Assembly: GCA_018240895.1 (NCBI GenBank)
Contig: JAFEEX010000029.1
Location: 851 to 64,850, forward strand
Source: Pseudomonadota bacterium
GTDB taxonomy: Bacteria; Pseudomonadota; Alphaproteobacteria; Sphingomonadales; Sphingomonadaceae
Direction of reading: 5' to 3'
DNA: 64,000 bases
Position numbers and translations under genes: made by a program. The notes beneath the pieces are model-generated. The model did no database searches. It was given only the letters and a program-made list of their open reading frames with translations, and was not told the DNA's origin. Positions 1-64,000 of this stretch are shown here, in pieces (the first letter of the stretch is position 1; the number at the start of each line of letters is the position of its first letter).

Positions 1-2364
1 GACATCGTCGTCACCGCGCAAAAGCGGACCGAGAAACTGCAGGAAATTCCGGTCGCCGCCGCAGTGCTGACCGCCGACGCAGTGGCGCAGCAACACGTTA
101 CCGACCTGTCGGACATCAACCATGTCGTGCCATCGGTTGAAATCAAGGGCACCTTCAACGGCCGCGTCCCCTATGGCATCCGCGGCATATCGACCAACGC
201 CAACGAAGGTGCGATCGGGCTGACATCGGGCGTTTCTATCCAGGTTGACGGTGTGCCGGTCCCGGCGGACAGCTTTGCCGCCAACACCGTTTCCGACGTG
301 TCCTCGCTGGAAGTGCTGAAAGGTCCGCAGGCGACACTGGGCGGGCGCACGGCCTCTGCCGGGGTGATCAACTTCGTCACCTATTCACCAACCCGGACGA
401 CCCAGGGTGGGTTCAGCGCGACCATCACTGACGATGGCGAGGCGCGCGTTGACGCCCACGTTTCCGGCCCGATCACTGACACGATCGGTTTCAGCATCGC
501 CGGGTTTGACAGCCGCACGCCCTATCCGGTCTATAACCTGACGCTGAACCAGAAATCGCGCGGCGATCAGCGGGGCATTCGCGGCAAGCTGAAGTTCGAA
601 CCGAGCGATGCCTTCGACATCACCCTGATGGGTCACTATGCGCTTGCCACCTCGCGCGGGGAAAACTTCGTGCCGGTCTATTTCACATCCGGCGCGGCGC
701 TGTTCCCCTTCATTCCCAGCGAGTTCAACGGCCCGGGCGGTTCGCCCAGCTTCTTCGGCATTCGCCAGGCGACCGCCTATCCCGGTTTCACCATCCAGTA
801 CGGCAACACCGACTATGCATCGCCGGTCGCCATGGGATCACGCTATGAGGATATCGATGGTTCGGTGGTCGCCAATCTCAAGCTGGGTGATCTGACGCTG
901 ACCTCAACCAGCGCGCTGTTCAAGGAAAACCAGTTCCAGTCGCAGGACATCTTCGAATCGAACGTCTATTTCTTCGATATCCTGACCGGCGGCCACGCCC
1001 CGCACTTCGGCAACATCCAGACCGCCGATGGCGAGGTTCGCCAGTTCACGCAGGAATTCAAGCTGGCGTCCGACCCCAGCAAGCCGGTCAACTTCCTGGT
1101 TGGTGCCTATTATTCCAACATGACGGTGGACCAGACCGGGCTGCGCGTGTGGGTGGGCAACCCGGCTGCGAAGCGCAACGTTTCCAACACCAAGAACTAC
1201 GCGCTTTATGGCCGCGCCACCTTCAAGGCGAGCGACCAGTTCTCGATGACCGCCGGCCTGCGTTACAACCATGACAAGATCGGCTGGAACCTTGACGAAT
1301 ACTTCAATCCGGCGGCGGGTCAATTCTACAACTGCAATCCCAACTTCGACGCCGCGGCGGGCACCGGCGTTCCGACGGGCTGCTCGTTCGCCTTCACTGA
1401 CAGTTCGAACACGGTTGTGGGCGATGTTTCGCTGCAATTCCACCCGAGCCGTGACACCATGGCCTATGTGTCTTACACCCGTGGTTACAAGCCGCGCGCC
1501 TTCAACACGGTGCATGATTTCAGCTCGTTCCAGACCGGGCCGATTTACCTGCCCAGTCAGGCTGCGCTGACCGCTGCCCAGGTCACTGCCGCGCAGAATG
1601 CCTATGCAACGGACCTGCTGTTCCACAAACCTGCCGAAAAGGAAACGATCGACAGCTTTGAAGCGGGCCTCAAAACCTCGCTGCTGGATCGGCACATGAC
1701 GTTCAACCTGGCGGCGTTCTATACCAACTACAAGAATTACCAGGCGCAGATCTTCGACACTTCGCAAGTGATCGGCGTTCTGGTTCTGGCCAATGCCGGG
1801 GCATCGACCCGGGGCGTGGAAGCTGACCTGAACTACGTCAACGCCAATACCCGCCTGTCACTGTCGGCGGCCTATATCGACGCCAAGTTCAAGGACTTCC
1901 CCGCTGCGACCTGCTATCCCACCCAGACCGCGGCGCAGGGCTGCGCTGCCGGGGTCCAGAACCTCAGCGGAAAGCCGATGCCGGCTTCGCCCAAATTCAA
2001 GGTCAACGCCAGCGTCCAGCAGACCGTGCCGCTGTCAAGCTTCAACGTGCTGCTGGGCGGCAACCTGTCATACCGGTCCAGCACCATGCTGCAGGCCAAT
2101 CAGAACCCGCAGACCAACCAGCCGGCCTTTGCCCTGCTTGACCTTAGCCTGGGTTTCCAGACCAAGGATGAGAAGGCATCGCTGACCTTCTTCGTCAACA
2201 ATGTCACCAACCACTTCTATTACACCAACATGGAAGACTTCTTCTCCGGGGCGACCGGGTTTGGTCCTCCGGGACCGACCTTCGTTCCCGCGAACATGGT
2301 GATCGGCCAGCCGGCGCGCGATGCGCATCGCTATTTCGGCGGGCGCGTGGCGTTCAAGTTCTGA
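1..2364 (+). CDS. TonB-dependent receptor (5'-truncated by the window edge)
   Basis: Frame is open from base 1 (DIVVTAQKRTEKLQEIP, TonB-box/plug start); plug motif LEVLKGPQATLGGR; C-terminal beta-strand ending ...GGRVAFKF. Confidence 0.95.
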   Translation, partial: DIVVTAQKRTEKLQEIPVAAAVLTADAVAQQHVTDLSDINHVVPSVEIKGTFNGRVPYGIRGISTNANEGAIGLTSGVSIQVDGVPVPADSFAANTVSDVSSLEVLKGPQATLGGRTASAGVINFVTYSPTRTTQGGFSATITDDGEARVDAHVSGPITDTIGFSIAGFDSRTPYPVYNLTLNQKSRGDQRGIRGKLKFEPSDAFDITLMGHYALATSRGENFVPVYFTSGAALFPFIPSEFNGPGGSPSFFGIRQATAYPGFTIQYGNTDYASPVAMGSRYEDIDGSVVANLKLGDLTLTSTSALFKENQFQSQDIFESNVYFFDILTGGHAPHFGNIQTADGEVRQFTQEFKLASDPSKPVNFLVGAYYSNMTVDQTGLRVWVGNPAAKRNVSNTKNYALYGRATFKASDQFSMTAGLRYNHDKIGWNLDEYFNPAAGQFYNCNPNFDAAAGTGVPTGCSFAFTDSSNTVVGDVSLQFHPSRDTMAYVSYTRGYKPRAFNTVHDFSSFQTGPIYLPSQAALTAAQVTAAQNAYATDLLFHKPAEKETIDSFEAGLKTSLLDRHMTFNLAAFYTNYKNYQAQIFDTSQVIGVLVLANAGASTRGVEADLNYVNANTRLSLSAAYIDAKFKDFPAATCYPTQTAAQGCAAGVQNLSGKPMPASPKFKVNASVQQTVPLSSFNVLLGGNLSYRSSTMLQANQNPQTNQPAFALLDLSLGFQTKDEKASLTFFVNNVTNHFYYTNMEDFFSGATGFGPPGPTFVPANMVIGQPARDAHRYFGGRVAFKF

Positions 2365-2383
2365 ACGGAATGCAAATCAGGCG

Positions 2384-2419
2384 GGGCACCGGATCGCAAG
2401 GTCTGGTGCCCGGTCTTTT
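2384..2419 (+). terminator. Rho-independent terminator or stabilising hairpin after the TBDR
   Basis: gggcaccggatc-gcaa-ggtctggtgccc stem-loop followed by ggtctttt. Confidence 0.6.
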
Positions 2420-2430
2420 CAGGGATAACC

Positions 2431-3054
2431 ATGGAACACACGATCCGGCAGGATGATCTTGGCACTCACATCGACTGGGTGCTGCCCGGTGTGACCGCGC
2501 GGCAGATCGACTGGTTCTGGTCGAACATGGAAAAGGGCTTCATCCTGTGGCACCCCGAACAGCATGAACCGCTGACCTGGCCGGTTCCGCCGGCTCATGG
2601 CAATCCGCTTGGCGCGGTGCACAATGCTCCGCAGACCTGGGACGATGGCCGCCGGCAAGACCTTTACATCCGGTTCGAGCGGCTGGAGGACGTTCCCGCC
2701 GCGCTGCGCGAACGGATCCGTTATGCGCACGCCATCATCGTTGCCGGACTGGGCTTTGACCTGAGCGCGATCGAGACTGACATGCCGCTTGGCTACCGCC
2801 TGCACCAGTGGCAGGACAGCGCCGGCGGCGTGGTCGGCTCCTCAACCGCGATCGGCCTTGCCAAGCCGGAAACGCCCGCTGACGGCCTTGTCTGGGCCGC
2901 TCACGCCGCGGGTGAAATCGGCAATTGGGCGCACTTCCTTCCCGATCTCTACCGCCTTTACAGCGTCGTTACCGATCCGCGCCGCAATCCCTTTGCCGAT
3001 CTTTCGCTGAACGGCAGCGGGGCCGCCGCGCATTACCGCCATATCCCAGCCTGA
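2431..3054 (+). CDS. PhlG/DAPG-hydrolase (phloretin-hydrolase)-like protein
   Basis: PGVT-x3-IDWFW...F-x-LWHPEQH N-terminal pattern resembles the DAPG hydrolase family; late H-x3-E motif (HAAGE) followed by FLPDLY. Confidence 0.6.
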   Translation: MEHTIRQDDLGTHIDWVLPGVTARQIDWFWSNMEKGFILWHPEQHEPLTWPVPPAHGNPLGAVHNAPQTWDDGRRQDLYIRFERLEDVPAALRERIRYAHAIIVAGLGFDLSAIETDMPLGYRLHQWQDSAGGVVGSSTAIGLAKPETPADGLVWAAHAAGEIGNWAHFLPDLYRLYSVVTDPRRNPFADLSLNGSGAAAHYRHIPA

Positions 3055-3073
3055 ACCCCGGGGAGTTTTCGTC

Positions 3074-3994
3074 ATGCCTGTCATCATCACCGGAGCCGGC
3101 GGCTTTGTTGGCCGCGAACTGATCCGCCAGTTGCTTGGTGCCGGCACGCAGGTTGTCGGGATCGACAGCGCCGCCGCGGCGATACCCGCGGGGGCCAGAG
3201 CGGTGGCCGGAAATCTCGCCGATCCCGCGGTTCGCAGCGAGGCGCTGGCGAACGGATGCAGCGCGGTGATCCATCTTGCCACGGTTCCCGGCGGCGCGGC
3301 TGAAGCGGACCCTGATGCCAGCCGGCGGATCAACGTCGATGCGATGTACGATCTGTTGCTGGAAGCCGGAGCCGCCGGAAATCGCCCCCGTTTCGTCTAT
3401 GCCAGTTCAATCGCGGTGTTCGGCGATCCGCTTCCCGCCAGCGTCGATGACGACACCCCCCTGTCCCCCAAAATGATCTATGGCGGGCACAAGGCGATGA
3501 TGGAAAATGCGGTGGCGCTGTTTTCCAACCGCGGCCTGATCGACGGGGTCACTGTGCGCCTGCCCGGAATCCTGGCCCGGCCCAAGGGGCCATCGGGAAT
3601 GAAATCCGCCTTCATGAGCGATCTGTTCCACGCCCTGAAGGCGGGTGATGCCTTCGTCTGTCCGGTATCGGCTGACGGGATGATCTGGGCCGAATCGGTC
3701 AATCGCTGCGCCGCCAATTTTGTCCACGCGCTGACCCTGGACACCGCATTGCTCCCGCCGACCCGCGCGGTGACCCTGCCGGCGCTGCGCATCCGCATGG
3801 GCGATCTGGCCGGGGAGATCGCACGGCAATGCGGGGTTTCTCCGGATCTGGTCAGCTACGCGCCCGACGCCGCGCTGGAGGCGGCCTTCGCCGCGCAGCC
3901 GCCGCTCGCCACGCCCGCCGCCGATCGGGCGGGCTTTGCCCACGATGGCGATCTTGCTACACTGGTCGCCAGCGCCCTTGCCACGCTGAGCTAG
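3074..3994 (+). CDS. NAD-dependent epimerase/dehydratase (extended SDR; FdeJ/DenD-like)
   Basis: TGAGGFVG Rossmann motif, SSIAVFG, YGGHK catalytic YxxxK. Confidence 0.85.
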   Translation: MPVIITGAGGFVGRELIRQLLGAGTQVVGIDSAAAAIPAGARAVAGNLADPAVRSEALANGCSAVIHLATVPGGAAEADPDASRRINVDAMYDLLLEAGAAGNRPRFVYASSIAVFGDPLPASVDDDTPLSPKMIYGGHKAMMENAVALFSNRGLIDGVTVRLPGILARPKGPSGMKSAFMSDLFHALKAGDAFVCPVSADGMIWAESVNRCAANFVHALTLDTALLPPTRAVTLPALRIRMGDLAGEIARQCGVSPDLVSYAPDAALEAAFAAQPPLATPAADRAGFAHDGDLATLVASALATLS

Positions 3995-4005
3995 GGCGCG
4001 GGGAG

Positions 4006-5013
4006 ATGGCGATGCGGTTTGGACGGCTTGATCTTAACCTGCTGGTGGCGCTTGACGCGCTGCTGACCGAACGCAGCGTCAGTCTTGCAGCTGACCGGCT
4101 GTGCCTGTCCCAATCGGCCACATCGAGCGCGCTGGGCCGTCTGCGCGACTATTTCGGCGATGATCTGCTGGTGGTGAAAGGCCGGCACATGATCCTGACC
4201 GCGCGGGCCGAGGAATTGATCGAACCCGTCCGCGCCGTGCTTGAGCAAATCCGGTCAACCATTGCCATCGCCCCGCCTTTCGATCCGGCCACGGCGGACC
4301 GCCAGATCCGCATCATGGCATCCGATTACACAACGCAGGTGCTGCTGGCCGAAGCGCTGGCTCAACTGGCGATCGATGCGCCCAACCTGCGTTTCGAAAT
4401 CCAGCCGATGAGCACCAACCCGGTCGAGGCGATCGAGCGCGGCTTCGTTGATTTCCTGATCACCATCGATTTTGCCGTTTCGGCAGATCATCCCAGCCAG
4501 GTCTTGTTTGAGGATGATTACGTGGTGGTCGGTGCCGCAGACAACCCGGCGATGCAGGGCGAGATGACCCGCGAACGCTATTTTTCGCTGGGCCACGTCG
4601 CCGCCCGCTTTGGCCGGGCGCAAATGCCCGCGTTTGAGGAATGGTTCACCCGCCGGCAGAAACAGCAGCGGCGGATCGAGGTGGTTGCCCCTACTTTCCT
4701 GTCGCTGCCCGGCCTTGTCCTGGGCACCAGCCGGATTGTCACCATGCATCGCCGCCTGGCCCAGCAAGTGGTCGATACCTTCCCCCTGGTGATGCGCGAA
4801 CTGCCCTTTCAGATCCCGCCGATCCGCGAGGTGGTGCAATGGCACCTGACCAACAGCAATGACCGCGCGCTGCGCTGGGTGGTCGAACGGCTGGAGGCGG
4901 TGGCCCAGCACCGCGTACCGCGTCACGACAATGTTATCCCGCTTGATCCGGCCGACGAACTGCGACGCGATGAGATTGCGGCCCGGTGGCAGAACGATAC
5001 CGGCTCTAGATAA
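4006..5013 (+). CDS. LysR-family regulator, NodD/FdeR-like
   Basis: N-terminus MRFGRLDLNLLVALDALLTERSVS...LGRLRDYFGDDLL closely resembles NodD; ASDY, LGHV..RFG, RRIEVV, TMHRRLA are NodD-type motifs; GGAG RBS upstream. Confidence 0.9.
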   Translation: MAMRFGRLDLNLLVALDALLTERSVSLAADRLCLSQSATSSALGRLRDYFGDDLLVVKGRHMILTARAEELIEPVRAVLEQIRSTIAIAPPFDPATADRQIRIMASDYTTQVLLAEALAQLAIDAPNLRFEIQPMSTNPVEAIERGFVDFLITIDFAVSADHPSQVLFEDDYVVVGAADNPAMQGEMTRERYFSLGHVAARFGRAQMPAFEEWFTRRQKQQRRIEVVAPTFLSLPGLVLGTSRIVTMHRRLAQQVVDTFPLVMRELPFQIPPIREVVQWHLTNSNDRALRWVVERLEAVAQHRVPRHDNVIPLDPADELRRDEIAARWQNDTGSR

Positions 5014-5416
5014 GGTCAAAGCGGCGGCGTGCCGCTTCGATCATGGTATCGCGGGATTTGACCCACTCGATCGTTCGCCGCGCCTGATCCTGCAGGTCCG
5101 CGCCCATGGGGGTGAGGCGGTAAGATACCTTGGGCGGCACGTCAGCCGTTACGATCCGCGTAACGAAACCGTCGCGCTCCAGCGTCCGCAGTTTCAGCGT
5201 CAGTACCCGCTGCGAAATCGCCTGCTCGGCAGACAGGCTGGCCAGCATCCGCTTCAGTTCGGCATGACGCCATTCGCCGGTTGCCAGCACCAGCAGGATC
5301 AGCGTGGTCCACCGGTCACCCAGCAGGGCCATGACCGAGCGGACCGGGGCATCGCGGCCAGTCCCGTGTTCGGCCATTTCCGCGGCCAGCGCTTCGATTG
5401 TCTGGTGCATCGCCAT
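5006..5416 (-). CDS. HxlR-family transcriptional regulator
   Basis: LGDRWTTLIL, ISQRVLTLKLRTLERDGFV, VPPKVSYRLT. Confidence 0.9.
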   Translation of the reverse strand: MAMHQTIEALAAEMAEHGTGRDAPVRSVMALLGDRWTTLILLVLATGEWRHAELKRMLASLSAEQAISQRVLTLKLRTLERDGFVTRIVTADVPPKVSYRLTPMGADLQDQARRTIEWVKSRDTMIEAARRRFDLI

Positions 5417-5507
5417 CCCGTTGCAGGCACAAAAAAGTGCCGTCTTCCCTCTGCCTCCGCGCAGTCTAGAACACCCTGCCAGAGAGGCAAGAACGGGAGA
5501 GAGCGGC

Positions 5508-6317
5508 ATGACTGTCGATGCGATCCGGATGGATGGCAAGGTGGCGATTGTTACTGGCGGGGCGGGCGGAATCGGTTTTGCCACCGGGCAATTGATGGCC
5601 GCGCGCGGTGCCCATGTGGTTCTGGCCGACATCGCGGTTGAACGCGCGAAGGAACTGGCCGCAACCCTGCCAGACGCGATCGGCCTGCCGCTTGATCTTG
5701 GCGACGAACATTCGATCGAGGCCCTGGTCGAGGCCGCCGTGACGCACTTCGGGCGGCTTGATGTGCTGCACAACAATGCCGCGCTGCTCGGCCCGGAAAT
5801 CGCCCGGAACGACGGCGATATCGAACAGATGGCGACGGACCTGTGGGACCGCACATACCGCGTCAACGTGCGCGGCACGATGATCGCCTGCCGCGCCGCC
5901 CTGCCGCATCTGCGCGCAAGCCGCGGCAACATCGTCAACACCGTCAGCAATCTGGCGCTGCAAGGCCATATGATCCAGGCGGCCTATTCCTCGTCAAAGG
6001 CAGCGATCATCCAGATGACCCGCGCCATCGCCGCCAGCCACGGACCGACCGGTGTGCGCTGCAACGCGGTTGCCCCCGGCATGACCATGACCCCGGCCCT
6101 GCGCGAGGCCTTTCCCCCCACCCTGCGCAAGGCAGTGGAGGATGAAACCCTGCGCGATCAACTTGGCGATCCGGAGGATATTGCCGAGGCGGTTGCCTTC
6201 CTTGCCAGCGACGCTGCGCGCAACATCACCGGGCAGGTGCTGGTCGCCGATGGCGGCTGCGCCAGCCACGTGCCGGGGATTGCGCAGTTCCGGGCGTTTT
6301 TCTCGGATAACCAGTGA
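5508..6317 (+). CDS. SDR-family oxidoreductase
   Basis: TGGAGGIG, NNA, YSSSK, RCNAVAPG. Confidence 0.9.
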   Translation: MTVDAIRMDGKVAIVTGGAGGIGFATGQLMAARGAHVVLADIAVERAKELAATLPDAIGLPLDLGDEHSIEALVEAAVTHFGRLDVLHNNAALLGPEIARNDGDIEQMATDLWDRTYRVNVRGTMIACRAALPHLRASRGNIVNTVSNLALQGHMIQAAYSSSKAAIIQMTRAIAASHGPTGVRCNAVAPGMTMTPALREAFPPTLRKAVEDETLRDQLGDPEDIAEAVAFLASDAARNITGQVLVADGGCASHVPGIAQFRAFFSDNQ

Positions 6318-6328
6318 CGCGCGCCCCA

Positions 6329-6403
6329 CATCCGTTCGTCCCGAGCGAAGTCGAGGGACAGGGCGCGCGACGGTCCCTCGACTTCGCTCGGGACGAACGG
6401 ATG
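6329..6403. repeat. REP-like palindrome (GAGCGAAGTCGA family)
   Basis: catccgttcgtcccgagcgaagtcgagggac ... gtccctcgacttcgctcgggacgaacggatg perfect inverted repeat. Confidence 0.85.
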
Positions 6404-6429
6404 CGGGTTCTGAATATCGAAAGGTCCTA

Positions 6430-8019
6430 ATGATGAGCAATTACGACGTCGTCGTCATGGGTGCGGGCCACAATGGCCTGACCGCCGCCGCCTACATGGC
6501 CAAGGCCGGCAAGAAGGTGCTCGTCCTTGAACGCAAGCCCCATTACGGCGGCGGGGTTTCCACCCGCGAGCTGCTTCACCCCGGGTTCTGGCATGATGAG
6601 CATTCCAACGTCCACATCATGATCCAGGGCAACCCGATGCTGCGCGAGGACGAGCTGGGGCTGCTCTCCAAATTCGGGCTCGAATATATCTACCCCGATC
6701 TGGTTCACGTCTCGATCTGGGAGGATGGCACCGTCATCCGTTCCTACAAGGACCTGGACAAAACCTGCGAGGAGCTGGCCCGGGTCGCCAGCCCCAAGGA
6801 CGCCGAAGCCTATCGCAAATTCGTCGGCATGAGCCAGACCGCGCTGCCCATGCTGATGAGCGGAATGTATGCCCCGCCCTTCCCGCTGGGCGCTTTCGTG
6901 GCGATGATGGACCAGAGCGATGAGGGCCGCTTCCTGCTCGACCTGATGCAGCGCACCGCGCTTGATATCGTCGATGCCTATTTCGACAGCGACCTGCTCA
7001 AGCTCCACATCGTCCGCATGGTGACAGAGAACCTGCAGATGCCCGACGAACTGGGCACCGGCATGGGGGCCTTCGTCATGCCGGGGATCATCCACACCTT
7101 CGGCTGCTCGATGCCCAAGGGCGGATCGGGGCAATTGAGCCACGCGCTGGTCCGCGCGATCGAGCATTTCGGCGGCGAAGTGCGCTGCAATGCCGAGGTG
7201 AAGAAGGTGCTGGTCTCTGGCGGCAAGGCCGTGGGGCTTGAACTGACCGACGGCGAAACTTTCATGGCCCGCGACGGGGTGATCGCCGCGATCCATCCGC
7301 ACGTGCTGCGCAAATTCGTGGCCGAAACCCCCGGGCCGGTGCTGGAACGGGCCGAGCGGGTCACCCAGTCAACCTTCTCGATCAACCTCACCCACATGAC
7401 GCTGAAGGAACGACTGAAGCTCAAGGTCGGCAACGACTGCAACGCGATGATGACCGAGCTGATGGACTTCTACTCCGTCCGCGAGATGAACCTTGAATAT
7501 GATAAGCTGCGGCGCGGCGAGGTGAGCGAGCGGCTGATCGCGGGCGGTGACAACACCATCTTCGACCCCAGCCGCGCGCCCGACGGGGCCGGGGTGTTCT
7601 ATGGCGTCAACTTTGCACCCTATGACCTTTACCCCAATGGCCCCGGATCGTGGGACGCGCGCAAGGACGCGATCGCGGACAAGGCGCTGGCGCAATACCG
7701 CAAATTCTATGCAAACCTGACCGATGACAACATTACCGGCCGCCTGATCCGGTCCCCGATCGATCATGAGCGTGACAGCCCGGCCAGCTTCGTGCGCGGC
7801 GACATTCACGGCTGCGCGCCGTTCTTCTATCAGTCCGCCGGGCACCGCCCCACCGCTGATCTTGGCAGCCTGCGGGTGCCGGAAATCGAGGGGCTCTACC
7901 TCGTCGGGCCGTTCATGCATCCGGGCGGCGGGGTGTTCGGCGCGGGCCGCGCCACCGCGATCCAGATGATGGATGACGAAGGCATCGATTATGACAAGGT
8001 GTGTGGAGGGCCGGTGTGA
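6430..8019 (+). CDS. Phytoene-desaturase-family FAD-dependent oxidoreductase
   Basis: GAGHNGLTAAAYMAKAGKKVLVLER FAD motif; PKGGSGQL; C-terminal GLYLVGPFMHPGGGV. Confidence 0.88.
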   Translation: MMSNYDVVVMGAGHNGLTAAAYMAKAGKKVLVLERKPHYGGGVSTRELLHPGFWHDEHSNVHIMIQGNPMLREDELGLLSKFGLEYIYPDLVHVSIWEDGTVIRSYKDLDKTCEELARVASPKDAEAYRKFVGMSQTALPMLMSGMYAPPFPLGAFVAMMDQSDEGRFLLDLMQRTALDIVDAYFDSDLLKLHIVRMVTENLQMPDELGTGMGAFVMPGIIHTFGCSMPKGGSGQLSHALVRAIEHFGGEVRCNAEVKKVLVSGGKAVGLELTDGETFMARDGVIAAIHPHVLRKFVAETPGPVLERAERVTQSTFSINLTHMTLKERLKLKVGNDCNAMMTELMDFYSVREMNLEYDKLRRGEVSERLIAGGDNTIFDPSRAPDGAGVFYGVNFAPYDLYPNGPGSWDARKDAIADKALAQYRKFYANLTDDNITGRLIRSPIDHERDSPASFVRGDIHGCAPFFYQSAGHRPTADLGSLRVPEIEGLYLVGPFMHPGGGVFGAGRATAIQMMDDEGIDYDKVCGGPV

Positions 8020-8246
8020 TGGCGAAGGCAAAGGTGCCGGTGGCGACGATTCTTGACGCCAATGACAAGGAATTGATGGCAATCCGCAAGATCGCGGGTG
8101 AGGATGGCAACCTGGTGATCCGCGGCAAGATCTTCGGGGCCATGCCAATGGTCGCCAAACTGACCCCAGCGGAGGCACGCGCCGCATTGAAATTGCTCGA
8201 TTTCCGGACCTTCGTGTTCCTGTTGACCATGCTGTTTCGACGCTAA
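8019..8246 (+). CDS. Small hypothetical protein (75 aa) translationally coupled to the oxidoreductase
   Basis: TGATG stop/start overlap at 8017-8021; GGAGG upstream; hydrophobic C-terminus. Confidence 0.75.
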   Translation: MAKAKVPVATILDANDKELMAIRKIAGEDGNLVIRGKIFGAMPMVAKLTPAEARAALKLLDFRTFVFLLTMLFRR

Positions 8247-8258
8247 CACGGATCGTTA

Positions 8259-8272
8259 CAAGATATATCTTG
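8259..8272. promoter_or_regulatory. PadR/YqjI-type operator palindrome overlapping a TTGACT -35-like box
   Basis: perfect palindrome CAAGATATATCTTG upstream of padR. Confidence 0.65.
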
Positions 8273-8332
8273 ACTATTCCAGATAGTGATCCTATTTCCC
8301 GGTTCATGAGAATGAACAAGGAGAACGCCACC

Positions 8333-8938
8333 ATGCGTGGATGTCATAACCGGGGTCGCAATTCGGCCCGTTTTGCCGCAATGGCGGCAGCTTTCGCCGC
8401 CGGAGGCGGTTTCGGCCAGCGCGGCCACGGTCGCCGCGGCGGCTTTGGCGGCCCGTTTGGCGAGGATGGCGGGCGGCGCGGCAAGCGCTTTGCCGGCGAG
8501 GAACTGCGCCTTATGGTGCTGGCCTTGCTTGAGGACGGCCCGCAGCACGGCTACCAATTGATCCGCAGCTTCGCCGAAAAAAGCAACGAGGCTTACAGCC
8601 CCAGCCCCGGCGTGCTTTATCCGCTGCTCACCCTGCTGCAGGATATGGATCTGATCGCGGAAGCCCCCGGCGAAGGCCGCACCCGCAGCTTTGAGCTGAC
8701 CGAGGCAGGCAAGGCCGAGCTTGAGGCCAACCGTGAACGCGCCGATGAAGCCCTGGCCCGTCTGACGGCCATGGGCGAGCAGGCCGGCCGCACCGATGCC
8801 GCCCCGGTCCGCCGGGCGATGATGAACCTGCGCACCGCCGCCATTCAGCGGCTGACGCGGGAGGGAGTGGACAACGAAACCGCCTTCGCCATCGCCGCTC
8901 TGCTCGATGAAGCCGCGCAGAAGATCGAAAGGCTCTGA
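8333..8938 (+). CDS. PadR-family (YqjI-like) regulator
   Basis: Gly/Arg-rich N-terminus, HGYQLI, YSPSPGVLYPLL; AAGGAG RBS. Confidence 0.9.
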   Translation: MRGCHNRGRNSARFAAMAAAFAAGGGFGQRGHGRRGGFGGPFGEDGGRRGKRFAGEELRLMVLALLEDGPQHGYQLIRSFAEKSNEAYSPSPGVLYPLLTLLQDMDLIAEAPGEGRTRSFELTEAGKAELEANRERADEALARLTAMGEQAGRTDAAPVRRAMMNLRTAAIQRLTREGVDNETAFAIAALLDEAAQKIERL

Positions 8939-8941
8939 GGC

Positions 8942-9268
8942 ATGCCTGAAAACTATTCCACCACTGCACAAGTCCCCACCGCCAGCGCCAGTCGCTACCT
9001 CCAGCAACTCAGCAAGCACTGGGCACACAATCTGGCGGTGGAGTTCGATGCCCATCACGGCACCGTGGTCTTTCCGAAGGATGCCCGCGGCGCCGATTGG
9101 CCGGGCGATGGCCTGTTCACCATGGACGCCTCGCCCGACACGCTGACGTGCCGGATCGACGCCTCGGCCCCCGGTCAGCGCGATGGCCTGAAGGGCGCAG
9201 TCGAACGCCACCTCAACCGCTTCGCCTTCCGCGAGGGCGAACTGGCGTTCGACTGGACCGATGATTGA
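8942..9268 (+). CDS. DUF2218 family protein
   Basis: TASASRYLQQLSKHWAH...HLNRFAFRE signature. Confidence 0.85.
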   Translation: MPENYSTTAQVPTASASRYLQQLSKHWAHNLAVEFDAHHGTVVFPKDARGADWPGDGLFTMDASPDTLTCRIDASAPGQRDGLKGAVERHLNRFAFREGELAFDWTDD

Positions 9269-9407
9269 TACCAGGGTTCATTGCCATGAACCTGCCCAGG
9301 CCGAGCCGGATAACGGGCCGGCCTGGATGCCGTGATTGACGGCGGATCCGGAGTCCAGCCGCGGGCGGCTTTCCGGAACAACGGCACAACAGAAGAATAT
9401 GAGGAAC

Positions 9408-9481
9408 TGGATGCCCCGCGAGGATTCGAACCTCGATTGACGGAGTCAGAGTCCGTAGTCTTACCTTTAGACGACGGGGCA
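9408..9481 (-). tRNA. tRNA-Gln (anticodon CTG)
   Basis: reverse complement TGCCCCGTCGTCTAAAGGTAAGACTACGGACT-CTG-ACTCCGTCAATCGAGGTTCGAATCCTCGCGGGGCATCCA; T-loop GGTTCGAATCC, encoded CCA. Confidence 0.97.
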
Positions 9482-9622
9482 ACAGGGGCGTGCCTCTAGG
9501 CGGGCAGGCGGCGCGCGTCAAGCGTGTGTGGTTGGCGGTCTTGCCCTGCGCGCAGAGCGCGGCTACGACTGTGTCAGGTACTCGCCAGACTTGGCGGGAA
9601 AATGATAACGAGTGTACGACCC

Positions 9623-10846
9623 ATGGCGGAAACCCATCCGCCGGCCATGCGCGAGGAGGCATTGAACGGGCAGGATGTCCAGCCGGATGGGCGCTCCGCG
9701 GCGCCAGGCGACCCTGACCCCGACAGAGCCTTTTCCCGCCCGGACGGCCAGAACCAAGATTCGGTGCAGCGCACCGGCATGGCAGGCGCGCCTTGGGGTA
9801 CCTTGCCGTTTCATCGCCAGGCCTTTGCCGCGATTGACCTTGGCACCAACAATTGCCGCTTGCTGATCGCCCGCCCACAAGGTGACAACTTTGTAGTGAT
9901 CGACGCCTTTAGCCGCGTTGTCCGCCTGGGCGAAGGGCTGGCGCAATCCGGGCGGCTGAGTGACGAGGCGATGGACCGCGCGCTGGGCGCCTTGACGATC
10001 TGTGCCGGCAAGCTACGCCGCCGCAATGTCCATCTTGCCCGATCGGTAGCCACCGAAGCCTGCCGGCGCGCCAGCAACGGCGGCGAATTTATCGAGCGGG
10101 TCCGCCGCGAAACCGGCATCGCGCTCGACATCATCAGCGCCAAGGAAGAAGCGCGGCTGGCGGTGCTGGGCTGCCACCTGCTGCTGGAACAGGGTGACGG
10201 CCCGGCGATGATCTTCGACATCGGCGGCGGATCGACCGAAATGGTGCTGGTTGAAAGCGTGCGAGGCGAAATCCCGCGGATCCGCGATTGGCAAAGCGTG
10301 CCTTGGGGGGTGGTGTCCCTGACCGAAACCTGCGGGACAGAGCCGGACGGCGATGCCGGCCGGGTAGCGCGCTATGCCCGGATGCGCGAGCTGGTGCGCG
10401 ATAGCCTGGCCCCCTTCACCATGCGGATCTGGGACCGGCTTGAGGATGAACGGGCCAGGAATATGCCGCTGCGTCTGCTGGGCACCAGCGGCACGGTAAC
10501 GACGCTGGCCAGCGTTCACCTCAACCTGCCGCAGTATGATCGCCGCGCGGTCGACGGGTTGATCATGCCGGCACAAGCGATGCGCGGGATTGCCGCAAGG
10601 CTTGCCGGGATGGACCCGGCGCAGCGGCGCGGTCTGGCCTGCATCGGCACCGAACGGTCTGACCTGGTGGTGGCAGGCTGCGCCATTCTGGAAACGATAC
10701 TGGACATCTGGCCCGCCGACCGGCTGGGAGTGGCTGACCGGGGCATTCGCGAAGGTATCTTGCGGAGCATGATGGCCGCCGGCGGCGCTGGCGAGAAAAG
10801 CCGTGCCGCGCTGCGGCTGGCGCGCCGGGGCGCGGACAAGCCATGA
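9623..10846 (+). CDS. ppx: Ppx/GppA family exopolyphosphatase
   Basis: AAIDLGTNNCRL, ATEACRRASN, FDIGGGSTE, RGIREG; start uncertain. Confidence 0.88.
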   Translation: MAETHPPAMREEALNGQDVQPDGRSAAPGDPDPDRAFSRPDGQNQDSVQRTGMAGAPWGTLPFHRQAFAAIDLGTNNCRLLIARPQGDNFVVIDAFSRVVRLGEGLAQSGRLSDEAMDRALGALTICAGKLRRRNVHLARSVATEACRRASNGGEFIERVRRETGIALDIISAKEEARLAVLGCHLLLEQGDGPAMIFDIGGGSTEMVLVESVRGEIPRIRDWQSVPWGVVSLTETCGTEPDGDAGRVARYARMRELVRDSLAPFTMRIWDRLEDERARNMPLRLLGTSGTVTTLASVHLNLPQYDRRAVDGLIMPAQAMRGIAARLAGMDPAQRRGLACIGTERSDLVVAGCAILETILDIWPADRLGVADRGIREGILRSMMAAGGAGEKSRAALRLARRGADKP

Positions 10847-11502
10847 CCCGATCAGGCCGCAATCCCGGTGAACGGCTGCGCACCGCCAAAAAGCGCACGG
10901 CCAGTTCCGCCAAGTGGCTGACCCGCCAGCTCAACGATCCTTATGTCAAGCTGGCCAAGGCCCAAGGCTGGCGCAGCCGGGCGGCCTTCAAGCTAATCGA
11001 GCTGGATGACAAATATGCCCTGATCAAGGGCGCGCAGCGGGTGGTCGATCTGGGGATTGCTCCGGGCGGGTGGAGCCAGGTGGTCAGGCAGCGCAACCCG
11101 CGCGCCGCTGTGGCCGGTATCGATCTGCTGCCGACCGATCCGATCGAGGGTGTGGCGATTTTCCATATGGACTTCATGGCTGATGACGCACCGGCGGTTC
11201 TGGCCGCTGCGCTGGACGGCCCGCCCGATCTGGTAATCTCTGACATGGCGGCCAACACCGTTGGCCACAAACAGACCGATCATCTGCGCACCATGGGGCT
11301 GGTTGAAACCGCCGCGCACTTTGCGATCGAACACCTCGCCCCGGGCGGCGCCTTTGTTGCCAAGGTGCTGGCGGGCGGCACCGATACCGATCTGCTTGCC
11401 CTGCTCAAGAAGCACTTCACCAGCGTCAAGCACGCCAAGCCGCCGGCCAGCCGCAAGGGTTCATCAGAATGGTACGTGATCGCCCAAGGGTTCAAGGGAT
11501 AG
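10843..11502 (+). CDS. rlmE: 23S rRNA Um2552 methyltransferase
   Basis: RSRAAFKL, DLGIAPGGWSQ, SDMAAN, KPPASRKGSSEWY. Confidence 0.95.
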   Translation: MTRSGRNPGERLRTAKKRTASSAKWLTRQLNDPYVKLAKAQGWRSRAAFKLIELDDKYALIKGAQRVVDLGIAPGGWSQVVRQRNPRAAVAGIDLLPTDPIEGVAIFHMDFMADDAPAVLAAALDGPPDLVISDMAANTVGHKQTDHLRTMGLVETAAHFAIEHLAPGGAFVAKVLAGGTDTDLLALLKKHFTSVKHAKPPASRKGSSEWYVIAQGFKG

Positions 11503-11505
11503 GAA

Positions 11506-12096
11506 ATGCAGCAACTGGCCCTGAGCGATATGTTTGGCTCCCGAGCCAACCGGCGTCTGTTTCTGGGAATCTGGCCCGGCGAAGTGGCGGTTGACGAACT
11601 GGACCAGCTGATGGAGCGCCTGCGCCGCGACGGGACCATTCCCGGCCGCACGGTCGACCGGGATCGCCTGCACGTGACGCTGCTTCATCTTGATGACTTC
11701 GTGGATCAGATCCCGCCCAGCCTGATCACCGCTGTTCAGACGGCAGCGGCAAGTTTGCAGTTCAAACCGTTTGACGTCGCGTTTGACCGGGTGTGCTGCA
11801 CGGCAAAGCACGTCTTGCTGTTTCCTTCGGATGCTCTTGCGGAGCTGCAAGAATTTCGCGCCGCGCTGCGATCAGCCTTGCTGGCCCAGGGTGTGTCAAC
11901 CTTGCTTTCGGCAAAGGCGCGTCAGGCGATTGGCCGGCCATACAACCCCCACGTCACCTTGTCCTACAATCCGGGCAGTGCCCCCGAGAAGCAGGTGGAG
12001 CCAATTCGCTGGACCGTGCGCGGGTTCCATCTGGTGGAAAGCCTGCTGGGACGGCACCAGCACATCAGACTGAACAGTTGGGCGCTTGGCACCTGA
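11506..12096 (+). CDS. 2H phosphoesterase (2'-5' RNA ligase/ThpR family)
   Basis: two HxT motifs (LHVTL, PHVTL); RLFLG N-terminus. Confidence 0.85.
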   Translation: MQQLALSDMFGSRANRRLFLGIWPGEVAVDELDQLMERLRRDGTIPGRTVDRDRLHVTLLHLDDFVDQIPPSLITAVQTAAASLQFKPFDVAFDRVCCTAKHVLLFPSDALAELQEFRAALRSALLAQGVSTLLSAKARQAIGRPYNPHVTLSYNPGSAPEKQVEPIRWTVRGFHLVESLLGRHQHIRLNSWALGT

Positions 12097-12216
12097 TCCC
12101 GGGCAGGCCGGGGGCGTGAGGAATGCGGAATAAAAGCGCGTTGTCACTGCCGCTTACCGGGCAAATCTTCGGACGAAGCCGCGTGTGTACCAGCGGCTAC
12201 CCCCTTTCGATCCCGT

Positions 12217-12717
12217 TCACCCTTCGATCGCGGTCAGGAGCTTCGCGAGCAAATCCGCCAGTTGCTCACGCGAATCGCCATCAAGCGAAGACAACAAATC
12301 GCGCTCGACAATCATGTCATCGGCAAAGGCCCTGTCGATCAGATTCCTGCCCGCTTCGGTCAGACGGACGCGCTTGCTGCGCTTGTCCTCTTCGCTGTCG
12401 ATGCGTTCGATCCAGCCGGACTGTTCAAGCCGCCGCAGCCGGTCAGTCAGCCCGCCCGACGAGATCATCAAGTCCTGATAGAGTTCGGTTGGCCGAACCG
12501 ATGGCTTGTCGGACCGACGCAAGGTGGCCAGCACATCAAATTCGCCAGTATCAAGACCATGGCGGGCAAATACTGCCTCGATCGGCGCGCGGGACAGCAG
12601 GGTCAGTCGCCGGGCGCGGGCGAGCACTTCCATCCCGTCCAGCGGCACATCGGGGGTTGCAGCGCGCCTCTGCGCAATAAGGCGTGCGACATGATCATTT
12701 CGCTGCGGTTTTGTCAT
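12217..12717 (-). CDS. MarR-family regulator, PecS/TamR-like
   Basis: DHV..LIAQ..., GEFDVLATLRRS, SSGGLTDRLRRLE, DKRSKRVRLT. Confidence 0.88.
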   Translation of the reverse strand: MTKPQRNDHVARLIAQRRAATPDVPLDGMEVLARARRLTLLSRAPIEAVFARHGLDTGEFDVLATLRRSDKPSVRPTELYQDLMISSGGLTDRLRRLEQSGWIERIDSEEDKRSKRVRLTEAGRNLIDRAFADDMIVERDLLSSLDGDSREQLADLLAKLLTAIEG

Positions 12718-12749
12718 TCCGGTCTCCGGTTTGACGAATTGGCGAATTT

Positions 12750-12793
12750 TATCTTGACGTCAAGATAATTCAATATATCTTGATATCGAGATA
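12750..12793. promoter_or_regulatory. Two PecS/UrtR-type palindromic operators
   Basis: TATCTTGACGTCAAGATA (12750-12767, perfect) and TATCTTGATATCGAGATA (12776-12793) between the divergent marR and cupin genes. Confidence 0.8.
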
Positions 12794-12807
12794 AACGGAG
12801 AACCCCG

Positions 12808-13242
12808 ATGCAACCTGCACCGATTGACACCGAAGCCCTTGCCTGGATGCCCCTTGCTGAGGGCATTTCCACCAAGCCGTTGCGCTTCGCGGGTGAGGAG
12901 CGTACCCAGTTGCTCAAGGTCGAACCGGGGGTGAGCGTCGGCCTGCATAGCCATGGCGGCTACGTGCACGCTTTTGCCCTGTCCGGCTCGCGATTGCTGG
13001 ACGGCCAGGTGATTGCCGGACCGGGTAGCTATGCCTTTGAACCAAGTGGCAACCGCGATTGCTGGAAATGCACGGGCAACGAGCCTGTGATACTGTTTAT
13101 CCACATGGCGGGCGCGCTGGTCAGTTTTGACGCGCAGGGCAAGGAAAGCGGACGGACCACGACAGAGGGGCTGCGCCAGCGCTACGTAGCCTGGTGCGGG
13201 ACAGAGGGGCATCCCCCGGTCGCGATCGGAGCACGGCAATGA
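12808..13242 (+). CDS. Cupin (ChrR / 2,4'-dihydroxyacetophenone dioxygenase-like)
   Basis: W-x-P...KPLRF...LLKVEPG...HSHGG-x-VH cupin motif. Confidence 0.75.
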   Translation: MQPAPIDTEALAWMPLAEGISTKPLRFAGEERTQLLKVEPGVSVGLHSHGGYVHAFALSGSRLLDGQVIAGPGSYAFEPSGNRDCWKCTGNEPVILFIHMAGALVSFDAQGKESGRTTTEGLRQRYVAWCGTEGHPPVAIGARQ

Positions 13243-14045
13243 GCAACCCGATCTGCGCGGCGTGCGGCACCTGGTATCCCGAGGCACCGGCCAGTCCCGC
13301 TGCGTGTCCGATTTGCGAGGATGATCGCCAATATGTCCCGCGCGGCGGCCAGCAATGGCTCACCTCGTCGGAACTTGCCCGGACATATGCGAACCGGCTT
13401 GAAGACGACGACGGCGTGCCGGGAATCGGGATGGTGCCCGCCTTCGCCATCAACCAGCGCTGCTGTCTGGTCGAGACGGCGAGCGGCACCGTCCTGTGGG
13501 AAACGACCAGCCTGGTCACCGACCAGGCCGTTCAAGCCATTCTCGCGCGCGGCCCGGTCAAGGCGATCGCGATTTCCCATCCGCACTTCTATGCGGCGAT
13601 GGTTCGCTGGGCGGAGGCGCTGGATTGTCCGATCATGCTGCCCGCAGCGGACCGTGCCTGGGTTCAGTGCCCGTCATCGCGCATTCGCTTCTGGGAAGGT
13701 GACCGTTGTGAACTGGCACCCGGCCTGACGCTGATCCGTTGCGGCGGCCACTTTGCAGGAAGTTCGGTGCTGCACTGGCAGGATCAGTGCTGCCCCGAAG
13801 GCGCGCTGTTCGCCGGCGACACCGTGCAGGTCGCGCTTGATCGCAAACGCGTGTCCGCCATGCATTCCTATCCCAATGCCATACCCCTGGGACCAGAGCA
13901 GATCAGCGCGATTGCCTCGGCCATCGTCGGCCTGCGTTTTGACCGGCTCTATGGATATACCTGGGGCCGCAACGTCATCGCCAATGGTGATCGCATAGTC
14001 GCCGAATCCCTCGCCGCTTACCTGAAAGCTATTGCGCCCGGGTGA
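13239..14045 (+). CDS. Metallo-beta-lactamase-fold hydrolase with N-terminal CxxC/CxxC
   Basis: CAACG...CPICEDDRQY, ISHPHFY, GGHFAGS, AGD; ATGA overlap with the cupin. Confidence 0.85.
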   Translation: MSNPICAACGTWYPEAPASPAACPICEDDRQYVPRGGQQWLTSSELARTYANRLEDDDGVPGIGMVPAFAINQRCCLVETASGTVLWETTSLVTDQAVQAILARGPVKAIAISHPHFYAAMVRWAEALDCPIMLPAADRAWVQCPSSRIRFWEGDRCELAPGLTLIRCGGHFAGSSVLHWQDQCCPEGALFAGDTVQVALDRKRVSAMHSYPNAIPLGPEQISAIASAIVGLRFDRLYGYTWGRNVIANGDRIVAESLAAYLKAIAPG

Positions 14046-14101
14046 AAGGGTTGCTCGCTCACCGTTTCGCGCGCCCTTGATCGCCCCCCTCCAGCCACTG
14101 C

Positions 14102-14146
14102 AATCCAAACGCTGGTTACCTTCGATCCGAAACAATGCATTTCTCC
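14102..14146 (+). promoter_or_regulatory. nod-box-like LysR binding site
   Basis: AATCCAAACGCTGGTTACCTTCGATCCGAAACAATGCATTTCTCC aligns to the nod-box layout (ATCCA...22 nt...ATCC-AAACAAT). Confidence 0.6.
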
Positions 14147-14194
14147 CCGTTCGATTGGCTGCCCATAAGGCGGTCATTCCAACGGGGAGAATCC

Positions 14195-15268
14195 ATGTCA
14201 GTCCTTGGCGTTGAAAGTGTCGTCTTCGGTGTGTCAGACCTTGCCGAGAACACACGGTTCTGGAGCGACTTCGGCTTGCCGCTGGAAAGCGCCGGGCCGA
14301 ACGAAACGGTGTTCCGCCTTGCATCGGGGAGCCGGGTGGTTCTGCTGCGCCACGGTGATGCGCGCCTGCCCTCACCCGATCCCTTCGCCGGAGACGGATT
14401 GAAGGAAACGGTCTGGGGGATCGATACGGCTAAAAACCTTGAGGCAATGGCCGCCAGCCTTGCCGGCGAGGTGCCCGTCACCCGCGATGGCGATGGCACC
14501 GTCCGCGCGGTCTGCCCCGATGGTCAACCGATTGCGCTGCGGGTGTGGGACAGACGCGTGGTGGTCAGCGAAGCCTCGCCCGTCAACACCCCGGGCAGCT
14601 TCCCCCGCTTTAACCAGCACCGTATCTGGCGCCAGCGCGCCATCCCCAAGACGATCAACCACGTGGTGTTCTTCAGCACCGACTATGTCGGCAGCTTTGA
14701 ATTCTATGAGCGACACCTGGGCTTTCGCTATACCGACCATTCAAAGGGCACCGGGATATTTGCCCGCGCTGATGGCACGTTTGAGCATCACAGCATCTTC
14801 TGGGTCAATTCCGACCTGCCGATTGCCCCTGATCATTTCAAATTCATGCACATCGCCTTTGGCTGCGATGACATTGACGAGGTGATGCTGGGCGCGAACA
14901 TCATGGAAGCGAAAGGCTGGAAGAACGAGAGCATGAACAGCTCTGGCGGGATTTCCCGCCACCGGATCAGCTCGGCGATCTATTATTATTGCGACATCCC
15001 CGGCAAGGCGGGCGAGGCGGAATACCACGCCGACACCGATTACCTTGACGATAACTGGGTGCCGCGGGCCTGGGATTTCCGCTTTGGCTCGCTGCTGTGG
15101 AGCAACAATGCCCCGCCGATCTTCCGCGGTGACAATATCCCGTGGGACATGCAGTTTGACAGGGATCGCGCCAGCTTTGAACCCTATCGCAAAGCCACGC
15201 CCGGCAAACGGCCAACTACCGACCCAACGCTGGCGCGGCTGACCGCGGACGACGAGCACGCGATTTGA
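14195..15268 (+). CDS. Two-domain VOC protein, extradiol ring-cleavage dioxygenase-like (FdeC-like)
   Basis: NHVVF, EHHSIF, MHIAF, SRHRISSAIYYY, EAEYHAD (His/His/Glu metal triad pattern); GGGGAG RBS. Confidence 0.8.
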   Translation: MSVLGVESVVFGVSDLAENTRFWSDFGLPLESAGPNETVFRLASGSRVVLLRHGDARLPSPDPFAGDGLKETVWGIDTAKNLEAMAASLAGEVPVTRDGDGTVRAVCPDGQPIALRVWDRRVVVSEASPVNTPGSFPRFNQHRIWRQRAIPKTINHVVFFSTDYVGSFEFYERHLGFRYTDHSKGTGIFARADGTFEHHSIFWVNSDLPIAPDHFKFMHIAFGCDDIDEVMLGANIMEAKGWKNESMNSSGGISRHRISSAIYYYCDIPGKAGEAEYHADTDYLDDNWVPRAWDFRFGSLLWSNNAPPIFRGDNIPWDMQFDRDRASFEPYRKATPGKRPTTDPTLARLTADDEHAI

Positions 15269-15284
15269 CGCGCAGGGCAGTGTG

Positions 15285-16241
15285 ATGGCCGGGGCAAGGC
15301 GCAGGATGATGGTGCTGCTGGCCACGGCGCTGGCGATGTCCAGCGCCGCCGGGGCCGAACCGCCGCCCGGGCTGCCGCCCCTGTTTGCCCCGCCGCTGCC
15401 CGTGCAAACGGACCCGGCAACGCGCACCTTCCCCGGCGGGGTCAAGATGTTCGGCGATGTTACCTATGCCGAGCGCACCGGATACCGGCCGCTCAAACTT
15501 GATCTCTATCTGCCAAAACCTTCCGGGAAAGCCGCGGCAAGGCCGCTGGTGGTCTGGATCCATGGCGGCGGCTATGAAGTGGGCAATCCGCGCACCGACT
15601 GGACCTATGGAGACTGGTCGGCGGTGCTCGCCCGGCTGGCCGCGCGCGGCTATGTTGTCGCCGGGATTTCCTATCGCCTGTCGGCAGAAGCGCGCTGGCC
15701 GGCGCAGTTGGATGATGCCCATGCCGCGCTGGCCTTTCTCCACACCAATGCCGGGCGCTGGGGGATTGATCCCGCCAGAACCTATGTCTGGGGGCTGTCG
15801 GCAGGCGGCCAGCTGGCGGCGCTGCTGGGAACGCTCAGCAAGGACAGCCCTGCCGCCATGCAGGTGCAGGGCGTGGTTGACTGGTTCGGTCCGGTCGATT
15901 TTGAGGCACAGCACGCCAGCAACACCAATGGCCCGGAATCGCGCCTGTTCGGCTGCACCGATCGGCCCTGCGCGCCTGAGGTGCTGCGCGCAGCCAGCCC
16001 GATCAACCATGTGTCACCCGCCACACCGCCCATGCTGATAATCCACGGCGTGCAGGATCATCTGGTATCCATCACCCAAAGCGATGCCTTTGCCGAACGG
16101 CTGAAGGCGCGAGGGGTTGACGTTACCTATCAGCGACTTCCCGGGCTCGATCACGGGTTCGAAGGCGGCAGCAAGGCGCAGCAGGAGCAAATCCTGCTTG
16201 ATACCTTCACCTTCTTCAACCGGATTTCCGCCCGGCGTTGA
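15285..16241 (+). CDS. Secreted alpha/beta hydrolase (HSL-type esterase)
   Basis: signal peptide, HGGG oxyanion motif, GLSAGG nucleophile, HGVQD, DHGF. Confidence 0.85.
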   Translation: MAGARRRMMVLLATALAMSSAAGAEPPPGLPPLFAPPLPVQTDPATRTFPGGVKMFGDVTYAERTGYRPLKLDLYLPKPSGKAAARPLVVWIHGGGYEVGNPRTDWTYGDWSAVLARLAARGYVVAGISYRLSAEARWPAQLDDAHAALAFLHTNAGRWGIDPARTYVWGLSAGGQLAALLGTLSKDSPAAMQVQGVVDWFGPVDFEAQHASNTNGPESRLFGCTDRPCAPEVLRAASPINHVSPATPPMLIIHGVQDHLVSITQSDAFAERLKARGVDVTYQRLPGLDHGFEGGSKAQQEQILLDTFTFFNRISARR

Positions 16242-16289
16242 CCGCTGTCACGTTGGTGCCACGCATCTTGCAGATCAACAAAACCAGAT

Positions 16290-16841
16290 TCAGTGCGGCA
16301 ACCGATGTTTGCAAGACAATCGCATCTCGACCGAAGGAACGCTGTAACCAAGCGCGAGGCAGGACCGATGCGACCGGCCAATCTCCTCAAACCCCAGCTT
16401 TTGAAGTACCCTGCCCGATGGCTCATTTCCCACCCAATGGCCCGATAGGATGAACGGAAGCTTCAGTTCAACGAACCCGAAATCCACGACAGCGCTGGCG
16501 GCCTCAGTCACAAATCCTCGACCCCAAAATGCCTGAGACAGCCAATATCCCAATTCGGCGGTACCCGTTTCTGCGTCAGGGGTTAACCCAACGCAGCCAA
16601 TCAACCGGGCAGAACCTTTCATAACTATGGCCCACGTCCATTCTTTTGGAACTATTTCTTCGAGGAAAAATTTCGCATCGTCCGGACCGTAGGGGTGTGG
16701 CACGCGACCAAGGCGTCGTGCGACTTCCCAGTCACCAACCGCTTCTACAATACATTCCACATCGCGCCTGTCAGGGCGGCGCAGCAACAACCGTTCGGTG
16801 TGCAGATCGGGTCGCTTGGACAGGTCTGGTTGATCGTTCAT
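16290..16841 (-). CDS. GNAT (RimJ/RimL-type) N-acetyltransferase
   Basis: TERLLLR, AELGYWL, FWGRGFVTEA, N-x-PSGRVLQKLGF. Confidence 0.85.
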   Translation of the reverse strand: MNDQPDLSKRPDLHTERLLLRRPDRRDVECIVEAVGDWEVARRLGRVPHPYGPDDAKFFLEEIVPKEWTWAIVMKGSARLIGCVGLTPDAETGTAELGYWLSQAFWGRGFVTEAASAVVDFGFVELKLPFILSGHWVGNEPSGRVLQKLGFEEIGRSHRSCLALGYSVPSVEMRLSCKHRLPH

Positions 16842-16995
16842 ACTGCCCCGCAAGTTAACACAGCTGGCGCGACAGGCAATGCCAGATGGCGGCGCAGACG
16901 GCCACGTCCCCGTCCAATTGCGCGCAGGCATGACCTGGCTTGAAGTCTGACCGCGGGATTGATCACCGCATCGCAGACGCATAGCGTGGCGGGCT

Positions 16996-17328
16996 ATGGA
17001 TTTTGTTCAGTCCGGCTATCGCGGGTCGTTGATCGCTGACATTCGCTCAGGCTGGTGCTTTGCGCGCCTGCGCCGTCAATCGTTGCAGTGGGGAATGGAC
17101 CCGGCGCTGGTGGCACAGGCGGCGGAGCTGTGTCCGGCTTTGTGGGACTATGCCGATGCAACCCATGCGGTGATGTACGCTGACGCGGACTTGCGGATTG
17201 TGCTTGACCGGATCTGGCACGGCTATCCCGATGCGCCGCAGTTTGCCCTGGCGGTGTTTCGCGGCGGACGGATGCGGGTGTTGTGGAATTTTCAGCACTG
17301 GCCCCAGCGCTGGACAATCACGCGCTGA
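16996..17328 (+). CDS. Hypothetical protein (uncertain)
   Basis: 110-aa ORF filling the gap; no recognised motif. Confidence 0.35.
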   Translation: MDFVQSGYRGSLIADIRSGWCFARLRRQSLQWGMDPALVAQAAELCPALWDYADATHAVMYADADLRIVLDRIWHGYPDAPQFALAVFRGGRMRVLWNFQHWPQRWTITR

Positions 17329-17339
17329 ACAGGCCCGCG

Positions 17340-17984
17340 TTAAAGCCGGGAACTGCCCGCGCTCCATTTGACCGAAATTTCTATCCCGCTGCCGATCGGC
17401 AGAAGCGCGCTTTGCAGATCGGGCTTGCCTGCCACCGCCGCGCGGTAGGCGCGCATATCCGGGCGCGACATGGCCGGTTCAATCACATTATCGGCGCAGA
17501 CGATCGCTTCCTCCGCCAGCCGGGGATGGAACGCGTCCAGGCATGGGACGTAAAGTTCCTTCCAGATGTCGAGCAGGACGAAATCCCATTCGCCCGGATC
17601 TGCGGCGATCATCGCCACGGCATCGCCCAGCCGGAAATCGACCCGGTCGGCAAGTCCCGCCTCGGCCAGTTGCGCGCTGGCGTGGGCCTGTTTGTATTCG
17701 GCCAGTTCCATGGTCACCACCTGCGCCCCCACGATCCGCGCCGCATCGGCCAGGAACAGGGTGGAATAGCCATAGCTGGTGCCAAGTTCCAGGATCCGCC
17801 GCGGCCGCCGGGCAGTGATCAGCGCATGAAGGAACCAGCCAACTGCCTCTCCCACCGGCAGCAGAAACTCGTCGCGGACCGCGAACCCGGCGGGGCCAAG
17901 TTCGCGCATCCGCGCCGCATCGGCGGCCTCACGCGCCAGATAGCGCGTGAAAACCGCCTGAACCGCAGGATCGGCAAAGATCAC
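17340..17984 (-). CDS. SAM-dependent O-methyltransferase (CCoAOMT/COMT-like)
   Basis: ILELGTSYGYST, DFVLLDIWK, ADNV. Confidence 0.88.
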   Translation of the reverse strand: MIFADPAVQAVFTRYLAREAADAARMRELGPAGFAVRDEFLLPVGEAVGWFLHALITARRPRRILELGTSYGYSTLFLADAARIVGAQVVTMELAEYKQAHASAQLAEAGLADRVDFRLGDAVAMIAADPGEWDFVLLDIWKELYVPCLDAFHPRLAEEAIVCADNVIEPAMSRPDMRAYRAAVAGKPDLQSALLPIGSGIEISVKWSAGSSRL

Positions 17985-18397
17985 GCGGCGGACCTGCCGG
18001 CATTATCAAGCGACAGGGGGCCGGCCCCGGCGGCGGAGAGCCACAGGAAGATGAAGGTGTAAAGGTAGGCCGCTTCACCATTGTTGGTTGCCGGGATAAT
18101 CCCCATGGGCGCGTGGACCATGAAATAGCCCACCGCCATTTCCCCAGCGAGCAGGAAGGCCACCGGACGGGTGAAGAACCCGATCAGCACCAGGAAACCG
18201 CCGACCAGTTCCAGCAGCCCGGCAACGCCCATGAACGATAACGGCGAAACCGGCATCGGCGGCATTCCCGGCGGCGCGGCGGGGAAACCCAGCAGCTTCA
18301 TCGTGCCGTGTGACATGAAGCTGAGGGCGGCCATGATCCGCAGCACGGCGTGCAGCGTTCCGGCAAAACGGGACAGGCTCAATGGATCGCGATTCAT
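17981..18397 (-). CDS. DoxX family membrane protein
   Basis: HGTMKLLGFP, GFFTRPVAFLLAGEMAV, GAGPLSLD. Confidence 0.9.
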   Translation of the reverse strand: MNRDPLSLSRFAGTLHAVLRIMAALSFMSHGTMKLLGFPAAPPGMPPMPVSPLSFMGVAGLLELVGGFLVLIGFFTRPVAFLLAGEMAVGYFMVHAPMGIIPATNNGEAAYLYTFIFLWLSAAGAGPLSLDNAGRSAA

Positions 18398-18436
18398 GAC
18401 ATTCTCCCCCTTCCAAGCGCCCCCAATTGGGGCCAA

Positions 18437-18841
18437 TCAATCGCCTTCTTCAACAAATTCAATCAGATTGCCGGCGCAGTCGCGGATGAACGCGCCCTTG
18501 CCGAATTTCTCGCGCACGACAAAGGCGATGTCGACCGCCTTGGCCTCCATCTCGGTCAGGAACTGCTCCAGATCGGCGACGCGGAAGGCCAGATGCTTGT
18601 TGCCGTGCGTCCTCAGGTCGCTGGGCGGATGGCGGCGGTCATCGGGCAGCGGTGCGGCCCCTTCCACCTCAAACAGTTCAAAGCGCAGCGGACCTTTCTT
18701 CAGCATGGCGGTGTGGCTGCGCGCCGCCTCTATCCAGAAGCGCTTTTCCACCTCGAAACCCAACACCCGGCCATACCAGTCGATCGCGGCGTCAAGGCTG
18801 GGGACAGAGACCCCGCCGTGGTGAAAGGTAAAATCAGCCAT
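18437..18841 (-). CDS. Single-domain VOC/glyoxalase protein
   Basis: HHGGVSV, FELFE, KHLAF, GNLIEF. Confidence 0.88.
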   Translation of the reverse strand: MADFTFHHGGVSVPSLDAAIDWYGRVLGFEVEKRFWIEAARSHTAMLKKGPLRFELFEVEGAAPLPDDRRHPPSDLRTHGNKHLAFRVADLEQFLTEMEAKAVDIAFVVREKFGKGAFIRDCAGNLIEFVEEGD

Positions 18842-19865
18842 TCCTGTCCTCTGCCGCCAGCATCGCCTGGATCTTGCGCCGCGCCCGGGTGCCTCCCTGA
18901 TCAATCCCCAGCGACAGCGGCCGCCCCTCCCAGAAATCCTGCCCTTCAAGATTGGCGAAGGCGGCCTCGATGATTGGCTTGTCTTCGGCGTTGAAAGCCT
19001 GATCGAACAACTCGGTCAAAAAGGCGTCGACCGCCGGATCGTCCACAGCCTCGTGCCGGGCGTTGGCGGTGAAATAGTGCGCGGTGGTGGTGCTTTCCGG
19101 GGTAACGATGTGCGCCTGCCCGCCCACGCGAAAGCCTTCCTCGCGCGGGCGGCCCGGCAGCGTGGCGCCAATGTCCAGTTCCATGCTGGCGGGCGCGTTC
19201 CAGCGCATATCAAGCCAGTGATCAGTCAGTTGCCCCTCGGCAAAGGGCGGGCGCGTGGGAAGCGGCGCAGGCACCCCCGGCATCCACCAGTTCGAATGAA
19301 GCGTCGCCCCGTCATCGATCACCCGGTGCTGCCCGGCAAAGATCACCCCATCGCCAGCAAAGGTGCCGCGATGGACAAATTCGATGTGGCTAAGGTCCAT
19401 CAGGTTGTCAGTGCAGAATTCATATGGCGCGCGCACCAGCGTATGACCGCGCAAGACCTTGCGTCCCGGCTGATCGGCCAGACGGGAAAAATCCGGAATT
19501 TCAGCGGGGTCGGCGGTATCCGCATTGCCGCCCCACATCCAGATGATCCCGTCCCGTTCGGCGCAGGCCCAGCTATCCACTTGCGCACCGGCCGGAATCC
19601 GTTCTGAAAAGGGGTTGCGGATGCACTGGCCGCCGGCATCGAAGGTCAGGCCGTGATAGGGGCAAACCAGCGCATCCCCCGCCCGCTCGCCGCGCGAAAG
19701 CGGCGCAAACCGGTGCGGGCAGCGATCGTGCAGCGCGGCAACGGTGCCATCGGCCAGGCGAAAGAACACCCGCGCGCGCCCCGCGATCCGCCGGGTCAGC
19801 AGGCCGTCCGTCAGTTCGCCAGACCAGCCCGCCATATACCAGACATTGCGAAGGAAGCGCGTCAT
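18834..19865 (-). CDS. Rieske oxygenase alpha subunit (VanA/O-demethylase-like)
   Basis: CPHRFAPLS...CPYHG Rieske motif; DNLMDLSHIEFVH mononuclear Fe motif; FLRNVWY. Confidence 0.9.
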   Translation of the reverse strand: MTRFLRNVWYMAGWSGELTDGLLTRRIAGRARVFFRLADGTVAALHDRCPHRFAPLSRGERAGDALVCPYHGLTFDAGGQCIRNPFSERIPAGAQVDSWACAERDGIIWMWGGNADTADPAEIPDFSRLADQPGRKVLRGHTLVRAPYEFCTDNLMDLSHIEFVHRGTFAGDGVIFAGQHRVIDDGATLHSNWWMPGVPAPLPTRPPFAEGQLTDHWLDMRWNAPASMELDIGATLPGRPREEGFRVGGQAHIVTPESTTTAHYFTANARHEAVDDPAVDAFLTELFDQAFNAEDKPIIEAAFANLEGQDFWEGRPLSLGIDQGGTRARRKIQAMLAAEDRNG

Positions 19866-19887
19866 TGAACGTTCTCCGCCGGTTGGA

Positions 19888-21045
19888 TCAGGCCGTGTGC
19901 CCGCCCAGTGTTTCGGCAAACCAGTCAGCGATATAGTCGATCGCGAAGGCGTGGTTGTCCGCGCCAACGTGTTCGACCCCGCCTTCGCGGTCAGTGAACC
20001 ATTTCAGTTCGCGGCGCGGGCTGCTGGTCAACTGGTCATAGGCCTGCTGGGCATAGTCCTTGGAAATCTGCCGGTCATTCACCCCGTGCGTGACCAGGAA
20101 CGGCACCTTGATCCGGTCCATGTGGCCGTTGAGGTTCATGTCCCGGGTCTTTTCCAGGAAATCATCCATGTCCTTGGCGCCGAACACCCAGAATACGTGG
20201 CCCCAATAATGCGGCACGGGGTTTTCGCCTTCGCGCTTCATCCGGCCATACTGGACCTCGTGCCAGTTGTGGTTCGCGCCCCAGGCCGCGCCGCTTTTGA
20301 AGCGCGGTTCATAAGCGACCGCGCGCGGGGCATAGTGCCCGCCCAGCGAAATCCCGGTCATCCCGATCGCGTTCTTGTCCACGTCATCGCGGGTTTCCAG
20401 ATAGTCGACATAGGCTGATGCCCAGCGCTCTGAATAGGGCGTGGCGGGCAGGTCTTGCAGGCGCAGCGCCTCACCCGTGCCGGGCTGATCGACGCACAGG
20501 GTATGGATGCCGCGCTTGGCCAGGGCATAGGGAATGCCGCCCATCCACAGCATTTCCTTCATCGAATCGAGCCCGTTGCAATAGATTACGCAAGGGGCCG
20601 GACCAGCGACCGGGGCCTTGTGGAACAGCCCGGTAATTTCCTTGCCTTCATAGGGGATCGCGATCCGGGTGACGGGATCACCGACCAGCTCCACCCCGCG
20701 CAGGAAATTCTTGATCGCCTTGTCATAGGTTTCCACCCGACCGGGCGAGCCGTGCGCCTGCATCCGCTCGCCCGTCTGGTAATAGATCGCGCTGCGCTTC
20801 AGCTTGTTGCCGGCTGAATACATCCGGCCTTTGGCCACATCCTCATCGGCAAGACCGGTCAGCTTGTCAGCCATCTTGACCCATTCGGCCATGAATTCGG
20901 CGGTGCCGGCATCCTCGCCCGCCTGGGCCGCCTTCATCAACGGCTGGATTATGTCGACAATCTCGCCAATGCGCCCGCCGTTTTCCAGCGCGATCGAAAC
21001 CGACAGGTTCCAGACATAGTTGGGAAAGGGTTCAAACAGAGCCAT
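19888..21045 (-). CDS. Alpha/beta hydrolase (2,6-dihydroxypseudooxynicotine-hydrolase-like C-C hydrolase)
   Basis: NGLDSMKE, DQPGTGEA, GISLGGHY, HGVNDRQI, GVEH. Confidence 0.85.
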   Translation of the reverse strand: MALFEPFPNYVWNLSVSIALENGGRIGEIVDIIQPLMKAAQAGEDAGTAEFMAEWVKMADKLTGLADEDVAKGRMYSAGNKLKRSAIYYQTGERMQAHGSPGRVETYDKAIKNFLRGVELVGDPVTRIAIPYEGKEITGLFHKAPVAGPAPCVIYCNGLDSMKEMLWMGGIPYALAKRGIHTLCVDQPGTGEALRLQDLPATPYSERWASAYVDYLETRDDVDKNAIGMTGISLGGHYAPRAVAYEPRFKSGAAWGANHNWHEVQYGRMKREGENPVPHYWGHVFWVFGAKDMDDFLEKTRDMNLNGHMDRIKVPFLVTHGVNDRQISKDYAQQAYDQLTSSPRRELKWFTDREGGVEHVGADNHAFAIDYIADWFAETLGGHTA

Positions 21046-21049
21046 CAAT

Positions 21050-21850
21050 TCAATCCTCGAAAATGGCGACCGCGCGGGTCCAACCCGCCGAAGCGCCCTT
21101 GATCTTGTTAGGGAAGCACGAAATCATGAACCCGGTTGAAGGGATCGCTTCCAGATTGTGCATCTTTTCAATGTGGCAATAGCCGATGTCCACGCCGGCG
21201 CGGTGGCCTTCCCAGATCAGTTTGGGGTTGTTGGTTTCCAGCACCTTGTCCTTGGTGTGAACGAAGGGCGCATCCCATGACCAGGCATCGGTGCCGGTCA
21301 CCCGCACACCGCGTTCCAGCAGGTACATCGTCGCCTCATACCCCATGCCCGCACCGCGGCTGACATAGGCGGGATCGCGGTCAGCCAGCGCCTTGCCGGC
21401 GGCGGTGTTGACCACCACGATATCGAAGGGTTGCAGATCGTGGTCGATCCGCTTGAGCTCCGCCTCCACATCCGCCGCCGTGGCGACATAGCCATCCGCG
21501 AAATGCCGGAAATCCAGTTTGACCCCGGGGTTGAAGAACCATTCCAGCGGCATCTGGTCGATTGTGCGCGACGGCCGCGCGCCGCCTTCAAGGCTGGCGC
21601 TCTCGCTGGGGTGATAGTGCCACGGCGCATCAACGTGCGTGCCGCTGTGCGTGGTCAGCCGGACCCATTCCGACGCGCAGAACGGATGGCCGCCGATCAT
21701 CCCGTCGATGTCCGCGCCGGGGAAGAAGGCGTTCAGCTCATGCCGGGTGCCATCGTGGGTTTCGTATTCGATCGTCGGCTTCAGAAACGGCGGATCGCTG
21801 ATGATGTCGTTTTCAAGCGTCATCGACAGATCGACATAGCGGCGGGGCAT
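21050..21850 (-). CDS. Cyclase (kynurenine formamidase-like) family protein
   Basis: HSGTHVDAPWH signature, GTDAWSWD, HIEKMHNL, GWTRAVA. Confidence 0.9.
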   Translation of the reverse strand: MPRRYVDLSMTLENDIISDPPFLKPTIEYETHDGTRHELNAFFPGADIDGMIGGHPFCASEWVRLTTHSGTHVDAPWHYHPSESASLEGGARPSRTIDQMPLEWFFNPGVKLDFRHFADGYVATAADVEAELKRIDHDLQPFDIVVVNTAAGKALADRDPAYVSRGAGMGYEATMYLLERGVRVTGTDAWSWDAPFVHTKDKVLETNNPKLIWEGHRAGVDIGYCHIEKMHNLEAIPSTGFMISCFPNKIKGASAGWTRAVAIFED

Positions 21851-21892
21851 GGCGTTCTCCAAACAAGTCAAAGTCAGGGCAAAATCGGATCT

Positions 21893-22001
21893 AACCCGTC
21901 CGTCCTGAGCTTGTCGAAGGACTGCCCTTGCTTCGTGCGAGCGCGGGGGACGCATGAAGAAGAAAAGGACAATGCTTCGACAAGCTCAGCATGGGCGGGT
22001 T
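21893..22001. repeat. REP-like palindrome pair (CTGAGCTTGTCGAAG family)
   Basis: cctgagcttgtcgaagg ... gcttcgacaagctcagc inverted arms. Confidence 0.8.
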
Positions 22002-22030
22002 TGCAGGGCAGAGCATGGTGCCAGGTTCCT

Positions 22031-22786
22031 TCAGTCCGCGGTCCAGCCGCCATCGACAACCAGGCTGGTCCCGGTCATCAGGGCGGAGGCATCAGAGGCG
22101 AGGAACAGTATCGCACCCATCAGATCTTCGACAGTGCCGATCCGGCCCAGCTTGATCTTGGTCAGGACCGATGCCTTGAACGCCGCATCCTCGAAAAACG
22201 GTTTGGTCAGGGGGGTTTCGATAAAGGTTGGGGCGATGGTGTTGGAGCGGATGCCGCGCGGGGCAAGGTCAAGCGCGAAGGCCTTGTTCATCCCTTCAAG
22301 CGCCCATTTCGATGCGCAGTAAAGGCTGCGGTTTGGCCCGCCAACGTGGCCCATCTGGCTGCCCATGTGGATCAGGCTGCCCGCCTCCCCCGCAGCGATC
22401 AGCCGTTTGGCGCAGGCCTGTGCGACAAAGAACGCGCTTTTGAGATTGAGGTCCAGCACCGCGTCATAATCATCCTCGCTCACTTCCCACACCGGCTTGG
22501 GGCGGTTGGTGCCGGCGTTGTTGACCAGGATATGGAACGGTTCGCGCGCTTCAAAAAAGGCGGCAACGGCGGCAAGATCAGACACATCCAGTGTTGCGGC
22601 GATTGCTGCACCGCCAATCTCGGATGCTGCAACCTCAATCTCGCTTGATGTTCTGGCGACCAGCGTCACCTGTGCCCCGGCATCGGCCAGCGCGGCGGCG
22701 GCGGCAAGACCGATCCCGCGTCCCGCGCCTGTCACCACGGCGCGCTTGCCATCAAGGCGAAGGGAGGGAGTCTTGGGCAGGGTCAC
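22031..22786 (-). CDS. SDR-family oxidoreductase
   Basis: TGAGRGIG, NNAG, YCASK; GTG start inferred. Confidence 0.88.
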   Translation of the reverse strand: MTLPKTPSLRLDGKRAVVTGAGRGIGLAAAAALADAGAQVTLVARTSSEIEVAASEIGGAAIAATLDVSDLAAVAAFFEAREPFHILVNNAGTNRPKPVWEVSEDDYDAVLDLNLKSAFFVAQACAKRLIAAGEAGSLIHMGSQMGHVGGPNRSLYCASKWALEGMNKAFALDLAPRGIRSNTIAPTFIETPLTKPFFEDAAFKASVLTKIKLGRIGTVEDLMGAILFLASDASALMTGTSLVVDGGWTAD

Positions 22787-22795
22787 AGGATTTGA

Positions 22796-22942
22796 TCGCA
22801 CAAAGACACGAAGGCACGAAGATGTTCCTTCACGCCGCAGCCGTTTTCAATCGATCCGGCCTGTTCGCCCGCGCCAAGGCATGGCTGGAAAGCGGCTTCG
22901 CCGCATTGCGCGGCATCTTCGTGCCTTCGTGTCTTTGTGCGA
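22796..22942. repeat. MITE-like element with 29-bp perfect terminal inverted repeats
   Basis: tcgcacaaagacacgaaggcacgaagatg ... catcttcgtgccttcgtgtctttgtgcga. Confidence 0.75.
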
Positions 22943-22949
22943 GCCATCC

Positions 22950-24281
22950 TCACGCCCGGGTCAACTCACTCGGTTCGGCCTGCCCGGCATAAGGCACATT
23001 GCGCCCGCCGAAACGCCGCACGCGGATGTTGGCCTGTTCGCCGTGCCCGGCAAAGCCTTCCAGCGCGCAGAGACGGCTGCAATATTCGCCGATCAGCGCC
23101 GAAGCCTCATCGGTCAACACCTTCTGATAGGTGCAGGTCTTGAGGAACTTGCCGACCCACAGGCCGCCGGTATAGCGCGCCGCCTTCCTGGTCGGCAGGG
23201 TGTGATTGGTGCCGATCACCTTGTCACCAAACGAAACATTGGTGCGATTGCCCAGGAACAGCGCGCCGTAATTGGTCATGTTGGTGAGGAAGTAATCAGG
23301 ATCGCGAGTCATCACCTGAACGTGCTCGCTGGCGATCTCGTCCGCAACCTTGACCATTTCCTCATAGCTGTCGGCAACGATCACCTCGCCGAAGTTCTCC
23401 CAGGCCTTGCGGGCATGGTCGGCGGTGGGGAGGATTTCCAGCAGCCGGTCAATCTCGGCCATGGTCGCGCGGGCGAACTTCTCCGAATTGGTGAGCAGCA
23501 CGCCGGGGCTATCCGGGCCATGTTCGACCTGCCCCAGAATGTCGGTTGCGGCCATTTCCGGATCGCAGCCGATCTCGTCAGCAATGATCAGCGTTTCGGT
23601 CGGCCCGGCGAACAGGTCGATCCCGACCCGACCGAACAGCTGCCGCTTGGCCTCGGCCACAAAGGCGTTGCCCGGGCCAACCAGAATATCGACCGGATCG
23701 ATCGTCTGGGTGCCCAGCGCCATTGCCCCAATCGCCTGAATGCCGCCAAGGGCATAGATCGCATCGGCCCCTGCCAGCGCCTGCGCCGCGACGATCGCCC
23801 GCGCCGGGGTGCCCTGAAACGGCGGGGCGCAGGTGATGACGCGCGGAACGCCCGCAACCTTGGCGGTGATCACGCTCATATGGGCGGAGGCGAGCAGCGG
23901 ATATTTGCCGCCCGGCACGTAACAACCTGCGGCGTTGATTGGCAGGTTCTTGTGGCCCAGCACCACGCCGGGCATCGTCTCAACCTCAACGTCCTTCATC
24001 GAATCGCGCTGGATCTGGGCGAAGTTTCGCACCTGGGTTTGCGCGAATTCGATGTCCTTGCGCTCCTGCGGGGTCAGGCTGTCAACGCAGGCGTCAATCT
24101 CCGCCTGGCTCAACCGGTAATCGTCACGGTCCCAGCCATCGAACTTGATGCTCATCTCGCGCACCGCCGCATCGCCGCGCTTCTCGATGTCGGCCAGCGC
24201 CGCCTCGACAATGTCGCGCACCTTGCGGTCTGCATCCGCCTTCGCCTCGGCAGTCGCGCCGCGCTTGAGCCACTGGGCCAT
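22950..24281 (-). CDS. Histidinol dehydrogenase-family paralog (HpsN-like, probably catabolic)
   Basis: [45 protein letters not shown]; no other his genes nearby. Confidence 0.85.
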
Positions 24282-24431
24282 AGGTCTCCCCGATATTTAC
24301 TGTGAACAGGATTGCCCAATGCATGAGGGGGTTTGGCCAAACCATCGCATAGTATCGATGCCAGCCTATCGACCGAATGCCTTTGTCGCGCGCGCAGAGC
24401 AGGGGTAGCGGAACAAGCAGAATAGCCCCGC

Positions 24432-24517
24432 CCGTCACTCCGGGCTTGACCCGGGGTCCCGCTTTCTATCGGCCTCGCCAAGGCAGCGGGACCCCCGGGT
24501 CAAGCCCGGGGTGACGG
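24432..24517. repeat. REP-like palindrome (GTCACCCCGGGCTTGACCCGGG family)
   Basis: ccgtcactccgggcttgacccggggtcccgc ... gcgggacccccgggtcaagcccggggtgacgg. Confidence 0.8.
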
Positions 24518-24544
24518 TTGTTGTTTGGACAGGGAGAATTGTTG

Positions 24545-25489
24545 ATGCGGTTGGCAACGCTGAAGGACGGAACAAAGGACGGGCGGCTTGTGGTGGTATC
24601 GCCTGACGGCAGCGCCTGCGCGCCCGCACCGGTCAAGACCCTGCAGGAAGCGCTGGAAGATTGGGACGCCGTGGCCCCGCAGCTTGCCGCCGCCAGCAAC
24701 TTTCCCGATCCGCTTGATGCCAGCCAGATTCTCGCCCCCTTGCCGCGCGCGTGGCAGTGGCTGGACGGATCGGTCTATGCCAGCCACGGCGCGCTGATGG
24801 ACAAGGTGATCGGCGTGGACAAGGAACCCGTGCCCTGGCCGCTGATGTATCAGGGTGTGTCCAACAAGTTCTATGGCCCGGGCGAAGACGTGGTGATGGC
24901 CGACGAGGCGCTGGGGATCGATTTCGAAGGCGAGTTCGGCGTGATCGTTGACGAGGTGCCGATGGGCGTCTCGCTGGAACAGGCGGGCAAGCACATCCGC
25001 CTGGTGGTCCAGATCAACGACTGGTCGCTGCGCGCCCTGGCCGGGCCGGAAATGAAAACCGGATTCGGCTGGGTTCAGGCCAAACCGCCGTGCTCGATGG
25101 CGCCCTTTGCGGTGACGCCCGATGAACTGGGCGACGCGTGGGAGGATTTCCAGCCCAACATGAACTTGGCGGTGTTCTGGAACGACGCCAAGTTTGGCAA
25201 TGCCCACGGCAAGGCGATGGGCCACGGCTTTGATGCGCTGGTCGCTCACGCCGCGCGCACCCGCAGCCTGGTGGCGGGCACGGTGATCGGATCGGGCACG
25301 GTTTCCAACGCCAACTTCCGTGAAGTCGGCTCATCCTGCATCGCCGAGCGGCGCGGGATCGAAATCGTTGATGAAGGCGCGGCCCGCACCGATTTCATGA
25401 AATATGGCGACCGGGTGCGGATGGAAGCCCGCGCCGCCGATGGCCGCACCCCCTTTGGCGCGATTGACCAGAAGGTGGTTCGGCCATGA
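24545..25489 (+). CDS. Fumarylacetoacetate hydrolase family protein (FdeI-like)
   Basis: PLPRAWQWLDGS, IDFEGE, NDWSLR, GSGTVSN. Confidence 0.9.
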   Translation: MRLATLKDGTKDGRLVVVSPDGSACAPAPVKTLQEALEDWDAVAPQLAAASNFPDPLDASQILAPLPRAWQWLDGSVYASHGALMDKVIGVDKEPVPWPLMYQGVSNKFYGPGEDVVMADEALGIDFEGEFGVIVDEVPMGVSLEQAGKHIRLVVQINDWSLRALAGPEMKTGFGWVQAKPPCSMAPFAVTPDELGDAWEDFQPNMNLAVFWNDAKFGNAHGKAMGHGFDALVAHAARTRSLVAGTVIGSGTVSNANFREVGSSCIAERRGIEIVDEGAARTDFMKYGDRVRMEARAADGRTPFGAIDQKVVRP

Positions 25490-26004
25490 GCGCCCTGTCC
25501 GACAGCGGGCTGCCGCTGGTCCAGCGGGTCGTCACCGGGCATGATGAAAACGGCCGAGCCACGTTCAAGAGCGAGGATTTCTCGCCAACCCGGATGATCT
25601 CTTCGGGCGATGCCAGCTTCCTGACGATCTGGACCACCGAAGCCGTCCCCGCTGATGTCAACGACGAGCGTGACGGGCGCGACCTGCCAACCGGGCTGAC
25701 GCTGGAGCGCGGATCGGTGATCCGCATCACCGATATGCTGCCGGGCAAGGAAAGCCCGATGCACCGCACCAACAGCATCGATTACGGCATCGTCCTGCAA
25801 GGCGAGATCGAGCTGGAGCTTGAGGACGGGCGCAAGAAGACGATCAGGCAAGGCGGGATCATTGTCCAGCGTGGCACCAATCATCTGTGGCGCAACACCA
25901 CTGACAAGGTGACGCGGATCGCCTTCATCCTGATCGAGGCCCCGGCCTATCGCCACAACGGCGTGCCGCTTGATGAGATGAAGCCTGAGGACGTTCACGA
26001 CTGA
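25486..26004 (+). CDS. Cupin domain protein (FdeH-like)
   Basis: RVVTGHD, MHRTNSIDYG, VQRGTNHLW. Confidence 0.88.
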   Translation: MSALSDSGLPLVQRVVTGHDENGRATFKSEDFSPTRMISSGDASFLTIWTTEAVPADVNDERDGRDLPTGLTLERGSVIRITDMLPGKESPMHRTNSIDYGIVLQGEIELELEDGRKKTIRQGGIIVQRGTNHLWRNTTDKVTRIAFILIEAPAYRHNGVPLDEMKPEDVHD

Positions 26005-26021
26005 CATCGGGAGAGGGAACC

Positions 26022-26660
26022 ATGCGCAAGGCCTTGATCGCGGCGGCTCTGGTGGGGGGCGCAAGCCTGGCATTGGCCCAGTCCCCGTTTCACGCAATCA
26101 GCCCGGGGCCGCGCGCCCTGCCGGGTGATCGCCTGCCGCCCTTCGCGGTGCTGGACGATCAGGGCCAGTTGCAATTGAGCCCGCCGCCGCTGCCGCCCGG
26201 CGTGCACTTGCCCCAGCCCGGCGGTCCGCCCGAATCGACTGCACCGGGGCCAAGTCTGGCCGAGGCGACGCGCATGGCCCAGGCGGCGGTGCGGGCCTGC
26301 TCGGCGCTGGGCTATCGCACCGGAGCCGCCGTGGTCGACAGCAAGGGTGAACTGCGCGCCGGGCTGACCGCGGACGGCGCGGATGGCAGCCACATCTTCG
26401 TCGCCATGCGCAAGACCGAAGTGACCCGCGTGTTTGCCATGCCGAGTTCTGCCGCCAATGCGCTGCTGCAAAAGGACAAGAACCAGCTTGGCAAGGTAAC
26501 CCCGGCGATGTTCGTTGAAGGCGGCGCGGTGCCGATTGAGCGGAACGGCAAGATCATCGGCGCGATCGGGGTCAGCGGCGCGGCGGGAATGCCGATTGGT
26601 CACAATGATGAGGTTTGCGCCCAGGCAGGCATCAAGGCGATGACCGTCCGGCGCAAATGA
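26022..26660 (+). CDS. Secreted GlcG/HbpS heme-binding family protein
   Basis: signal peptide; AVVDSKG, GGAVPI...IGAIGVSGA, DEVCAQAG. Confidence 0.8.
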   Translation: MRKALIAAALVGGASLALAQSPFHAISPGPRALPGDRLPPFAVLDDQGQLQLSPPPLPPGVHLPQPGGPPESTAPGPSLAEATRMAQAAVRACSALGYRTGAAVVDSKGELRAGLTADGADGSHIFVAMRKTEVTRVFAMPSSAANALLQKDKNQLGKVTPAMFVEGGAVPIERNGKIIGAIGVSGAAGMPIGHNDEVCAQAGIKAMTVRRK

Positions 26661-27415
26661 CGGCACTGTTCAATCTTTCCGGCAAGGCCGCGCTGGTCAC
26701 CGGATCAACCCGGGGAATCGGCCGCGCCATTGCCGAAGCCTTGATTGCCCAAGGCGCGCGGGTGGTGATCTCCAGCGAGGACGAGGCTGACACCGCGCGG
26801 GTGGCGGGTGAGCTGGGAATGCCGGGCTGCGCCTGCGACGTGACGGATGATGCGGCGCTGGCCGCGTTGGTTGACTTTACCGCAGCGCAGCTTGGCGGGC
26901 TTGACGTGCTGGTCTGCAATGCCGGGATCACCGGCAAGCCCGGGCCTTTCGCCGCCATCGACATGGAAGATTATGCCCGGGTCATGGCGATCAACCTGCG
27001 CAGTCAGGTGGTGCTGACGGGCCTCGCGCTGCCTCACATTGCCGCGCGCGGCGGAGGCAGCGCCGTGCTGATCGCCAGCCTGTCTGGCCTGCGCGGCAAT
27101 GGCCGGATCAATGCCTATGCCCTGGCCAAGGCCGGGGTCGCCCAACTGGCGCGCAACCTTGCGGTGGAATGGGGGCCGAGAAACGTGCGGGTCAACGCGG
27201 TTTCACCCGGCTTCATCGCCACGGAACTGTCTCAGCCCCTGCTCGACAATGCAGAATTCATGGCCCGCCGCATGGCGATGACCCCGCTGCGCAGACCGGG
27301 CACACCCGCCGAGGTTGCTGGCACGGTGGCGTTCCTCGCCTCGGCCGCGGGAGCCTTTGTGACCGGTCACAACCTGGTGGTTGATGGCGGCACCGTGATT
27401 ACTGACGGGAGTTGA
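26657..27415 (+). CDS. SDR-family oxidoreductase
   Basis: TGSTRGIG, CNAG, YALAK. Confidence 0.9.
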   Translation: MTALFNLSGKAALVTGSTRGIGRAIAEALIAQGARVVISSEDEADTARVAGELGMPGCACDVTDDAALAALVDFTAAQLGGLDVLVCNAGITGKPGPFAAIDMEDYARVMAINLRSQVVLTGLALPHIAARGGGSAVLIASLSGLRGNGRINAYALAKAGVAQLARNLAVEWGPRNVRVNAVSPGFIATELSQPLLDNAEFMARRMAMTPLRRPGTPAEVAGTVAFLASAAGAFVTGHNLVVDGGTVITDGS

Positions 27416-27455
27416 ATGAAGCAGTTTCCCGGACACGACAACATTGCTGTCGTTG

Positions 27456-27573
27456 CTCTCTCCCCTTCAGGGGAGAGATACGAAGGCTTGGGAGCGGAGC
27501 GAACTAGCCGAAGTAGAGAGGGGAGCGCGAGCGCAGCCCCCTCTCCCAACCCTCTCCCCTGAAGGGGAGAGGG
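27456..27573. repeat. Intergenic CCCCTCTCCC/GGGGAGAG palindromic repeat
   Basis: nested hairpins ctctccccttcaggggagag and ccctctcccctgaaggggagaggg; homologous to 36948-37063 and 52110-52227. Confidence 0.75.
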
Positions 27574-27592
27574 CTTTGTCCGCTCCCCCAAC

Positions 27593-28294
27593 TCACCACG
27601 CCGTCGCCCCCGCATCCACCGCGATATCCGCCCCGGTCACATAGCGCGCCTCGTCGCTGGCCAGCCAGACGGCGCACCAGGCGATGTCCTGCGGCTCGCC
27701 GAGGCGCTTGACCATGTTCTTGGCCAGCACCGCCTGCTCAAACCCCGGGTCCATTTCCAGATGCCGCGCGGTCGCCGCCGTCTTGATGAAACCGGGGGCA
27801 ATGGTGTTGGCGCGGATGTTGTGGGCTGCGCCCTCCATCGCCAGTTGCCGGGTCATGGCCAGCACCCCGCCCTTGCCGGCGCAGTGCGCCAGCGCCGGGC
27901 TGCCTTCCAGCGCGTGGCGGGCATTGGCGCTGGCAAAGTTGATCACCGATGCCGTGCCGCTCGCCTTGAGCCACGGCCAGGCTGCGCGGGTGGCAAGGAA
28001 CACGATGTCCAGTTCCCCCGTCAAGGTGGTTTTCCAATCGGCGTAGGACAGGTTTTCAATCCAGCCGAACACGGCAAAAGCCGCTGCATTGACCAGCACG
28101 TCAATCCGGCCATGCTCCGCCCCGATTCGCGCGAACAGCGCGTTTACCGCCGCTTCGTCAGTCAGGTCGCAATCGGCGCGATCAATGCCGATCACCGCCG
28201 CGCCTTCACGCGCGAACACGTCCGCGCAGCCCTGGCCGATGCCGTTGGCCGCGCCGGTTACAACCGCGATCCTGCCTGCCAGCCGTCCGCTCAT
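27593..28294 (-). CDS. SDR-family oxidoreductase (atypical HxxxK)
   Basis: TGAANGIG; HCAGK in place of YxxxK. Confidence 0.85.
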   Translation of the reverse strand: MSGRLAGRIAVVTGAANGIGQGCADVFAREGAAVIGIDRADCDLTDEAAVNALFARIGAEHGRIDVLVNAAAFAVFGWIENLSYADWKTTLTGELDIVFLATRAAWPWLKASGTASVINFASANARHALEGSPALAHCAGKGGVLAMTRQLAMEGAAHNIRANTIAPGFIKTAATARHLEMDPGFEQAVLAKNMVKRLGEPQDIAWCAVWLASDEARYVTGADIAVDAGATAW

Positions 28295-29517
28295 GCCGGT
28301 TCCCGCGTCAGCATTCTGACCGGCGCGACCAGCGCCACCGCGGCAGCGCCCAGGCACAGCCAGCCAAGCACCCCGAAGGTCGGCAGGATCGCCCCGGTGA
28401 AGCCCATGATGAAAGGGATCGCCAGATTGTTGCAGGCGAATTGCGAAAGCGCGAAAGTGCCGTTCCAGATGCCGGTGCCGCGCCCGCGCACTGCAAACGG
28501 CAGCCTGGCGACGGCCCAGGTCAGCAGAGTGGGCAGCAGCATCCCGGCGCCGATCTGGTCAAGCCCCGCCGCAAAAGTGAACTGCCACGGATCCATGAGG
28601 CTGGACATCAGCAGGAACCCGGCGGCAAGCAAGCCGAATTCAAGCACGAACATTGCCTTCAGGCTGAGCCGCGGATTGAGGAACCAGAAGCAGACCGTCC
28701 CGACCGGCACGAAAATGCTCGCCACCGAAGTCATCAGCCCGCCCCGCGCCGAATCGTAGCCGCCACCGGGCAGGGTAACGCCAAGATCGTTCAAGGCGGC
28801 GGGCAGTTTCATCTGCACGGTGTAGAACATCACGCCGCCGAACAGGGTGATCGCGCAGATCAGCGCCATTTGCCCCCAGGGAATGTCGCTCCATTTGCCC
28901 TGGCGTCCGGCCTGGGCAAGATGCTCAGATTCCTCAGGCTCCCACGTGAAAGCCAGCACCAGCGCCAGAAAGACCAGCGGGATCAGGTAAAGCAGGAAGA
29001 CATTGTGCCAGTCCCGCGCCCCGACATTGCCGGCAATAAAAATCGCCAGGATCGCGAAGGTAGAGGCTGTGCCGGTCTGCGCCGCGAGCCAGCGATTGCG
29101 GCTTTCGCCCTTGAAGAAATCGCCGATCAGCGTGGTCGACAGCGTCATCAACGCCGCTTCGACGATCCCCACCGCGATCCGGCTGATCAAGATCAGCCGC
29201 AGGTCGTTGAGGAAATAGGGCATGATGCCGACCACGACATAGACCGCCATGGCCCAGACCAGCAGACGGCGCCGGCCGACCCGGTCACCCAGCGCCCCGG
29301 CGGGGATGGAGAACAGCGCGACGCAGAGCGAGGGGATCGAGATGATCGCCTCGATATAGCGGCCCAGCGCGGCGGGAGTGTAAAGCCCGGTCGGGCCGAA
29401 CTGTTCCGCAATCTTCGGCGCGATCGGTGCAACGAACAACGCCGCCATTACCGACAGGGTGATCGGAAACAGCAATGACAGCCCGGTCATGAAGGTTGGC
29501 TTGCGCGGCTCGGTCAT
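28291..29517 (-). CDS. MFS transporter
   Basis: ~12 hydrophobic segments; GALGDRVGRRR motif A. Confidence 0.9.
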   Translation of the reverse strand: MTEPRKPTFMTGLSLLFPITLSVMAALFVAPIAPKIAEQFGPTGLYTPAALGRYIEAIISIPSLCVALFSIPAGALGDRVGRRRLLVWAMAVYVVVGIMPYFLNDLRLILISRIAVGIVEAALMTLSTTLIGDFFKGESRNRWLAAQTGTASTFAILAIFIAGNVGARDWHNVFLLYLIPLVFLALVLAFTWEPEESEHLAQAGRQGKWSDIPWGQMALICAITLFGGVMFYTVQMKLPAALNDLGVTLPGGGYDSARGGLMTSVASIFVPVGTVCFWFLNPRLSLKAMFVLEFGLLAAGFLLMSSLMDPWQFTFAAGLDQIGAGMLLPTLLTWAVARLPFAVRGRGTGIWNGTFALSQFACNNLAIPFIMGFTGAILPTFGVLGWLCLGAAAVALVAPVRMLTREPA

Positions 29518-29602
29518 CAATCTCCCCTCCAGCCGTCTTGATGCGGCGATCCCGTCCTAGCAACCGCTCCCAATTCGATCAAAACGATGCGATGACGCAC
29601 CG

Positions 29603-29623
29603 CCTATTGACGGAACGAATAGG
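29603..29623. promoter_or_regulatory. Possible LysR-type (T-N11-A) site upstream of the MFS gene
   Basis: CCTATT-N9-AATAGG dyad. Confidence 0.4.
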
Positions 29624-29645
29624 TGCAATTGGCCGCGCACCCGCG

Positions 29646-30610
<965 letters not shown>

Positions 30611-30623
30611 GCCGCGCGCAAGA

Positions 30624-31679
30624 TCATCCAAACACCACCCCGTCCATCAGCTTGCGCGCAGTGCGCAGCAGTGCGGCGCTGACCACCTCGCCCGCGTCGT
30701 TCACTTCCAGCACGCAGCTCATTTCGCCGGTGGGGTGCTCAACCGACAGGGTCTTGCGATTGCCCTGCGGAACCACGGCCACTTCCGCCGCCGGGGTGCC
30801 GGGGATCAGGCAGGCGGTGGCGACGCTGACCGCGCCAAGCACGCCAATCGCGGCATGGGCGCGGTGGGGGATGAAGCTGCGCACCGTCACCGCACCGCCA
30901 TTTCGCGGCGGCGCGACCAGCATCATCTTGGGCACGCTCTTTTCCCGCACGTCGCCAAGGCTCATCCGCTGTCCCACGGCCAGCCGGATCGCTTCGATCC
31001 GGGCCTTGAGATCGCTGTTGGCATCCAGCCAGTCGCGGTCCTCATAGCCGGTAATCCCCACATCCGCCGCCTTGATCACCACGCAGGGCATGCCGTTGTC
31101 GATCAGGGTAACCGGCACGCCGTCCACCACGTCAACCGCATTGCCGCTGGGCAGCAGCGCGCCGCATGACGAACCGGCAGTGTCGCGAAATTCGGTGGGG
31201 ATCGGGGCATGAGTGCCGGGAACGCCATCGATCGCCGCATCGCCCGCGTAAGTGACCGCGCCGCCCGGCGTCTGCACCGTGGCCACGGCGACTTGCCCGG
31301 TATTTTCCATAAAGATCGCAACAGCGGTTTCATCACCCCTTGCCGCCACCAGCCCGCGTTCGATCGCGAAGGGGCCGACTCCCGCCAGGATATTGCCGCA
31401 GTTCTGCGCATCGGAAACAATCGCCTGATCGACGAAAACCTGCAGGAACAGGTAATCGACATCAATCCCGTCGCGCGCCGATTTGCTGACCACCGCAACC
31501 TTGCTGGTCAGCGGATCGGCCCCGCCCATCCCGTCAATCTGGCGCGGATCGGGGCTGCCCATCACCGCCAGCAGGAAGGCGTCGCGCTCGGCGGTGTCGG
31601 CGGGCAGATCGGCCTTCAGGAAATAGCCGCCCTTGGACGTACCGCCGCGCATCCACATGCAAGGGGCGGACTTCACCAA
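30624..31679 (-). CDS. ligU: 4-oxalomesaconate tautomerase (PrpF family)
   Basis: MRGGTSKG, QIDGMGGADPLTSK, NCGN, RTARKLMDG. Confidence 0.92.
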   Translation of the reverse strand: MVKSAPCMWMRGGTSKGGYFLKADLPADTAERDAFLLAVMGSPDPRQIDGMGGADPLTSKVAVVSKSARDGIDVDYLFLQVFVDQAIVSDAQNCGNILAGVGPFAIERGLVAARGDETAVAIFMENTGQVAVATVQTPGGAVTYAGDAAIDGVPGTHAPIPTEFRDTAGSSCGALLPSGNAVDVVDGVPVTLIDNGMPCVVIKAADVGITGYEDRDWLDANSDLKARIEAIRLAVGQRMSLGDVREKSVPKMMLVAPPRNGGAVTVRSFIPHRAHAAIGVLGAVSVATACLIPGTPAAEVAVVPQGNRKTLSVEHPTGEMSCVLEVNDAGEVVSAALLRTARKLMDGVVFG

Positions 31680-31703
31680 TGCCTCCCCAGCAGGGGCAGG
31701 GCG

Positions 31704-32378
31704 CTACACATAACGCAGCCCTTCCTTCTCCAGTCGCTCACGCATCTTGTACATATCAAGGCCAAGCACCCCGTCCGCCAGCTTGGCGCGCTTTTCGCCC
31801 TCGTTGGCTTCGCGCGCCTGCGCGGCGGCAAGCACGGCTGCGGCCCTTTCACGCGGGACCACGCAGACCCCGTCATCATCAGCCACGATCACATCGCCGG
31901 GGTTAACCAATGCCCCGGCGCAGACCACCGGCACATTGACGCTGCCCAGCGTGTTCTTGACCGTCCCTTGCGCATAGATCGCCTTGGACCAGACCGGGAA
32001 CTGCATTTCGGTAAGGTCACGCACGTCGCGCACTCCGGCGTCGATAATCAGCCCCCGGCAGCCGCGCGCCTGAGCGCTGGTGGCCAGCAGATCGCCAAAA
32101 TAGCCATCCTCGCACGGGCTGGTCGGGGCCAGCAGCAGGACATCGCCCGCCCGCAGCTGCTCGATCGCGACATGGACCATCCAGTTGTCGCCCGGCGGCG
32201 CGCTGATCGTCACCGCTGATCCCGCGATCCGCGCTCCGGGATAGATCGGCCGCATGTGGCTGGCGAGCAGGCCGGTACGGCCCTGAGCCTCGTGCACGGT
32301 GGCGACGCCGCAATGGGCCAGGCCATCAACCACTTCTGGCGCGGCGCGTTCGATATGCTGCACGACAATTCCGCCCAT
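31704..32378 (-). CDS. ligK: 4-carboxy-4-hydroxy-2-oxoadipate aldolase
   Basis: [29 protein letters not shown]. Confidence 0.93.
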
Positions 32379-32483
32379 CGCCAAACCTTTCCACCAAGCG
32401 CGAGCGCCGGTGATGCCCCAGCCGCAGCGGCAAGGGAAAGAGAATGTCTGGCGGAGCAATTAGTTTTCGCTAAGGCAGGTTCC

Positions 32484-33647
32484 ATGACGATCTGGCATAT
32501 GAACCTTCGGCACCTGGCCGCTGCGGCGCAGATTGTGCGGCTGGGGACGATCAATGCCGCCGCCCAGGCGGTCAACCTTACCCAGCCAGCCATAACCCAG
32601 GCCTTAGCCCGCCTTGAAGGTCAGCTTGGCCTGCCGCTGTTTGAACGCAGGTTTGATGGCATGGCCCCGACCCCGGCGGCGGACATTCTGGTCCCCCGGA
32701 TCGATGCGGCGCTGGCGCTGATTGCCAGCCCCCACGTTACCATGGCGCGGCTGCGTGCGCTGCTGGCGCTGGCGGATGCGGGCAGCTATGCCGGGGCAAG
32801 CGTACAGACCGGGCTATCACTTCCCTCGCTCCACCGCGCGGTCAGCGACCTATCACTGTCAATGCGGCGCAATCTGGTGCAGCGGCGCGGCAAGGTTGTG
32901 GTGCTGACCGACACCGGTGATCAGCTTGCCCGCGCTTTTCGCCTGGCCCGGGTTGAGCTGGAAACCGGCCTTTCCGAAATTGCGGCCCTGCAAGGCCGCG
33001 AAACGCGCCAGATCGCGATCGGGGCCATGCCGCTGTCACGCGCCCGCATCCTGCCCGCGGCGGTCACGCGGTTCTTGCGGCGGCACCCCAGGGTGCGCAT
33101 TTCCATCGCCGAGGGATCGCGCGCCGAACTGGTTGAACCGCTGCGCAACGGCGCGCTGGACCTGATGGTGGGTGCCCTGCGCGATCCCCTGCTTGAAGCT
33201 GACCTGACGCAGCAACCGCTGTTTGCGGATTTGCCGGCAGTGATCGGACGGCGCGGTCATCCGCTGAGCAGCATTGCGCCCGGCACCGCGCCCGCTCCCG
33301 CTGATCTTGCCCGCTATCCATGGACCGTTCCGCCGCGCGGCGCGCCGCTGCGCGACAGTTTCGAACGGTACTTTGCCGCCGCCGGAATAGCCCCGCCGCC
33401 GGTGCCGATCGAATCCGGATCGGTAATGATGATCCGCCAGATCCTGATCGACAGCGATTTCCTGACCATGCTCTCGCCCGAACAGGTCGCCGTTGAACTG
33501 GAGGCCGGCTGGCTTGAACAGATCGCCCAGCTTCCCCGGGGCCTTGCCCGGACCATCGGCGTCACCACCCGCGCATCGTGGCGGTGGACGGTGGTGCAGC
33601 GCGAATTCATGGCTGATCTTGAGGCTGTCTCTGCCGAAATGGGGTGA
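32484..33647 (+). CDS. ligR: LysR regulator with two HTH domains (LigR/GalR type)
   Basis: NLRHL...TQPAITQAL, second HTH LSLPSLHRAV; located between ligK and ligJ. Confidence 0.85.
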   Translation: MTIWHMNLRHLAAAAQIVRLGTINAAAQAVNLTQPAITQALARLEGQLGLPLFERRFDGMAPTPAADILVPRIDAALALIASPHVTMARLRALLALADAGSYAGASVQTGLSLPSLHRAVSDLSLSMRRNLVQRRGKVVVLTDTGDQLARAFRLARVELETGLSEIAALQGRETRQIAIGAMPLSRARILPAAVTRFLRRHPRVRISIAEGSRAELVEPLRNGALDLMVGALRDPLLEADLTQQPLFADLPAVIGRRGHPLSSIAPGTAPAPADLARYPWTVPPRGAPLRDSFERYFAAAGIAPPPVPIESGSVMMIRQILIDSDFLTMLSPEQVAVELEAGWLEQIAQLPRGLARTIGVTTRASWRWTVVQREFMADLEAVSAEMG

Positions 33648-33732
33648 GGCCTGACACCGGGTTTAGCCCAAACTTATATCTTCCAGGCAGTTCCGATTTG
33701 TCGTTTCGCGGCGGTCCACGCAGGGTTGACCG

Positions 33733-34569
33733 ATGCAGATCGATGTTGCCCTGATCGGTTTTGGTGAAGCCGGATCAACCTTTGCCCGCGCGGGCGGGTG
33801 GGCCGGGCGCGCCCGCGCCTTTGACATTCTGCCGGCGCGATCGGAGGTGATGGCTGCATCGCGGATAGGCGTGGCCACGACCGCGGCGGAGGCGCTGGCT
33901 CAGGCACCACTCGCCCTGTCGCTGGTCACTGCTGATCAGGCGCTGGTGGCGGCCGAACGCGCGGCTCCGCTGCTTGCGCCCGGCGCGCTGTGGTGTGATC
34001 TGAATTCCGTGGCCCCGCAAACCAAGCGCGCGGCGGCGGCCGTGATCGAGGCCGGCGGCGGGCGCTATGTTGACGGTGCGGTGCTGGCCCCGGTCAACCC
34101 CGCGCGAATGACCGTGCCACTACTGCTGGCGGGCCGCCATGCCGAAGAAGCCAAGGCCAGGCTGGAAGCGCTGGGCTTCGCCAATGTCCGGGTGGTCGGG
34201 GCCGAGGTTGGCAAGGCCAGCGCTATCAAGATGATCCGTTCGGTGATGGTCAAGGGGATCGAGGCGCTGAGCGATGAAATGATGGCCGCCGCGCGCGCCG
34301 CCGGGGTTGAGGACGAGGTGCTGGCCTCGCTCGACGCCAGCGAGAAGGCGCAGCCCTGGGCACAGCGTGCGGCCTATAACCTTGAACGCATGACCACCCA
34401 CGGAGCGCGGCGCGCGGCGGAGATGGAAGAAAGCGCCAGAACGCTGCTGTCACTGGGCGTCGCCCCGGTGATGACGCGGGGCACGGTGCTTCGGCAGAGG
34501 CAAGCCGCCCAGGTTCCCCAGACTTCCCAAATTCCGTTCGGCACGAACGGGGCAGAGCAAGCAGGTTGA
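33733..34569 (+). CDS. NAD(P)-dependent oxidoreductase (6PGDH-like, DUF1932)
   Basis: IGFGEAG, DLNSVAP, ASAIKMIRSVMVKG, HGARRAAEM. Confidence 0.85.
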   Translation: MQIDVALIGFGEAGSTFARAGGWAGRARAFDILPARSEVMAASRIGVATTAAEALAQAPLALSLVTADQALVAAERAAPLLAPGALWCDLNSVAPQTKRAAAAVIEAGGGRYVDGAVLAPVNPARMTVPLLLAGRHAEEAKARLEALGFANVRVVGAEVGKASAIKMIRSVMVKGIEALSDEMMAAARAAGVEDEVLASLDASEKAQPWAQRAAYNLERMTTHGARRAAEMEESARTLLSLGVAPVMTRGTVLRQRQAAQVPQTSQIPFGTNGAEQAG

Positions 34570-34570
34570 C

Positions 34571-35587
34571 ATGATCATAGACTGCCACGGCCACTACACC
34601 GTCCTGCCCAAGGCTCACGACGAATGGCGCGAGGCGCAGAAGGCTGCGTTCAAGGCCGGGCAACCGGCCCCTCCCTATCCCGCGATTTCCGATGACGAAA
34701 TCCGCGAGACGATTGAGGCCAACCAGCTGCGCCTGATCAAGCAGCGCGGCGCGGACATGACGATTTTCTCGCCCCGCGCCAGCGCCATGGCCCCGCACGT
34801 CGGCGATCAATCGGTCGCGGTGGAATGGGCGCGGGTCTGCAACGATCTTATCGCCCGCGTGGTCGGCCTGTTCCCCGATACCTTCGCCGGCGTCTGCATG
34901 CTGCCCCAATCGCCAGAGGCGGACATGACCAGCTCGATCGCGGAGTTGCAACGCTGCGTGGCCATGGGCTTCATCGGCTGCAATCTCAATCCCGATCCGG
35001 GCGGCGGCCATTTCCGGCATCCGCCGCTGACCGATGAATTCTGGTTCCCGTTCTACGAAGCGATGTGCGAACTGGACGTGCCGGCGATGATCCACGTGTC
35101 CGGGTCGTGCAATCCGGCGATGCACGCCACGGGCGCCTATTACATCGCGGCGGATACCATTGCCTTCATGCAACTGCTGGAAGGTGATCTGTTCGCGCGG
35201 TTTCCCACCCTGCGTTTCATCATCCCGCATGGCGGCGGCGCGGTGCCCTATCACTGGGGGCGCTATCGCGGGTTGGCTGATATGCTCAAGAAGCCCGATC
35301 TCCAGACTCATCTGATGACCAACGTGTTCTTCGATACCTGCGTCTATCACCAACCGGGGATCGACCTGCTGGCCGACGTGATCGATAACAAGAACATCCT
35401 GTTTGGCAGCGAAATGGTTGGCGCGGTGCGCGGGATCGATCCGACCACCGGGTTCCATTTTGACGACACCAAACGCTATGTCGATGCGCTGCCCATCACC
35501 CCTGCCGAGCGCAGTGCCATCTTTGAAGGCAATGCCCGCCGGGTTTTCCCTCGCCTTGATGCCCAACTGAAGGAGCGCGGCCTGTGA
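34571..35587 (+). CDS. ligJ: 4-oxalomesaconate hydratase
   Basis: IIDCHGHY, FSPRASAMAPH, HGGGAVPYHWGR, FGSEMVGAV. Confidence 0.93.
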   Translation: MIIDCHGHYTVLPKAHDEWREAQKAAFKAGQPAPPYPAISDDEIRETIEANQLRLIKQRGADMTIFSPRASAMAPHVGDQSVAVEWARVCNDLIARVVGLFPDTFAGVCMLPQSPEADMTSSIAELQRCVAMGFIGCNLNPDPGGGHFRHPPLTDEFWFPFYEAMCELDVPAMIHVSGSCNPAMHATGAYYIAADTIAFMQLLEGDLFARFPTLRFIIPHGGGAVPYHWGRYRGLADMLKKPDLQTHLMTNVFFDTCVYHQPGIDLLADVIDNKNILFGSEMVGAVRGIDPTTGFHFDDTKRYVDALPITPAERSAIFEGNARRVFPRLDAQLKERGL

Positions 35588-35988
35588 CGCGGGACATCCA
35601 CGCCTACCTCGCCGAATTTGACGATATCCCCGGCACCCGGGTTTATACTGCGGCGCGGGCCAGGCGGGGCTATCACCTCAACCAGTTCGCGATGAGCCTG
35701 ATGAAGCCCGCCAACCGTGATCGCTGGAAAGCCGGTGAGCGCGCTTATCTGGATGAATGGCCAATCAGTGAGGAGCAGAAGCAGGCGGTGCTGGACCGGG
35801 ACTACAACCGGATGCTGGACCTGGGCGGCAATATCTATTTCCTGTCGAAAATATTCTCGACCGATGGAATCCCCTTTGCCGAGGCCTGCTCGACCATGAC
35901 CGACATGACCTTTCCCGAATACCGTCAGATGATGCTGGACGGGGGGCGCTCGCCCGAAGGCAACCGTAGCATCAAGGGGGGAAACTGA
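35584..35988 (+). CDS. ligA: Protocatechuate 4,5-dioxygenase alpha subunit
   Basis: DIPGTRVY, GYHLNQF, GGNIYFLSK, MLDGGRSP. Confidence 0.93.
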   Translation: MTRDIHAYLAEFDDIPGTRVYTAARARRGYHLNQFAMSLMKPANRDRWKAGERAYLDEWPISEEQKQAVLDRDYNRMLDLGGNIYFLSKIFSTDGIPFAEACSTMTDMTFPEYRQMMLDGGRSPEGNRSIKGGN

Positions 35989-36009
35989 TGCGTCCCAACC
36001 ATCGCCACG

Positions 36010-36075
36010 CCGTTCGTGTCGAGCGAAGTCGAGACACGGTGCGCGGGACGTCTCGACTTCGCTCGACGCGAACGG
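36010..36075. repeat. REP-like palindrome (GAGCGAAGTCGA family)
   Basis: ccgttcgtgtcgagcgaagtcgagac ... gtctcgacttcgctcgacgcgaacgg. Confidence 0.85.
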
Positions 36076-36084
36076 ATCTGGTGA

Positions 36085-36942
<858 letters not shown>

Positions 36943-36947
36943 CAAGA

Positions 36948-37063
36948 CCCCTTCCCCTTCAGGGGAAAGGGTGGGGAGAGGGGGACTTCCTGATTTCAAC
37001 GTGAAACATGGGCCGGATCGAGATTCCCCCTCTCCCCGGCCCTCCCCCTGAAGGGGAGCGGGA
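36948..37063. repeat. Intergenic CCCCTCTCCC-family palindromic repeat
   Basis: ccccttcagggg...gagagggg / cccctctcccc...ccctgaagggg. Confidence 0.7.
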
Positions 37064-37070
37064 GTAGGAA

Positions 37071-38018
37071 ATGCGCATTGCCCTTGCCGGAGCCGGAGCC
37101 TTTGGCGAAAAGCACCTTGACGGCTTGAAGAACATCGATGGCGTGGAGATTACCTCGATCATCAGCCGCACCGGGGAACAGGCCGCTGCCGTGGCCGCGA
37201 AGTATGGCGCGAAGCACAGCTCGACCGAACTGGCCGACGCCCTTGCCCGCGACGATGTCGATGCGGTGATCCTGTGTACCCCCACCCAGATGCACGCGGC
37301 CCAGGCGATTGCCTGCATGGACGCGGGAAAGCACGTTCAGGTGGAAATCCCGCTGGCCGATAGCTGGGCCGATGCCCAGGCGGTGCTGAACAAGAGCCGC
37401 GAAACCGGGCTGACCTGCATGGTCGGCCACACCCGCCGCTTCAATCCGTCGCACCAATACGTTCACAACCGCATCATTGCCGGCGAATTCGCCGTCCAGC
37501 AGATGGACGTCCAAACCTATTTCTTCCGCCGCAAGAACATGAATGCCAAGGGCGAGCCGCGGTCATGGACCGATCATCTGCTGTGGCACCACGCGGCGCA
37601 TACGGTGGACCTGTTCGCTTATCAGGCCGGGCGGATCGTTCAGGCCAACGCGATCGAGGGACCGCACCATCCCGAGCTTGGCATCGCCATGGATATGTCG
37701 ATCCAGCTCAAAAGCGAAAGCGGGGCGATCTGCACCCTGTCCTTGTCATTCAACAACGACGGGCCGCTTGGCACCTTCTTCCGCTATATCGGTGATACCG
37801 GCACCTATATCGCCCGCTATGACGATCTGGTGAACGGCAAGGAAGAACCGATCGACGTCAGCAAGGTTGATGTCAGCATGAACGGTATCGAGCTGCAGGA
37901 CCGCGAATTCATCTCTGCGATCCGCGAAGGGCGTGAACCGAATTCCTCGGTGGCGCAGGTACTCGACTGCTACCGGGTGCTGGGCGATCTTGAATTGCAG
38001 CTGGGAGGCACGCGGTAA
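37071..38018 (+). CDS. ligC: 4-carboxy-2-hydroxymuconate-6-semialdehyde dehydrogenase
   Basis: GAGAFG, VEIP, GHTRRFNP, WTDHLLWHH. Confidence 0.93.
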   Translation: MRIALAGAGAFGEKHLDGLKNIDGVEITSIISRTGEQAAAVAAKYGAKHSSTELADALARDDVDAVILCTPTQMHAAQAIACMDAGKHVQVEIPLADSWADAQAVLNKSRETGLTCMVGHTRRFNPSHQYVHNRIIAGEFAVQQMDVQTYFFRRKNMNAKGEPRSWTDHLLWHHAAHTVDLFAYQAGRIVQANAIEGPHHPELGIAMDMSIQLKSESGAICTLSLSFNNDGPLGTFFRYIGDTGTYIARYDDLVNGKEEPIDVSKVDVSMNGIELQDREFISAIREGREPNSSVAQVLDCYRVLGDLELQLGGTR

Positions 38019-38083
38019 TCCTTCGGACATCTCGGGCGCGCCTGTCCTTGTTTTGACCGGCATGGCTGGGCTATTGCCGGGCG

Positions 38084-39574
38084 ATGACCAGCACTTATGA
38101 CATGACCGTGGGCGATCTGATGGCTGAAAGCGGGGTCGCATTCGGCACCAGCGGCGCGCGCGGCACCGTGGCGGCGATGACAGACCGGGTTTGCCACGGT
38201 TACACGGTCGGGTTCCTGCGCCATCTGGAAACGCTTGGCGAATTCGCGGGCGAGCGGCGGGTTGCCCTGGCGGGAGACCTGCGCCCCAGTACCCCGCGAA
38301 TTCTGGCCGCCTGCGCCGCGGCGATCCGCGATCTTGGCGGCAAGCCGGTGTTTTGCGGGCTGGTGCCTACCCCCGCCCTGGCCCACTTCGCCTTCGCGCA
38401 GCAGATCCCCTCACTGATGGTAACGGGCAGCCACATTCCGGCGGACCGCAACGGCATCAAGTTCTATCGCCCCGATGGCGAGGTGCTGAAGGAAGACGAG
38501 GCCGGGATGATGGCCCAGCCTGTTACGGTCCAGGGCCGGATTTTCAGCACGGCGGGTGCGCTGGAAACCGCCGAGGCGCTGCCACCGACAACCGGAATCG
38601 TTACAAACTATGTCGAGCGTTATCGCCGGGCATTCGGACCCACGGCGCTTTCCGGAAAGCGGATCGGGATCTATCAACATTCCGCCGTGGGCCGTGATGT
38701 GGTGATGCAAATTCTTGAGGCTCTGGGCGCAGAGGTTACCCCGCTGGGCCGGTCAGCCGATTTCATCCCGGTCGATACAGAAGCAGTCCGGCCCGAGGAT
38801 GTCGATCTGGCGCGCGGCTGGGCGCGCGAATTCGGCTTTGACGCGATCGCCTCCACCGATGGCGATTCGGATCGTCCGCTGCTTGCGGACGAGACCGGCG
38901 AATGGCTGCGCGGCGATGTGCTGGGCGTGCTTTGCGCGCGGCAGCTGGGCGCGGACCGGGTGGTGACCCCGGTTTCCAGCAACACGGTGCTGGAGGAAAC
39001 CGGGGCCTTCCCGGTCACCGCACGGACCCGGATCGGATCACCCTATGTGATTGCCGAAATGAACAGCCAGATCGCGGCAGGGGGCCAGCGTGTCTGCGGG
39101 TATGAGGCGAACGGCGGATTTCTGCTGGGCAGCGATGTTGAGGGGTTGAGCGCACTGCCCACGCGCGATGCGGTGCTGCCGATTATCGCCGCGCTGATCG
39201 CAGCGGGCCAGGGCAGTGTTTCTGCACTGGTCAAGGGCCTGCCGCCACGCGTCACTTACAGCAACCGGATCGCCGATTTCCCGACCGCGACCAGCAAGGC
39301 GATCCTGGCGGCGCTGGAAGCCGGTGACACCGCCGCCCAACTGGCGCGGATCGAAGCCGCGTTTGGCGCGGTGGCCGGAAAACCGACCAGGCTTGATCGC
39401 ACTGATGGTCTGCGCATCACGTTCGAATCAGGTGATGTCATTCACCTGCGCCCGTCCGGCAATGCGCCGGAACTGCGCTGTTATACCGAAGCGGTAACCG
39501 CTGCGCGCGCGCAGGAACTCAACGATGCGGCGCTGCGGATCGTGAAGCAGGATCTGGCTGCCAGCCCGGCCTGA
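38084..39574 (+). CDS. manB: Phosphomannomutase
   Basis: FGTSGARG, TGSHIP, DGDSDR, YEANGG, RPSGNAPE. Confidence 0.9.
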   Translation: MTSTYDMTVGDLMAESGVAFGTSGARGTVAAMTDRVCHGYTVGFLRHLETLGEFAGERRVALAGDLRPSTPRILAACAAAIRDLGGKPVFCGLVPTPALAHFAFAQQIPSLMVTGSHIPADRNGIKFYRPDGEVLKEDEAGMMAQPVTVQGRIFSTAGALETAEALPPTTGIVTNYVERYRRAFGPTALSGKRIGIYQHSAVGRDVVMQILEALGAEVTPLGRSADFIPVDTEAVRPEDVDLARGWAREFGFDAIASTDGDSDRPLLADETGEWLRGDVLGVLCARQLGADRVVTPVSSNTVLEETGAFPVTARTRIGSPYVIAEMNSQIAAGGQRVCGYEANGGFLLGSDVEGLSALPTRDAVLPIIAALIAAGQGSVSALVKGLPPRVTYSNRIADFPTATSKAILAALEAGDTAAQLARIEAAFGAVAGKPTRLDRTDGLRITFESGDVIHLRPSGNAPELRCYTEAVTAARAQELNDAALRIVKQDLAASPA

Positions 39575-40387
39575 TCACGCCAGCGATTGAGCCAGAATGC
39601 CGCGCGCGCCGCCATCAAGGCGCAGGTCGGCCACGCTCATCGCCAGGGCGCAATCGCCCGGCCTTGCCGGCTGGCTATGGACAATTGCATCGCCGGCCAG
39701 CGGGATCACCAGCAAGGGACCGCCGGCGAACAGATCATGCATCCGGTCCGACAGTGCGCCGTCATAGCGGAGCAGACGGAACAGCGGCCCGTCGGTCAGC
39801 AGTTCCTCCCCCCGCTCCGGAATTCTGCGCTGGCGCGGATCGTCATAGGGTTCGCCCCGCGCCACACCAATCGCCTCTTCCAGATGCAGCGGGCGCGGGC
39901 GACCATAATCGTACATCCGATAGGTCGTGTCGGTATTCTGCTGAATCTCGATCAGGCTGATTCCCGCGCCAATCGCGTGAACAGTGCCGGGCGTAATGTA
40001 AAAGAAATCACCCGGCTGGACCTGGTGCCAGGTCAGCATTGCCTCAATCGATCCATCCAGCGCGGCGGCGCGGATTTCCTGCGCGGACACTCGCCGGTCA
40101 AACCCGACACCCAGAACGGCACCCGGCGCGGCGCTGACAACGTACCAGCACTCTTCCTTGCCAAGGCGGCCCTGTCCGGCGGCAAGGGTTTGCGCGTCAG
40201 AGGGATGAACCTGAACCGACAGCTTCTCGCTGGTGAACAGGTACTTGATCAGCAGTTGCGGCAAGGCCGCAGGGGTTTCAAACCAGACCTCGCCAATCCG
40301 CTTGCCCGGTGGGGCCGCGAATGGCGGCGGCAGCACGTCCTGCCCCCAGGGCTTCTCCAGCATCCGGAACGGCAGTGCGGCGGTCAC
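39575..40387 (-). CDS. manA: Mannose-6-phosphate isomerase, class I
   Basis: LSVQVHP, GKEECW, GTVHAIG, EIQQ, YRMYDYGR. Confidence 0.9.
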   Translation of the reverse strand: MTAALPFRMLEKPWGQDVLPPPFAAPPGKRIGEVWFETPAALPQLLIKYLFTSEKLSVQVHPSDAQTLAAGQGRLGKEECWYVVSAAPGAVLGVGFDRRVSAQEIRAAALDGSIEAMLTWHQVQPGDFFYITPGTVHAIGAGISLIEIQQNTDTTYRMYDYGRPRPLHLEEAIGVARGEPYDDPRQRRIPERGEELLTDGPLFRLLRYDGALSDRMHDLFAGGPLLVIPLAGDAIVHSQPARPGDCALAMSVADLRLDGGARGILAQSLA

Positions 40388-41427
40388 TGGTTCGCGGCCC
40401 GGTGAAGCTTGCCAACCTTCTGCGCGCCGGCGGCGGTGGTTATCATCACATCATCGCCGTCGATCACCACGATCACATCTTCCAGCCCGATCACCGAAAC
40501 AGAGGGACCATCGCTGTCAACCAGCACGTTGCGGCAATCGACCAGTTCGACCTGGCCGCGCGCGGCATTGCCCTGCCCGTCACGGTCAAGCGCGGCGTGC
40601 AGCGCTTCCCAGTTGCCGATGTCGGACCAGCCCATATCGGCGGGGACCATTGCCGCGCGCGCGGTGTTTTCCATCACCGCATAGTCAACCGATTCCCCGT
40701 CGATCCGGGCGAAGGCGGCGGCATCGGGGTGGAACCGCGCCCCATCTTCCCTGCCCCTGGCAACGGCGTCTTGCGCGGCGGCAAGGATCGCCGGGCGATG
40801 CGCGCCCAGTTCGCTGAGGAAGGTGGAAGCCTTGAACGCAAAGATCCCGCCGTTCCAGGCATAGCCGCCATGGGCCAGAAATTGTTCGGCCCGGCCGCGA
40901 TCAGGCTTTTCCACGAACCGCGCAACACGGAAGCCGCCATCACCGATTGCCTCGCCCTGCTGAAGATAACCGAAACCGGTTTCCGGCGTTTTCGCCTCGA
41001 TCCCGAAGGAAACCAGCCAGTCCTGCCCGGCGAGCAGCGCCGCAGCGCGGGCCGCCCCGGCAAAGGCGGCAGAATCGCCAATGAAGTGATCGCTGGGGCA
41101 AACCAGCATTATCGCATCGCCCGGCAGGCGCAGCGCCGCCAGCGCGATTGCCGCAGCCGTGTTGCGGGCCGATGGCTCGACAATCACCCGCGCGTCATCT
41201 CTGCCGCCAAGCTGGCTTTCGACATGATCAAGATGCGCCGTTCCCGCAACCACGATTGGGGCGGCGAACTGATCGGGATTGCCGCACCGCGCCAGCGTCT
41301 GTTCAAACAGGGTGCGCTCACCAATCAGCGGCAGGAACGGCTTGGGCTTGGCGGCGCGGCTGCGCGGCCACAACCGCGTGCCGCTGCCGCCGCACAGGAT
41401 CACCGGAACCGTCTTGCTCATCGTCAT
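40384..41427 (-). CDS. manC: Mannose-1-phosphate guanylyltransferase
   Basis: ILCGGSGTRLWP, EPSARNTA, PSDH, FVEKP, WSDIG. Confidence 0.92.
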   Translation of the reverse strand: MTMSKTVPVILCGGSGTRLWPRSRAAKPKPFLPLIGERTLFEQTLARCGNPDQFAAPIVVAGTAHLDHVESQLGGRDDARVIVEPSARNTAAAIALAALRLPGDAIMLVCPSDHFIGDSAAFAGAARAAALLAGQDWLVSFGIEAKTPETGFGYLQQGEAIGDGGFRVARFVEKPDRGRAEQFLAHGGYAWNGGIFAFKASTFLSELGAHRPAILAAAQDAVARGREDGARFHPDAAAFARIDGESVDYAVMENTARAAMVPADMGWSDIGNWEALHAALDRDGQGNAARGQVELVDCRNVLVDSDGPSVSVIGLEDVIVVIDGDDVMITTAAGAQKVGKLHRAANQ

Positions 41428-41657
41428 TCCCGTATCATCGCATTTGTATGGCGCTTCATAGTCGAAGGCATGGCAGTTGCCAGTTGCGAAAACGGAAATA
41501 CAGGAAATCAGATGAAATTTCGGTATGTTTCCCAAAAATTCATGTACGTAGAGCACCATCCCAAGGACCAAGCCGACTGACGGCGGACCTTAACGACCGG
41601 CCAAAGGCAATCCCCCATTGCGCCGGGGCCATGGGTGGCGATATGCCGCTGTGTTCC

Positions 41658-42899
41658 ATGACAGACACATCCGACAGCACAGACAACAACACAGGGCCGC
41701 TTGCCGGCATCAAGGTACTTGATCTCAGCCGGGTGCTGGCCGGGCCGTGGTGCGCGCAGATCCTGGGCGATCTGGGCGCGGAGGTAATCAAGGTTGAGCA
41801 GCCCGGACAGGGCGATGATACCCGGCGCTGGGGTCCGCCATTCCTGCCCGACGGGTCGCGCGATTCGGCCTATTACCTGTGCGCCAACCGCAACAAGCGT
41901 TCGGTGGCGATCGACATTGCCCGGCCGGAAGGCGCGGCGCTGGTCAAACAGCTCGCCGCCGGGGCGGATATCGTGCTGGAAAACTTTCGCGTTGGCGGCC
42001 TGGCCAAATACGGACTGGACTATGCCGGATTGAGCGCGGTGAAGCCCGACCTGATCTATTGCTCGATCACCGGATTCGGCCAGGATGGCCCGGAAAGCGG
42101 CAAGGGCGGCTATGACTTCCTGATCCAGGGGATGAGCGGGCTGATGAGCGTGACCGGCCAGCCTGACGGTCCGCCCACCAAGGTCGGCATTCCGGTCACG
42201 GATCTTTCGACCGGGCTCTATGCGAGCATCTCCATCCTGGCCGCGCTCAACCATCGCAACCGCACTGGCGAGGGCCAGTATATCGACGTGGCCCTGCTTG
42301 ATACGCAGGTCGCCCTGCTGGCCAACCAGGCGTCAAACTGGCTGAACGGAGCGGTCCAGCCGCAGCGGCTTGGCAACCAGCACGCGACGATCGTGCCCTA
42401 TCAGGACTTTGCCTGCGCGGATGGATCGATCCTGATCGCGCTGGGCAACGACCGGCAGTTCGCCGGTCTTGCCCGGCTGCTTGGCCTGCCCGAACTGGCC
42501 GACGATCCGCGTTTTGCCGTCTCGGCCAACCGCAGCGCCAATCGCGATGCGCTGTTCGCGCTGATCAATCCGGTGATCGCGCGGTGGAAATCGGACGAGC
42601 TGATTGCTGCTCTGGAAGCGGCCAAGCTGCCCGCTGGCAAGGTCAACACCGTGCCCGAAATTCTGGCACATCCCCAGATTGCGGCGCGCGGCCTGGTGCA
42701 TGATCTGGCCCGCGACGATGGCACCCCGGTACGGGTCGTGGGTTTCCCGGGGAAACTTTCCCGATCCCCCGCCAGCTATCGCACCGCGCCGCCGCGTTCC
42801 GCGCAAGACAGCGCAGCCGTACTGTCCGACGAGTTGGGCCTGAGCGCGGAGGACATTGCCGCGCTCGTCTCCGCAGGGATAGTTGCCGATCGGCTTTGA
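41658..42899 (+). CDS. CaiB/BaiF (family III) CoA-transferase
   Basis: DLSRVLAGP, NRNKRS, SITGFG, GYDFLIQ. Confidence 0.92.
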   Translation: MTDTSDSTDNNTGPLAGIKVLDLSRVLAGPWCAQILGDLGAEVIKVEQPGQGDDTRRWGPPFLPDGSRDSAYYLCANRNKRSVAIDIARPEGAALVKQLAAGADIVLENFRVGGLAKYGLDYAGLSAVKPDLIYCSITGFGQDGPESGKGGYDFLIQGMSGLMSVTGQPDGPPTKVGIPVTDLSTGLYASISILAALNHRNRTGEGQYIDVALLDTQVALLANQASNWLNGAVQPQRLGNQHATIVPYQDFACADGSILIALGNDRQFAGLARLLGLPELADDPRFAVSANRSANRDALFALINPVIARWKSDELIAALEAAKLPAGKVNTVPEILAHPQIAARGLVHDLARDDGTPVRVVGFPGKLSRSPASYRTAPPRSAQDSAAVLSDELGLSAEDIAALVSAGIVADRL

Positions 42900-42919
42900 C
42901 CCCGCTAGGCCGGCTGGCG

Positions 42920-43441
42920 ATGACTACGCCTGCCGCCACGCCTTCTGACGAACCAGCGCTTGACGCACGGCTGAAGCAGGTGCTGCGCCACCTCCCCGCG
43001 CCTGTTGGCATCGTTTCCAGCTTTGATCCCGACAGCGGCGATCCGGTCGGTCTGGCCATGTCGGCGCTGATGCCGGTCAGTCTTGAGCCTGTTTCGATGG
43101 CCATCGCCATCAACCGTTCCGGATCGGCCCACGATGCCATGATCCGCGCGGGACGGTTCTGTATCAACCTGCTGGACAGCGCCCGGCGCGAATACCTGAC
43201 CCCCTTTGCCAGCTTTGCCGGGCGGCCGGACCGCTTCACCCAGTCAGACTGGCGGCAGCACGGCCCGGTGTGGTTTATCGAAGGCGCACCCGCCAACATC
43301 TTTTGCGAAATCCGCGAACGTGTGCCTCACGGCACGCACGATGTGCTGATTGGCGCGATCTATGATCTGCGCTCAACCGGGGGGGATGACATTCTGGGCT
43401 GGGCCAACGGCGCGCTGGGCCGCCTGTCTCCGCTGCGATAG
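42920..43441 (+). CDS. Flavin reductase family protein
   Basis: VSLEP, FCINLL, GTHDVLIG. Confidence 0.85.
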   Translation: MTTPAATPSDEPALDARLKQVLRHLPAPVGIVSSFDPDSGDPVGLAMSALMPVSLEPVSMAIAINRSGSAHDAMIRAGRFCINLLDSARREYLTPFASFAGRPDRFTQSDWRQHGPVWFIEGAPANIFCEIRERVPHGTHDVLIGAIYDLRSTGGDDILGWANGALGRLSPLR

Positions 43442-43465
43442 TGCGTTCGCGGCGAAATTCCGGTA

Positions 43466-43485
43466 AATTGGAAACGCTTCCAATT
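43466..43485. promoter_or_regulatory. LacI-family operator-like palindrome upstream of the sugar MFS
   Basis: AATTGGAAACGCTTCCAATT with central CG. Confidence 0.65.
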
Positions 43486-43603
43486 CATCGCTTGCAACCT
43501 TGCATACCATACGTATGCCTATGGACTTCCGCGCGATTGCGCGCATGACTGAAGCAATCCCCGCATCTGGCACGACGGGTTGAAAGCACAAGTGGAGAAC
43601 AGG

Positions 43604-45145
43604 ATGGCGGCGCCAATTGTCGGGTCGAATGCAGGCAGCAGCAACGGTGGAAGCACCAACGGCAACACCCGGATCGTGCTGATCCTGGCCTTTGCGGTAT
43701 TCTTCCTGCTGGGCGGGGTGACCAACATCAACGATCTGCTGGTCGGCAAGTTCAAGCCGATGTTCCAGCTTTCCCATGCCCAGGCCAACCTGGTGCAGAT
43801 GGCGTTCTTCATCGCCTATGCCGCCTTCTCGATCCCCGCCGGGATCGTGATGAGCAGGCTGGGTTATATCCGTACCTTCGTGCTTGGCTTCGTGATGATC
43901 GCGGCGGCTGCGCTGCTGTTTATCCCCGCATCGGCGGCGGCATCCTTCCCCGGATTTCTCGGCTGTCTGTTCTTCATCGGCGCCGGGATCACCGTGCTGC
44001 AGGTGGCGATGAACCCGGTGATCACCACCCTGGGCCCGGTCGAAACCTCGCACAGCCGGCTGACTTTCGCTCAGGCGTTCAACTCGATCGGGGTGACGCT
44101 GATGGTCTATGGCGGGGCCAAGGTGCTGCTCGGCGATTCCAAGCCGATCGACGCCGCCACCGCCACCGCGGCGCAGATGCAGGCCTACCGCGTGGAACAG
44201 GGTGCCTCGATCGGCCACGCCTATATGTGGCTGGCCATCGTGATGCTGGCGATCGCCGCGCTGTTCTGGACGTTCCGGTCCGCGCTTGATCACGCCAAGA
44301 CCGAGGAAACCAAGGTTGCCGGCACCTGGGATCTGCTGATGACCAACCGCCGGGTCCAGCTTGGCGCGCTCTGCATCTTTACTTACGTCGGTGCCGAAGT
44401 GGCGATCGGATCGAACATGATCGCCTACCTTGGCGAACAGAGCGTAATGGGCCTGGGGCTGGAGGCTGCGGGCAAGCTGGTCGCGTTCTATTGGGGCGGG
44501 GCGATGATCGGGCGTTTTGTGGGCGGCTTCGTGCTGCGCGCGTTCCGCCCGGGCCGGGTGCTGACCACCTATGCCGCCGCCGCGATCGGGCTGATCGCGA
44601 TTTCGGCCTTCAGCATGGGTGCTGTTTCCGGCTGGGCGCTGATCCTGGTCGGCTTCTTCAATTCGCTGATGTTCCCGACGATCTTCAGCCTTGGCACCGA
44701 GGGTCTGGGCGAACAGACTCCGCAAGGGTCAGGCATCCTGTGCACCGCAATTGTCGGCGGGGCGCTGGTGCCGTTCCTGTTCGGATCGGTTGCCGACATG
44801 ACCGGCAATATGCGCATGGCGCTGATCGTGCCGGTGGTCTGCTACGTGATCATCGCCCTGTTCGGGATGTGGGCGGTGGCCAATCCCAGTGCACAGACTT
44901 CGAGCGGGCAAACTTCCGAAATCACGGCGCGTCCGAACTCAAAATCTGTCGGGATTATTGCCTTAGCGCTTGCAGCCCTGGTCGCAATTTACGCGATGGT
45001 CATGAAAACAAGCGTCTCAACCCCACTAGGCGACGTCAGCAACATCGGACTTCTCAACACTCAACAAAATGCGTTCATTGTCGCCGGATTTCTTGGAGTC
45101 ATCGGCACAATCTTGACCGTTTTCGCCAGCGCCAAGAAACCATAG
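43604..45145 (+). CDS. Glucose/galactose/fucose MFS transporter (GluP/FucP) with C-terminal extension
   Basis: LQVAMNP, RLTFAQAFNS, YVGAEV, NSLMFPTIF, AIVGGA. Confidence 0.9.
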   Translation: MAAPIVGSNAGSSNGGSTNGNTRIVLILAFAVFFLLGGVTNINDLLVGKFKPMFQLSHAQANLVQMAFFIAYAAFSIPAGIVMSRLGYIRTFVLGFVMIAAAALLFIPASAAASFPGFLGCLFFIGAGITVLQVAMNPVITTLGPVETSHSRLTFAQAFNSIGVTLMVYGGAKVLLGDSKPIDAATATAAQMQAYRVEQGASIGHAYMWLAIVMLAIAALFWTFRSALDHAKTEETKVAGTWDLLMTNRRVQLGALCIFTYVGAEVAIGSNMIAYLGEQSVMGLGLEAAGKLVAFYWGGAMIGRFVGGFVLRAFRPGRVLTTYAAAAIGLIAISAFSMGAVSGWALILVGFFNSLMFPTIFSLGTEGLGEQTPQGSGILCTAIVGGALVPFLFGSVADMTGNMRMALIVPVVCYVIIALFGMWAVANPSAQTSSGQTSEITARPNSKSVGIIALALAALVAIYAMVMKTSVSTPLGDVSNIGLLNTQQNAFIVAGFLGVIGTILTVFASAKKP

Positions 45146-45170
45146 GGCACATCAATTCCCGGGGGCCGGA

Positions 45171-45731
45171 TCAGGCCCGCCCTGTCTCGCTGGCGAGCAG
45201 GGCGGGATCGATCCCCTCGGCCCGCCACGCCGCCTTCCAGCGATCGTCAGCCACGGTCTCATAGACGATCCCCGGGTGCCCGCGCGCGGCGAACCAACCG
45301 TGGCGCCGCATCTCTCCGTCAAGCTGGCCCGCGCCCCAACCGGCATAGCCCAGCACCACCACGAAGCGGTCCGGGCCGGTTCCCGCCGCGATCGCCTCAA
45401 GCACGTCGCGTGACATCGACATCGCGCCCAGCGGTCCGGCCTGGATCGTCCCGCGCCCCGTCCAGTCGGCGCTATGCAGGACGAAGCCGCGCTGGGTTTC
45501 CACCGGCCCGCCATAAAGTACCGGCACGTCAGGCGCCGCGCCGGGATCGATGCCCTGGTCGGCCAGGACGGTGTGCAGCGTCAGGTCGTCCACCTCGTGC
45601 CCGATCCCCAGTCCCAGTGCGCCATCGGCATTGTGCTGGATCATCGCGATCACTGCGTGATCGAAGCGCGGATCGCCCATCCCCGGCATGGCCAGCAGCA
45701 GGCGACCGGCAAGATAGGCGGCATCGGTCAT
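45171..45731 (-). CDS. YqgE/AlgH family protein
   Basis: LLLAMP..DPRF, GGPV, GYAGWGAGQL, GRA terminus. Confidence 0.92.
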   Translation of the reverse strand: MTDAAYLAGRLLLAMPGMGDPRFDHAVIAMIQHNADGALGLGIGHEVDDLTLHTVLADQGIDPGAAPDVPVLYGGPVETQRGFVLHSADWTGRGTIQAGPLGAMSMSRDVLEAIAAGTGPDRFVVVLGYAGWGAGQLDGEMRRHGWFAARGHPGIVYETVADDRWKAAWRAEGIDPALLASETGRA

Positions 45732-45905
45732 CGCGGCTGAGCCTGTCACGATCGCGCGGCGGGGGCCAGCGCAAAGCGACAAGCCTTGCCTTTGGGGCGA
45801 TTCGCGTTTAGGGGCCCGCCCTTCATTGACACGGATTCGATGATCTGCCTGGCTATCTAGGGCTGCCATGGCCGATCGGACGTGTCTCTAACCAAGGAGA
45901 CGAAA

Positions 45906-46109
45906 ATGCCCAAGCTCAAGACCAAGAGCGGCGTGAAAAAGCGCTTCAAGCTCACCGCCACCGGCAAGGTGAAGCACGGCGTGGCCGGCAAGCGCCACCG
46001 CCTGATCAGCCATAACGGCAAGTACATCCGCCAGAACCGCGGCACCGAAGTGATCTCCGATGCGGACGCAAAGGTGATCAAGAAGTGGGCGCCCTACGGG
46101 CTGAATTGA
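45906..46109 (+). CDS. rpmI: 50S ribosomal protein L35
   Basis: [15 protein letters not shown]. Confidence 0.97.
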
Positions 46110-46122
46110 GGAGTACTGATCA

Positions 46123-46482
46123 ATGGCACGTGTCAAAAGGGGTGTAACCACCCGCGCCAAGCACAAGAACATTCTGGAACAGGCCAAGGGCTATCGCGGC
46201 CGCCGCAAGAACACGATTCGCGTTGCGCGTCAGGCGGTCGAAAAGGCCGGCCAGTACGCCTATCGCGACCGCAAGGTGAAGAAGCGGACCTTCCGCGCCC
46301 TGTGGATCCAGCGCATCAACGCCGCGGTCCGCGCCGAAGGCCTGACCTATTCGCAGTTCATCCACGGCACCAAGCTGGCCGGGATCGAACTCGACCGTAA
46401 GGCGATGGCCGATCTGGCGATGAACGAAGGCGGCGTGTTTGCAGCCGTCATCGCCCAGGCCAAGGCCGCGCTGCCGGCCTGA
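46123..46482 (+). CDS. rplT: 50S ribosomal protein L20
   Basis: MARVKRG...AKGYRG...LWIQRINAA. Confidence 0.97.
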
Positions 46483-46503
46483 GCCAAAGCAGGGCCAAGG
46501 CCT

Positions 46504-46546
46504 GAAAAGGGCGCGGACGCATCGCCGTTCGCGCCCTTTTTCTTTT
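46504..46546 (+). terminator. Rho-independent terminator after rplT
   Basis: aaaagggcgcg...cgcgcccttttt stem-loop with a U-tract. Confidence 0.75.
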
Positions 46547-46653
46547 CCAAATCTGAGACACACGCGCAGTTGCCGCTTGTCGATCCGGTCCACCTGACGC
46601 AAGATTGTGGCGATCGGCCTTTCATGGCCGGAACGGGGTGTGGGGCAAGACCA

Positions 46654-47544
46654 ATGAAGCCGCAGATTGCCGGCGATGCCGTGACCGTGCGCTTCTTCCT
46701 GCCCTCGCCCGCGCTCGCCCCCTTTGTTTCGGCCTACTATCTGACCGAGGTCAATGTGCCGGCGGGCACCGTGGTCGAGGACTTTCTTCATCCCGAATGG
46801 GGCAATGTCCGCTTCGCCCGCAATGAAAGCTGGCAGGCCGCGGTCGGCCAGCAACCTCTACGCCCCGCGCCGCAACTCATCGCCTCAGGCCCGTCGAGCT
46901 ACAGCTCGCATTTCGTGACCGGCACCGCGCGGATGTGGGGAGTGGGCATTCTTCCGCTCGGCTGGGCACGGTTTTTTGACCTGGCCGCATCGGACCTTGC
47001 CGACGATTTCTGCGATGCGGCGGCAACTCCCGCCTTCACCGGTCTGGCGGGTCTGCCCGACGCAACCTTCGGAAACGCGCCGGATCCCGCCGCAGAGGCG
47101 GCGCGGATCGATGCCTTCATGCTCGCCTACCTCGCCGCGCGGCCGCCGCACCCGGACGAGGACCGCATCCGCGCCGCTCACGCCGCGTTGATTGACCGCG
47201 ACATCGCATCGGTCGCCGACCTTGCCGGGCGACTCGCCACATCGCCGCGCTCGCTCGAACGGCTCTCGCTGCGCGCCTTCGGCTTTTCCCCCAAGCTGCT
47301 GCTGCGCCGCCAGCGCTTCTTGCGCAGTCTGGCCCAGTTCATGCTCGACCCTTCGCTGCGGTGGATCAGCACGCTTGACTGGCAATATGTCGATCAGGCG
47401 CATTTCGTGCGGGATTTCAAACGCTTCATGGGGATGAGCCCCAGTGCTTATGGCGCGCTTGACCATCCGGTGCTGCGCGCCGCCGCCCGGGCGCGCGCGG
47501 CCACTGTGGGAGAAGCGGTGCAGGCACTGCATCACCCGCAATGA
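46654..47544 (+). CDS. AraC-family HTH regulator (paralog 1)
   Basis: RSLERL..RAFGFSPK, YVDQAHFVRDFKRFMG; start uncertain. Confidence 0.85.
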   Translation: MKPQIAGDAVTVRFFLPSPALAPFVSAYYLTEVNVPAGTVVEDFLHPEWGNVRFARNESWQAAVGQQPLRPAPQLIASGPSSYSSHFVTGTARMWGVGILPLGWARFFDLAASDLADDFCDAAATPAFTGLAGLPDATFGNAPDPAAEAARIDAFMLAYLAARPPHPDEDRIRAAHAALIDRDIASVADLAGRLATSPRSLERLSLRAFGFSPKLLLRRQRFLRSLAQFMLDPSLRWISTLDWQYVDQAHFVRDFKRFMGMSPSAYGALDHPVLRAAARARAATVGEAVQALHHPQ

Positions 47545-47613
47545 ACTGCCGCTTGAAACACGGCGAGCGGTAAGGCACCGTCATTCACCACAGACCAAGG
47601 GGGCAATCCTTCG

Positions 47614-48510
47614 GTGTCGCAGGAACTTTCGATCTCGGTTCGATTCATTTCGCCGCCCGAAGACCTGCGCCGTTATTTCACCACCTTCTATGTCACGCAG
47701 ATTGACCTGCCCGATGGCCAGACAGTCGTGGATGCCTTGCAGCCGGAATGGGCCAATCTGCGTTTCTTCAACGGAGCCTGCCCCGAATCGTGGATCGCCG
47801 GGGGCGAGCCGCTTGCTCACGCACGCTTCACCGCAACCGGGCCAAGCAGCAGCCCCTGCCACTTCCGCATTGGTGCGACGCGCTTTTGGGGGATCGGCCT
47901 GCTTCCGCTTGGTTGGCATCGCTATGTCGGCAGGCCCGCCTCGGACCATGCCAACCTGATCACCGACGGACGCACGCACCCGACCTTCGCCGTCTTTGCG
48001 CCGCTGGCGAACCGCCTGTTTGGCAGCGAACCGGACGACGATGCGGAAATGGAACGGATTGTCCGGTTTTTCCGCGATTGCCAGCCCGCGGCGGAGAGCG
48101 ACGAGGCGCGGATCATGGCGATCCACGCCGCGTTGATCGACCCGCAGGTCGATTCGGTCGCGGCGATGGCCCGCCACGCCGGGCTGGGACAACGCACGAT
48201 CGAGCGGCTGTGCATCCGCGATTTCGGCTTTTCCCCAAAACTGCTGCTGCGGCGTCAGCGCTTCATGCGCAGTCTGGCGCAATTCATGCTCGATCCCTCG
48301 CTCAAATGGATCGGCGCGATCGACGGCCAGTACCACGATCAGGCGCAGTTCGTCCGCGATTTTCACGAATTCATGGGCACGACCCCCAGCGACTATGCCG
48401 CGCGGCCCCATCCCGTGCTTGAACGCTTCATGCACGAGCGCGCGCGCCTGCACGGTGCGCCGGTCCAGACCATGGATTCGCCACAGGGCGCACCGCGCGA
48501 TCCGGCCTGA
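47614..48510 (+). CDS. AraC-family HTH regulator (paralog 2)
   Basis: RTIERL..RDFGFSPK, YHDQAQFVRDFHEFMG. Confidence 0.85.
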   Translation: MSQELSISVRFISPPEDLRRYFTTFYVTQIDLPDGQTVVDALQPEWANLRFFNGACPESWIAGGEPLAHARFTATGPSSSPCHFRIGATRFWGIGLLPLGWHRYVGRPASDHANLITDGRTHPTFAVFAPLANRLFGSEPDDDAEMERIVRFFRDCQPAAESDEARIMAIHAALIDPQVDSVAAMARHAGLGQRTIERLCIRDFGFSPKLLLRRQRFMRSLAQFMLDPSLKWIGAIDGQYHDQAQFVRDFHEFMGTTPSDYAARPHPVLERFMHERARLHGAPVQTMDSPQGAPRDPA

Positions 48511-48604
48511 GCCGCCGCCGGGGAGCATTTTCGGATAGGCAGGCGCGCCCCGGCTGGCTAAAGGGCGCTTCCCCCCCTCCATCACAGGAAACGGACCAGA
48601 ACCA

Positions 48605-49720
48605 GTGGACTACGCAGCAACCCTTGAAGACGCGCTGGCGCGCATTGCCGCCGTGCAGGATTTGGGCGCGCTTGAGGGTCTGCGGGTCGAATTTCTGGGC
48701 AAGCAGGGTTCGATCTCCGGCCTGCTCAAGACCCTGGGGGCGATGTCGGCGGAGCAACGCCAGACCACCGGGCCGCAGATCCACGCGCTGCGCGAAGGGG
48801 TGACGGCAGCGCTGGCGGAGCGCAAGGCCGCGCTGGAAAGCGCGGCGCTGGAGGCGCGGCTGGCCAGCGAGACAATCGACCTGACCCTGCCCGCGCCCGC
48901 CGCCCCGCGCGGATCGGTCCACCCGGTCAGCCAGGTGATGGACGAACTGGCCGAGATCTTCGCCGACATGGGCTTCGCCGTCGCCACCGGGCCGGAGATC
49001 GAGGACGACTGGCACAATTTCACCGCGCTCAATATCCCCGAAAGCCACCCGGCGCGGGCGATGCACGATACCTTCTACTTCCCCGACAAGGACGCAGAGG
49101 GCCGCGCGATGCTGCTGCGCACGCACACCAGCCCGGTGCAGATCCGCGCCATGCTGGACGTTGTGAAACAGGATCCTGGGGGTGCACCGATCCGCATTAT
49201 CGCCCCGGGCCGGGTCTATCGCTCTGACAGCGATGCGACCCACACCCCGATGTTCCACCAGGTTGAAGGGCTGGTGATCGACAAGGGCATTCACCTGGGC
49301 CACCTCAAATGGACGCTGGAAACCTTCCTCAAGGCCTTCTTTGAACGCGACGACATCGTCCTGCGCCTGCGGCCCTCCTACTTCCCCTTCACCGAGCCAT
49401 CGGTTGAGGTCGACGTCGGCTTCGCTATCGTCAATGGCAAGCGCGTGCTGGGCGGCAGCGGCGATGCGCCGGGGCATGGCTGGATGGAACTGCTGGGCTC
49501 TGGCATGGTCAACCGCAAGGTGATCGCCGCCGGGGGGCTCGATCCCGACGAGTGGCAGGGCTTTGCTTTCGGCGCCGGGATCGACCGGCTCGCCATGCTC
49601 AAATACGGGATGGATGATCTGCGCGCCTTCTTCGACGGCGACGTGCGCTGGAACGCGCACTACGGCTTCAACCCCAACGACGTGCCGACCCTGTCGGGCG
49701 GCGTCGGCACAGCGGCGTAA
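48605..49720 (+). CDS. pheS: Phenylalanine-tRNA ligase alpha subunit
   Basis: [35 protein letters not shown]. Confidence 0.97.
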
Positions 49721-49733
49721 GGAGGGCGCACAG

Positions 49734-52103
49734 ATGAAATTCTCGCTCTCCTGGCTCAAGGATCACCTTGATACCGACGCCACGGCCGAAGTGATTGCCG
49801 AAAAACTCAGCGCGATCGGGCTTGAACTTGAAAGCCTTGAAGACCCCGCCGCGCGGCTGGCGGGCTTCCGCGTAGCCAAGGTGCTCACCGCCGAACGTCA
49901 CCCCGATGCCGACAAGCTGCAAGTACTCAGCGTCGATACCGGCGACGGTCAGCCGCTCCAGGTGGTTTGTGGTGCGCCCAATGCCCGGGCCGGGCTGGTC
50001 GGCGTGCTGGGCCTGCCCGGCGCGGTGGTCCCGGCGGGCGGCTTCGCGCTCAAGAAAAGTGCGATCCGCGGGGTCGAATCGAACGGCATGATGTGCTCGA
50101 CCCGCGAGCTGGAGCTGGGCGACGATCATGACGGGATCATCGAACTGCCCGCCGACGCGCCGGTCGGCATGGCCTTTGCCGAATATCACGGCAGCGATCC
50201 GGTGTTTGACGTGGCAATTACCCCCAACCGTCCCGATTGCATGGGCGTTTATGGGATTGCCCGCGATCTCGCCGCCGCCGGGCTCGGCACGCTGAAGCCG
50301 ATCGCAGCACAGGCGGTGCCCGGTGCCTACCCCTGCCCTGTCGAAATCCGCACCGACGATCCCGAAGGGTGCCCGGCGTTCTATGGCCGGGTCATCAAGG
50401 GGGTGAAGAACGGCCCCAGCCCGGCCTGGATTCAGGACCGGCTGAAAAGCGCGGGACAGCGCCCGATCTCGGCATTGGTCGACCTGACCAACTACCTGAT
50501 GCTGGCCTATGGCCGCCCGGCCCATGCCTATGACCTTGCCAGGCTGACCGGCGCGGTCGTCGCCCGCCGCGCGCGCGATGGCGAGGTGTGCCTGGCGCTG
50601 AACGGCAAGGAATACGCGCTAGACCCCGGCATGACCGTGATCGCCGACGACAATGGCGTTCACGACATCGCCGGGATCATGGGCGGCGAACATTCGGGTT
50701 GTTCGGAGACGACCACCGATGTCCTGCTGGAGATCGCCTATTTCGATCCGGTGCGGATCGGAGACACGGGGCGCAAGCTGGGCCTGACCTCGGATGCGCG
50801 CCAACGGTTTGAGCGCGGAGTCGATCCGGCCTTCCTTGATGCCGGGCTGGCGATCCTGACCGATCTGATCGTCGGGGTCTGCGGCGGCGATCCGTCCGAA
50901 GTGGTCCGCGCGGGAGAGCCGCCGATCGTCACCAAGGTCATCGCCTATGATCCGGCCATGGCCGCGACGCTGGGCGGGGTGGCAATCCCCGATGCAGAAC
51001 AGCGCGCAACGCTGCACGCGCTGGGTTTTGATGCCGACGCGCAGTGGAACGTCACTGTCCCGACATGGCGCCCTGACGTCGACGGCGCACCGGACATCGT
51101 AGAAGAAGTGGTCCGCATCCACGGCCTTGACGGCGTGGAAAGCACACCCCTGCCCCGCGTCGATGGCGTCGCCCGCCCGACCGCGACCCCGGCGCAGAAG
51201 CTGGAACGCAAGGTGCGCCGTGCTGCTGCGGGGCTCGGTCTCAATGAGGTGATAACCTGGTCGTTTATCTCCGAGCGTGAGGCTGCGGCAGTGGGCGGCG
51301 GATCTTGGGTACTGCAAAATCCCATCAGTGAAGATCTGAAGGTAATGCGACCGTCGCTGCTTCCGGGCCTGCTCTCGGCGGTCCAGCGCAACCTTGACCG
51401 CGGCGCGCCAAGCGTGCGGCTGTTCGAACTTGGTCGCCGCTACCTTGCCGATGGCGAACATCCGGCAATCGTGGCGGTAATGGCGGGCGAACGGACTCCG
51501 CGCCAATGGCAAAGCGGCAAAGCCCAATCGTTTGACGCATTTGACGCCAAATCCGTGTGCCTTGAGATTCTGCGTTCCGCCAACGCGCCGGTTGATAACC
51601 TGCAGTTCATGGGCGAAGCGGGGAGCTTTTACCATCCAGGTCAATCCGCCACCCTGCGCCTTGGCCCCAAGACGATTGTCGCCAGCTTTGGGATGGTTCA
51701 TCCCGAAACGCTCAAAATATTCGGCATCAACGTGCCCGTGGCTGCGATGGGCATCCACCTCGACGCGCTCCCCGCGCGCAAGGGGGCGGCAGGCTTTGCC
51801 CGCGCGGCCTATTCGCCGCCGGCCTTGCAGGCGGTGACCCGTGACTTCGCCTTTCTGGTCGATGCGGCGCTGCCGGCTGGCGATCTGGTTCGCACCGTCA
51901 AGGGTGCGGACAAGGCCAACGTCGTCGCGGCGCGGCTGTTCGACGATTTCCGCGGCGCGGGCGTGCCCGAGCGGCAAAAGAGCCTTGCCATCGAGGTGAC
52001 GCTGCAACCGGGCGAAAAGAGCTATGACGAGGCCGAACTGAAGGCGATTGCCGAACGGATCACGGCAGCGGCGGCCAAACTGGGGGCGGTGCTGCGGGGA
52101 TAG
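49734..52103 (+). CDS. pheT: Phenylalanine-tRNA ligase beta subunit
   Basis: MKFSLSWL, HPDADKL, TPNRPDC, RFERGVD, RDFAF. Confidence 0.97.
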   Translation: MKFSLSWLKDHLDTDATAEVIAEKLSAIGLELESLEDPAARLAGFRVAKVLTAERHPDADKLQVLSVDTGDGQPLQVVCGAPNARAGLVGVLGLPGAVVPAGGFALKKSAIRGVESNGMMCSTRELELGDDHDGIIELPADAPVGMAFAEYHGSDPVFDVAITPNRPDCMGVYGIARDLAAAGLGTLKPIAAQAVPGAYPCPVEIRTDDPEGCPAFYGRVIKGVKNGPSPAWIQDRLKSAGQRPISALVDLTNYLMLAYGRPAHAYDLARLTGAVVARRARDGEVCLALNGKEYALDPGMTVIADDNGVHDIAGIMGGEHSGCSETTTDVLLEIAYFDPVRIGDTGRKLGLTSDARQRFERGVDPAFLDAGLAILTDLIVGVCGGDPSEVVRAGEPPIVTKVIAYDPAMAATLGGVAIPDAEQRATLHALGFDADAQWNVTVPTWRPDVDGAPDIVEEVVRIHGLDGVESTPLPRVDGVARPTATPAQKLERKVRRAAAGLGLNEVITWSFISEREAAAVGGGSWVLQNPISEDLKVMRPSLLPGLLSAVQRNLDRGAPSVRLFELGRRYLADGEHPAIVAVMAGERTPRQWQSGKAQSFDAFDAKSVCLEILRSANAPVDNLQFMGEAGSFYHPGQSATLRLGPKTIVASFGMVHPETLKIFGINVPVAAMGIHLDALPARKGAAGFARAAYSPPALQAVTRDFAFLVDAALPAGDLVRTVKGADKANVVAARLFDDFRGAGVPERQKSLAIEVTLQPGEKSYDEAELKAIAERITAAAAKLGAVLRG

Positions 52104-52109
52104 GCACGG

Positions 52110-52227
52110 CCCCCTCTCAACTGCGGTTAGGCAGCACGCTGCCAAACCTTCGTATCTCTCCCCAGAAGGGAGGAGAGTCGGCGATGAGATAGCCCTCTCC
52201 CCTGAAGGGAAGAGGGTTGGGAGAGGT
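52110..52227. repeat. Intergenic CCCCTCTCCC-family palindromic repeat
   Basis: ccttcgtatctctcccc...gggaggagag matches the reverse complement of 27456-27523; sits between convergent pheT and aroC. Confidence 0.75.
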
Positions 52228-52232
52228 GCCTG

Positions 52233-53300
52233 TTACCCCACCTGCCCCCGGTGCAGCAGCTTCTGATCCGCCAGCACCAGCGCCATCATCGCCTCCACCA
52301 CCGGCACGCCGCGAATGCCGACGCAGGGGTCGTGCCGCCCCTTGGTACGGATTTCGGCGGCCTGTCCTTCGCGGTCGATGGTTTCAACCGGGGTCAGGAT
52401 CGAACTGGTCGGCTTGAAGGCGACCCGCACCTTGACCGGCTGGCCCGTGCTGATTCCGCCGGCGATTCCCCCAGCGTGATTGGCGGTGAACAGCGGCACG
52501 CCCGGTCCCGGGCGCATCGGATCGGCGTTCTGCTCACCGGTCAGCCGCGCGGCGGCGAAACCATCGCCAATCTCCACGCCCTTGACCGCGTTGATCCCCA
52601 TCATCGCCGCGGCCAGATCGGCATCGAGCTTGCCATAAAGCGGCGCGCCCCAGCCCGCGGGCACGCCCTGCGCCACGCATTCCACCACCGCGCCAACCGA
52701 TGACCCGGCCAGCCGCGCCGCATCGACGATCTTTTCCCAGCGCTGCGCCGCGAAGGGATCGGGGCAGAAGAACGGGTTCTGGTCAATTTCGTTGGCGTCA
52801 AAATTGGCCGGATCAATCATGTCGCCGCCGATTTCGGCAACATAGCCGATGATCGCCACCTCGGGGATGACCAGCCGCGCCACTGCCCCCGCCGCAACCC
52901 GCGCCGCCGTTTCGCGCGCCGAGCTGCGCCCGCCGCCGCGATAATCGCGAAAGCCGTACTTGGCGTCATAGGCATAGTCAGCGTGGCCGGGGCGATAGGC
53001 CTTGGCAACTTCCGCATAGTCCTTCGATCGCTGGTCGACATTCTCGATCATCAGCGAAATCGGGGTGCCGGTCGTCCGCCCTTCAAACACCCCGGAAAGA
53101 ATCTTCACCGCGTCGGGTTCCTGCCGCTGGGTGGTGAACTTGGACTGGCCGGGACGCCGCGCGTCAAGAAACGGCTGAATCATGCCTTCGTCAAGGGCAA
53201 GGCCGGGCGGGCACCCGTCAACCACGGCGCCCAGCGCCGGCCCGTGGCTTTCGCCCCAGGTAGTGAAACGGAACAGGCGGCCAAAACTGTTGAATGACAT
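52233..53300 (-). CDS. aroC: Chorismate synthase
   Basis: [27 protein letters not shown]. Confidence 0.97.
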
Positions 53301-53374
53301 AGGACTGTGGCTTTGTCGCGGATTGCGCGAAAAGTCCACTAGCGAGGTTGAATGTCAGGCCTTAGAAAGCCCCC

Positions 53375-53686
53375 ATGTTTCTGGTTTTATTTCGCAATCG
53401 AAAACGCGATGATCTGGATGTGGCGGCCTATCAGGCGGATGCCGCGCGAATGGAGGCGCTTGCGCGAATGCAGCCGGGATTCGTATCCTTCAAAAGCTAC
53501 GCCGCTGACGATGGCGAAGTGGTGGCCCTGTCCGAATGGGCCGATGCCGATGCGGCGCGGGCCTGGGGCAGCCACCCTGACCATGCCCGGGTCCAGGCAC
53601 GCGGAAGAAGCGCCTATTACCAGGACTATACGCTTTACACCTGTGACGCCCCCCGGACGCACAGCTTTGAAAGACCATCCGCGTGA
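53375..53686 (+). CDS. Antibiotic biosynthesis monooxygenase (ABM) family protein
   Basis: QPGFVS, LSEW, W..HPDH..VQ..GR..YY. Confidence 0.85.
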   Translation: MFLVLFRNRKRDDLDVAAYQADAARMEALARMQPGFVSFKSYAADDGEVVALSEWADADAARAWGSHPDHARVQARGRSAYYQDYTLYTCDAPRTHSFERPSA

Positions 53687-54030
53687 GCCTTGCCCTTTAT
53701 GGCATTCCCAACTGCGACACCGTCAAGAAGGCGCGCTCATGGCTGGACGCGCGGGGGTTGTCCTATGCCTTTCACGATTACAAGAAGGAAGGCGCAGATC
53801 CGGAGCGGCTTGCCGGCTGGATCGCCCAGGCCGGCCTGGACAAGGTGCTCAACCGCGCCGGAACCACTTTCCGCAAAGTGCCCGAGGCGCAGCGCGAGGG
53901 GCTGAACGAAACCGGCGCGATCGCGCTGATGGTGGCCCAGCCCAGCATGATCAAGCGCCCGATCGTTGAATATCCCGGCGGGTTGCTGATCGGTTTCAGG
54001 GAAGCCGAATGGGGGGAGGCCCTGCGATGA
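53683..54030 (+). CDS. ArsC/Spx (YffB-like) family protein
   Basis: YGIPNCDTVKKAR, FHDYKK, IKRP. Confidence 0.9.
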   Translation: MSLALYGIPNCDTVKKARSWLDARGLSYAFHDYKKEGADPERLAGWIAQAGLDKVLNRAGTTFRKVPEAQREGLNETGAIALMVAQPSMIKRPIVEYPGGLLIGFREAEWGEALR

Positions 54031-54623
54031 TCCTGAGCGATGAGGCATTGTGGCTGCTCGAATGGGTTGCGGCCGGGCTGGGCGTGATCAACATCGCCTT
54101 GCTGATCTTCCGGTCGCGGTGGAACTTTGCTTTCGCGATCGCGTCAGTGTCGATCTACATCTTCATCTTCTTCGAAAAGCGGCTCTATGCCGAATCCGGG
54201 CTGCAGGTGTTTTTCATCCTGGCCAATATCTGGGGCTGGGTGCTGTGGGTTCGCGCCAGCAAGACTGAACATCAAACCCAGGTCCGCGTCCGCTGGCTCG
54301 ATTGGCCCAGCCGGATCGTCTGGATCGTCGGCACCGCGGCGCTCAGCCTGAACCTTGGCTGGCTGATGCATCGCTATACCAACGCCGCGATGCCCTTTGC
54401 GGATTCGGCGATCGCCGGGGCCAGCGTCGCGGCGCAGATCCTGCTGGGCTATCGCCGGATCGAGAACTGGCTGATCTGGATTGCGGTCGATGTTGCGGCG
54501 GTGCTGCTTTACATCAACCGCGGGCTCTATCCCACGGCGGGGCTTTATGGCGGGATGCTGGTGATGAGCCTGCTGGGGCTGAAAGAGTGGGTAGAGGCGG
54601 ATATCCGGGATCGCATCGCGTGA
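54027..54623 (+). CDS. pnuC: Nicotinamide riboside transporter
   Basis: LQVFF..N.WGW, ENWLIWIAVD; multi-TM. Confidence 0.9.
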   Translation: MILSDEALWLLEWVAAGLGVINIALLIFRSRWNFAFAIASVSIYIFIFFEKRLYAESGLQVFFILANIWGWVLWVRASKTEHQTQVRVRWLDWPSRIVWIVGTAALSLNLGWLMHRYTNAAMPFADSAIAGASVAAQILLGYRRIENWLIWIAVDVAAVLLYINRGLYPTAGLYGGMLVMSLLGLKEWVEADIRDRIA

Positions 54624-55141
54624 TCACGGTGTGCTTTCACGGCGCGGAAAGTACCGGCAAATCGGTTCTGGCAGAAGAGTTGAGCCTGTCGCCCGGGATA
54701 TGCTGCGTTCCCGAATATGGCCGCACCTATTGCGAGGAGAACGGGACAGACCTGTCCATGGCCGATCTGCTGGCGATTGCCGAGGGAGAGCGTCTGGCAA
54801 TCGAGGCAGCCCGTGCCGTCCGGCCCGAACTGCTGATCCTGGATACCGACCAGTTGATGACCGCCGCCTGGGCGCAGATGCTGTTCGGAACGATACCGCC
54901 ACAGCTGCTGGCCTATCCCAAGGCCGATCATTATCTGCTGTTCGATGCAGATGTGCCGTGGATTGACGACGGCACCCGGTTCTTCGGCACCGCCGATCGA
55001 CGCCGCCATTTCGCCGGGCTGGCGCGCGATGTGCTGGTTGACGCCGGGGTGCCGTTCACCACGATCAGCGGTTCGTGGGACAATCGCGCTGCGCAGGTCC
55101 GCGCGGCAATCGCGGGGCTGGTGGCAGTGCGAACCGGTTGA
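54620..55141 (+). CDS. NadR-type ribosylnicotinamide kinase / AAA_28 protein
   Basis: GAESTGKS Walker A, VPEYGR, DTD, VPWIDDG.R; coupled to pnuC. Confidence 0.85.
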   Translation: MITVCFHGAESTGKSVLAEELSLSPGICCVPEYGRTYCEENGTDLSMADLLAIAEGERLAIEAARAVRPELLILDTDQLMTAAWAQMLFGTIPPQLLAYPKADHYLLFDADVPWIDDGTRFFGTADRRRHFAGLARDVLVDAGVPFTTISGSWDNRAAQVRAAIAGLVAVRTG

Positions 55142-55313
55142 TCTGCCTGACATTCGTTTGCCGTGGCAACGCTTTGCCTTGCCAAACCGTCACCCTGCCG
55201 CTTAACGCCCCACAGCCCTGCCCTGTCAGCAAGGGACCAGTCATAAATCCTGCGGCAAGGCATTGCGTGATGAATATCGTTCTTTCTTATTCCAGCCCAA
55301 GCGGAGCCTGCGC

Positions 55314-56507
55314 TTGACTCTGCCTTTGCCGCTTGCCGCCATTGCCCTTGCCGCCGCCCAACCGCTTCCCGCAGCGTTGCCGGCCCATGCGCCCATTGCC
55401 GTGCCCACGGCGATGCTGGGCCAGGCCCCGCCCGCTACGCCGGCCCCGGTCCAATCGCCGGCACCGCCGGAATCAGCGCCCCTATCCGCGCCGGCCTCTG
55501 GCACGGCACCGGAAGCCGCGCCGCCACCCCCGGCGGCGGTGGTTGCGGCCAGCCAGGACGACGAAATCGTTGTTGTCGCCCGCGGAAAACCGCCGCCAGG
55601 CGATCCGCTGCAGGCGCTCAACGCCGAATCGTTCAAGGTCGTGCAGGCAGTGGATACCGCCTTGGTTGCGCCGATCGCCTATGGCTACAAAAAGGCGCTG
55701 CCCAAGCCGGTGCGGCAGGGCCTGCACAACGTGTTGCAAAACCTTTCGGAACCGATCGTGTTCGTCAACGATCTGCTGCAACTGCATCCCGGCCGGGCGA
55801 TCAAGACGCTTGGGCGCTTCGTGATCAACTCCACCGTGGGGGTCGCCGGGCTGTTCGACCTGGCGAAAAAGAAGCCGTTCAACCTGCCCTATCACGTCAA
55901 CGGCTTTGGCTATACGCTGGGCTATTACGGGGTCGGGCCGGGGCCGTTCCTGTTCCTGCCGCTGATCGGCGCGACTTCGCTGCGCGATGTGACGGGGCGC
56001 GTGCTTGACCTGTCACTGGTGCCCGCTTTCGTTGGCAAGCCGTTCAACAATCCCTATTTTTCGACCGGCAAGGGCATCATCGATTCGCTGGATGACCGGC
56101 TGTACTATGATGACCTGCTGCTGACCATTCGTGAGGATTGCCCCGATCCCTATGCCGCCGAGCGGACATGGTATCTGGAAACCCGCAAGGCAGAGATAGA
56201 GGCGCTGCACAACCGCACCTATGATCTAAACGCCAAGCTGCCGGCCTGCCTGACCGAAGGGATGAAGGCCCGGGCCGACGCACGCGCCAGGGCTGAAGCG
56301 GCGAAGACTCCGGCGGCGAACCAGGCCCCGGTCGAAACCCCGGTGCAGCCCGCCACCGAACCGGCGCCGCAGCCTGCTCCGGCCGTGCCACAGGCGGCAC
56401 CGGCACCGCAGCCTGCACCGGCATCAAAGGCCGATCCCGTGCCTGTGCCGCCGCCCGTCACCGCCAATCAGCCTGCGCCTCAGCCTGCGATGGCAGCGAC
56501 GATGTAG
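55314..56507 (+). CDS. mlaA: MlaA/VacJ family protein with Pro/Ala-rich extensions
   Basis: DPL..LN, NL.EP, RFVINSTVG..GLFD, FGYTLG.YGVG.GP.L.LP; start uncertain. Confidence 0.85.
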   Translation: MTLPLPLAAIALAAAQPLPAALPAHAPIAVPTAMLGQAPPATPAPVQSPAPPESAPLSAPASGTAPEAAPPPPAAVVAASQDDEIVVVARGKPPPGDPLQALNAESFKVVQAVDTALVAPIAYGYKKALPKPVRQGLHNVLQNLSEPIVFVNDLLQLHPGRAIKTLGRFVINSTVGVAGLFDLAKKKPFNLPYHVNGFGYTLGYYGVGPGPFLFLPLIGATSLRDVTGRVLDLSLVPAFVGKPFNNPYFSTGKGIIDSLDDRLYYDDLLLTIREDCPDPYAAERTWYLETRKAEIEALHNRTYDLNAKLPACLTEGMKARADARARAEAAKTPAANQAPVETPVQPATEPAPQPAPAVPQAAPAPQPAPASKADPVPVPPPVTANQPAPQPAMAATM

Positions 56508-57214
56508 TTGAGCGCCAGATCGTCTGACAGATGCAGGCCCCGGCGCGGTGACCAGCCGATCCCGCGCGGCGTTCCCGTGGTCAGGCCCTGTTCCGCCAGC
56601 AGATCGCGCAGTTCGTCCGGTGTGATGAAATCGCCCCAGTGATGCGTTCCGCGCGGGATCATGCCCAGCCGTTCCGCCCCTTCAACCAGCAGCGCGCGTG
56701 ACCGCACGGTGCGATTGGGGGTGGACAGCACCATCAATCCGCCCGGCGCAAGGCGCGCCGCCAGCGCGGCGACGAAGGCGGCTTTATCCGCAACGTGTTC
56801 GATCACTTCCATCGAACAGACCAGATCGAACCGGCCAAGGTCCAGTTCTGCAATGTCCCCGTGGCGATAAGCGATCGTCAGGCCCGCGCCAGCAGCATGG
56901 ACCTTTGCCGCGGCGATGTTCTGCTCCGCCGCGTCAATCCCGGTAACGTCACCGCCCAGCCGCGCGAGCGGTTCGCACAGCAGCCCCGCGCCGCACCCGA
57001 CATCAAGCGCACGCCTGCCCGCCAGCGGCCTTACTTCGTGCGAATCGGTGTGCCAGTGAAGGTCGATCGCTTCCCGCAGAAAGCCCAGCCGGACCGGGTT
57101 CAACCGGTGCAACATCGCCGACGAGCCATTCGGATCCCACCAATCGGCGGCCAGTCTGCCAAAATGGGCGGCCTCTTCGGGCCTGATGGTGGTTGTTGAA
57201 CTTGCATTAGCCAT
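56480..57214 (-). CDS. ubiG: Ubiquinone biosynthesis O-methyltransferase
   Basis: WWDPNG..LH.LNPVR, LDVGCGAG, MEVIEHV, GTH.W. Confidence 0.93.
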   Translation of the reverse strand: MANASSTTTIRPEEAAHFGRLAADWWDPNGSSAMLHRLNPVRLGFLREAIDLHWHTDSHEVRPLAGRRALDVGCGAGLLCEPLARLGGDVTGIDAAEQNIAAAKVHAAGAGLTIAYRHGDIAELDLGRFDLVCSMEVIEHVADKAAFVAALAARLAPGGLMVLSTPNRTVRSRALLVEGAERLGMIPRGTHHWGDFITPDELRDLLAEQGLTTGTPRGIGWSPRRGLHLSDDLALNYIVAAIAG

Positions 57215-57293
57215 GCCCCGTCCCTAACAGGGCGCCCGCCGCAGGGCGAGGGGTTCTGACGGCAAGATTGTTGCTCGAACAGGTGGACTGCGC

Positions 57294-58562
57294 GTGGCCC
57301 GCATCGTGATGAAATTCGGCGGCACTTCGATGGCGGGATCGGAACGGATCCGCCGGGTCGCCAATATCGTCCGCCGTCAGCAGGCGGCCGGGCATGAAGT
57401 GGCGGTGGTCGTCTCGGCCATGGCGGGGGAGACTGACCGGCTGGTCGGCTTCGCGCGTGAAGCCAATCCGCTGTACGATCCGGCGGAATATGACGTGGTG
57501 GTGGCCAGCGGCGAGCAGGTTACATCGGGCCTGCTGGCCATGACCCTGCAGGCGCTGGGTTGCCCGGCGCGTTCCTGGCTTGGCTGGCAATTGCCGGTCC
57601 GCACTGACAATGCCCACGCCAAGGCGCGGATCGAGGATATAGATTCGGACGCCCTGCTTGCCAGTATGGCCTCGGGCGAAGTAGCGGTGATCCCCGGATT
57701 TCAGGGCCTGTCGCCCGAAGGCCGCGTCACCACGCTGGGGCGCGGCGGGTCTGATACCTCTGCCGTCGCTGTCTCCGCCGCGATCGGGGCAGACCGCTGC
57801 GACATCTACACCGATGTCGACGGGGTCTACACCACCGATCCCCGGATCGTCGCCAAGGCGCGCAAGCTCAAATACGTCACTTACGAGGAAATGCTCGAAC
57901 TGGCCTCGGTCGGCTCAAAAGTCTTGCAGACCCGCTCGGTCGGGTTGGCGATGAAGGAAGGCGTGCGCGTCCAGGTGCTGTCCAGCTTCATCGACGATGA
58001 CGCCACCCCCGCCGACGAAATCCCCGGCACCCTGATTGTCAGCGACGACGAACTTGAAGGATTGGATATGGAACGCCAGCTGATCACCGGCATCGCCGCC
58101 GACAAGAACGAGGCCAAGATCATCCTTACCCGCGTGCCCGACCGGCCCGGCGCGGTGGCGACAATCTTTGGTCCGCTGGCCGCCGCCAACATCAATGTCG
58201 ACATGATCATCCAGAACGTCGGGCGCGACAAGGGTGAGACCGACGTGACCTTCACCGTGCCCGCTGCCGATCTGCTGCGTGCCCAGACCCTGCTGGAAGC
58301 ACAGAAGGAAGCCATCGGCTTCAACCGGATCATCACCGATGCCAAGGTTGCCAAGATCAGCGTCGTTGGCGTCGGCATGAAAAGCCACGCGGGCGTTGCC
58401 AGCACCATGTTCCGCGCGCTGGCCGATCGCGGCATCAACATCCAGGCGATCAGCACCAGCGAAATCAAGGTTTCGGTGCTGATCGACGAGGACGAAACCG
58501 AACTGGCTGTGCGCGTGCTGCACACCGCCTATGATCTGGATGCCAGCGACGAGGCGGCGTAA
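57294..58562 (+). CDS. lysC: Aspartate kinase
   Basis: MKFGGTS, TLGRGGSDTSA, DVDGVYTTDP, ACT domains, STSEIK. Confidence 0.96.
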   Translation: MARIVMKFGGTSMAGSERIRRVANIVRRQQAAGHEVAVVVSAMAGETDRLVGFAREANPLYDPAEYDVVVASGEQVTSGLLAMTLQALGCPARSWLGWQLPVRTDNAHAKARIEDIDSDALLASMASGEVAVIPGFQGLSPEGRVTTLGRGGSDTSAVAVSAAIGADRCDIYTDVDGVYTTDPRIVAKARKLKYVTYEEMLELASVGSKVLQTRSVGLAMKEGVRVQVLSSFIDDDATPADEIPGTLIVSDDELEGLDMERQLITGIAADKNEAKIILTRVPDRPGAVATIFGPLAAANINVDMIIQNVGRDKGETDVTFTVPAADLLRAQTLLEAQKEAIGFNRIITDAKVAKISVVGVGMKSHAGVASTMFRALADRGINIQAISTSEIKVSVLIDEDETELAVRVLHTAYDLDASDEAA

Positions 58563-58651
58563 GCTCGATCTGACAATTACTGTCCGAACCGGCCCGAATC
58601 CGCGAATACTCCCTGCGGTCCGGCCCGACGATCTTCACCATCGCGGAGGCA

Positions 58652-59665
58652 ATGTTGCAAAAGACTGTTGTGGGCATTTTTCTGGTTGCCCTGCTGATGC
58701 TGTTTGGGGTGTCACCTGCCCATGCCAGCGGACACTATGAAAATTATGTTTGCGGCTATCACATCGAAACCCAGCCGGTGGGTGGCGATGGCAGCTATGC
58801 CGGGACGATCTACGGCAATGTGACGGTCCCCAATTATTGCAGGCGCTTCGTGCCCGATGTCTATGACTACAAAGGCGTGCTGGCGGTGGACGATTACGGC
58901 ATGGCTTATGGCATCTATGTGGCGAAGAAGAGCCTGTTTGGCAGCGCCACCGACTTGGCAATCCGTCAGTGCCAGGCAGCCAAGCCGTTCGGTAAGTGTC
59001 GCTCGGTCGCCTCGATCATCGGCGGAGCGTTGGCTTTGGCTTGGGATGGGGTACGGGGTACTTCGGCATGGGCCACCGACGAGGATCTTGACGCCGCGAA
59101 GCAGGCAGCGCTGCGTCAATGCGGTTCGTCCGATTGCCAGATTGCCTATTGGTTCACCTCGCCGCGCCGCACGACCAGCGACGATCCCGCCATGTCGGCT
59201 CATGGCTGGCTGCCGGGAAAGAACAACGCGCTGATCCACCAGATGCTCGCCCGCCAGAACATCCGGCTTTATGGGGCATGGGCAGTAGCGGAACGAGCTG
59301 CTCCCCAAATCGCCCAGCATCTGATGTTCACCCGGTCAATGGTCAGCGCAGAGGATGCCCGCAAATATGCCGTTGACGCCTGCCAATCGGATTTCAAACT
59401 TGGCCGTTGCCGGGTGGTCGCCGAATTCGCCGACGGCTGTTCGGCGGTTGCATGGGCCGGCGAGCCGACACAACCCGAGTTTTTCTCCGGCACCGGGGCA
59501 ACCGAGAAAGCCTCACTTGATGCAGCGAAGGCACCGTGCTTCGCCAAATATGGCGATCGCTGCGAAATCTCACGATCGGTCTGCAGCGGTGTTTCCTATG
59601 GCCAGTTTCCCACGCGCTATCTTGATCTGTCGCGTGATGAACGGGCGGCGCTGCTGAAGAATTGA
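58652..59665 (+). CDS. Secreted protein with two DUF4189-like Cys-rich domains
   Basis: signal peptide ending PAHA; repeated A..A...C...C pattern (AKQAALRQCGSSDC; YGAWA...AVDAC...GCSAVA...C...C...VCS). Confidence 0.65.
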   Translation: MLQKTVVGIFLVALLMLFGVSPAHASGHYENYVCGYHIETQPVGGDGSYAGTIYGNVTVPNYCRRFVPDVYDYKGVLAVDDYGMAYGIYVAKKSLFGSATDLAIRQCQAAKPFGKCRSVASIIGGALALAWDGVRGTSAWATDEDLDAAKQAALRQCGSSDCQIAYWFTSPRRTTSDDPAMSAHGWLPGKNNALIHQMLARQNIRLYGAWAVAERAAPQIAQHLMFTRSMVSAEDARKYAVDACQSDFKLGRCRVVAEFADGCSAVAWAGEPTQPEFFSGTGATEKASLDAAKAPCFAKYGDRCEISRSVCSGVSYGQFPTRYLDLSRDERAALLKN

Positions 59666-59703
59666 TCTCTCCACCGCGCCTGATAAAATCGAAAGACAGT
59701 TCG

Positions 59704-60594
59704 ATGATGCATAAGATATACCTTGCGGCATTTTCCGCGGTCTCTCTTGCTTTCGCGCCAGCAGCGCTCGCCCGGACCGCCGAAAACGATGCGCAGGCAT
59801 TTCTTGACTATCTGACGACAATGCCAATCCCATCTTCCCCTGCAGACGGGAGCAGCGCCTACTTGCCCAGCGGACCATTCAGCACCTGGACGCCCGCCCA
59901 GCAGAAGGAAGTACCTGAGCGGATCGGGAACACCTGCATGGTCATGTGGACCATGGCGCATGATGCACCCCAAACCCGTTTTCTGCCCAAAGGGCTGGAC
60001 GAGGACGAAGGATCGATCGGTTTCAACCTGTGCCTTGCTGGCCATATGCCAGCCGACTGGCCCCAGCACGATGCGCTGGTCGATCAGATCAAGGCCAGCT
60101 TCGCGCGGGCACAGGCCGCCGGAAGCACGCTGAAGATGCCCGCCGCGATTGCTGGCCCGGCCCATACCTGGGAACTATACCAAAATCCGCGTTTCGGCAC
60201 CCAGGCTGAATTTCCCGCCGATCTGTTCGGAACGGCGATCAAATCCGAAAACGGCGATGGCGCGCGGTGGACCGCGTCCGGCGGCGCGTCCCTGCGTATC
60301 TTCGGGTTCTGGAACACGTTGAAGCAGCGCCCGGCAGCCTACGAAGCGTTTCTTCACGAGGCCGCGCCGCAACGTTATGCGGGCGTAACCTTCAGAACGG
60401 TGCGGCAAAATCTTATGATCCTTTCCGGCACGGATCACGGCACCGTCTTTTACGAACGCTATGCTTTCGGCGATTCGTCCGGCGCGGTGCATGCCCTGGT
60501 GCTGGAATATCCCGCCACCGCACGGATGACATTCGATCCGCTGGTGACGCGCATCTCTTCATCGCTCCGATGGACAGGTTCGCCGAAGAAGTAG
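59704..60594 (+). CDS. Secreted hypothetical protein (two-domain)
   Basis: signal peptide ending ALA; C-terminal W..Y.NPRFG...P...ENGDG domain. Confidence 0.7.
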   Translation: MMHKIYLAAFSAVSLAFAPAALARTAENDAQAFLDYLTTMPIPSSPADGSSAYLPSGPFSTWTPAQQKEVPERIGNTCMVMWTMAHDAPQTRFLPKGLDEDEGSIGFNLCLAGHMPADWPQHDALVDQIKASFARAQAAGSTLKMPAAIAGPAHTWELYQNPRFGTQAEFPADLFGTAIKSENGDGARWTASGGASLRIFGFWNTLKQRPAAYEAFLHEAAPQRYAGVTFRTVRQNLMILSGTDHGTVFYERYAFGDSSGAVHALVLEYPATARMTFDPLVTRISSSLRWTGSPKK

Positions 60595-60683
60595 AAGAAC
60601 CACCTGATATGCGGCCGGGCTATGCATATTGCCACGGTTGAGGTGGCGCTGGTCCGCACAAAGCGGCTTGACGCAATTCACCG

Positions 60684-61229
60684 TCACCCGGCCAGCCAGG
60701 CCCACATCAGGCGCCCCGGAGTGAATGCCAGAACCCCCGGGATTGTCAGCGCCGCCAGATAGAGCCTGATCAGGCCCTGCCGATGCCGCGCAAGGTTGCC
60801 CGCCCGCGCATCCGCGATGGCGCGCCACGCGCTCCAGATGGTCAGGGGAACGAACAGGTGAATCGGGCTGAATGACCCGTGGTTCACTTCGCGAATGAAC
60901 ACGGCTGACAGGGCGGTCAGCACCATCAGCGCCAGCCAGACCTTGCCAAGCGCCTTGTGCTGGCGCGTTCCCTTGCGAGCCAGCAGCAGCCATGCCCCCA
61001 GTGGCAGGCAGGGGATGACGGTGGCGAGATGCAGCATCACCGCAGCCGACCTTGCACTGTCATGCGCCGGCACCAGTCCGGCAGCGGCGCGCGCAACAGT
61101 CCACAGGCAAACCGAGGTGAAGCCGATGCCAACCAGCGCAATCGCGCGGCGTTGCAGCGGATGAAGCTCCAGTGACGCGCGGCCATTAGAATTAGAAGGG
61201 GCAGGGATTTGATGGGCGACACTTGCCAT
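60684..61229 (-). CDS. DUF2306 membrane protein
   Basis: HLAT, RKGT..HK.LG, SPIH, HR, PGRLM. Confidence 0.85.
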   Translation of the reverse strand: MASVAHQIPAPSNSNGRASLELHPLQRRAIALVGIGFTSVCLWTVARAAAGLVPAHDSARSAAVMLHLATVIPCLPLGAWLLLARKGTRQHKALGKVWLALMVLTALSAVFIREVNHGSFSPIHLFVPLTIWSAWRAIADARAGNLARHRQGLIRLYLAALTIPGVLAFTPGRLMWAWLAG

Positions 61230-61387
61230 GATCGGGCTTCCTTTTGCAGCGATTGCCTGCTTCGTGCCGCACGCCCGTTTGCCCGCAACTGCCCCTGCGC
61301 GGGCCGGGCAAAATCTTCGTGAAAGGTGCGCTGCGGCGGCTGTACTGCCACTTTACGAAGCGCGAACCGGCGCTAGAAACACCGGGC

Positions 61388-62224
61388 ATGAGCGAACCGG
61401 TGATCGACGGCAGAACGGCATTGTTGCGGCAGGTAGTGATCGACCTTGCGGTGATTGGCGTTGTCGGGCTGGTTCTGGCGTTCCTTGGCCCGTTTGGCAC
61501 CTTTGCGTCACCCTTTGGTCTGCGGCTAATCTATTGGCTGGGACTCAGCCTGACCGGCTATGCCTGTTTCCGCCCGATCACCGGGCTGGTCACCAGGTGG
61601 GGAGCGCGCCTTGGCCTGCCAGAGGTTCCGCTGCTGGTTGCGGCCTGCCTTGTCGCCAGCGTGCCGATGACGGCCGTGGTGCTGGCGACCGGGCAATTGC
61701 CCGCCGCCCCGCGTTGGCCCACTTTGAGCGAGGCAATCGCACAATACGGGCTTGTTCTGGTGATCGGATCAGCGGTGACCGTGCTGTTCCACATCCTGAG
61801 CGAACGGAGCGGGACCGCGGCCAGCACGCCGGCGATCGGCACGCCTACCCCCGATGCGCCCGGACCATCGGCGGTCGAGGAAGCCAGGTTCCTGGCCCGC
61901 ATCCCGCCAACCCGGGCCGAGGATCTGCTGGCGCTGGAAATGGAGGATCACTATCTTCGCGCGCATACCCGGCAAGGTTCCCACCTGATATTGCTGCGGA
62001 TGCGTGACGCCCTGGCAGAGCTGGAGGGAATCGATGGTCTGCGGGTCCATCGCAGTTGGTGGGTTGCCCGCCATGCAGTTGCGTCAACCTTGCGCGACGG
62101 GCGCAGTATGCGGCTGCGACTGATCAGCGGACAGGAAGTGCCGGTCGCCCGCGATGCGGTGGCGCAGCTCAAGGAGGCCGGCTGGCTTACCTCAGTCCAG
62201 GCTTTGCAGCAGCCGCGTACCTGA
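61388..62224 (+). CDS. Membrane-anchored LytTR-family regulator
   Basis: N-terminal TM helices; LEMEDHYLR.HT, LRVHRSWWVA, VPVAR. Confidence 0.88.
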   Translation: MSEPVIDGRTALLRQVVIDLAVIGVVGLVLAFLGPFGTFASPFGLRLIYWLGLSLTGYACFRPITGLVTRWGARLGLPEVPLLVAACLVASVPMTAVVLATGQLPAAPRWPTLSEAIAQYGLVLVIGSAVTVLFHILSERSGTAASTPAIGTPTPDAPGPSAVEEARFLARIPPTRAEDLLALEMEDHYLRAHTRQGSHLILLRMRDALAELEGIDGLRVHRSWWVARHAVASTLRDGRSMRLRLISGQEVPVARDAVAQLKEAGWLTSVQALQQPRT

Positions 62225-62267
62225 ATCGCTTGACGAAAAACCGGGGCGGCGCAACACTCTGTTCCGG

Positions 62268-62627
62268 ATGACCGACACGCCCAACCTTGATCCCTTCGCC
62301 CTTGCGCGCACCTGGATGGCGCAGTGGGAGAAGATGGTGAACGAGCATGGCACCGAACTGCTCGCCAAGCCAGAGGCGGCGCAGGCCATGCAGGCCTTGA
62401 GCGGGGCGGCGATCCAGGCCCAGGCCGCCAGCAACGAGGCGACCGGGCGAATGCTTGCCGCCGCGAACCTTCCAAGCCGCGCCGACATTGAGGCACTGGG
62501 TACGCGCATCGCCTCGGTAGAGGCGGCGCTGGTCCGCATAGAGGCGCTGCTGCGCGATTCGGCATCGGCCCAGCCCAATCCGCCCGCCCGGCCCGCTGTG
62601 CCGCGCACCCGCAAGCCGCCGGCCTGA
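62268..62627 (+). CDS. Short PhaE/PhaR-like PHA synthase subunit
   Basis: NLPSRADI..L..RI..VE coiled coil; overlaps the phaC start. Confidence 0.7.
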   Translation: MTDTPNLDPFALARTWMAQWEKMVNEHGTELLAKPEAAQAMQALSGAAIQAQAASNEATGRMLAAANLPSRADIEALGTRIASVEAALVRIEALLRDSASAQPNPPARPAVPRTRKPPA

Positions 62628-63688
62628 TGGCAAGCGCGGCAGCAGGTACGGCGCAATCAGCCGTTGAGCGGGCCATTCAGCGCAGTCTCAAGGGTCTGGG
62701 CTATCTCGGTTCCCCGGCGCCGGTATTGGGGGCGACGTCCAAGGATGTGATCGTGTCGCGCGGGCCGATGCGGCTCTATCATTATCACCCGCAGGTTGAT
62801 GAGGTGTACCGGGTGCCGGTGCTGTTGGTGATGGCCACCACCAATCGCGGTTACATCTTTGACATGGTGCCGGGGCAAAGCCTGGTCGAGTTCCTGCTGC
62901 TGCGCGGTTATGATGTGTTCATGCTCGATTGGGAGGCTCCGCGACCAGAGGACCGCAGCCTGGCGCTGAAGGATTATGTCGAGGATTTTGTCGGCGGCGC
63001 GATTGCAGAGGTTCAGCGCGCGACCGGGGAAAGCGATGTCAGCCTGGTCGGCTATTGCATGGGCGGGGTGCTGTCAGTGCTGTGGTCGGGCCTGAACCAC
63101 GCGATCGGGCCAAAGAACCTGGCGGTGTTCACCACCCCGGTCGATTTCCGGCAGATGACCCTGTTTCAGGCCTGGTCCGATCCGCGCTATTTCGATGTTG
63201 ACCGGCTGGTTGACACGCTGGGCATGGCCCCGGCGGAAATGTTGCTGACCGCCTTTGACATGCTGCGCCCGGCGGGCCGTGCCAGCGCCAACTTTGCCCT
63301 GCTCGACAACATGTGGAACGACGAATTCGTCAAAGCGCATCGGATGTTTGACCGGTGGAGCAATGATATGCTGCCGCTCGCCGGTGAATATTTCCGCGAA
63401 ACGACCAAGGAACTGGTCTGGGCCAACAGCCTGATGGAAGGGACGATGCGGATCGGCGGCCGCCCGGTTGAGCTGGACCGGATCACTTGCCCGTTCCTGC
63501 ATGTCACGGCAGAGCACGATCATATCGTTACCACCGCCGCCTCTGCCCCGCTGATCGGCCTGATCGGATCGCCGGACAAGGAACAGGTGGTGCTGAAAGG
63601 CGGACACGTCAGCCTGATCGCCGGGCCGAATGCGGTCAAGCGGATGTGGCCAAGGCTGGACCACTGGTTGGGAGCGAAAAGCGTTTGA
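62627..63688 (+). CDS. phaC: Class III/IV-type PHA synthase (PhaC-like)
   Basis: 353 aa; GYCMGG lipase box, TPVDF, AEHDHIV, GGHVS. Confidence 0.8.
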   Translation: MASAAAGTAQSAVERAIQRSLKGLGYLGSPAPVLGATSKDVIVSRGPMRLYHYHPQVDEVYRVPVLLVMATTNRGYIFDMVPGQSLVEFLLLRGYDVFMLDWEAPRPEDRSLALKDYVEDFVGGAIAEVQRATGESDVSLVGYCMGGVLSVLWSGLNHAIGPKNLAVFTTPVDFRQMTLFQAWSDPRYFDVDRLVDTLGMAPAEMLLTAFDMLRPAGRASANFALLDNMWNDEFVKAHRMFDRWSNDMLPLAGEYFRETTKELVWANSLMEGTMRIGGRPVELDRITCPFLHVTAEHDHIVTTAASAPLIGLIGSPDKEQVVLKGGHVSLIAGPNAVKRMWPRLDHWLGAKSV

Positions 63689-64000
63689 GCGAGACATTGG
63701 CCATCGGCGGCAAACCCGTAGTGATCCGCGCGCCCGGCGCTGCTGACAAGGCCGCGCTGCAACGCTTTGCCGGGGCCATGCCGGTGCACGATCTGCTGTT
63801 CCTGGCCCGCGACATTCGCGAGCCCAAGGTTCTGGCAGCCTGGCTGGCAGCGCAGGAAAATGGCGATCTGGTCAGCCTGATCGCGCTGGATGGGGACGAG
63901 GTAGTCGCCACCGTCGCCGCGCTGTCAGACCGGCTGAGCTGGTCGGCCCACGTTTGGGACGTGCGCCTGCTGGTCGCCCCGGCGATGCGCGGCAAGGGCC
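63685..64000 (+). CDS. GNAT N-acetyltransferase (3'-truncated by the window edge; absent from the ORF track)
   Basis: TTG overlapping the phaC stop; MSETLAIGGKPVVIR...HDLLFL.RD...WSAHVWDVRLLVAPAMRGKG (acetyl-CoA motif A). Confidence 0.75.
   Translation, partial: MSETLAIGGKPVVIRAPGAADKAALQRFAGAMPVHDLLFLARDIREPKVLAAWLAAQENGDLVSLIALDGDEVVATVAALSDRLSWSAHVWDVRLLVAPAMRGKG

What the first reader, a model, noticed from the sequence alone, without database searches (positions are those of the whole stretch)
1..38018. Dispersed NodD-like-regulated flavonoid/plant-polyphenol catabolic system wired to the protocatechuate 4,5-cleavage pathway
Seen: within 38 kb lie a TBDR, a PhlG-like hydrolase, an NAD-dependent epimerase, a NodD-like LysR, a two-domain VOC dioxygenase, a cyclase, an alpha/beta C-C hydrolase, an FAH hydrolase, a cupin, a Rieske O-demethylase-like oxygenase, an MFS and the complete lig cluster. 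Established: the Herbaspirillum seropedicae fde naringenin-degradation cluster has this family make-up (NodD-like FdeR, VOC dioxygenase FdeC, cyclase FdeG, cupin FdeH, FAH FdeI, epimerase FdeJ), and flavonoid B-ring products are commonly funnelled to protocatechuate. Inference: this is an fde-like upper pathway split over at least four transcription units. It carries components that I do not associate with fde (HisD paralog, phytoene-desaturase-like flavoprotein plus small partner, O-methyltransferase, HbpS-like protein) and sits next to its lower pathway. No FdeE-type FAD monooxygenase or small Rieske ferredoxin is in the window, so the entry step lies elsewhere or differs.
Basis: partly seen in the sequence, partly recalled or inferred. 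Interest (0 to 1): 0.82.

Follow-up and report, generated by a model that had tools for sequence, protein, structure and literature searches.

The report
Expanded flavonoid-degradation (fde-like) gene cluster
A Novosphingobium-like bacterium carries a rearranged, enlarged relative of the Herbaspirillum fde flavonoid-degradation operon next to its protocatechuate 4,5-cleavage genes: a new variant of a known pathway type, with its substrate untested.

Summary

I fetched the H. seropedicae fdeR-fdeABCDEFGHIJ locus. Eight of its 11 proteins have their best match in this whole genome on this contig: FdeG 68%, FdeB 55%, FdeI 52%, FdeR 43%, FdeJ 41%, FdeE 40%, FdeC 33%, FdeH 30%.

The "missing" FdeE-type monooxygenase lies just off the window, divergent from the TonB receptor and cut by the contig end.

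These are the HisD paralog, the CrtI-like flavoprotein with its small partner, the small VOC and the O-methyltransferase. Here a core Ppx-RlmE block splits that cluster.

The ring-cleavage dioxygenase is a separate subfamily, 30-38% identical to FdeC in all 87 loci sampled. This is therefore a variant, not a copy.

A nod-box-like operator recurs at two or three promoters.

Adjacency to lig is not conserved. However, all 5 dioxygenase-positive genomes in a 200-genome family sample carry LigB, against 26% of the others.

Substrate, regulation and pathway order are inferred. The scan earlier noted an fde-like operon in a Comamonadaceae genome.

The parts
1..2364 (+). TonB-dependent outer-membrane receptor. 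It takes the uptake role that the FdeA channel has in Herbaspirillum. The true start is 104 bases before the window, at C26:746.
   Evidence: Pfam Plug and TonB_dep_Rec_b-barrel domains. Start codon and signal peptide. A TBDR sits between the FAD monooxygenase and the epimerase in L002, L081, G005 and G006.
2431..3054 (+). 207-aa compact protein, possibly carrying a PhlG/DAPG-hydrolase domain. It is specific to this lineage.
   Evidence: No Pfam or NCBIfam hit. Atlas search: all 30 hits are DAPG_hydrolase clusters, top score 0.98. PDB match to PhlG 3HWP is only E 0.1. No homolog in the 87 related loci.
3074..3994 (+). FdeJ-like NAD-dependent epimerase/reductase.
   Evidence: Pfam Epimerase. 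41% identical to FdeJ over 316 of 320 residues, and the best hit in the genome. 72-77% identical to the cluster copies in L002, G005 and G006.
4006..5013 (+). FdeR/NodD-like LysR regulator.
   Evidence: 43% identical to FdeR over 290 residues with no gaps. It lies directly upstream of the VOC in L001 and L002.
5006..5410 (-). HxlR-family regulator, divergent from the SDR-flavoprotein unit.
   Evidence: Pfam HxlR. Same position in G005.
5508..6317 (+). Short-chain dehydrogenase, first gene of the SDR-flavoprotein-small protein unit.
   Evidence: Pfam adh_short. 69-77% identical copies sit between the LysR and the VOC in G005, G006 and L081.
6430..8019 (+). CrtI/amine-oxidase-family FAD oxidoreductase. 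Its role is unknown; a dehydrogenation step is my guess.
   Evidence: Pfam Amino_oxidase and NCBIfam crtI_fam, both below the naming cut-offs. Found in 10 of 87 VOC loci at a median 57% identity, and 84% identical in G005 and G006.
8019..8246 (+). 75-aa partner of the flavoprotein. Its start overlaps the flavoprotein stop codon.
   Evidence: Conserved next to the flavoprotein in 7 loci. It directly abuts the VOC in G006 and L081.
14114..14142 (+). Degenerate nod-box-like operator upstream of the VOC (GTT-N7-ATC-N6-AATGCATTT).
   Evidence: Aligned with VOC-upstream regions of L001, L002, G005 and G006, and with the H. seropedicae fdeR|fdeA region.
14195..15268 (+). Two-domain type I extradiol dioxygenase of a subfamily distinct from FdeC ('VOC-II').
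   Evidence: 33% identical to FdeC over 293 residues, with His/His/Glu and HH motifs conserved. The fold model matches LapB, BphC and HsaC. 80-89% identical across sphingomonad genera. The tree places it in an 18-row clade.
15282..16241 (+). BD-FAE/hormone-sensitive-lipase-type esterase, probably co-transcribed with the VOC. It is an accessory gene particular to this genome.
   Evidence: Pfam BD-FAE. Only one related locus, L002, has a homolog nearby.
17340..17909 (-). CCoAOMT-like O-methyltransferase, last gene of the 8-gene minus-strand operon.
   Evidence: Pfam Methyltransf_3. A 71% identical copy sits in the G005 cluster.
17981..18436 (-). DoxX membrane protein.
   Evidence: Pfam DoxX.
18437..18841 (-). 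Single-domain VOC/glyoxalase protein.
   Evidence: Pfam Glyoxalase. Found in 19 of 87 loci. 76-85% identical in L002, L081, G005 and G006.
18834..19865 (-). VanA/DdmC-type Rieske aryl O-demethylase-like oxygenase.
   Evidence: Pfam Rieske and VanA_C. PDB DdmC at 1e-64 over the full length. 56% identical to the L002 cluster copy.
19888..21045 (-). FdeB-like alpha/beta C-C (retro-Claisen) hydrolase.
   Evidence: 55% identical to FdeB over 384 of 386 residues. Nearest PDB entries are 2JBW, Ayg1-like and AntI.
21050..21955 (-). FdeG-like cyclase-family hydrolase.
   Evidence: 68% identical to FdeG over 262 of 271 residues. Pfam Cyclase.
22031..22801 (-). Short-chain dehydrogenase paired with the HisD paralog.
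   Evidence: Pfam. 78-83% identical next to the HisD paralog in L081, G005 and G006.
22950..24281 (-). HisD-family paralog of the HpsN branch, presumed to oxidise an alcohol or aldehyde to an acid.
   Evidence: PDB HpsN 8V35 at 4e-115, better than true HisD at 2e-78. A second HisD-family copy, 39.5% identical, lies on contig C12. Found in 19 of 87 loci at a median 67% identity.
24357..24380 (+). Nod-box-like operator (GAT-N8-ATC-N5-AATGC) in the divergent HisD|FAH promoter region.
   Evidence: Conserved in G006 and similar to GATGCC..CC..ATC in the fdeR|fdeA region.
24518..25489 (+). FdeI-like FAH-family hydrolase.
   Evidence: 52% identical to FdeI over 327 residues. Pfam FAA_hydro_N_2 and FAA_hydrolase.
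25486..26004 (+). FdeH-like cupin.
   Evidence: 30% identical to FdeH over 180 of 196 residues, and the only hit in the genome. 81% identical in G006.
26022..26660 (+). HbpS/GlcG-like protein with a likely signal peptide.
   Evidence: Pfam HbpS-like. Homologs in clusters L077, L079 and L008.
26657..27415 (+). Short-chain dehydrogenase ending the FAH operon.
   Evidence: Pfam. 78% identical next to the cupin and FAH in G006.
27593..28294 (-). Short-chain dehydrogenase downstream of the MFS gene.
   Evidence: Pfam. 71-78% identical inside the clusters of L081 and G006.
28291..29517 (-). MFS transporter, not FdeF-like. It lies directly downstream of ligI on the same strand.
   Evidence: Pfam MFS_1. 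78% identical next to the FAD monooxygenase in L081. FdeF has no hit in the genome.
29646..32378 (-). ligK-ligU-ligI: CHA aldolase, OMA tautomerase and PDC hydrolase.
   Evidence: NCBIfam scores above cut-off for LigK and LigU. LigI matches 4D8L at 1e-167.
32484..33647 (+). ligR-like LysR regulator.
   Evidence: Pfam HTH_1 and LysR_substrate. PcaQ-like by NCBIfam.
33733..38018 (+). A DUF1932 dehydrogenase-like gene followed by ligJ, ligA, ligB and ligC.
   Evidence: LigJ matches 6DXQ at 8e-212. LigA and LigB score above cut-off. LigC matches PmdC 9AZO at 8e-160.

Best explanation
This is one accessory catabolic system of the fde/ifc kind, which degrades flavonoids by A-ring meta-cleavage. It is carried by a Novosphingobium-like sphingomonad and arranged as about seven transcription units.

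Proposed working; every step is inferred from homology:
1. A TonB-dependent receptor and an MFS transporter import a plant polyphenol that has a resorcinol- or phloroglucinol-type ring fused to a pyranone. Flavonoids are the model substrate.
2. An FdeE-like FAD monooxygenase, located just before the window, adds a hydroxyl group to make a catechol.
3. The two-domain extradiol dioxygenase (14195-15268) opens that ring.
4. FdeB-like C-C hydrolase, FdeG-like cyclase-family hydrolase, FdeI-like FAH, FdeH-like cupin and FdeJ-like reductase trim the opened ring.
5. Extra modules are an HpsN-like dehydrogenase with an SDR, a CrtI-like flavoprotein with a small partner, a DdmC-like O-demethylase, a small VOC with DoxX, and an O-methyltransferase. 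They probably add a dehydrogenative branch and tailor methoxylated or reduced substrates.
6. The surviving B-ring acid, of the protocatechuate, vanillate or gallate type, enters the neighbouring LigAB 4,5-cleavage pathway.
7. An FdeR/NodD-like LysR probably activates at least the monooxygenase|receptor, dioxygenase and HisD|FAH promoters through nod-box-like sites.

The hydroxylase/dioxygenase pair belongs to a subfamily different from FdeE/FdeC. The exact substrate or hydroxylation position therefore probably differs from naringenin C-8 chemistry.
For: Shown:
- The H. seropedicae fde locus was fetched as L090.
- Eight of 11 Fde proteins have their best G000-wide tblastn hit on this contig: FdeG 68%, FdeB 55%, FdeI 52%, FdeR 43%, FdeJ 41%, FdeE 40%, FdeC 33%, FdeH 30% (pairwise alignments).
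- An FdeE-like gene lies at C26:1-606, divergent from the TBDR.
- In Aquisediminimonas (L001), Sphingobium Z007 (L002), an alphaproteobacterial MAG (L081) and same-genus genomes G005 and G006, the same genes are contiguous. That includes the HisD paralog, SDRs, the CrtI-like flavoprotein with its small partner, the small VOC and the O-methyltransferase.
- Across 87 loci around VOC homologs, co-located genes were counted as follows: FAD monooxygenase 66, LysR 50, FdeB-like hydrolase 36, FAH 33, epimerase 23, cyclase 22, HisD 19.
- The VOC model has an extradiol dioxygenase fold, and the metal ligands are conserved.
- The FdeB-like hydrolase is nearest to retro-Claisen C-C hydrolases. The Rieske protein is nearest to the DdmC O-demethylase.
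- The lig set is complete.
- All 5 VOC-positive genomes, in 5 genera, of a 200-genome family sample have LigB, against 50 of 195 others. One-sided Fisher P is 0.0014; kin are not independent.
- GAT-N8-ATC-N5-AATSS boxes lie at the monooxygenase|TBDR and HisD|FAH promoters. A degenerate copy lies before the VOC. They are conserved in relatives and resemble the fdeR|fdeA region.

From the literature:
- FdeE performs C-8 hydroxylation and FdeC performs A-ring cleavage (bioRxiv 10.1101/2023.09.18.558247, citing Marin 2013 and 2016; PMC11303751).
- The ifc cluster uses the same enzyme families (PMC11069340).
Against: - The VOC is only 33% identical to FdeC. All 87 sampled relatives are 30-38% identical to FdeC, so the key ring-cleavage enzyme is a different subfamily.
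- FdeA, FdeD and FdeF have no counterpart in the genome.
- Related clusters occur in marine lineages where flavonoids are scarce: SAR86, Halieaceae, Thalassovita and Hoeflea.
- The HpsN-like dehydrogenase and the CrtI-like flavoprotein have no role in the published fde or ifc schemes.
- No PobA was found in this 89%-complete assembly, so a 4'-hydroxy B-ring such as naringenin's would not obviously reach protocatechuate.
- lig is on other contigs, or far away, in G005, G006, G153, G161 and G188.
- The operator pattern was defined after seeing the sites.
- True reciprocal best hits against the whole H. seropedicae genome could not be run.
Confidence: 0.62

Rival explanations
1. The architecture is the same but the substrate class differs. 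On this reading the cluster degrades a non-flavonoid resorcinol- or phloroglucinol-type polyphenol. Candidates are coumarins, dihydrochalcones and acylphloroglucinols, stilbenoids, alkylresorcinols, chromones, phlorotannin fragments, or lignin-linked units that carry a primary alcohol. Fde-like downstream enzymes would be reused on a similar ring-fission product.
For: - The VOC and the monooxygenase are only 33% and 40% identical to FdeC and FdeE, and the VOC falls in a separate clade.
- Related clusters occur in marine SAR86, Halieaceae and Roseobacteraceae genomes.
- A possible PhlG-domain protein is present.
- The HpsN-like dehydrogenase implies a primary-alcohol or aldehyde intermediate that flavonoid aglycones do not provide.
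- No PobA was found.
Against: - FdeG (68%), FdeB (55%) and FdeI (52%) are close enough to suggest that the ring-fission intermediates are the same type as in naringenin catabolism.
- The regulator is FdeR-like at 43%, with nod-box-like sites.
- Only flavonoid substrates have been demonstrated for any member of this enzyme set (PMC11069340, PMC11303751).
Confidence: 0.25
2. There is no single system. On this reading several independent aromatic-catabolic operons and the lig cluster simply share a catabolic island, and the resemblance to fde reflects common enzyme families.
For: - Housekeeping genes (Ppx, RlmE, LigT) and unrelated regulators interrupt the stretch.
- Adjacency to lig is not conserved in relatives.
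- A motif taken from the VOC promoter is not found at other promoters.
Against: - Eight of 11 Fde best hits fall on one contig.
- The same genes are contiguous in L001, L002, L081, G005 and G006 at 47-89% identity.
- The monooxygenase|TBDR and HisD|FAH promoters share an operator-like box that is conserved in relatives.
- Genome-level co-occurrence with LigB is 5 of 5.
Confidence: 0.08

Closest known systems
fdeR-fdeABCDEFGHIJ naringenin-degradation operon of Herbaspirillum seropedicae SmR1 (Marin et al. 2013, 2016, as cited in bioRxiv 10.1101/2023.09.18.558247 and PMC11303751); locus L090 here
   Same: - It uses the same enzyme families: FdeR-type LysR, FAD monooxygenase, two-domain VOC dioxygenase, FrsA-like C-C hydrolase, cyclase-family hydrolase, cupin, FAH with the N_2 domain, and NAD epimerase.
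- Eight of 11 proteins have their best genome-wide hit here, at 30-68% identity.
- The regulator's promoter region carries a similar box.
   Different: - It is not one operon but about seven units, split by a core Ppx-RlmE block.
- The VOC (33%) and the monooxygenase (40%) belong to other subfamilies.
- A TonB-dependent receptor stands in place of the FdeA channel.
- There is no FdeD ferredoxin and no FdeF-type MFS.
- It has extra genes: an HpsN-like dehydrogenase with an SDR, a CrtI-like flavoprotein with a small partner, a DdmC-like Rieske oxygenase, a small VOC, DoxX, an O-methyltransferase, an esterase and a possible PhlG-domain protein.
- It sits next to the lig (4,5-cleavage) pathway rather than feeding a pca (3,4-cleavage) pathway.
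ifc isoflavone catabolism cluster of Variovorax sp. V35 (PMC11069340)
   Same: The logic is the same: hydroxylase, then VOC dioxygenase, then cupins, with an alpha/beta hydrolase resembling 2,6-dihydroxypseudooxynicotine hydrolase. The hydrolase here has the same nearest solved structure (2JBW).
   Different: IfcB is reported as 66% identical to FdeC, so it belongs to the FdeC subfamily and the VOC here does not. I could not obtain the Ifc sequences, so I made no direct comparison.
Protocatechuate 4,5-cleavage (lig/pmd) clusters of Sphingobium sp. SYK-6 and Comamonas
   Same: The full set is present: LigAB, LigC/PmdC, LigI, LigU, LigJ, LigK and a LysR regulator. Matches to the solved enzymes are very strong.
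   Different: Here an MFS transporter gene and an SDR gene follow ligI on the same strand. In relatives these two genes belong to the fde-like cluster. A DUF1932 gene also lies between ligR and ligJ.
NodD/nod box regulation in rhizobia
   Same: The regulator is a LysR type with a NodD/FdeR-like N-terminus. The operators are of the form GAT(G)-N7/8-ATC-N-AAACAAT-like.
   Different: The sites are shorter and degenerate. Neither binding nor flavonoid response has been tested. The targets are catabolic genes, not nodulation genes.
HpsN sulfopropanediol 3-dehydrogenase (HisD family; PDB 8V35)
   Same: It is the closest solved relative of the HisD paralog (E 4e-115).
   Different: The genomic context is aromatic catabolism with no sulfonate genes. 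The substrate is unknown.

Membership tests
fde-type flavonoid A-ring meta-cleavage cluster | FdeR-type LysR regulator next to the catabolic genes | tested here: met
   43% identity to FdeR over 290 residues with no gaps. It is the best hit in the genome. It is adjacent to the VOC in L001 and L002.
fde-type flavonoid A-ring meta-cleavage cluster | FdeE-type FAD-dependent monooxygenase | tested here: met
   C26:1-606 on the minus strand is 40% identical to FdeE over 186 residues and 68% identical to the L001 cluster copy. The gene is truncated by the contig end and lies outside the window.
fde-type flavonoid A-ring meta-cleavage cluster | FdeC-clade VOC extradiol dioxygenase | tested here: not met
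   It has the same fold and family (E 1e-35, 33% identity; fold). It belongs to a separate subfamily: FdeC is 30-38% identical to all 87 sampled members.
fde-type flavonoid A-ring meta-cleavage cluster | Downstream set of FdeB hydrolase, FdeG cyclase, FdeH cupin, FdeI FAH and FdeJ epimerase | tested here: met
   Identities are 55%, 68%, 30%, 52% and 41%. Each is the best hit in the genome and each lies in this window.
fde-type flavonoid A-ring meta-cleavage cluster | FdeA outer-membrane channel, FdeD small Rieske ferredoxin and FdeF MFS transporter | tested here: not met
   No tblastn hit at 1e-5 anywhere in G000. A TBDR and a different MFS transporter are present instead.
fde-type flavonoid A-ring meta-cleavage cluster | Single operon divergent from the regulator | tested here: not met
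   The genes form about seven units over 30 kb, with a 5.9-kb unrelated block between the small partner gene and the VOC.
fde-type flavonoid A-ring meta-cleavage cluster | Induction by a flavonoid and its degradation | not testable with these tools
   This needs growth tests, LC-MS and expression experiments.
Protocatechuate 4,5-cleavage (lig) pathway | LigA and LigB dioxygenase subunits | tested here: met
   NCBIfam scores: 229.6 bits against a cut-off of 173, and 539 bits against a cut-off of 317.
Protocatechuate 4,5-cleavage (lig) pathway | LigC, LigI, LigU, LigJ and LigK | tested here: met
   PmdC 9AZO at 8e-160, LigI 4D8L at 1e-167 and LigJ 6DXQ at 8e-212. The OMA tautomerase and the CHA aldolase score above the NCBIfam cut-offs.
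PhlG/DAPG-hydrolase family (for ORF 2431-3054) | A significant match to the PF18089 profile or to solved PhlG | tested here: inconclusive
   There is no Pfam hit at 0.001. PDB PhlG matches at E 0.1 over 36 residues. The Atlas feature search gives 30 of 30 DAPG_hydrolase clusters with a top score of 0.98.

The most novel reading that the evidence does not exclude
The hydroxylase/dioxygenase pair here defines a second, uncharacterised lineage of fde-like clusters. I found it in at least 273 species genomes, including Acidobacteriota, Actinomycetota and marine SAR86 and Roseobacteraceae. In its 'HisD type' it would run a dehydrogenative branch through the HpsN-like dehydrogenase, an SDR and a two-component CrtI-like flavoprotein. 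That branch would act on a polyphenol class or ring position not covered by the known fde and ifc pathways. Candidates are methoxylated or lignin-linked flavones such as tricin, or non-flavonoid chromones and coumarins. The products would feed obligately into protocatechuate/gallate 4,5-cleavage.
Probability: 0.25. Interest if true: 0.7.

Novelty: new variant of a known kind. Interest (0 to 1): 0.5.

Why it matters
Flavonoids and related polyphenols are plant signals, antimicrobials and a large carbon pool. Only two aerobic bacterial A-ring cleavage clusters have been characterised in the literature I could search: fde in Herbaspirillum and ifc in Variovorax.

This locus shows three things:
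- Sphingomonads, the classic lignin-aromatic degraders, carry an enlarged relative of those clusters.
- It has a different hydroxylase/dioxygenase pair.
- It has extra redox and demethylation modules, and its presence goes with LigAB across genomes.

The dioxygenase subfamily has almost no solved relative. It is spread patchily over several phyla, including marine groups.

If the predictions hold, this would give:
- a second entry route into flavonoid or polyphenol catabolism;
- new regulators that could serve as biosensors;
- candidate enzymes for funnelling plant polyphenols into the PDC-producing lig pathway used in lignin valorisation.

Tried and rejected
1. The search for related loci with a 13-sequence alignment failed for lack of a conserved stretch. 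A 4-sequence alignment worked, but Herbaspirillum and Variovorax were not among the 80 loci kept.
2. A homolog search with a Polaromonas VOC did not bring up any named Herbaspirillum or Variovorax protein. I reached the fde locus another way. I used a 60-residue fragment of FdeR, read from the plasmid file in the supplement of PMC10799723, as the query.
3. Searching the H. seropedicae genome with window proteins, for true reciprocal best hits, was not possible because that record is not held.
4. The motif ATGCRTTTYT from the VOC promoter is not enriched and is absent from the other promoters: 7 matches against 10.9 expected.
5. The terminator scan between ligI and the MFS gene found only a weak 6-bp hairpin. 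Co-transcription of ligKUI with MFS-SDR is therefore undecided.
6. Literature searches for a sphingomonad flavonoid or tricin catabolic cluster, or for a HisD-type fde variant, found nothing relevant. PMC8386446 does not mention flavonoids.
7. The idea that the highly conserved 357-aa VOC is a housekeeping enzyme such as HPPD is rejected. It gives no NCBIfam equivalog hit. It is present in only 5 of 200 family genomes.
8. ORFs first picked by GC3 at 8243-9211 (minus strand) and 17283-18062 (plus strand) gave no family hit. The other strand or frame encodes PadR and the O-methyltransferase.

Full report
**What is in the window**

I called genes by third-position GC content and scanned them against Pfam, NCBIfam and the PDB. 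The window is G000:C26:851-64850, from a 3.17-Mb assembly that is 89% complete. The closest named homologs are from Novosphingobium, at 88-89% identity.

In window coordinates, from left to right:
- TonB-dependent receptor, 1-2364. Its real ATG and signal peptide lie 104 bases before the window.
- A 207-aa ORF, 2431-3054.
- Epimerase, 3074-3994.
- LysR, 4006-5013.
- HxlR, 5006-5410, minus strand.
- SDR, 5508-6317.
- CrtI-like flavoprotein, 6430-8019.
- A 75-aa partner, 8019-8246.
- PadR, Ppx/GppA, RlmE, LigT, MarR, a Cupin_7 protein and an unknown ORF, together spanning 8.3-14.0 kb.
- VOC, 14195-15268, followed by a BD-FAE esterase, a GNAT and a small unknown ORF.
- An 8-gene minus-strand operon, 24281 down to 17340: HisD paralog, SDR, cyclase, alpha/beta hydrolase, Rieske oxygenase, small VOC, DoxX and O-methyltransferase.
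- Divergent from it, FAH, cupin, HbpS-like and SDR, 24518-27415.
- On the minus strand, ligK-ligU-ligI, MFS and SDR, 32378 down to 27593.
- ligR, a DUF1932 gene and ligJABC, up to 38018.

The lig set is complete and matches the solved enzymes closely.

**The entry enzyme**

In relatives a PF01494 monooxygenase sits divergently next to the receptor gene. Searching the window's own genome with that protein found it at C26:1-606 on the minus strand. It is 68% identical over residues 1-202 and is cut by the contig end. It is also 40% identical to FdeE. The entry enzyme therefore lies immediately upstream of the window.

**Direct comparison with fde**

I could not reach Herbaspirillum through homolog searches that started from the VOC. 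I therefore took a 60-residue stretch of FdeR from the plasmid GenBank file in the supplement of PMC10799723. With it I found the full-length H. seropedicae protein and fetched its locus, L090.

That locus reads:
- fdeR
- fdeA, a Phenol_MetA_deg channel
- fdeB, a FrsA-like hydrolase
- fdeC, a VOC
- fdeD, a small Rieske protein
- fdeE, an FAD monooxygenase
- fdeF, an MFS transporter
- fdeG, a cyclase
- fdeH, a cupin
- fdeI, an FAH
- fdeJ, an epimerase

This agrees with FdeC = Hsero_1005 and FdeE = Hsero_1007, as given in bioRxiv 10.1101/2023.09.18.558247.

A tblastn of the 11 proteins against the whole G000 assembly put the best hit of eight of them on this contig:

| Fde protein | Identity | Position of best hit |
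|---|---|---|
| FdeG | 68% | 21056-21841 |
| FdeB | 55% | 19894-21039 |
| FdeI | 52% | 24545-25480 |
| FdeR | 43% | 4012-4881 |
| FdeJ | 41% | 3074-3979 |
| FdeE | 40% | C26:16-570 |
| FdeC | 33% | 14195-15067 |
| FdeH | 30% | 25510-25938 |

FdeA, FdeD and FdeF have no hit anywhere in the assembly. I could not search the H. seropedicae genome in the reverse direction. Orthology therefore rests on these one-way best hits plus synteny.

**One system or neighbours by chance**

Relatives settle this.
- In Aquisediminimonas profunda (L001) and Sphingobium sp. Z007 (L002), the LysR lies directly upstream of the VOC. The monooxygenase, receptor, epimerase, FAH, HisD, cupin, FrsA-like hydrolase, Rieske protein and small VOC lie within 10 kb, at 47-83% identity to the window proteins.
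- In same-genus genome G005 one 26-kb contig carries, in the window's order: monooxygenase | receptor, epimerase, LysR | HxlR | SDR, CrtI-like, small partner | (a second VOC-monooxygenase pair) | VOC | (a ligAB-like pair) | O-methyltransferase, small VOC, hydrolase, SDR.
- In G006 and in MAG L081 the small partner gene abuts the VOC.

The exception is the HbpS-like gene, which has a homolog in only 2 of the 87 loci.

The 5.9-kb block between the small partner gene and the VOC is the anomaly. Ppx-RlmE is a core pair in cluster-free genomes of the same genus, where its flanks are entirely different. Accessory DNA therefore lies on both sides of a core pair in this genome.

The cluster is accessory and patchy:
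- The VOC was found in 3 of 15 same-genus genomes.
- It was found in 5 of 200 genomes drawn evenly from the family, in 5 of 105 genera.
- It is nevertheless 75-89% identical across those genera, which suggests horizontal spread.

**A distinct dioxygenase lineage**

A whole-database HMMER search found only 68 clusters (at 50% identity) with E below 1e-30. A scan of species genomes found 273 relatives, and I kept 80 loci. Counts of window-gene homologs co-located in the 87 loci are.

Two recurrent layouts appear:
- A "cyclase type" with VOC, monooxygenase, hydrolase, cyclase, FAH, epimerase and cupin. Azospirillum lipoferum L029 is an example, where FdeB, FdeG and FdeI homologs reach 74%, 78% and 62% identity.
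- A "HisD type" with HisD, SDR, small VOC and the CrtI-like pair. It occurs in Pseudomonas, Rhizobium, Steroidobacteraceae, SAR86 and Roseobacteraceae.

The window combines both. Its hydrolase is the FdeB type that travels with the cyclase. It is 65% identical to G006's cyclase-linked copy and 49% identical to the copy in G006's HisD operon.

In a maximum-likelihood tree the window VOC falls in a well-supported 18-row clade, together with the HisD-type loci. That tree was a quick search, not the careful one.

FdeC is only 30-38% identical to every one of these VOCs. The hydroxylase/dioxygenase pair has therefore been exchanged relative to fde, while the downstream enzymes stayed close. The VOC keeps the His/His/Glu ligands and the HH motif. 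Its model (pLDDT 84, pTM 0.84) matches two-domain extradiol dioxygenases at E about 1e-16. By sequence it has almost no solved relative: 3B59 at E 5.5e-4.

**Other enzymes**

- The FdeB-like hydrolase is nearest to 2,6-dihydroxypseudooxynicotine hydrolase, Ayg1-like proteins and AntI, all retro-Claisen C-C hydrolases. PMC11069340 reports the same resemblance for the ifc hydrolase.
- The Rieske protein matches the dicamba O-demethylase DdmC over its full length.
- The HisD paralog is closer to HpsN sulfopropanediol dehydrogenase (4e-115) than to true HisD (2e-78). A second HisD-family copy lies on contig C12.
- The 207-aa ORF is supported as a PhlG-domain protein only by the Atlas feature search. 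It is absent from all related loci.

**Regulation**

The monooxygenase|receptor intergenic region holds a perfect palindrome, TGGATGGCCATCCA, followed by CACAATCGG. The same layout, TGGAT-N8-ATC(C/G)A..CAATCGG, is kept in G005 and G006.

The HisD|FAH intergenic region holds GATGCCAGCCTATCGACCGAATGCC, which is nearly identical in G006. The VOC upstream region holds a degenerate version ending in AAACAATGCATTT, and the VOC promoters of relatives carry CGATAGC-N-ATC..ATGCGTTT.

The H. seropedicae fdeR|fdeA region contains GATGCCGTCCATATC...AATCAAAACAATCCATTT. The sites are aligned.

The composite pattern occurs 5 times on this contig against about 1 expected. I defined the pattern after seeing two of those sites, and the other three are inside genes. 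I read this as moderate support for a shared FdeR/NodD-like operator, not as proof.

**Link to protocatechuate 4,5-cleavage**

Physically, the MFS and SDR genes are cluster members in L081 and G006. Here they follow ligI on the same strand, after a 128-bp gap that holds only a weak hairpin.

Adjacency is not conserved:
- lig genes lie on other contigs in G005, G006 and G161.
- LigB is 230 kb from the VOC in G153 and more than 0.5 Mb away in G188.
- Only a few of the 87 loci have lig-type genes nearby: L052, L020, L017 and L079.

At genome level the link holds. All five VOC-positive genomes of the even family sample carry a LigB ortholog, against 50 of 195 others (Fisher one-sided P = 0.0014). 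G005 and G006 carry LigB too, while three cluster-free genomes of the same genus do not. Kin are not independent and the numbers are small. Still, a metabolic dependence on the lig pathway is the simplest reading.

No PobA was found in this incomplete assembly. That argues for B-rings that yield protocatechuate-, vanillate- or gallate-type acids directly, or through the Rieske demethylase, rather than 4-hydroxybenzoate.

**Verdict**

- It is wrong on one detail, since the entry enzyme lies just off the window.
- It is unproven on substrate.
- The key dioxygenase and hydroxylase belong to a separate lineage from FdeC and FdeE, and several modules have no place in the published pathways. I therefore class this as a new variant of a known kind.
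I did not test it.

Noticed in passing
window 32256-33647 (+): The ligR open frame shows two LysR-type HTH_1 matches, at residues 84-142 and from about residue 163. A full PcaQ-like regulator aligns from residue 163. Either the true start is the ATG at 32742, with an in-frame remnant of a duplicated HTH upstream, or LigR here has a tandem HTH.
   Followed up: partly
window 24433-24517 and 27458-27573: There are long GC-rich inverted repeats of a REP/MITE-like kind. One lies in the HisD|FAH intergenic region. The other lies between the convergent SDR genes, where it may act as a bidirectional terminator.
   Followed up: no
window 8259-8272: A perfect 14-bp palindrome, CAAGATATATCTTG, lies just upstream of the PadR gene (8333-8938). 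It is a likely PadR operator.
   Followed up: no
G000 contig C7:66.7-69.2 kb (locus L004): The same genome holds a second, distant pair: an FAD monooxygenase-like gene (26% identical) next to a VOC-like gene (34% identical to FdeC over 177 residues).
   Followed up: no
L092/L093 (G005:C234) 17219-22093: Inside the same-genus cluster there is a second VOC-monooxygenase pair (38% identical to the first) and a ligAB-like class III dioxygenase pair (45% and 33% identical to LigB and LigA). This suggests the cluster swaps ring-cleavage modules.
   Followed up: partly
L007 (Rhizorhabdus dicambivorans CP023449) 7925-15121: A member of the same VOC family sits with a FrsA-like hydrolase, a GST, an FAD monooxygenase and a P450. 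IS21 transposase genes lie on one side and type IV secretion/conjugation genes on the other. It looks like a mobile version of the module.
   Followed up: no
window 33733-34569 (+): A DUF1932/NAD_binding_2 dehydrogenase-like gene lies between ligR and ligJ. It has no NCBIfam name.
   Followed up: no
window 41148-45145 (+): A family III CoA-transferase, a flavin reductase and a second MFS transporter form a unit downstream of the lig cluster and a phosphoglucomutase gene. It is possibly another aromatic-acid module.
   Followed up: no
whole genome G000: No 4-hydroxybenzoate 3-monooxygenase (PobA, TIGR02360) was found in the assembly, which is 89% complete.
   Followed up: partly
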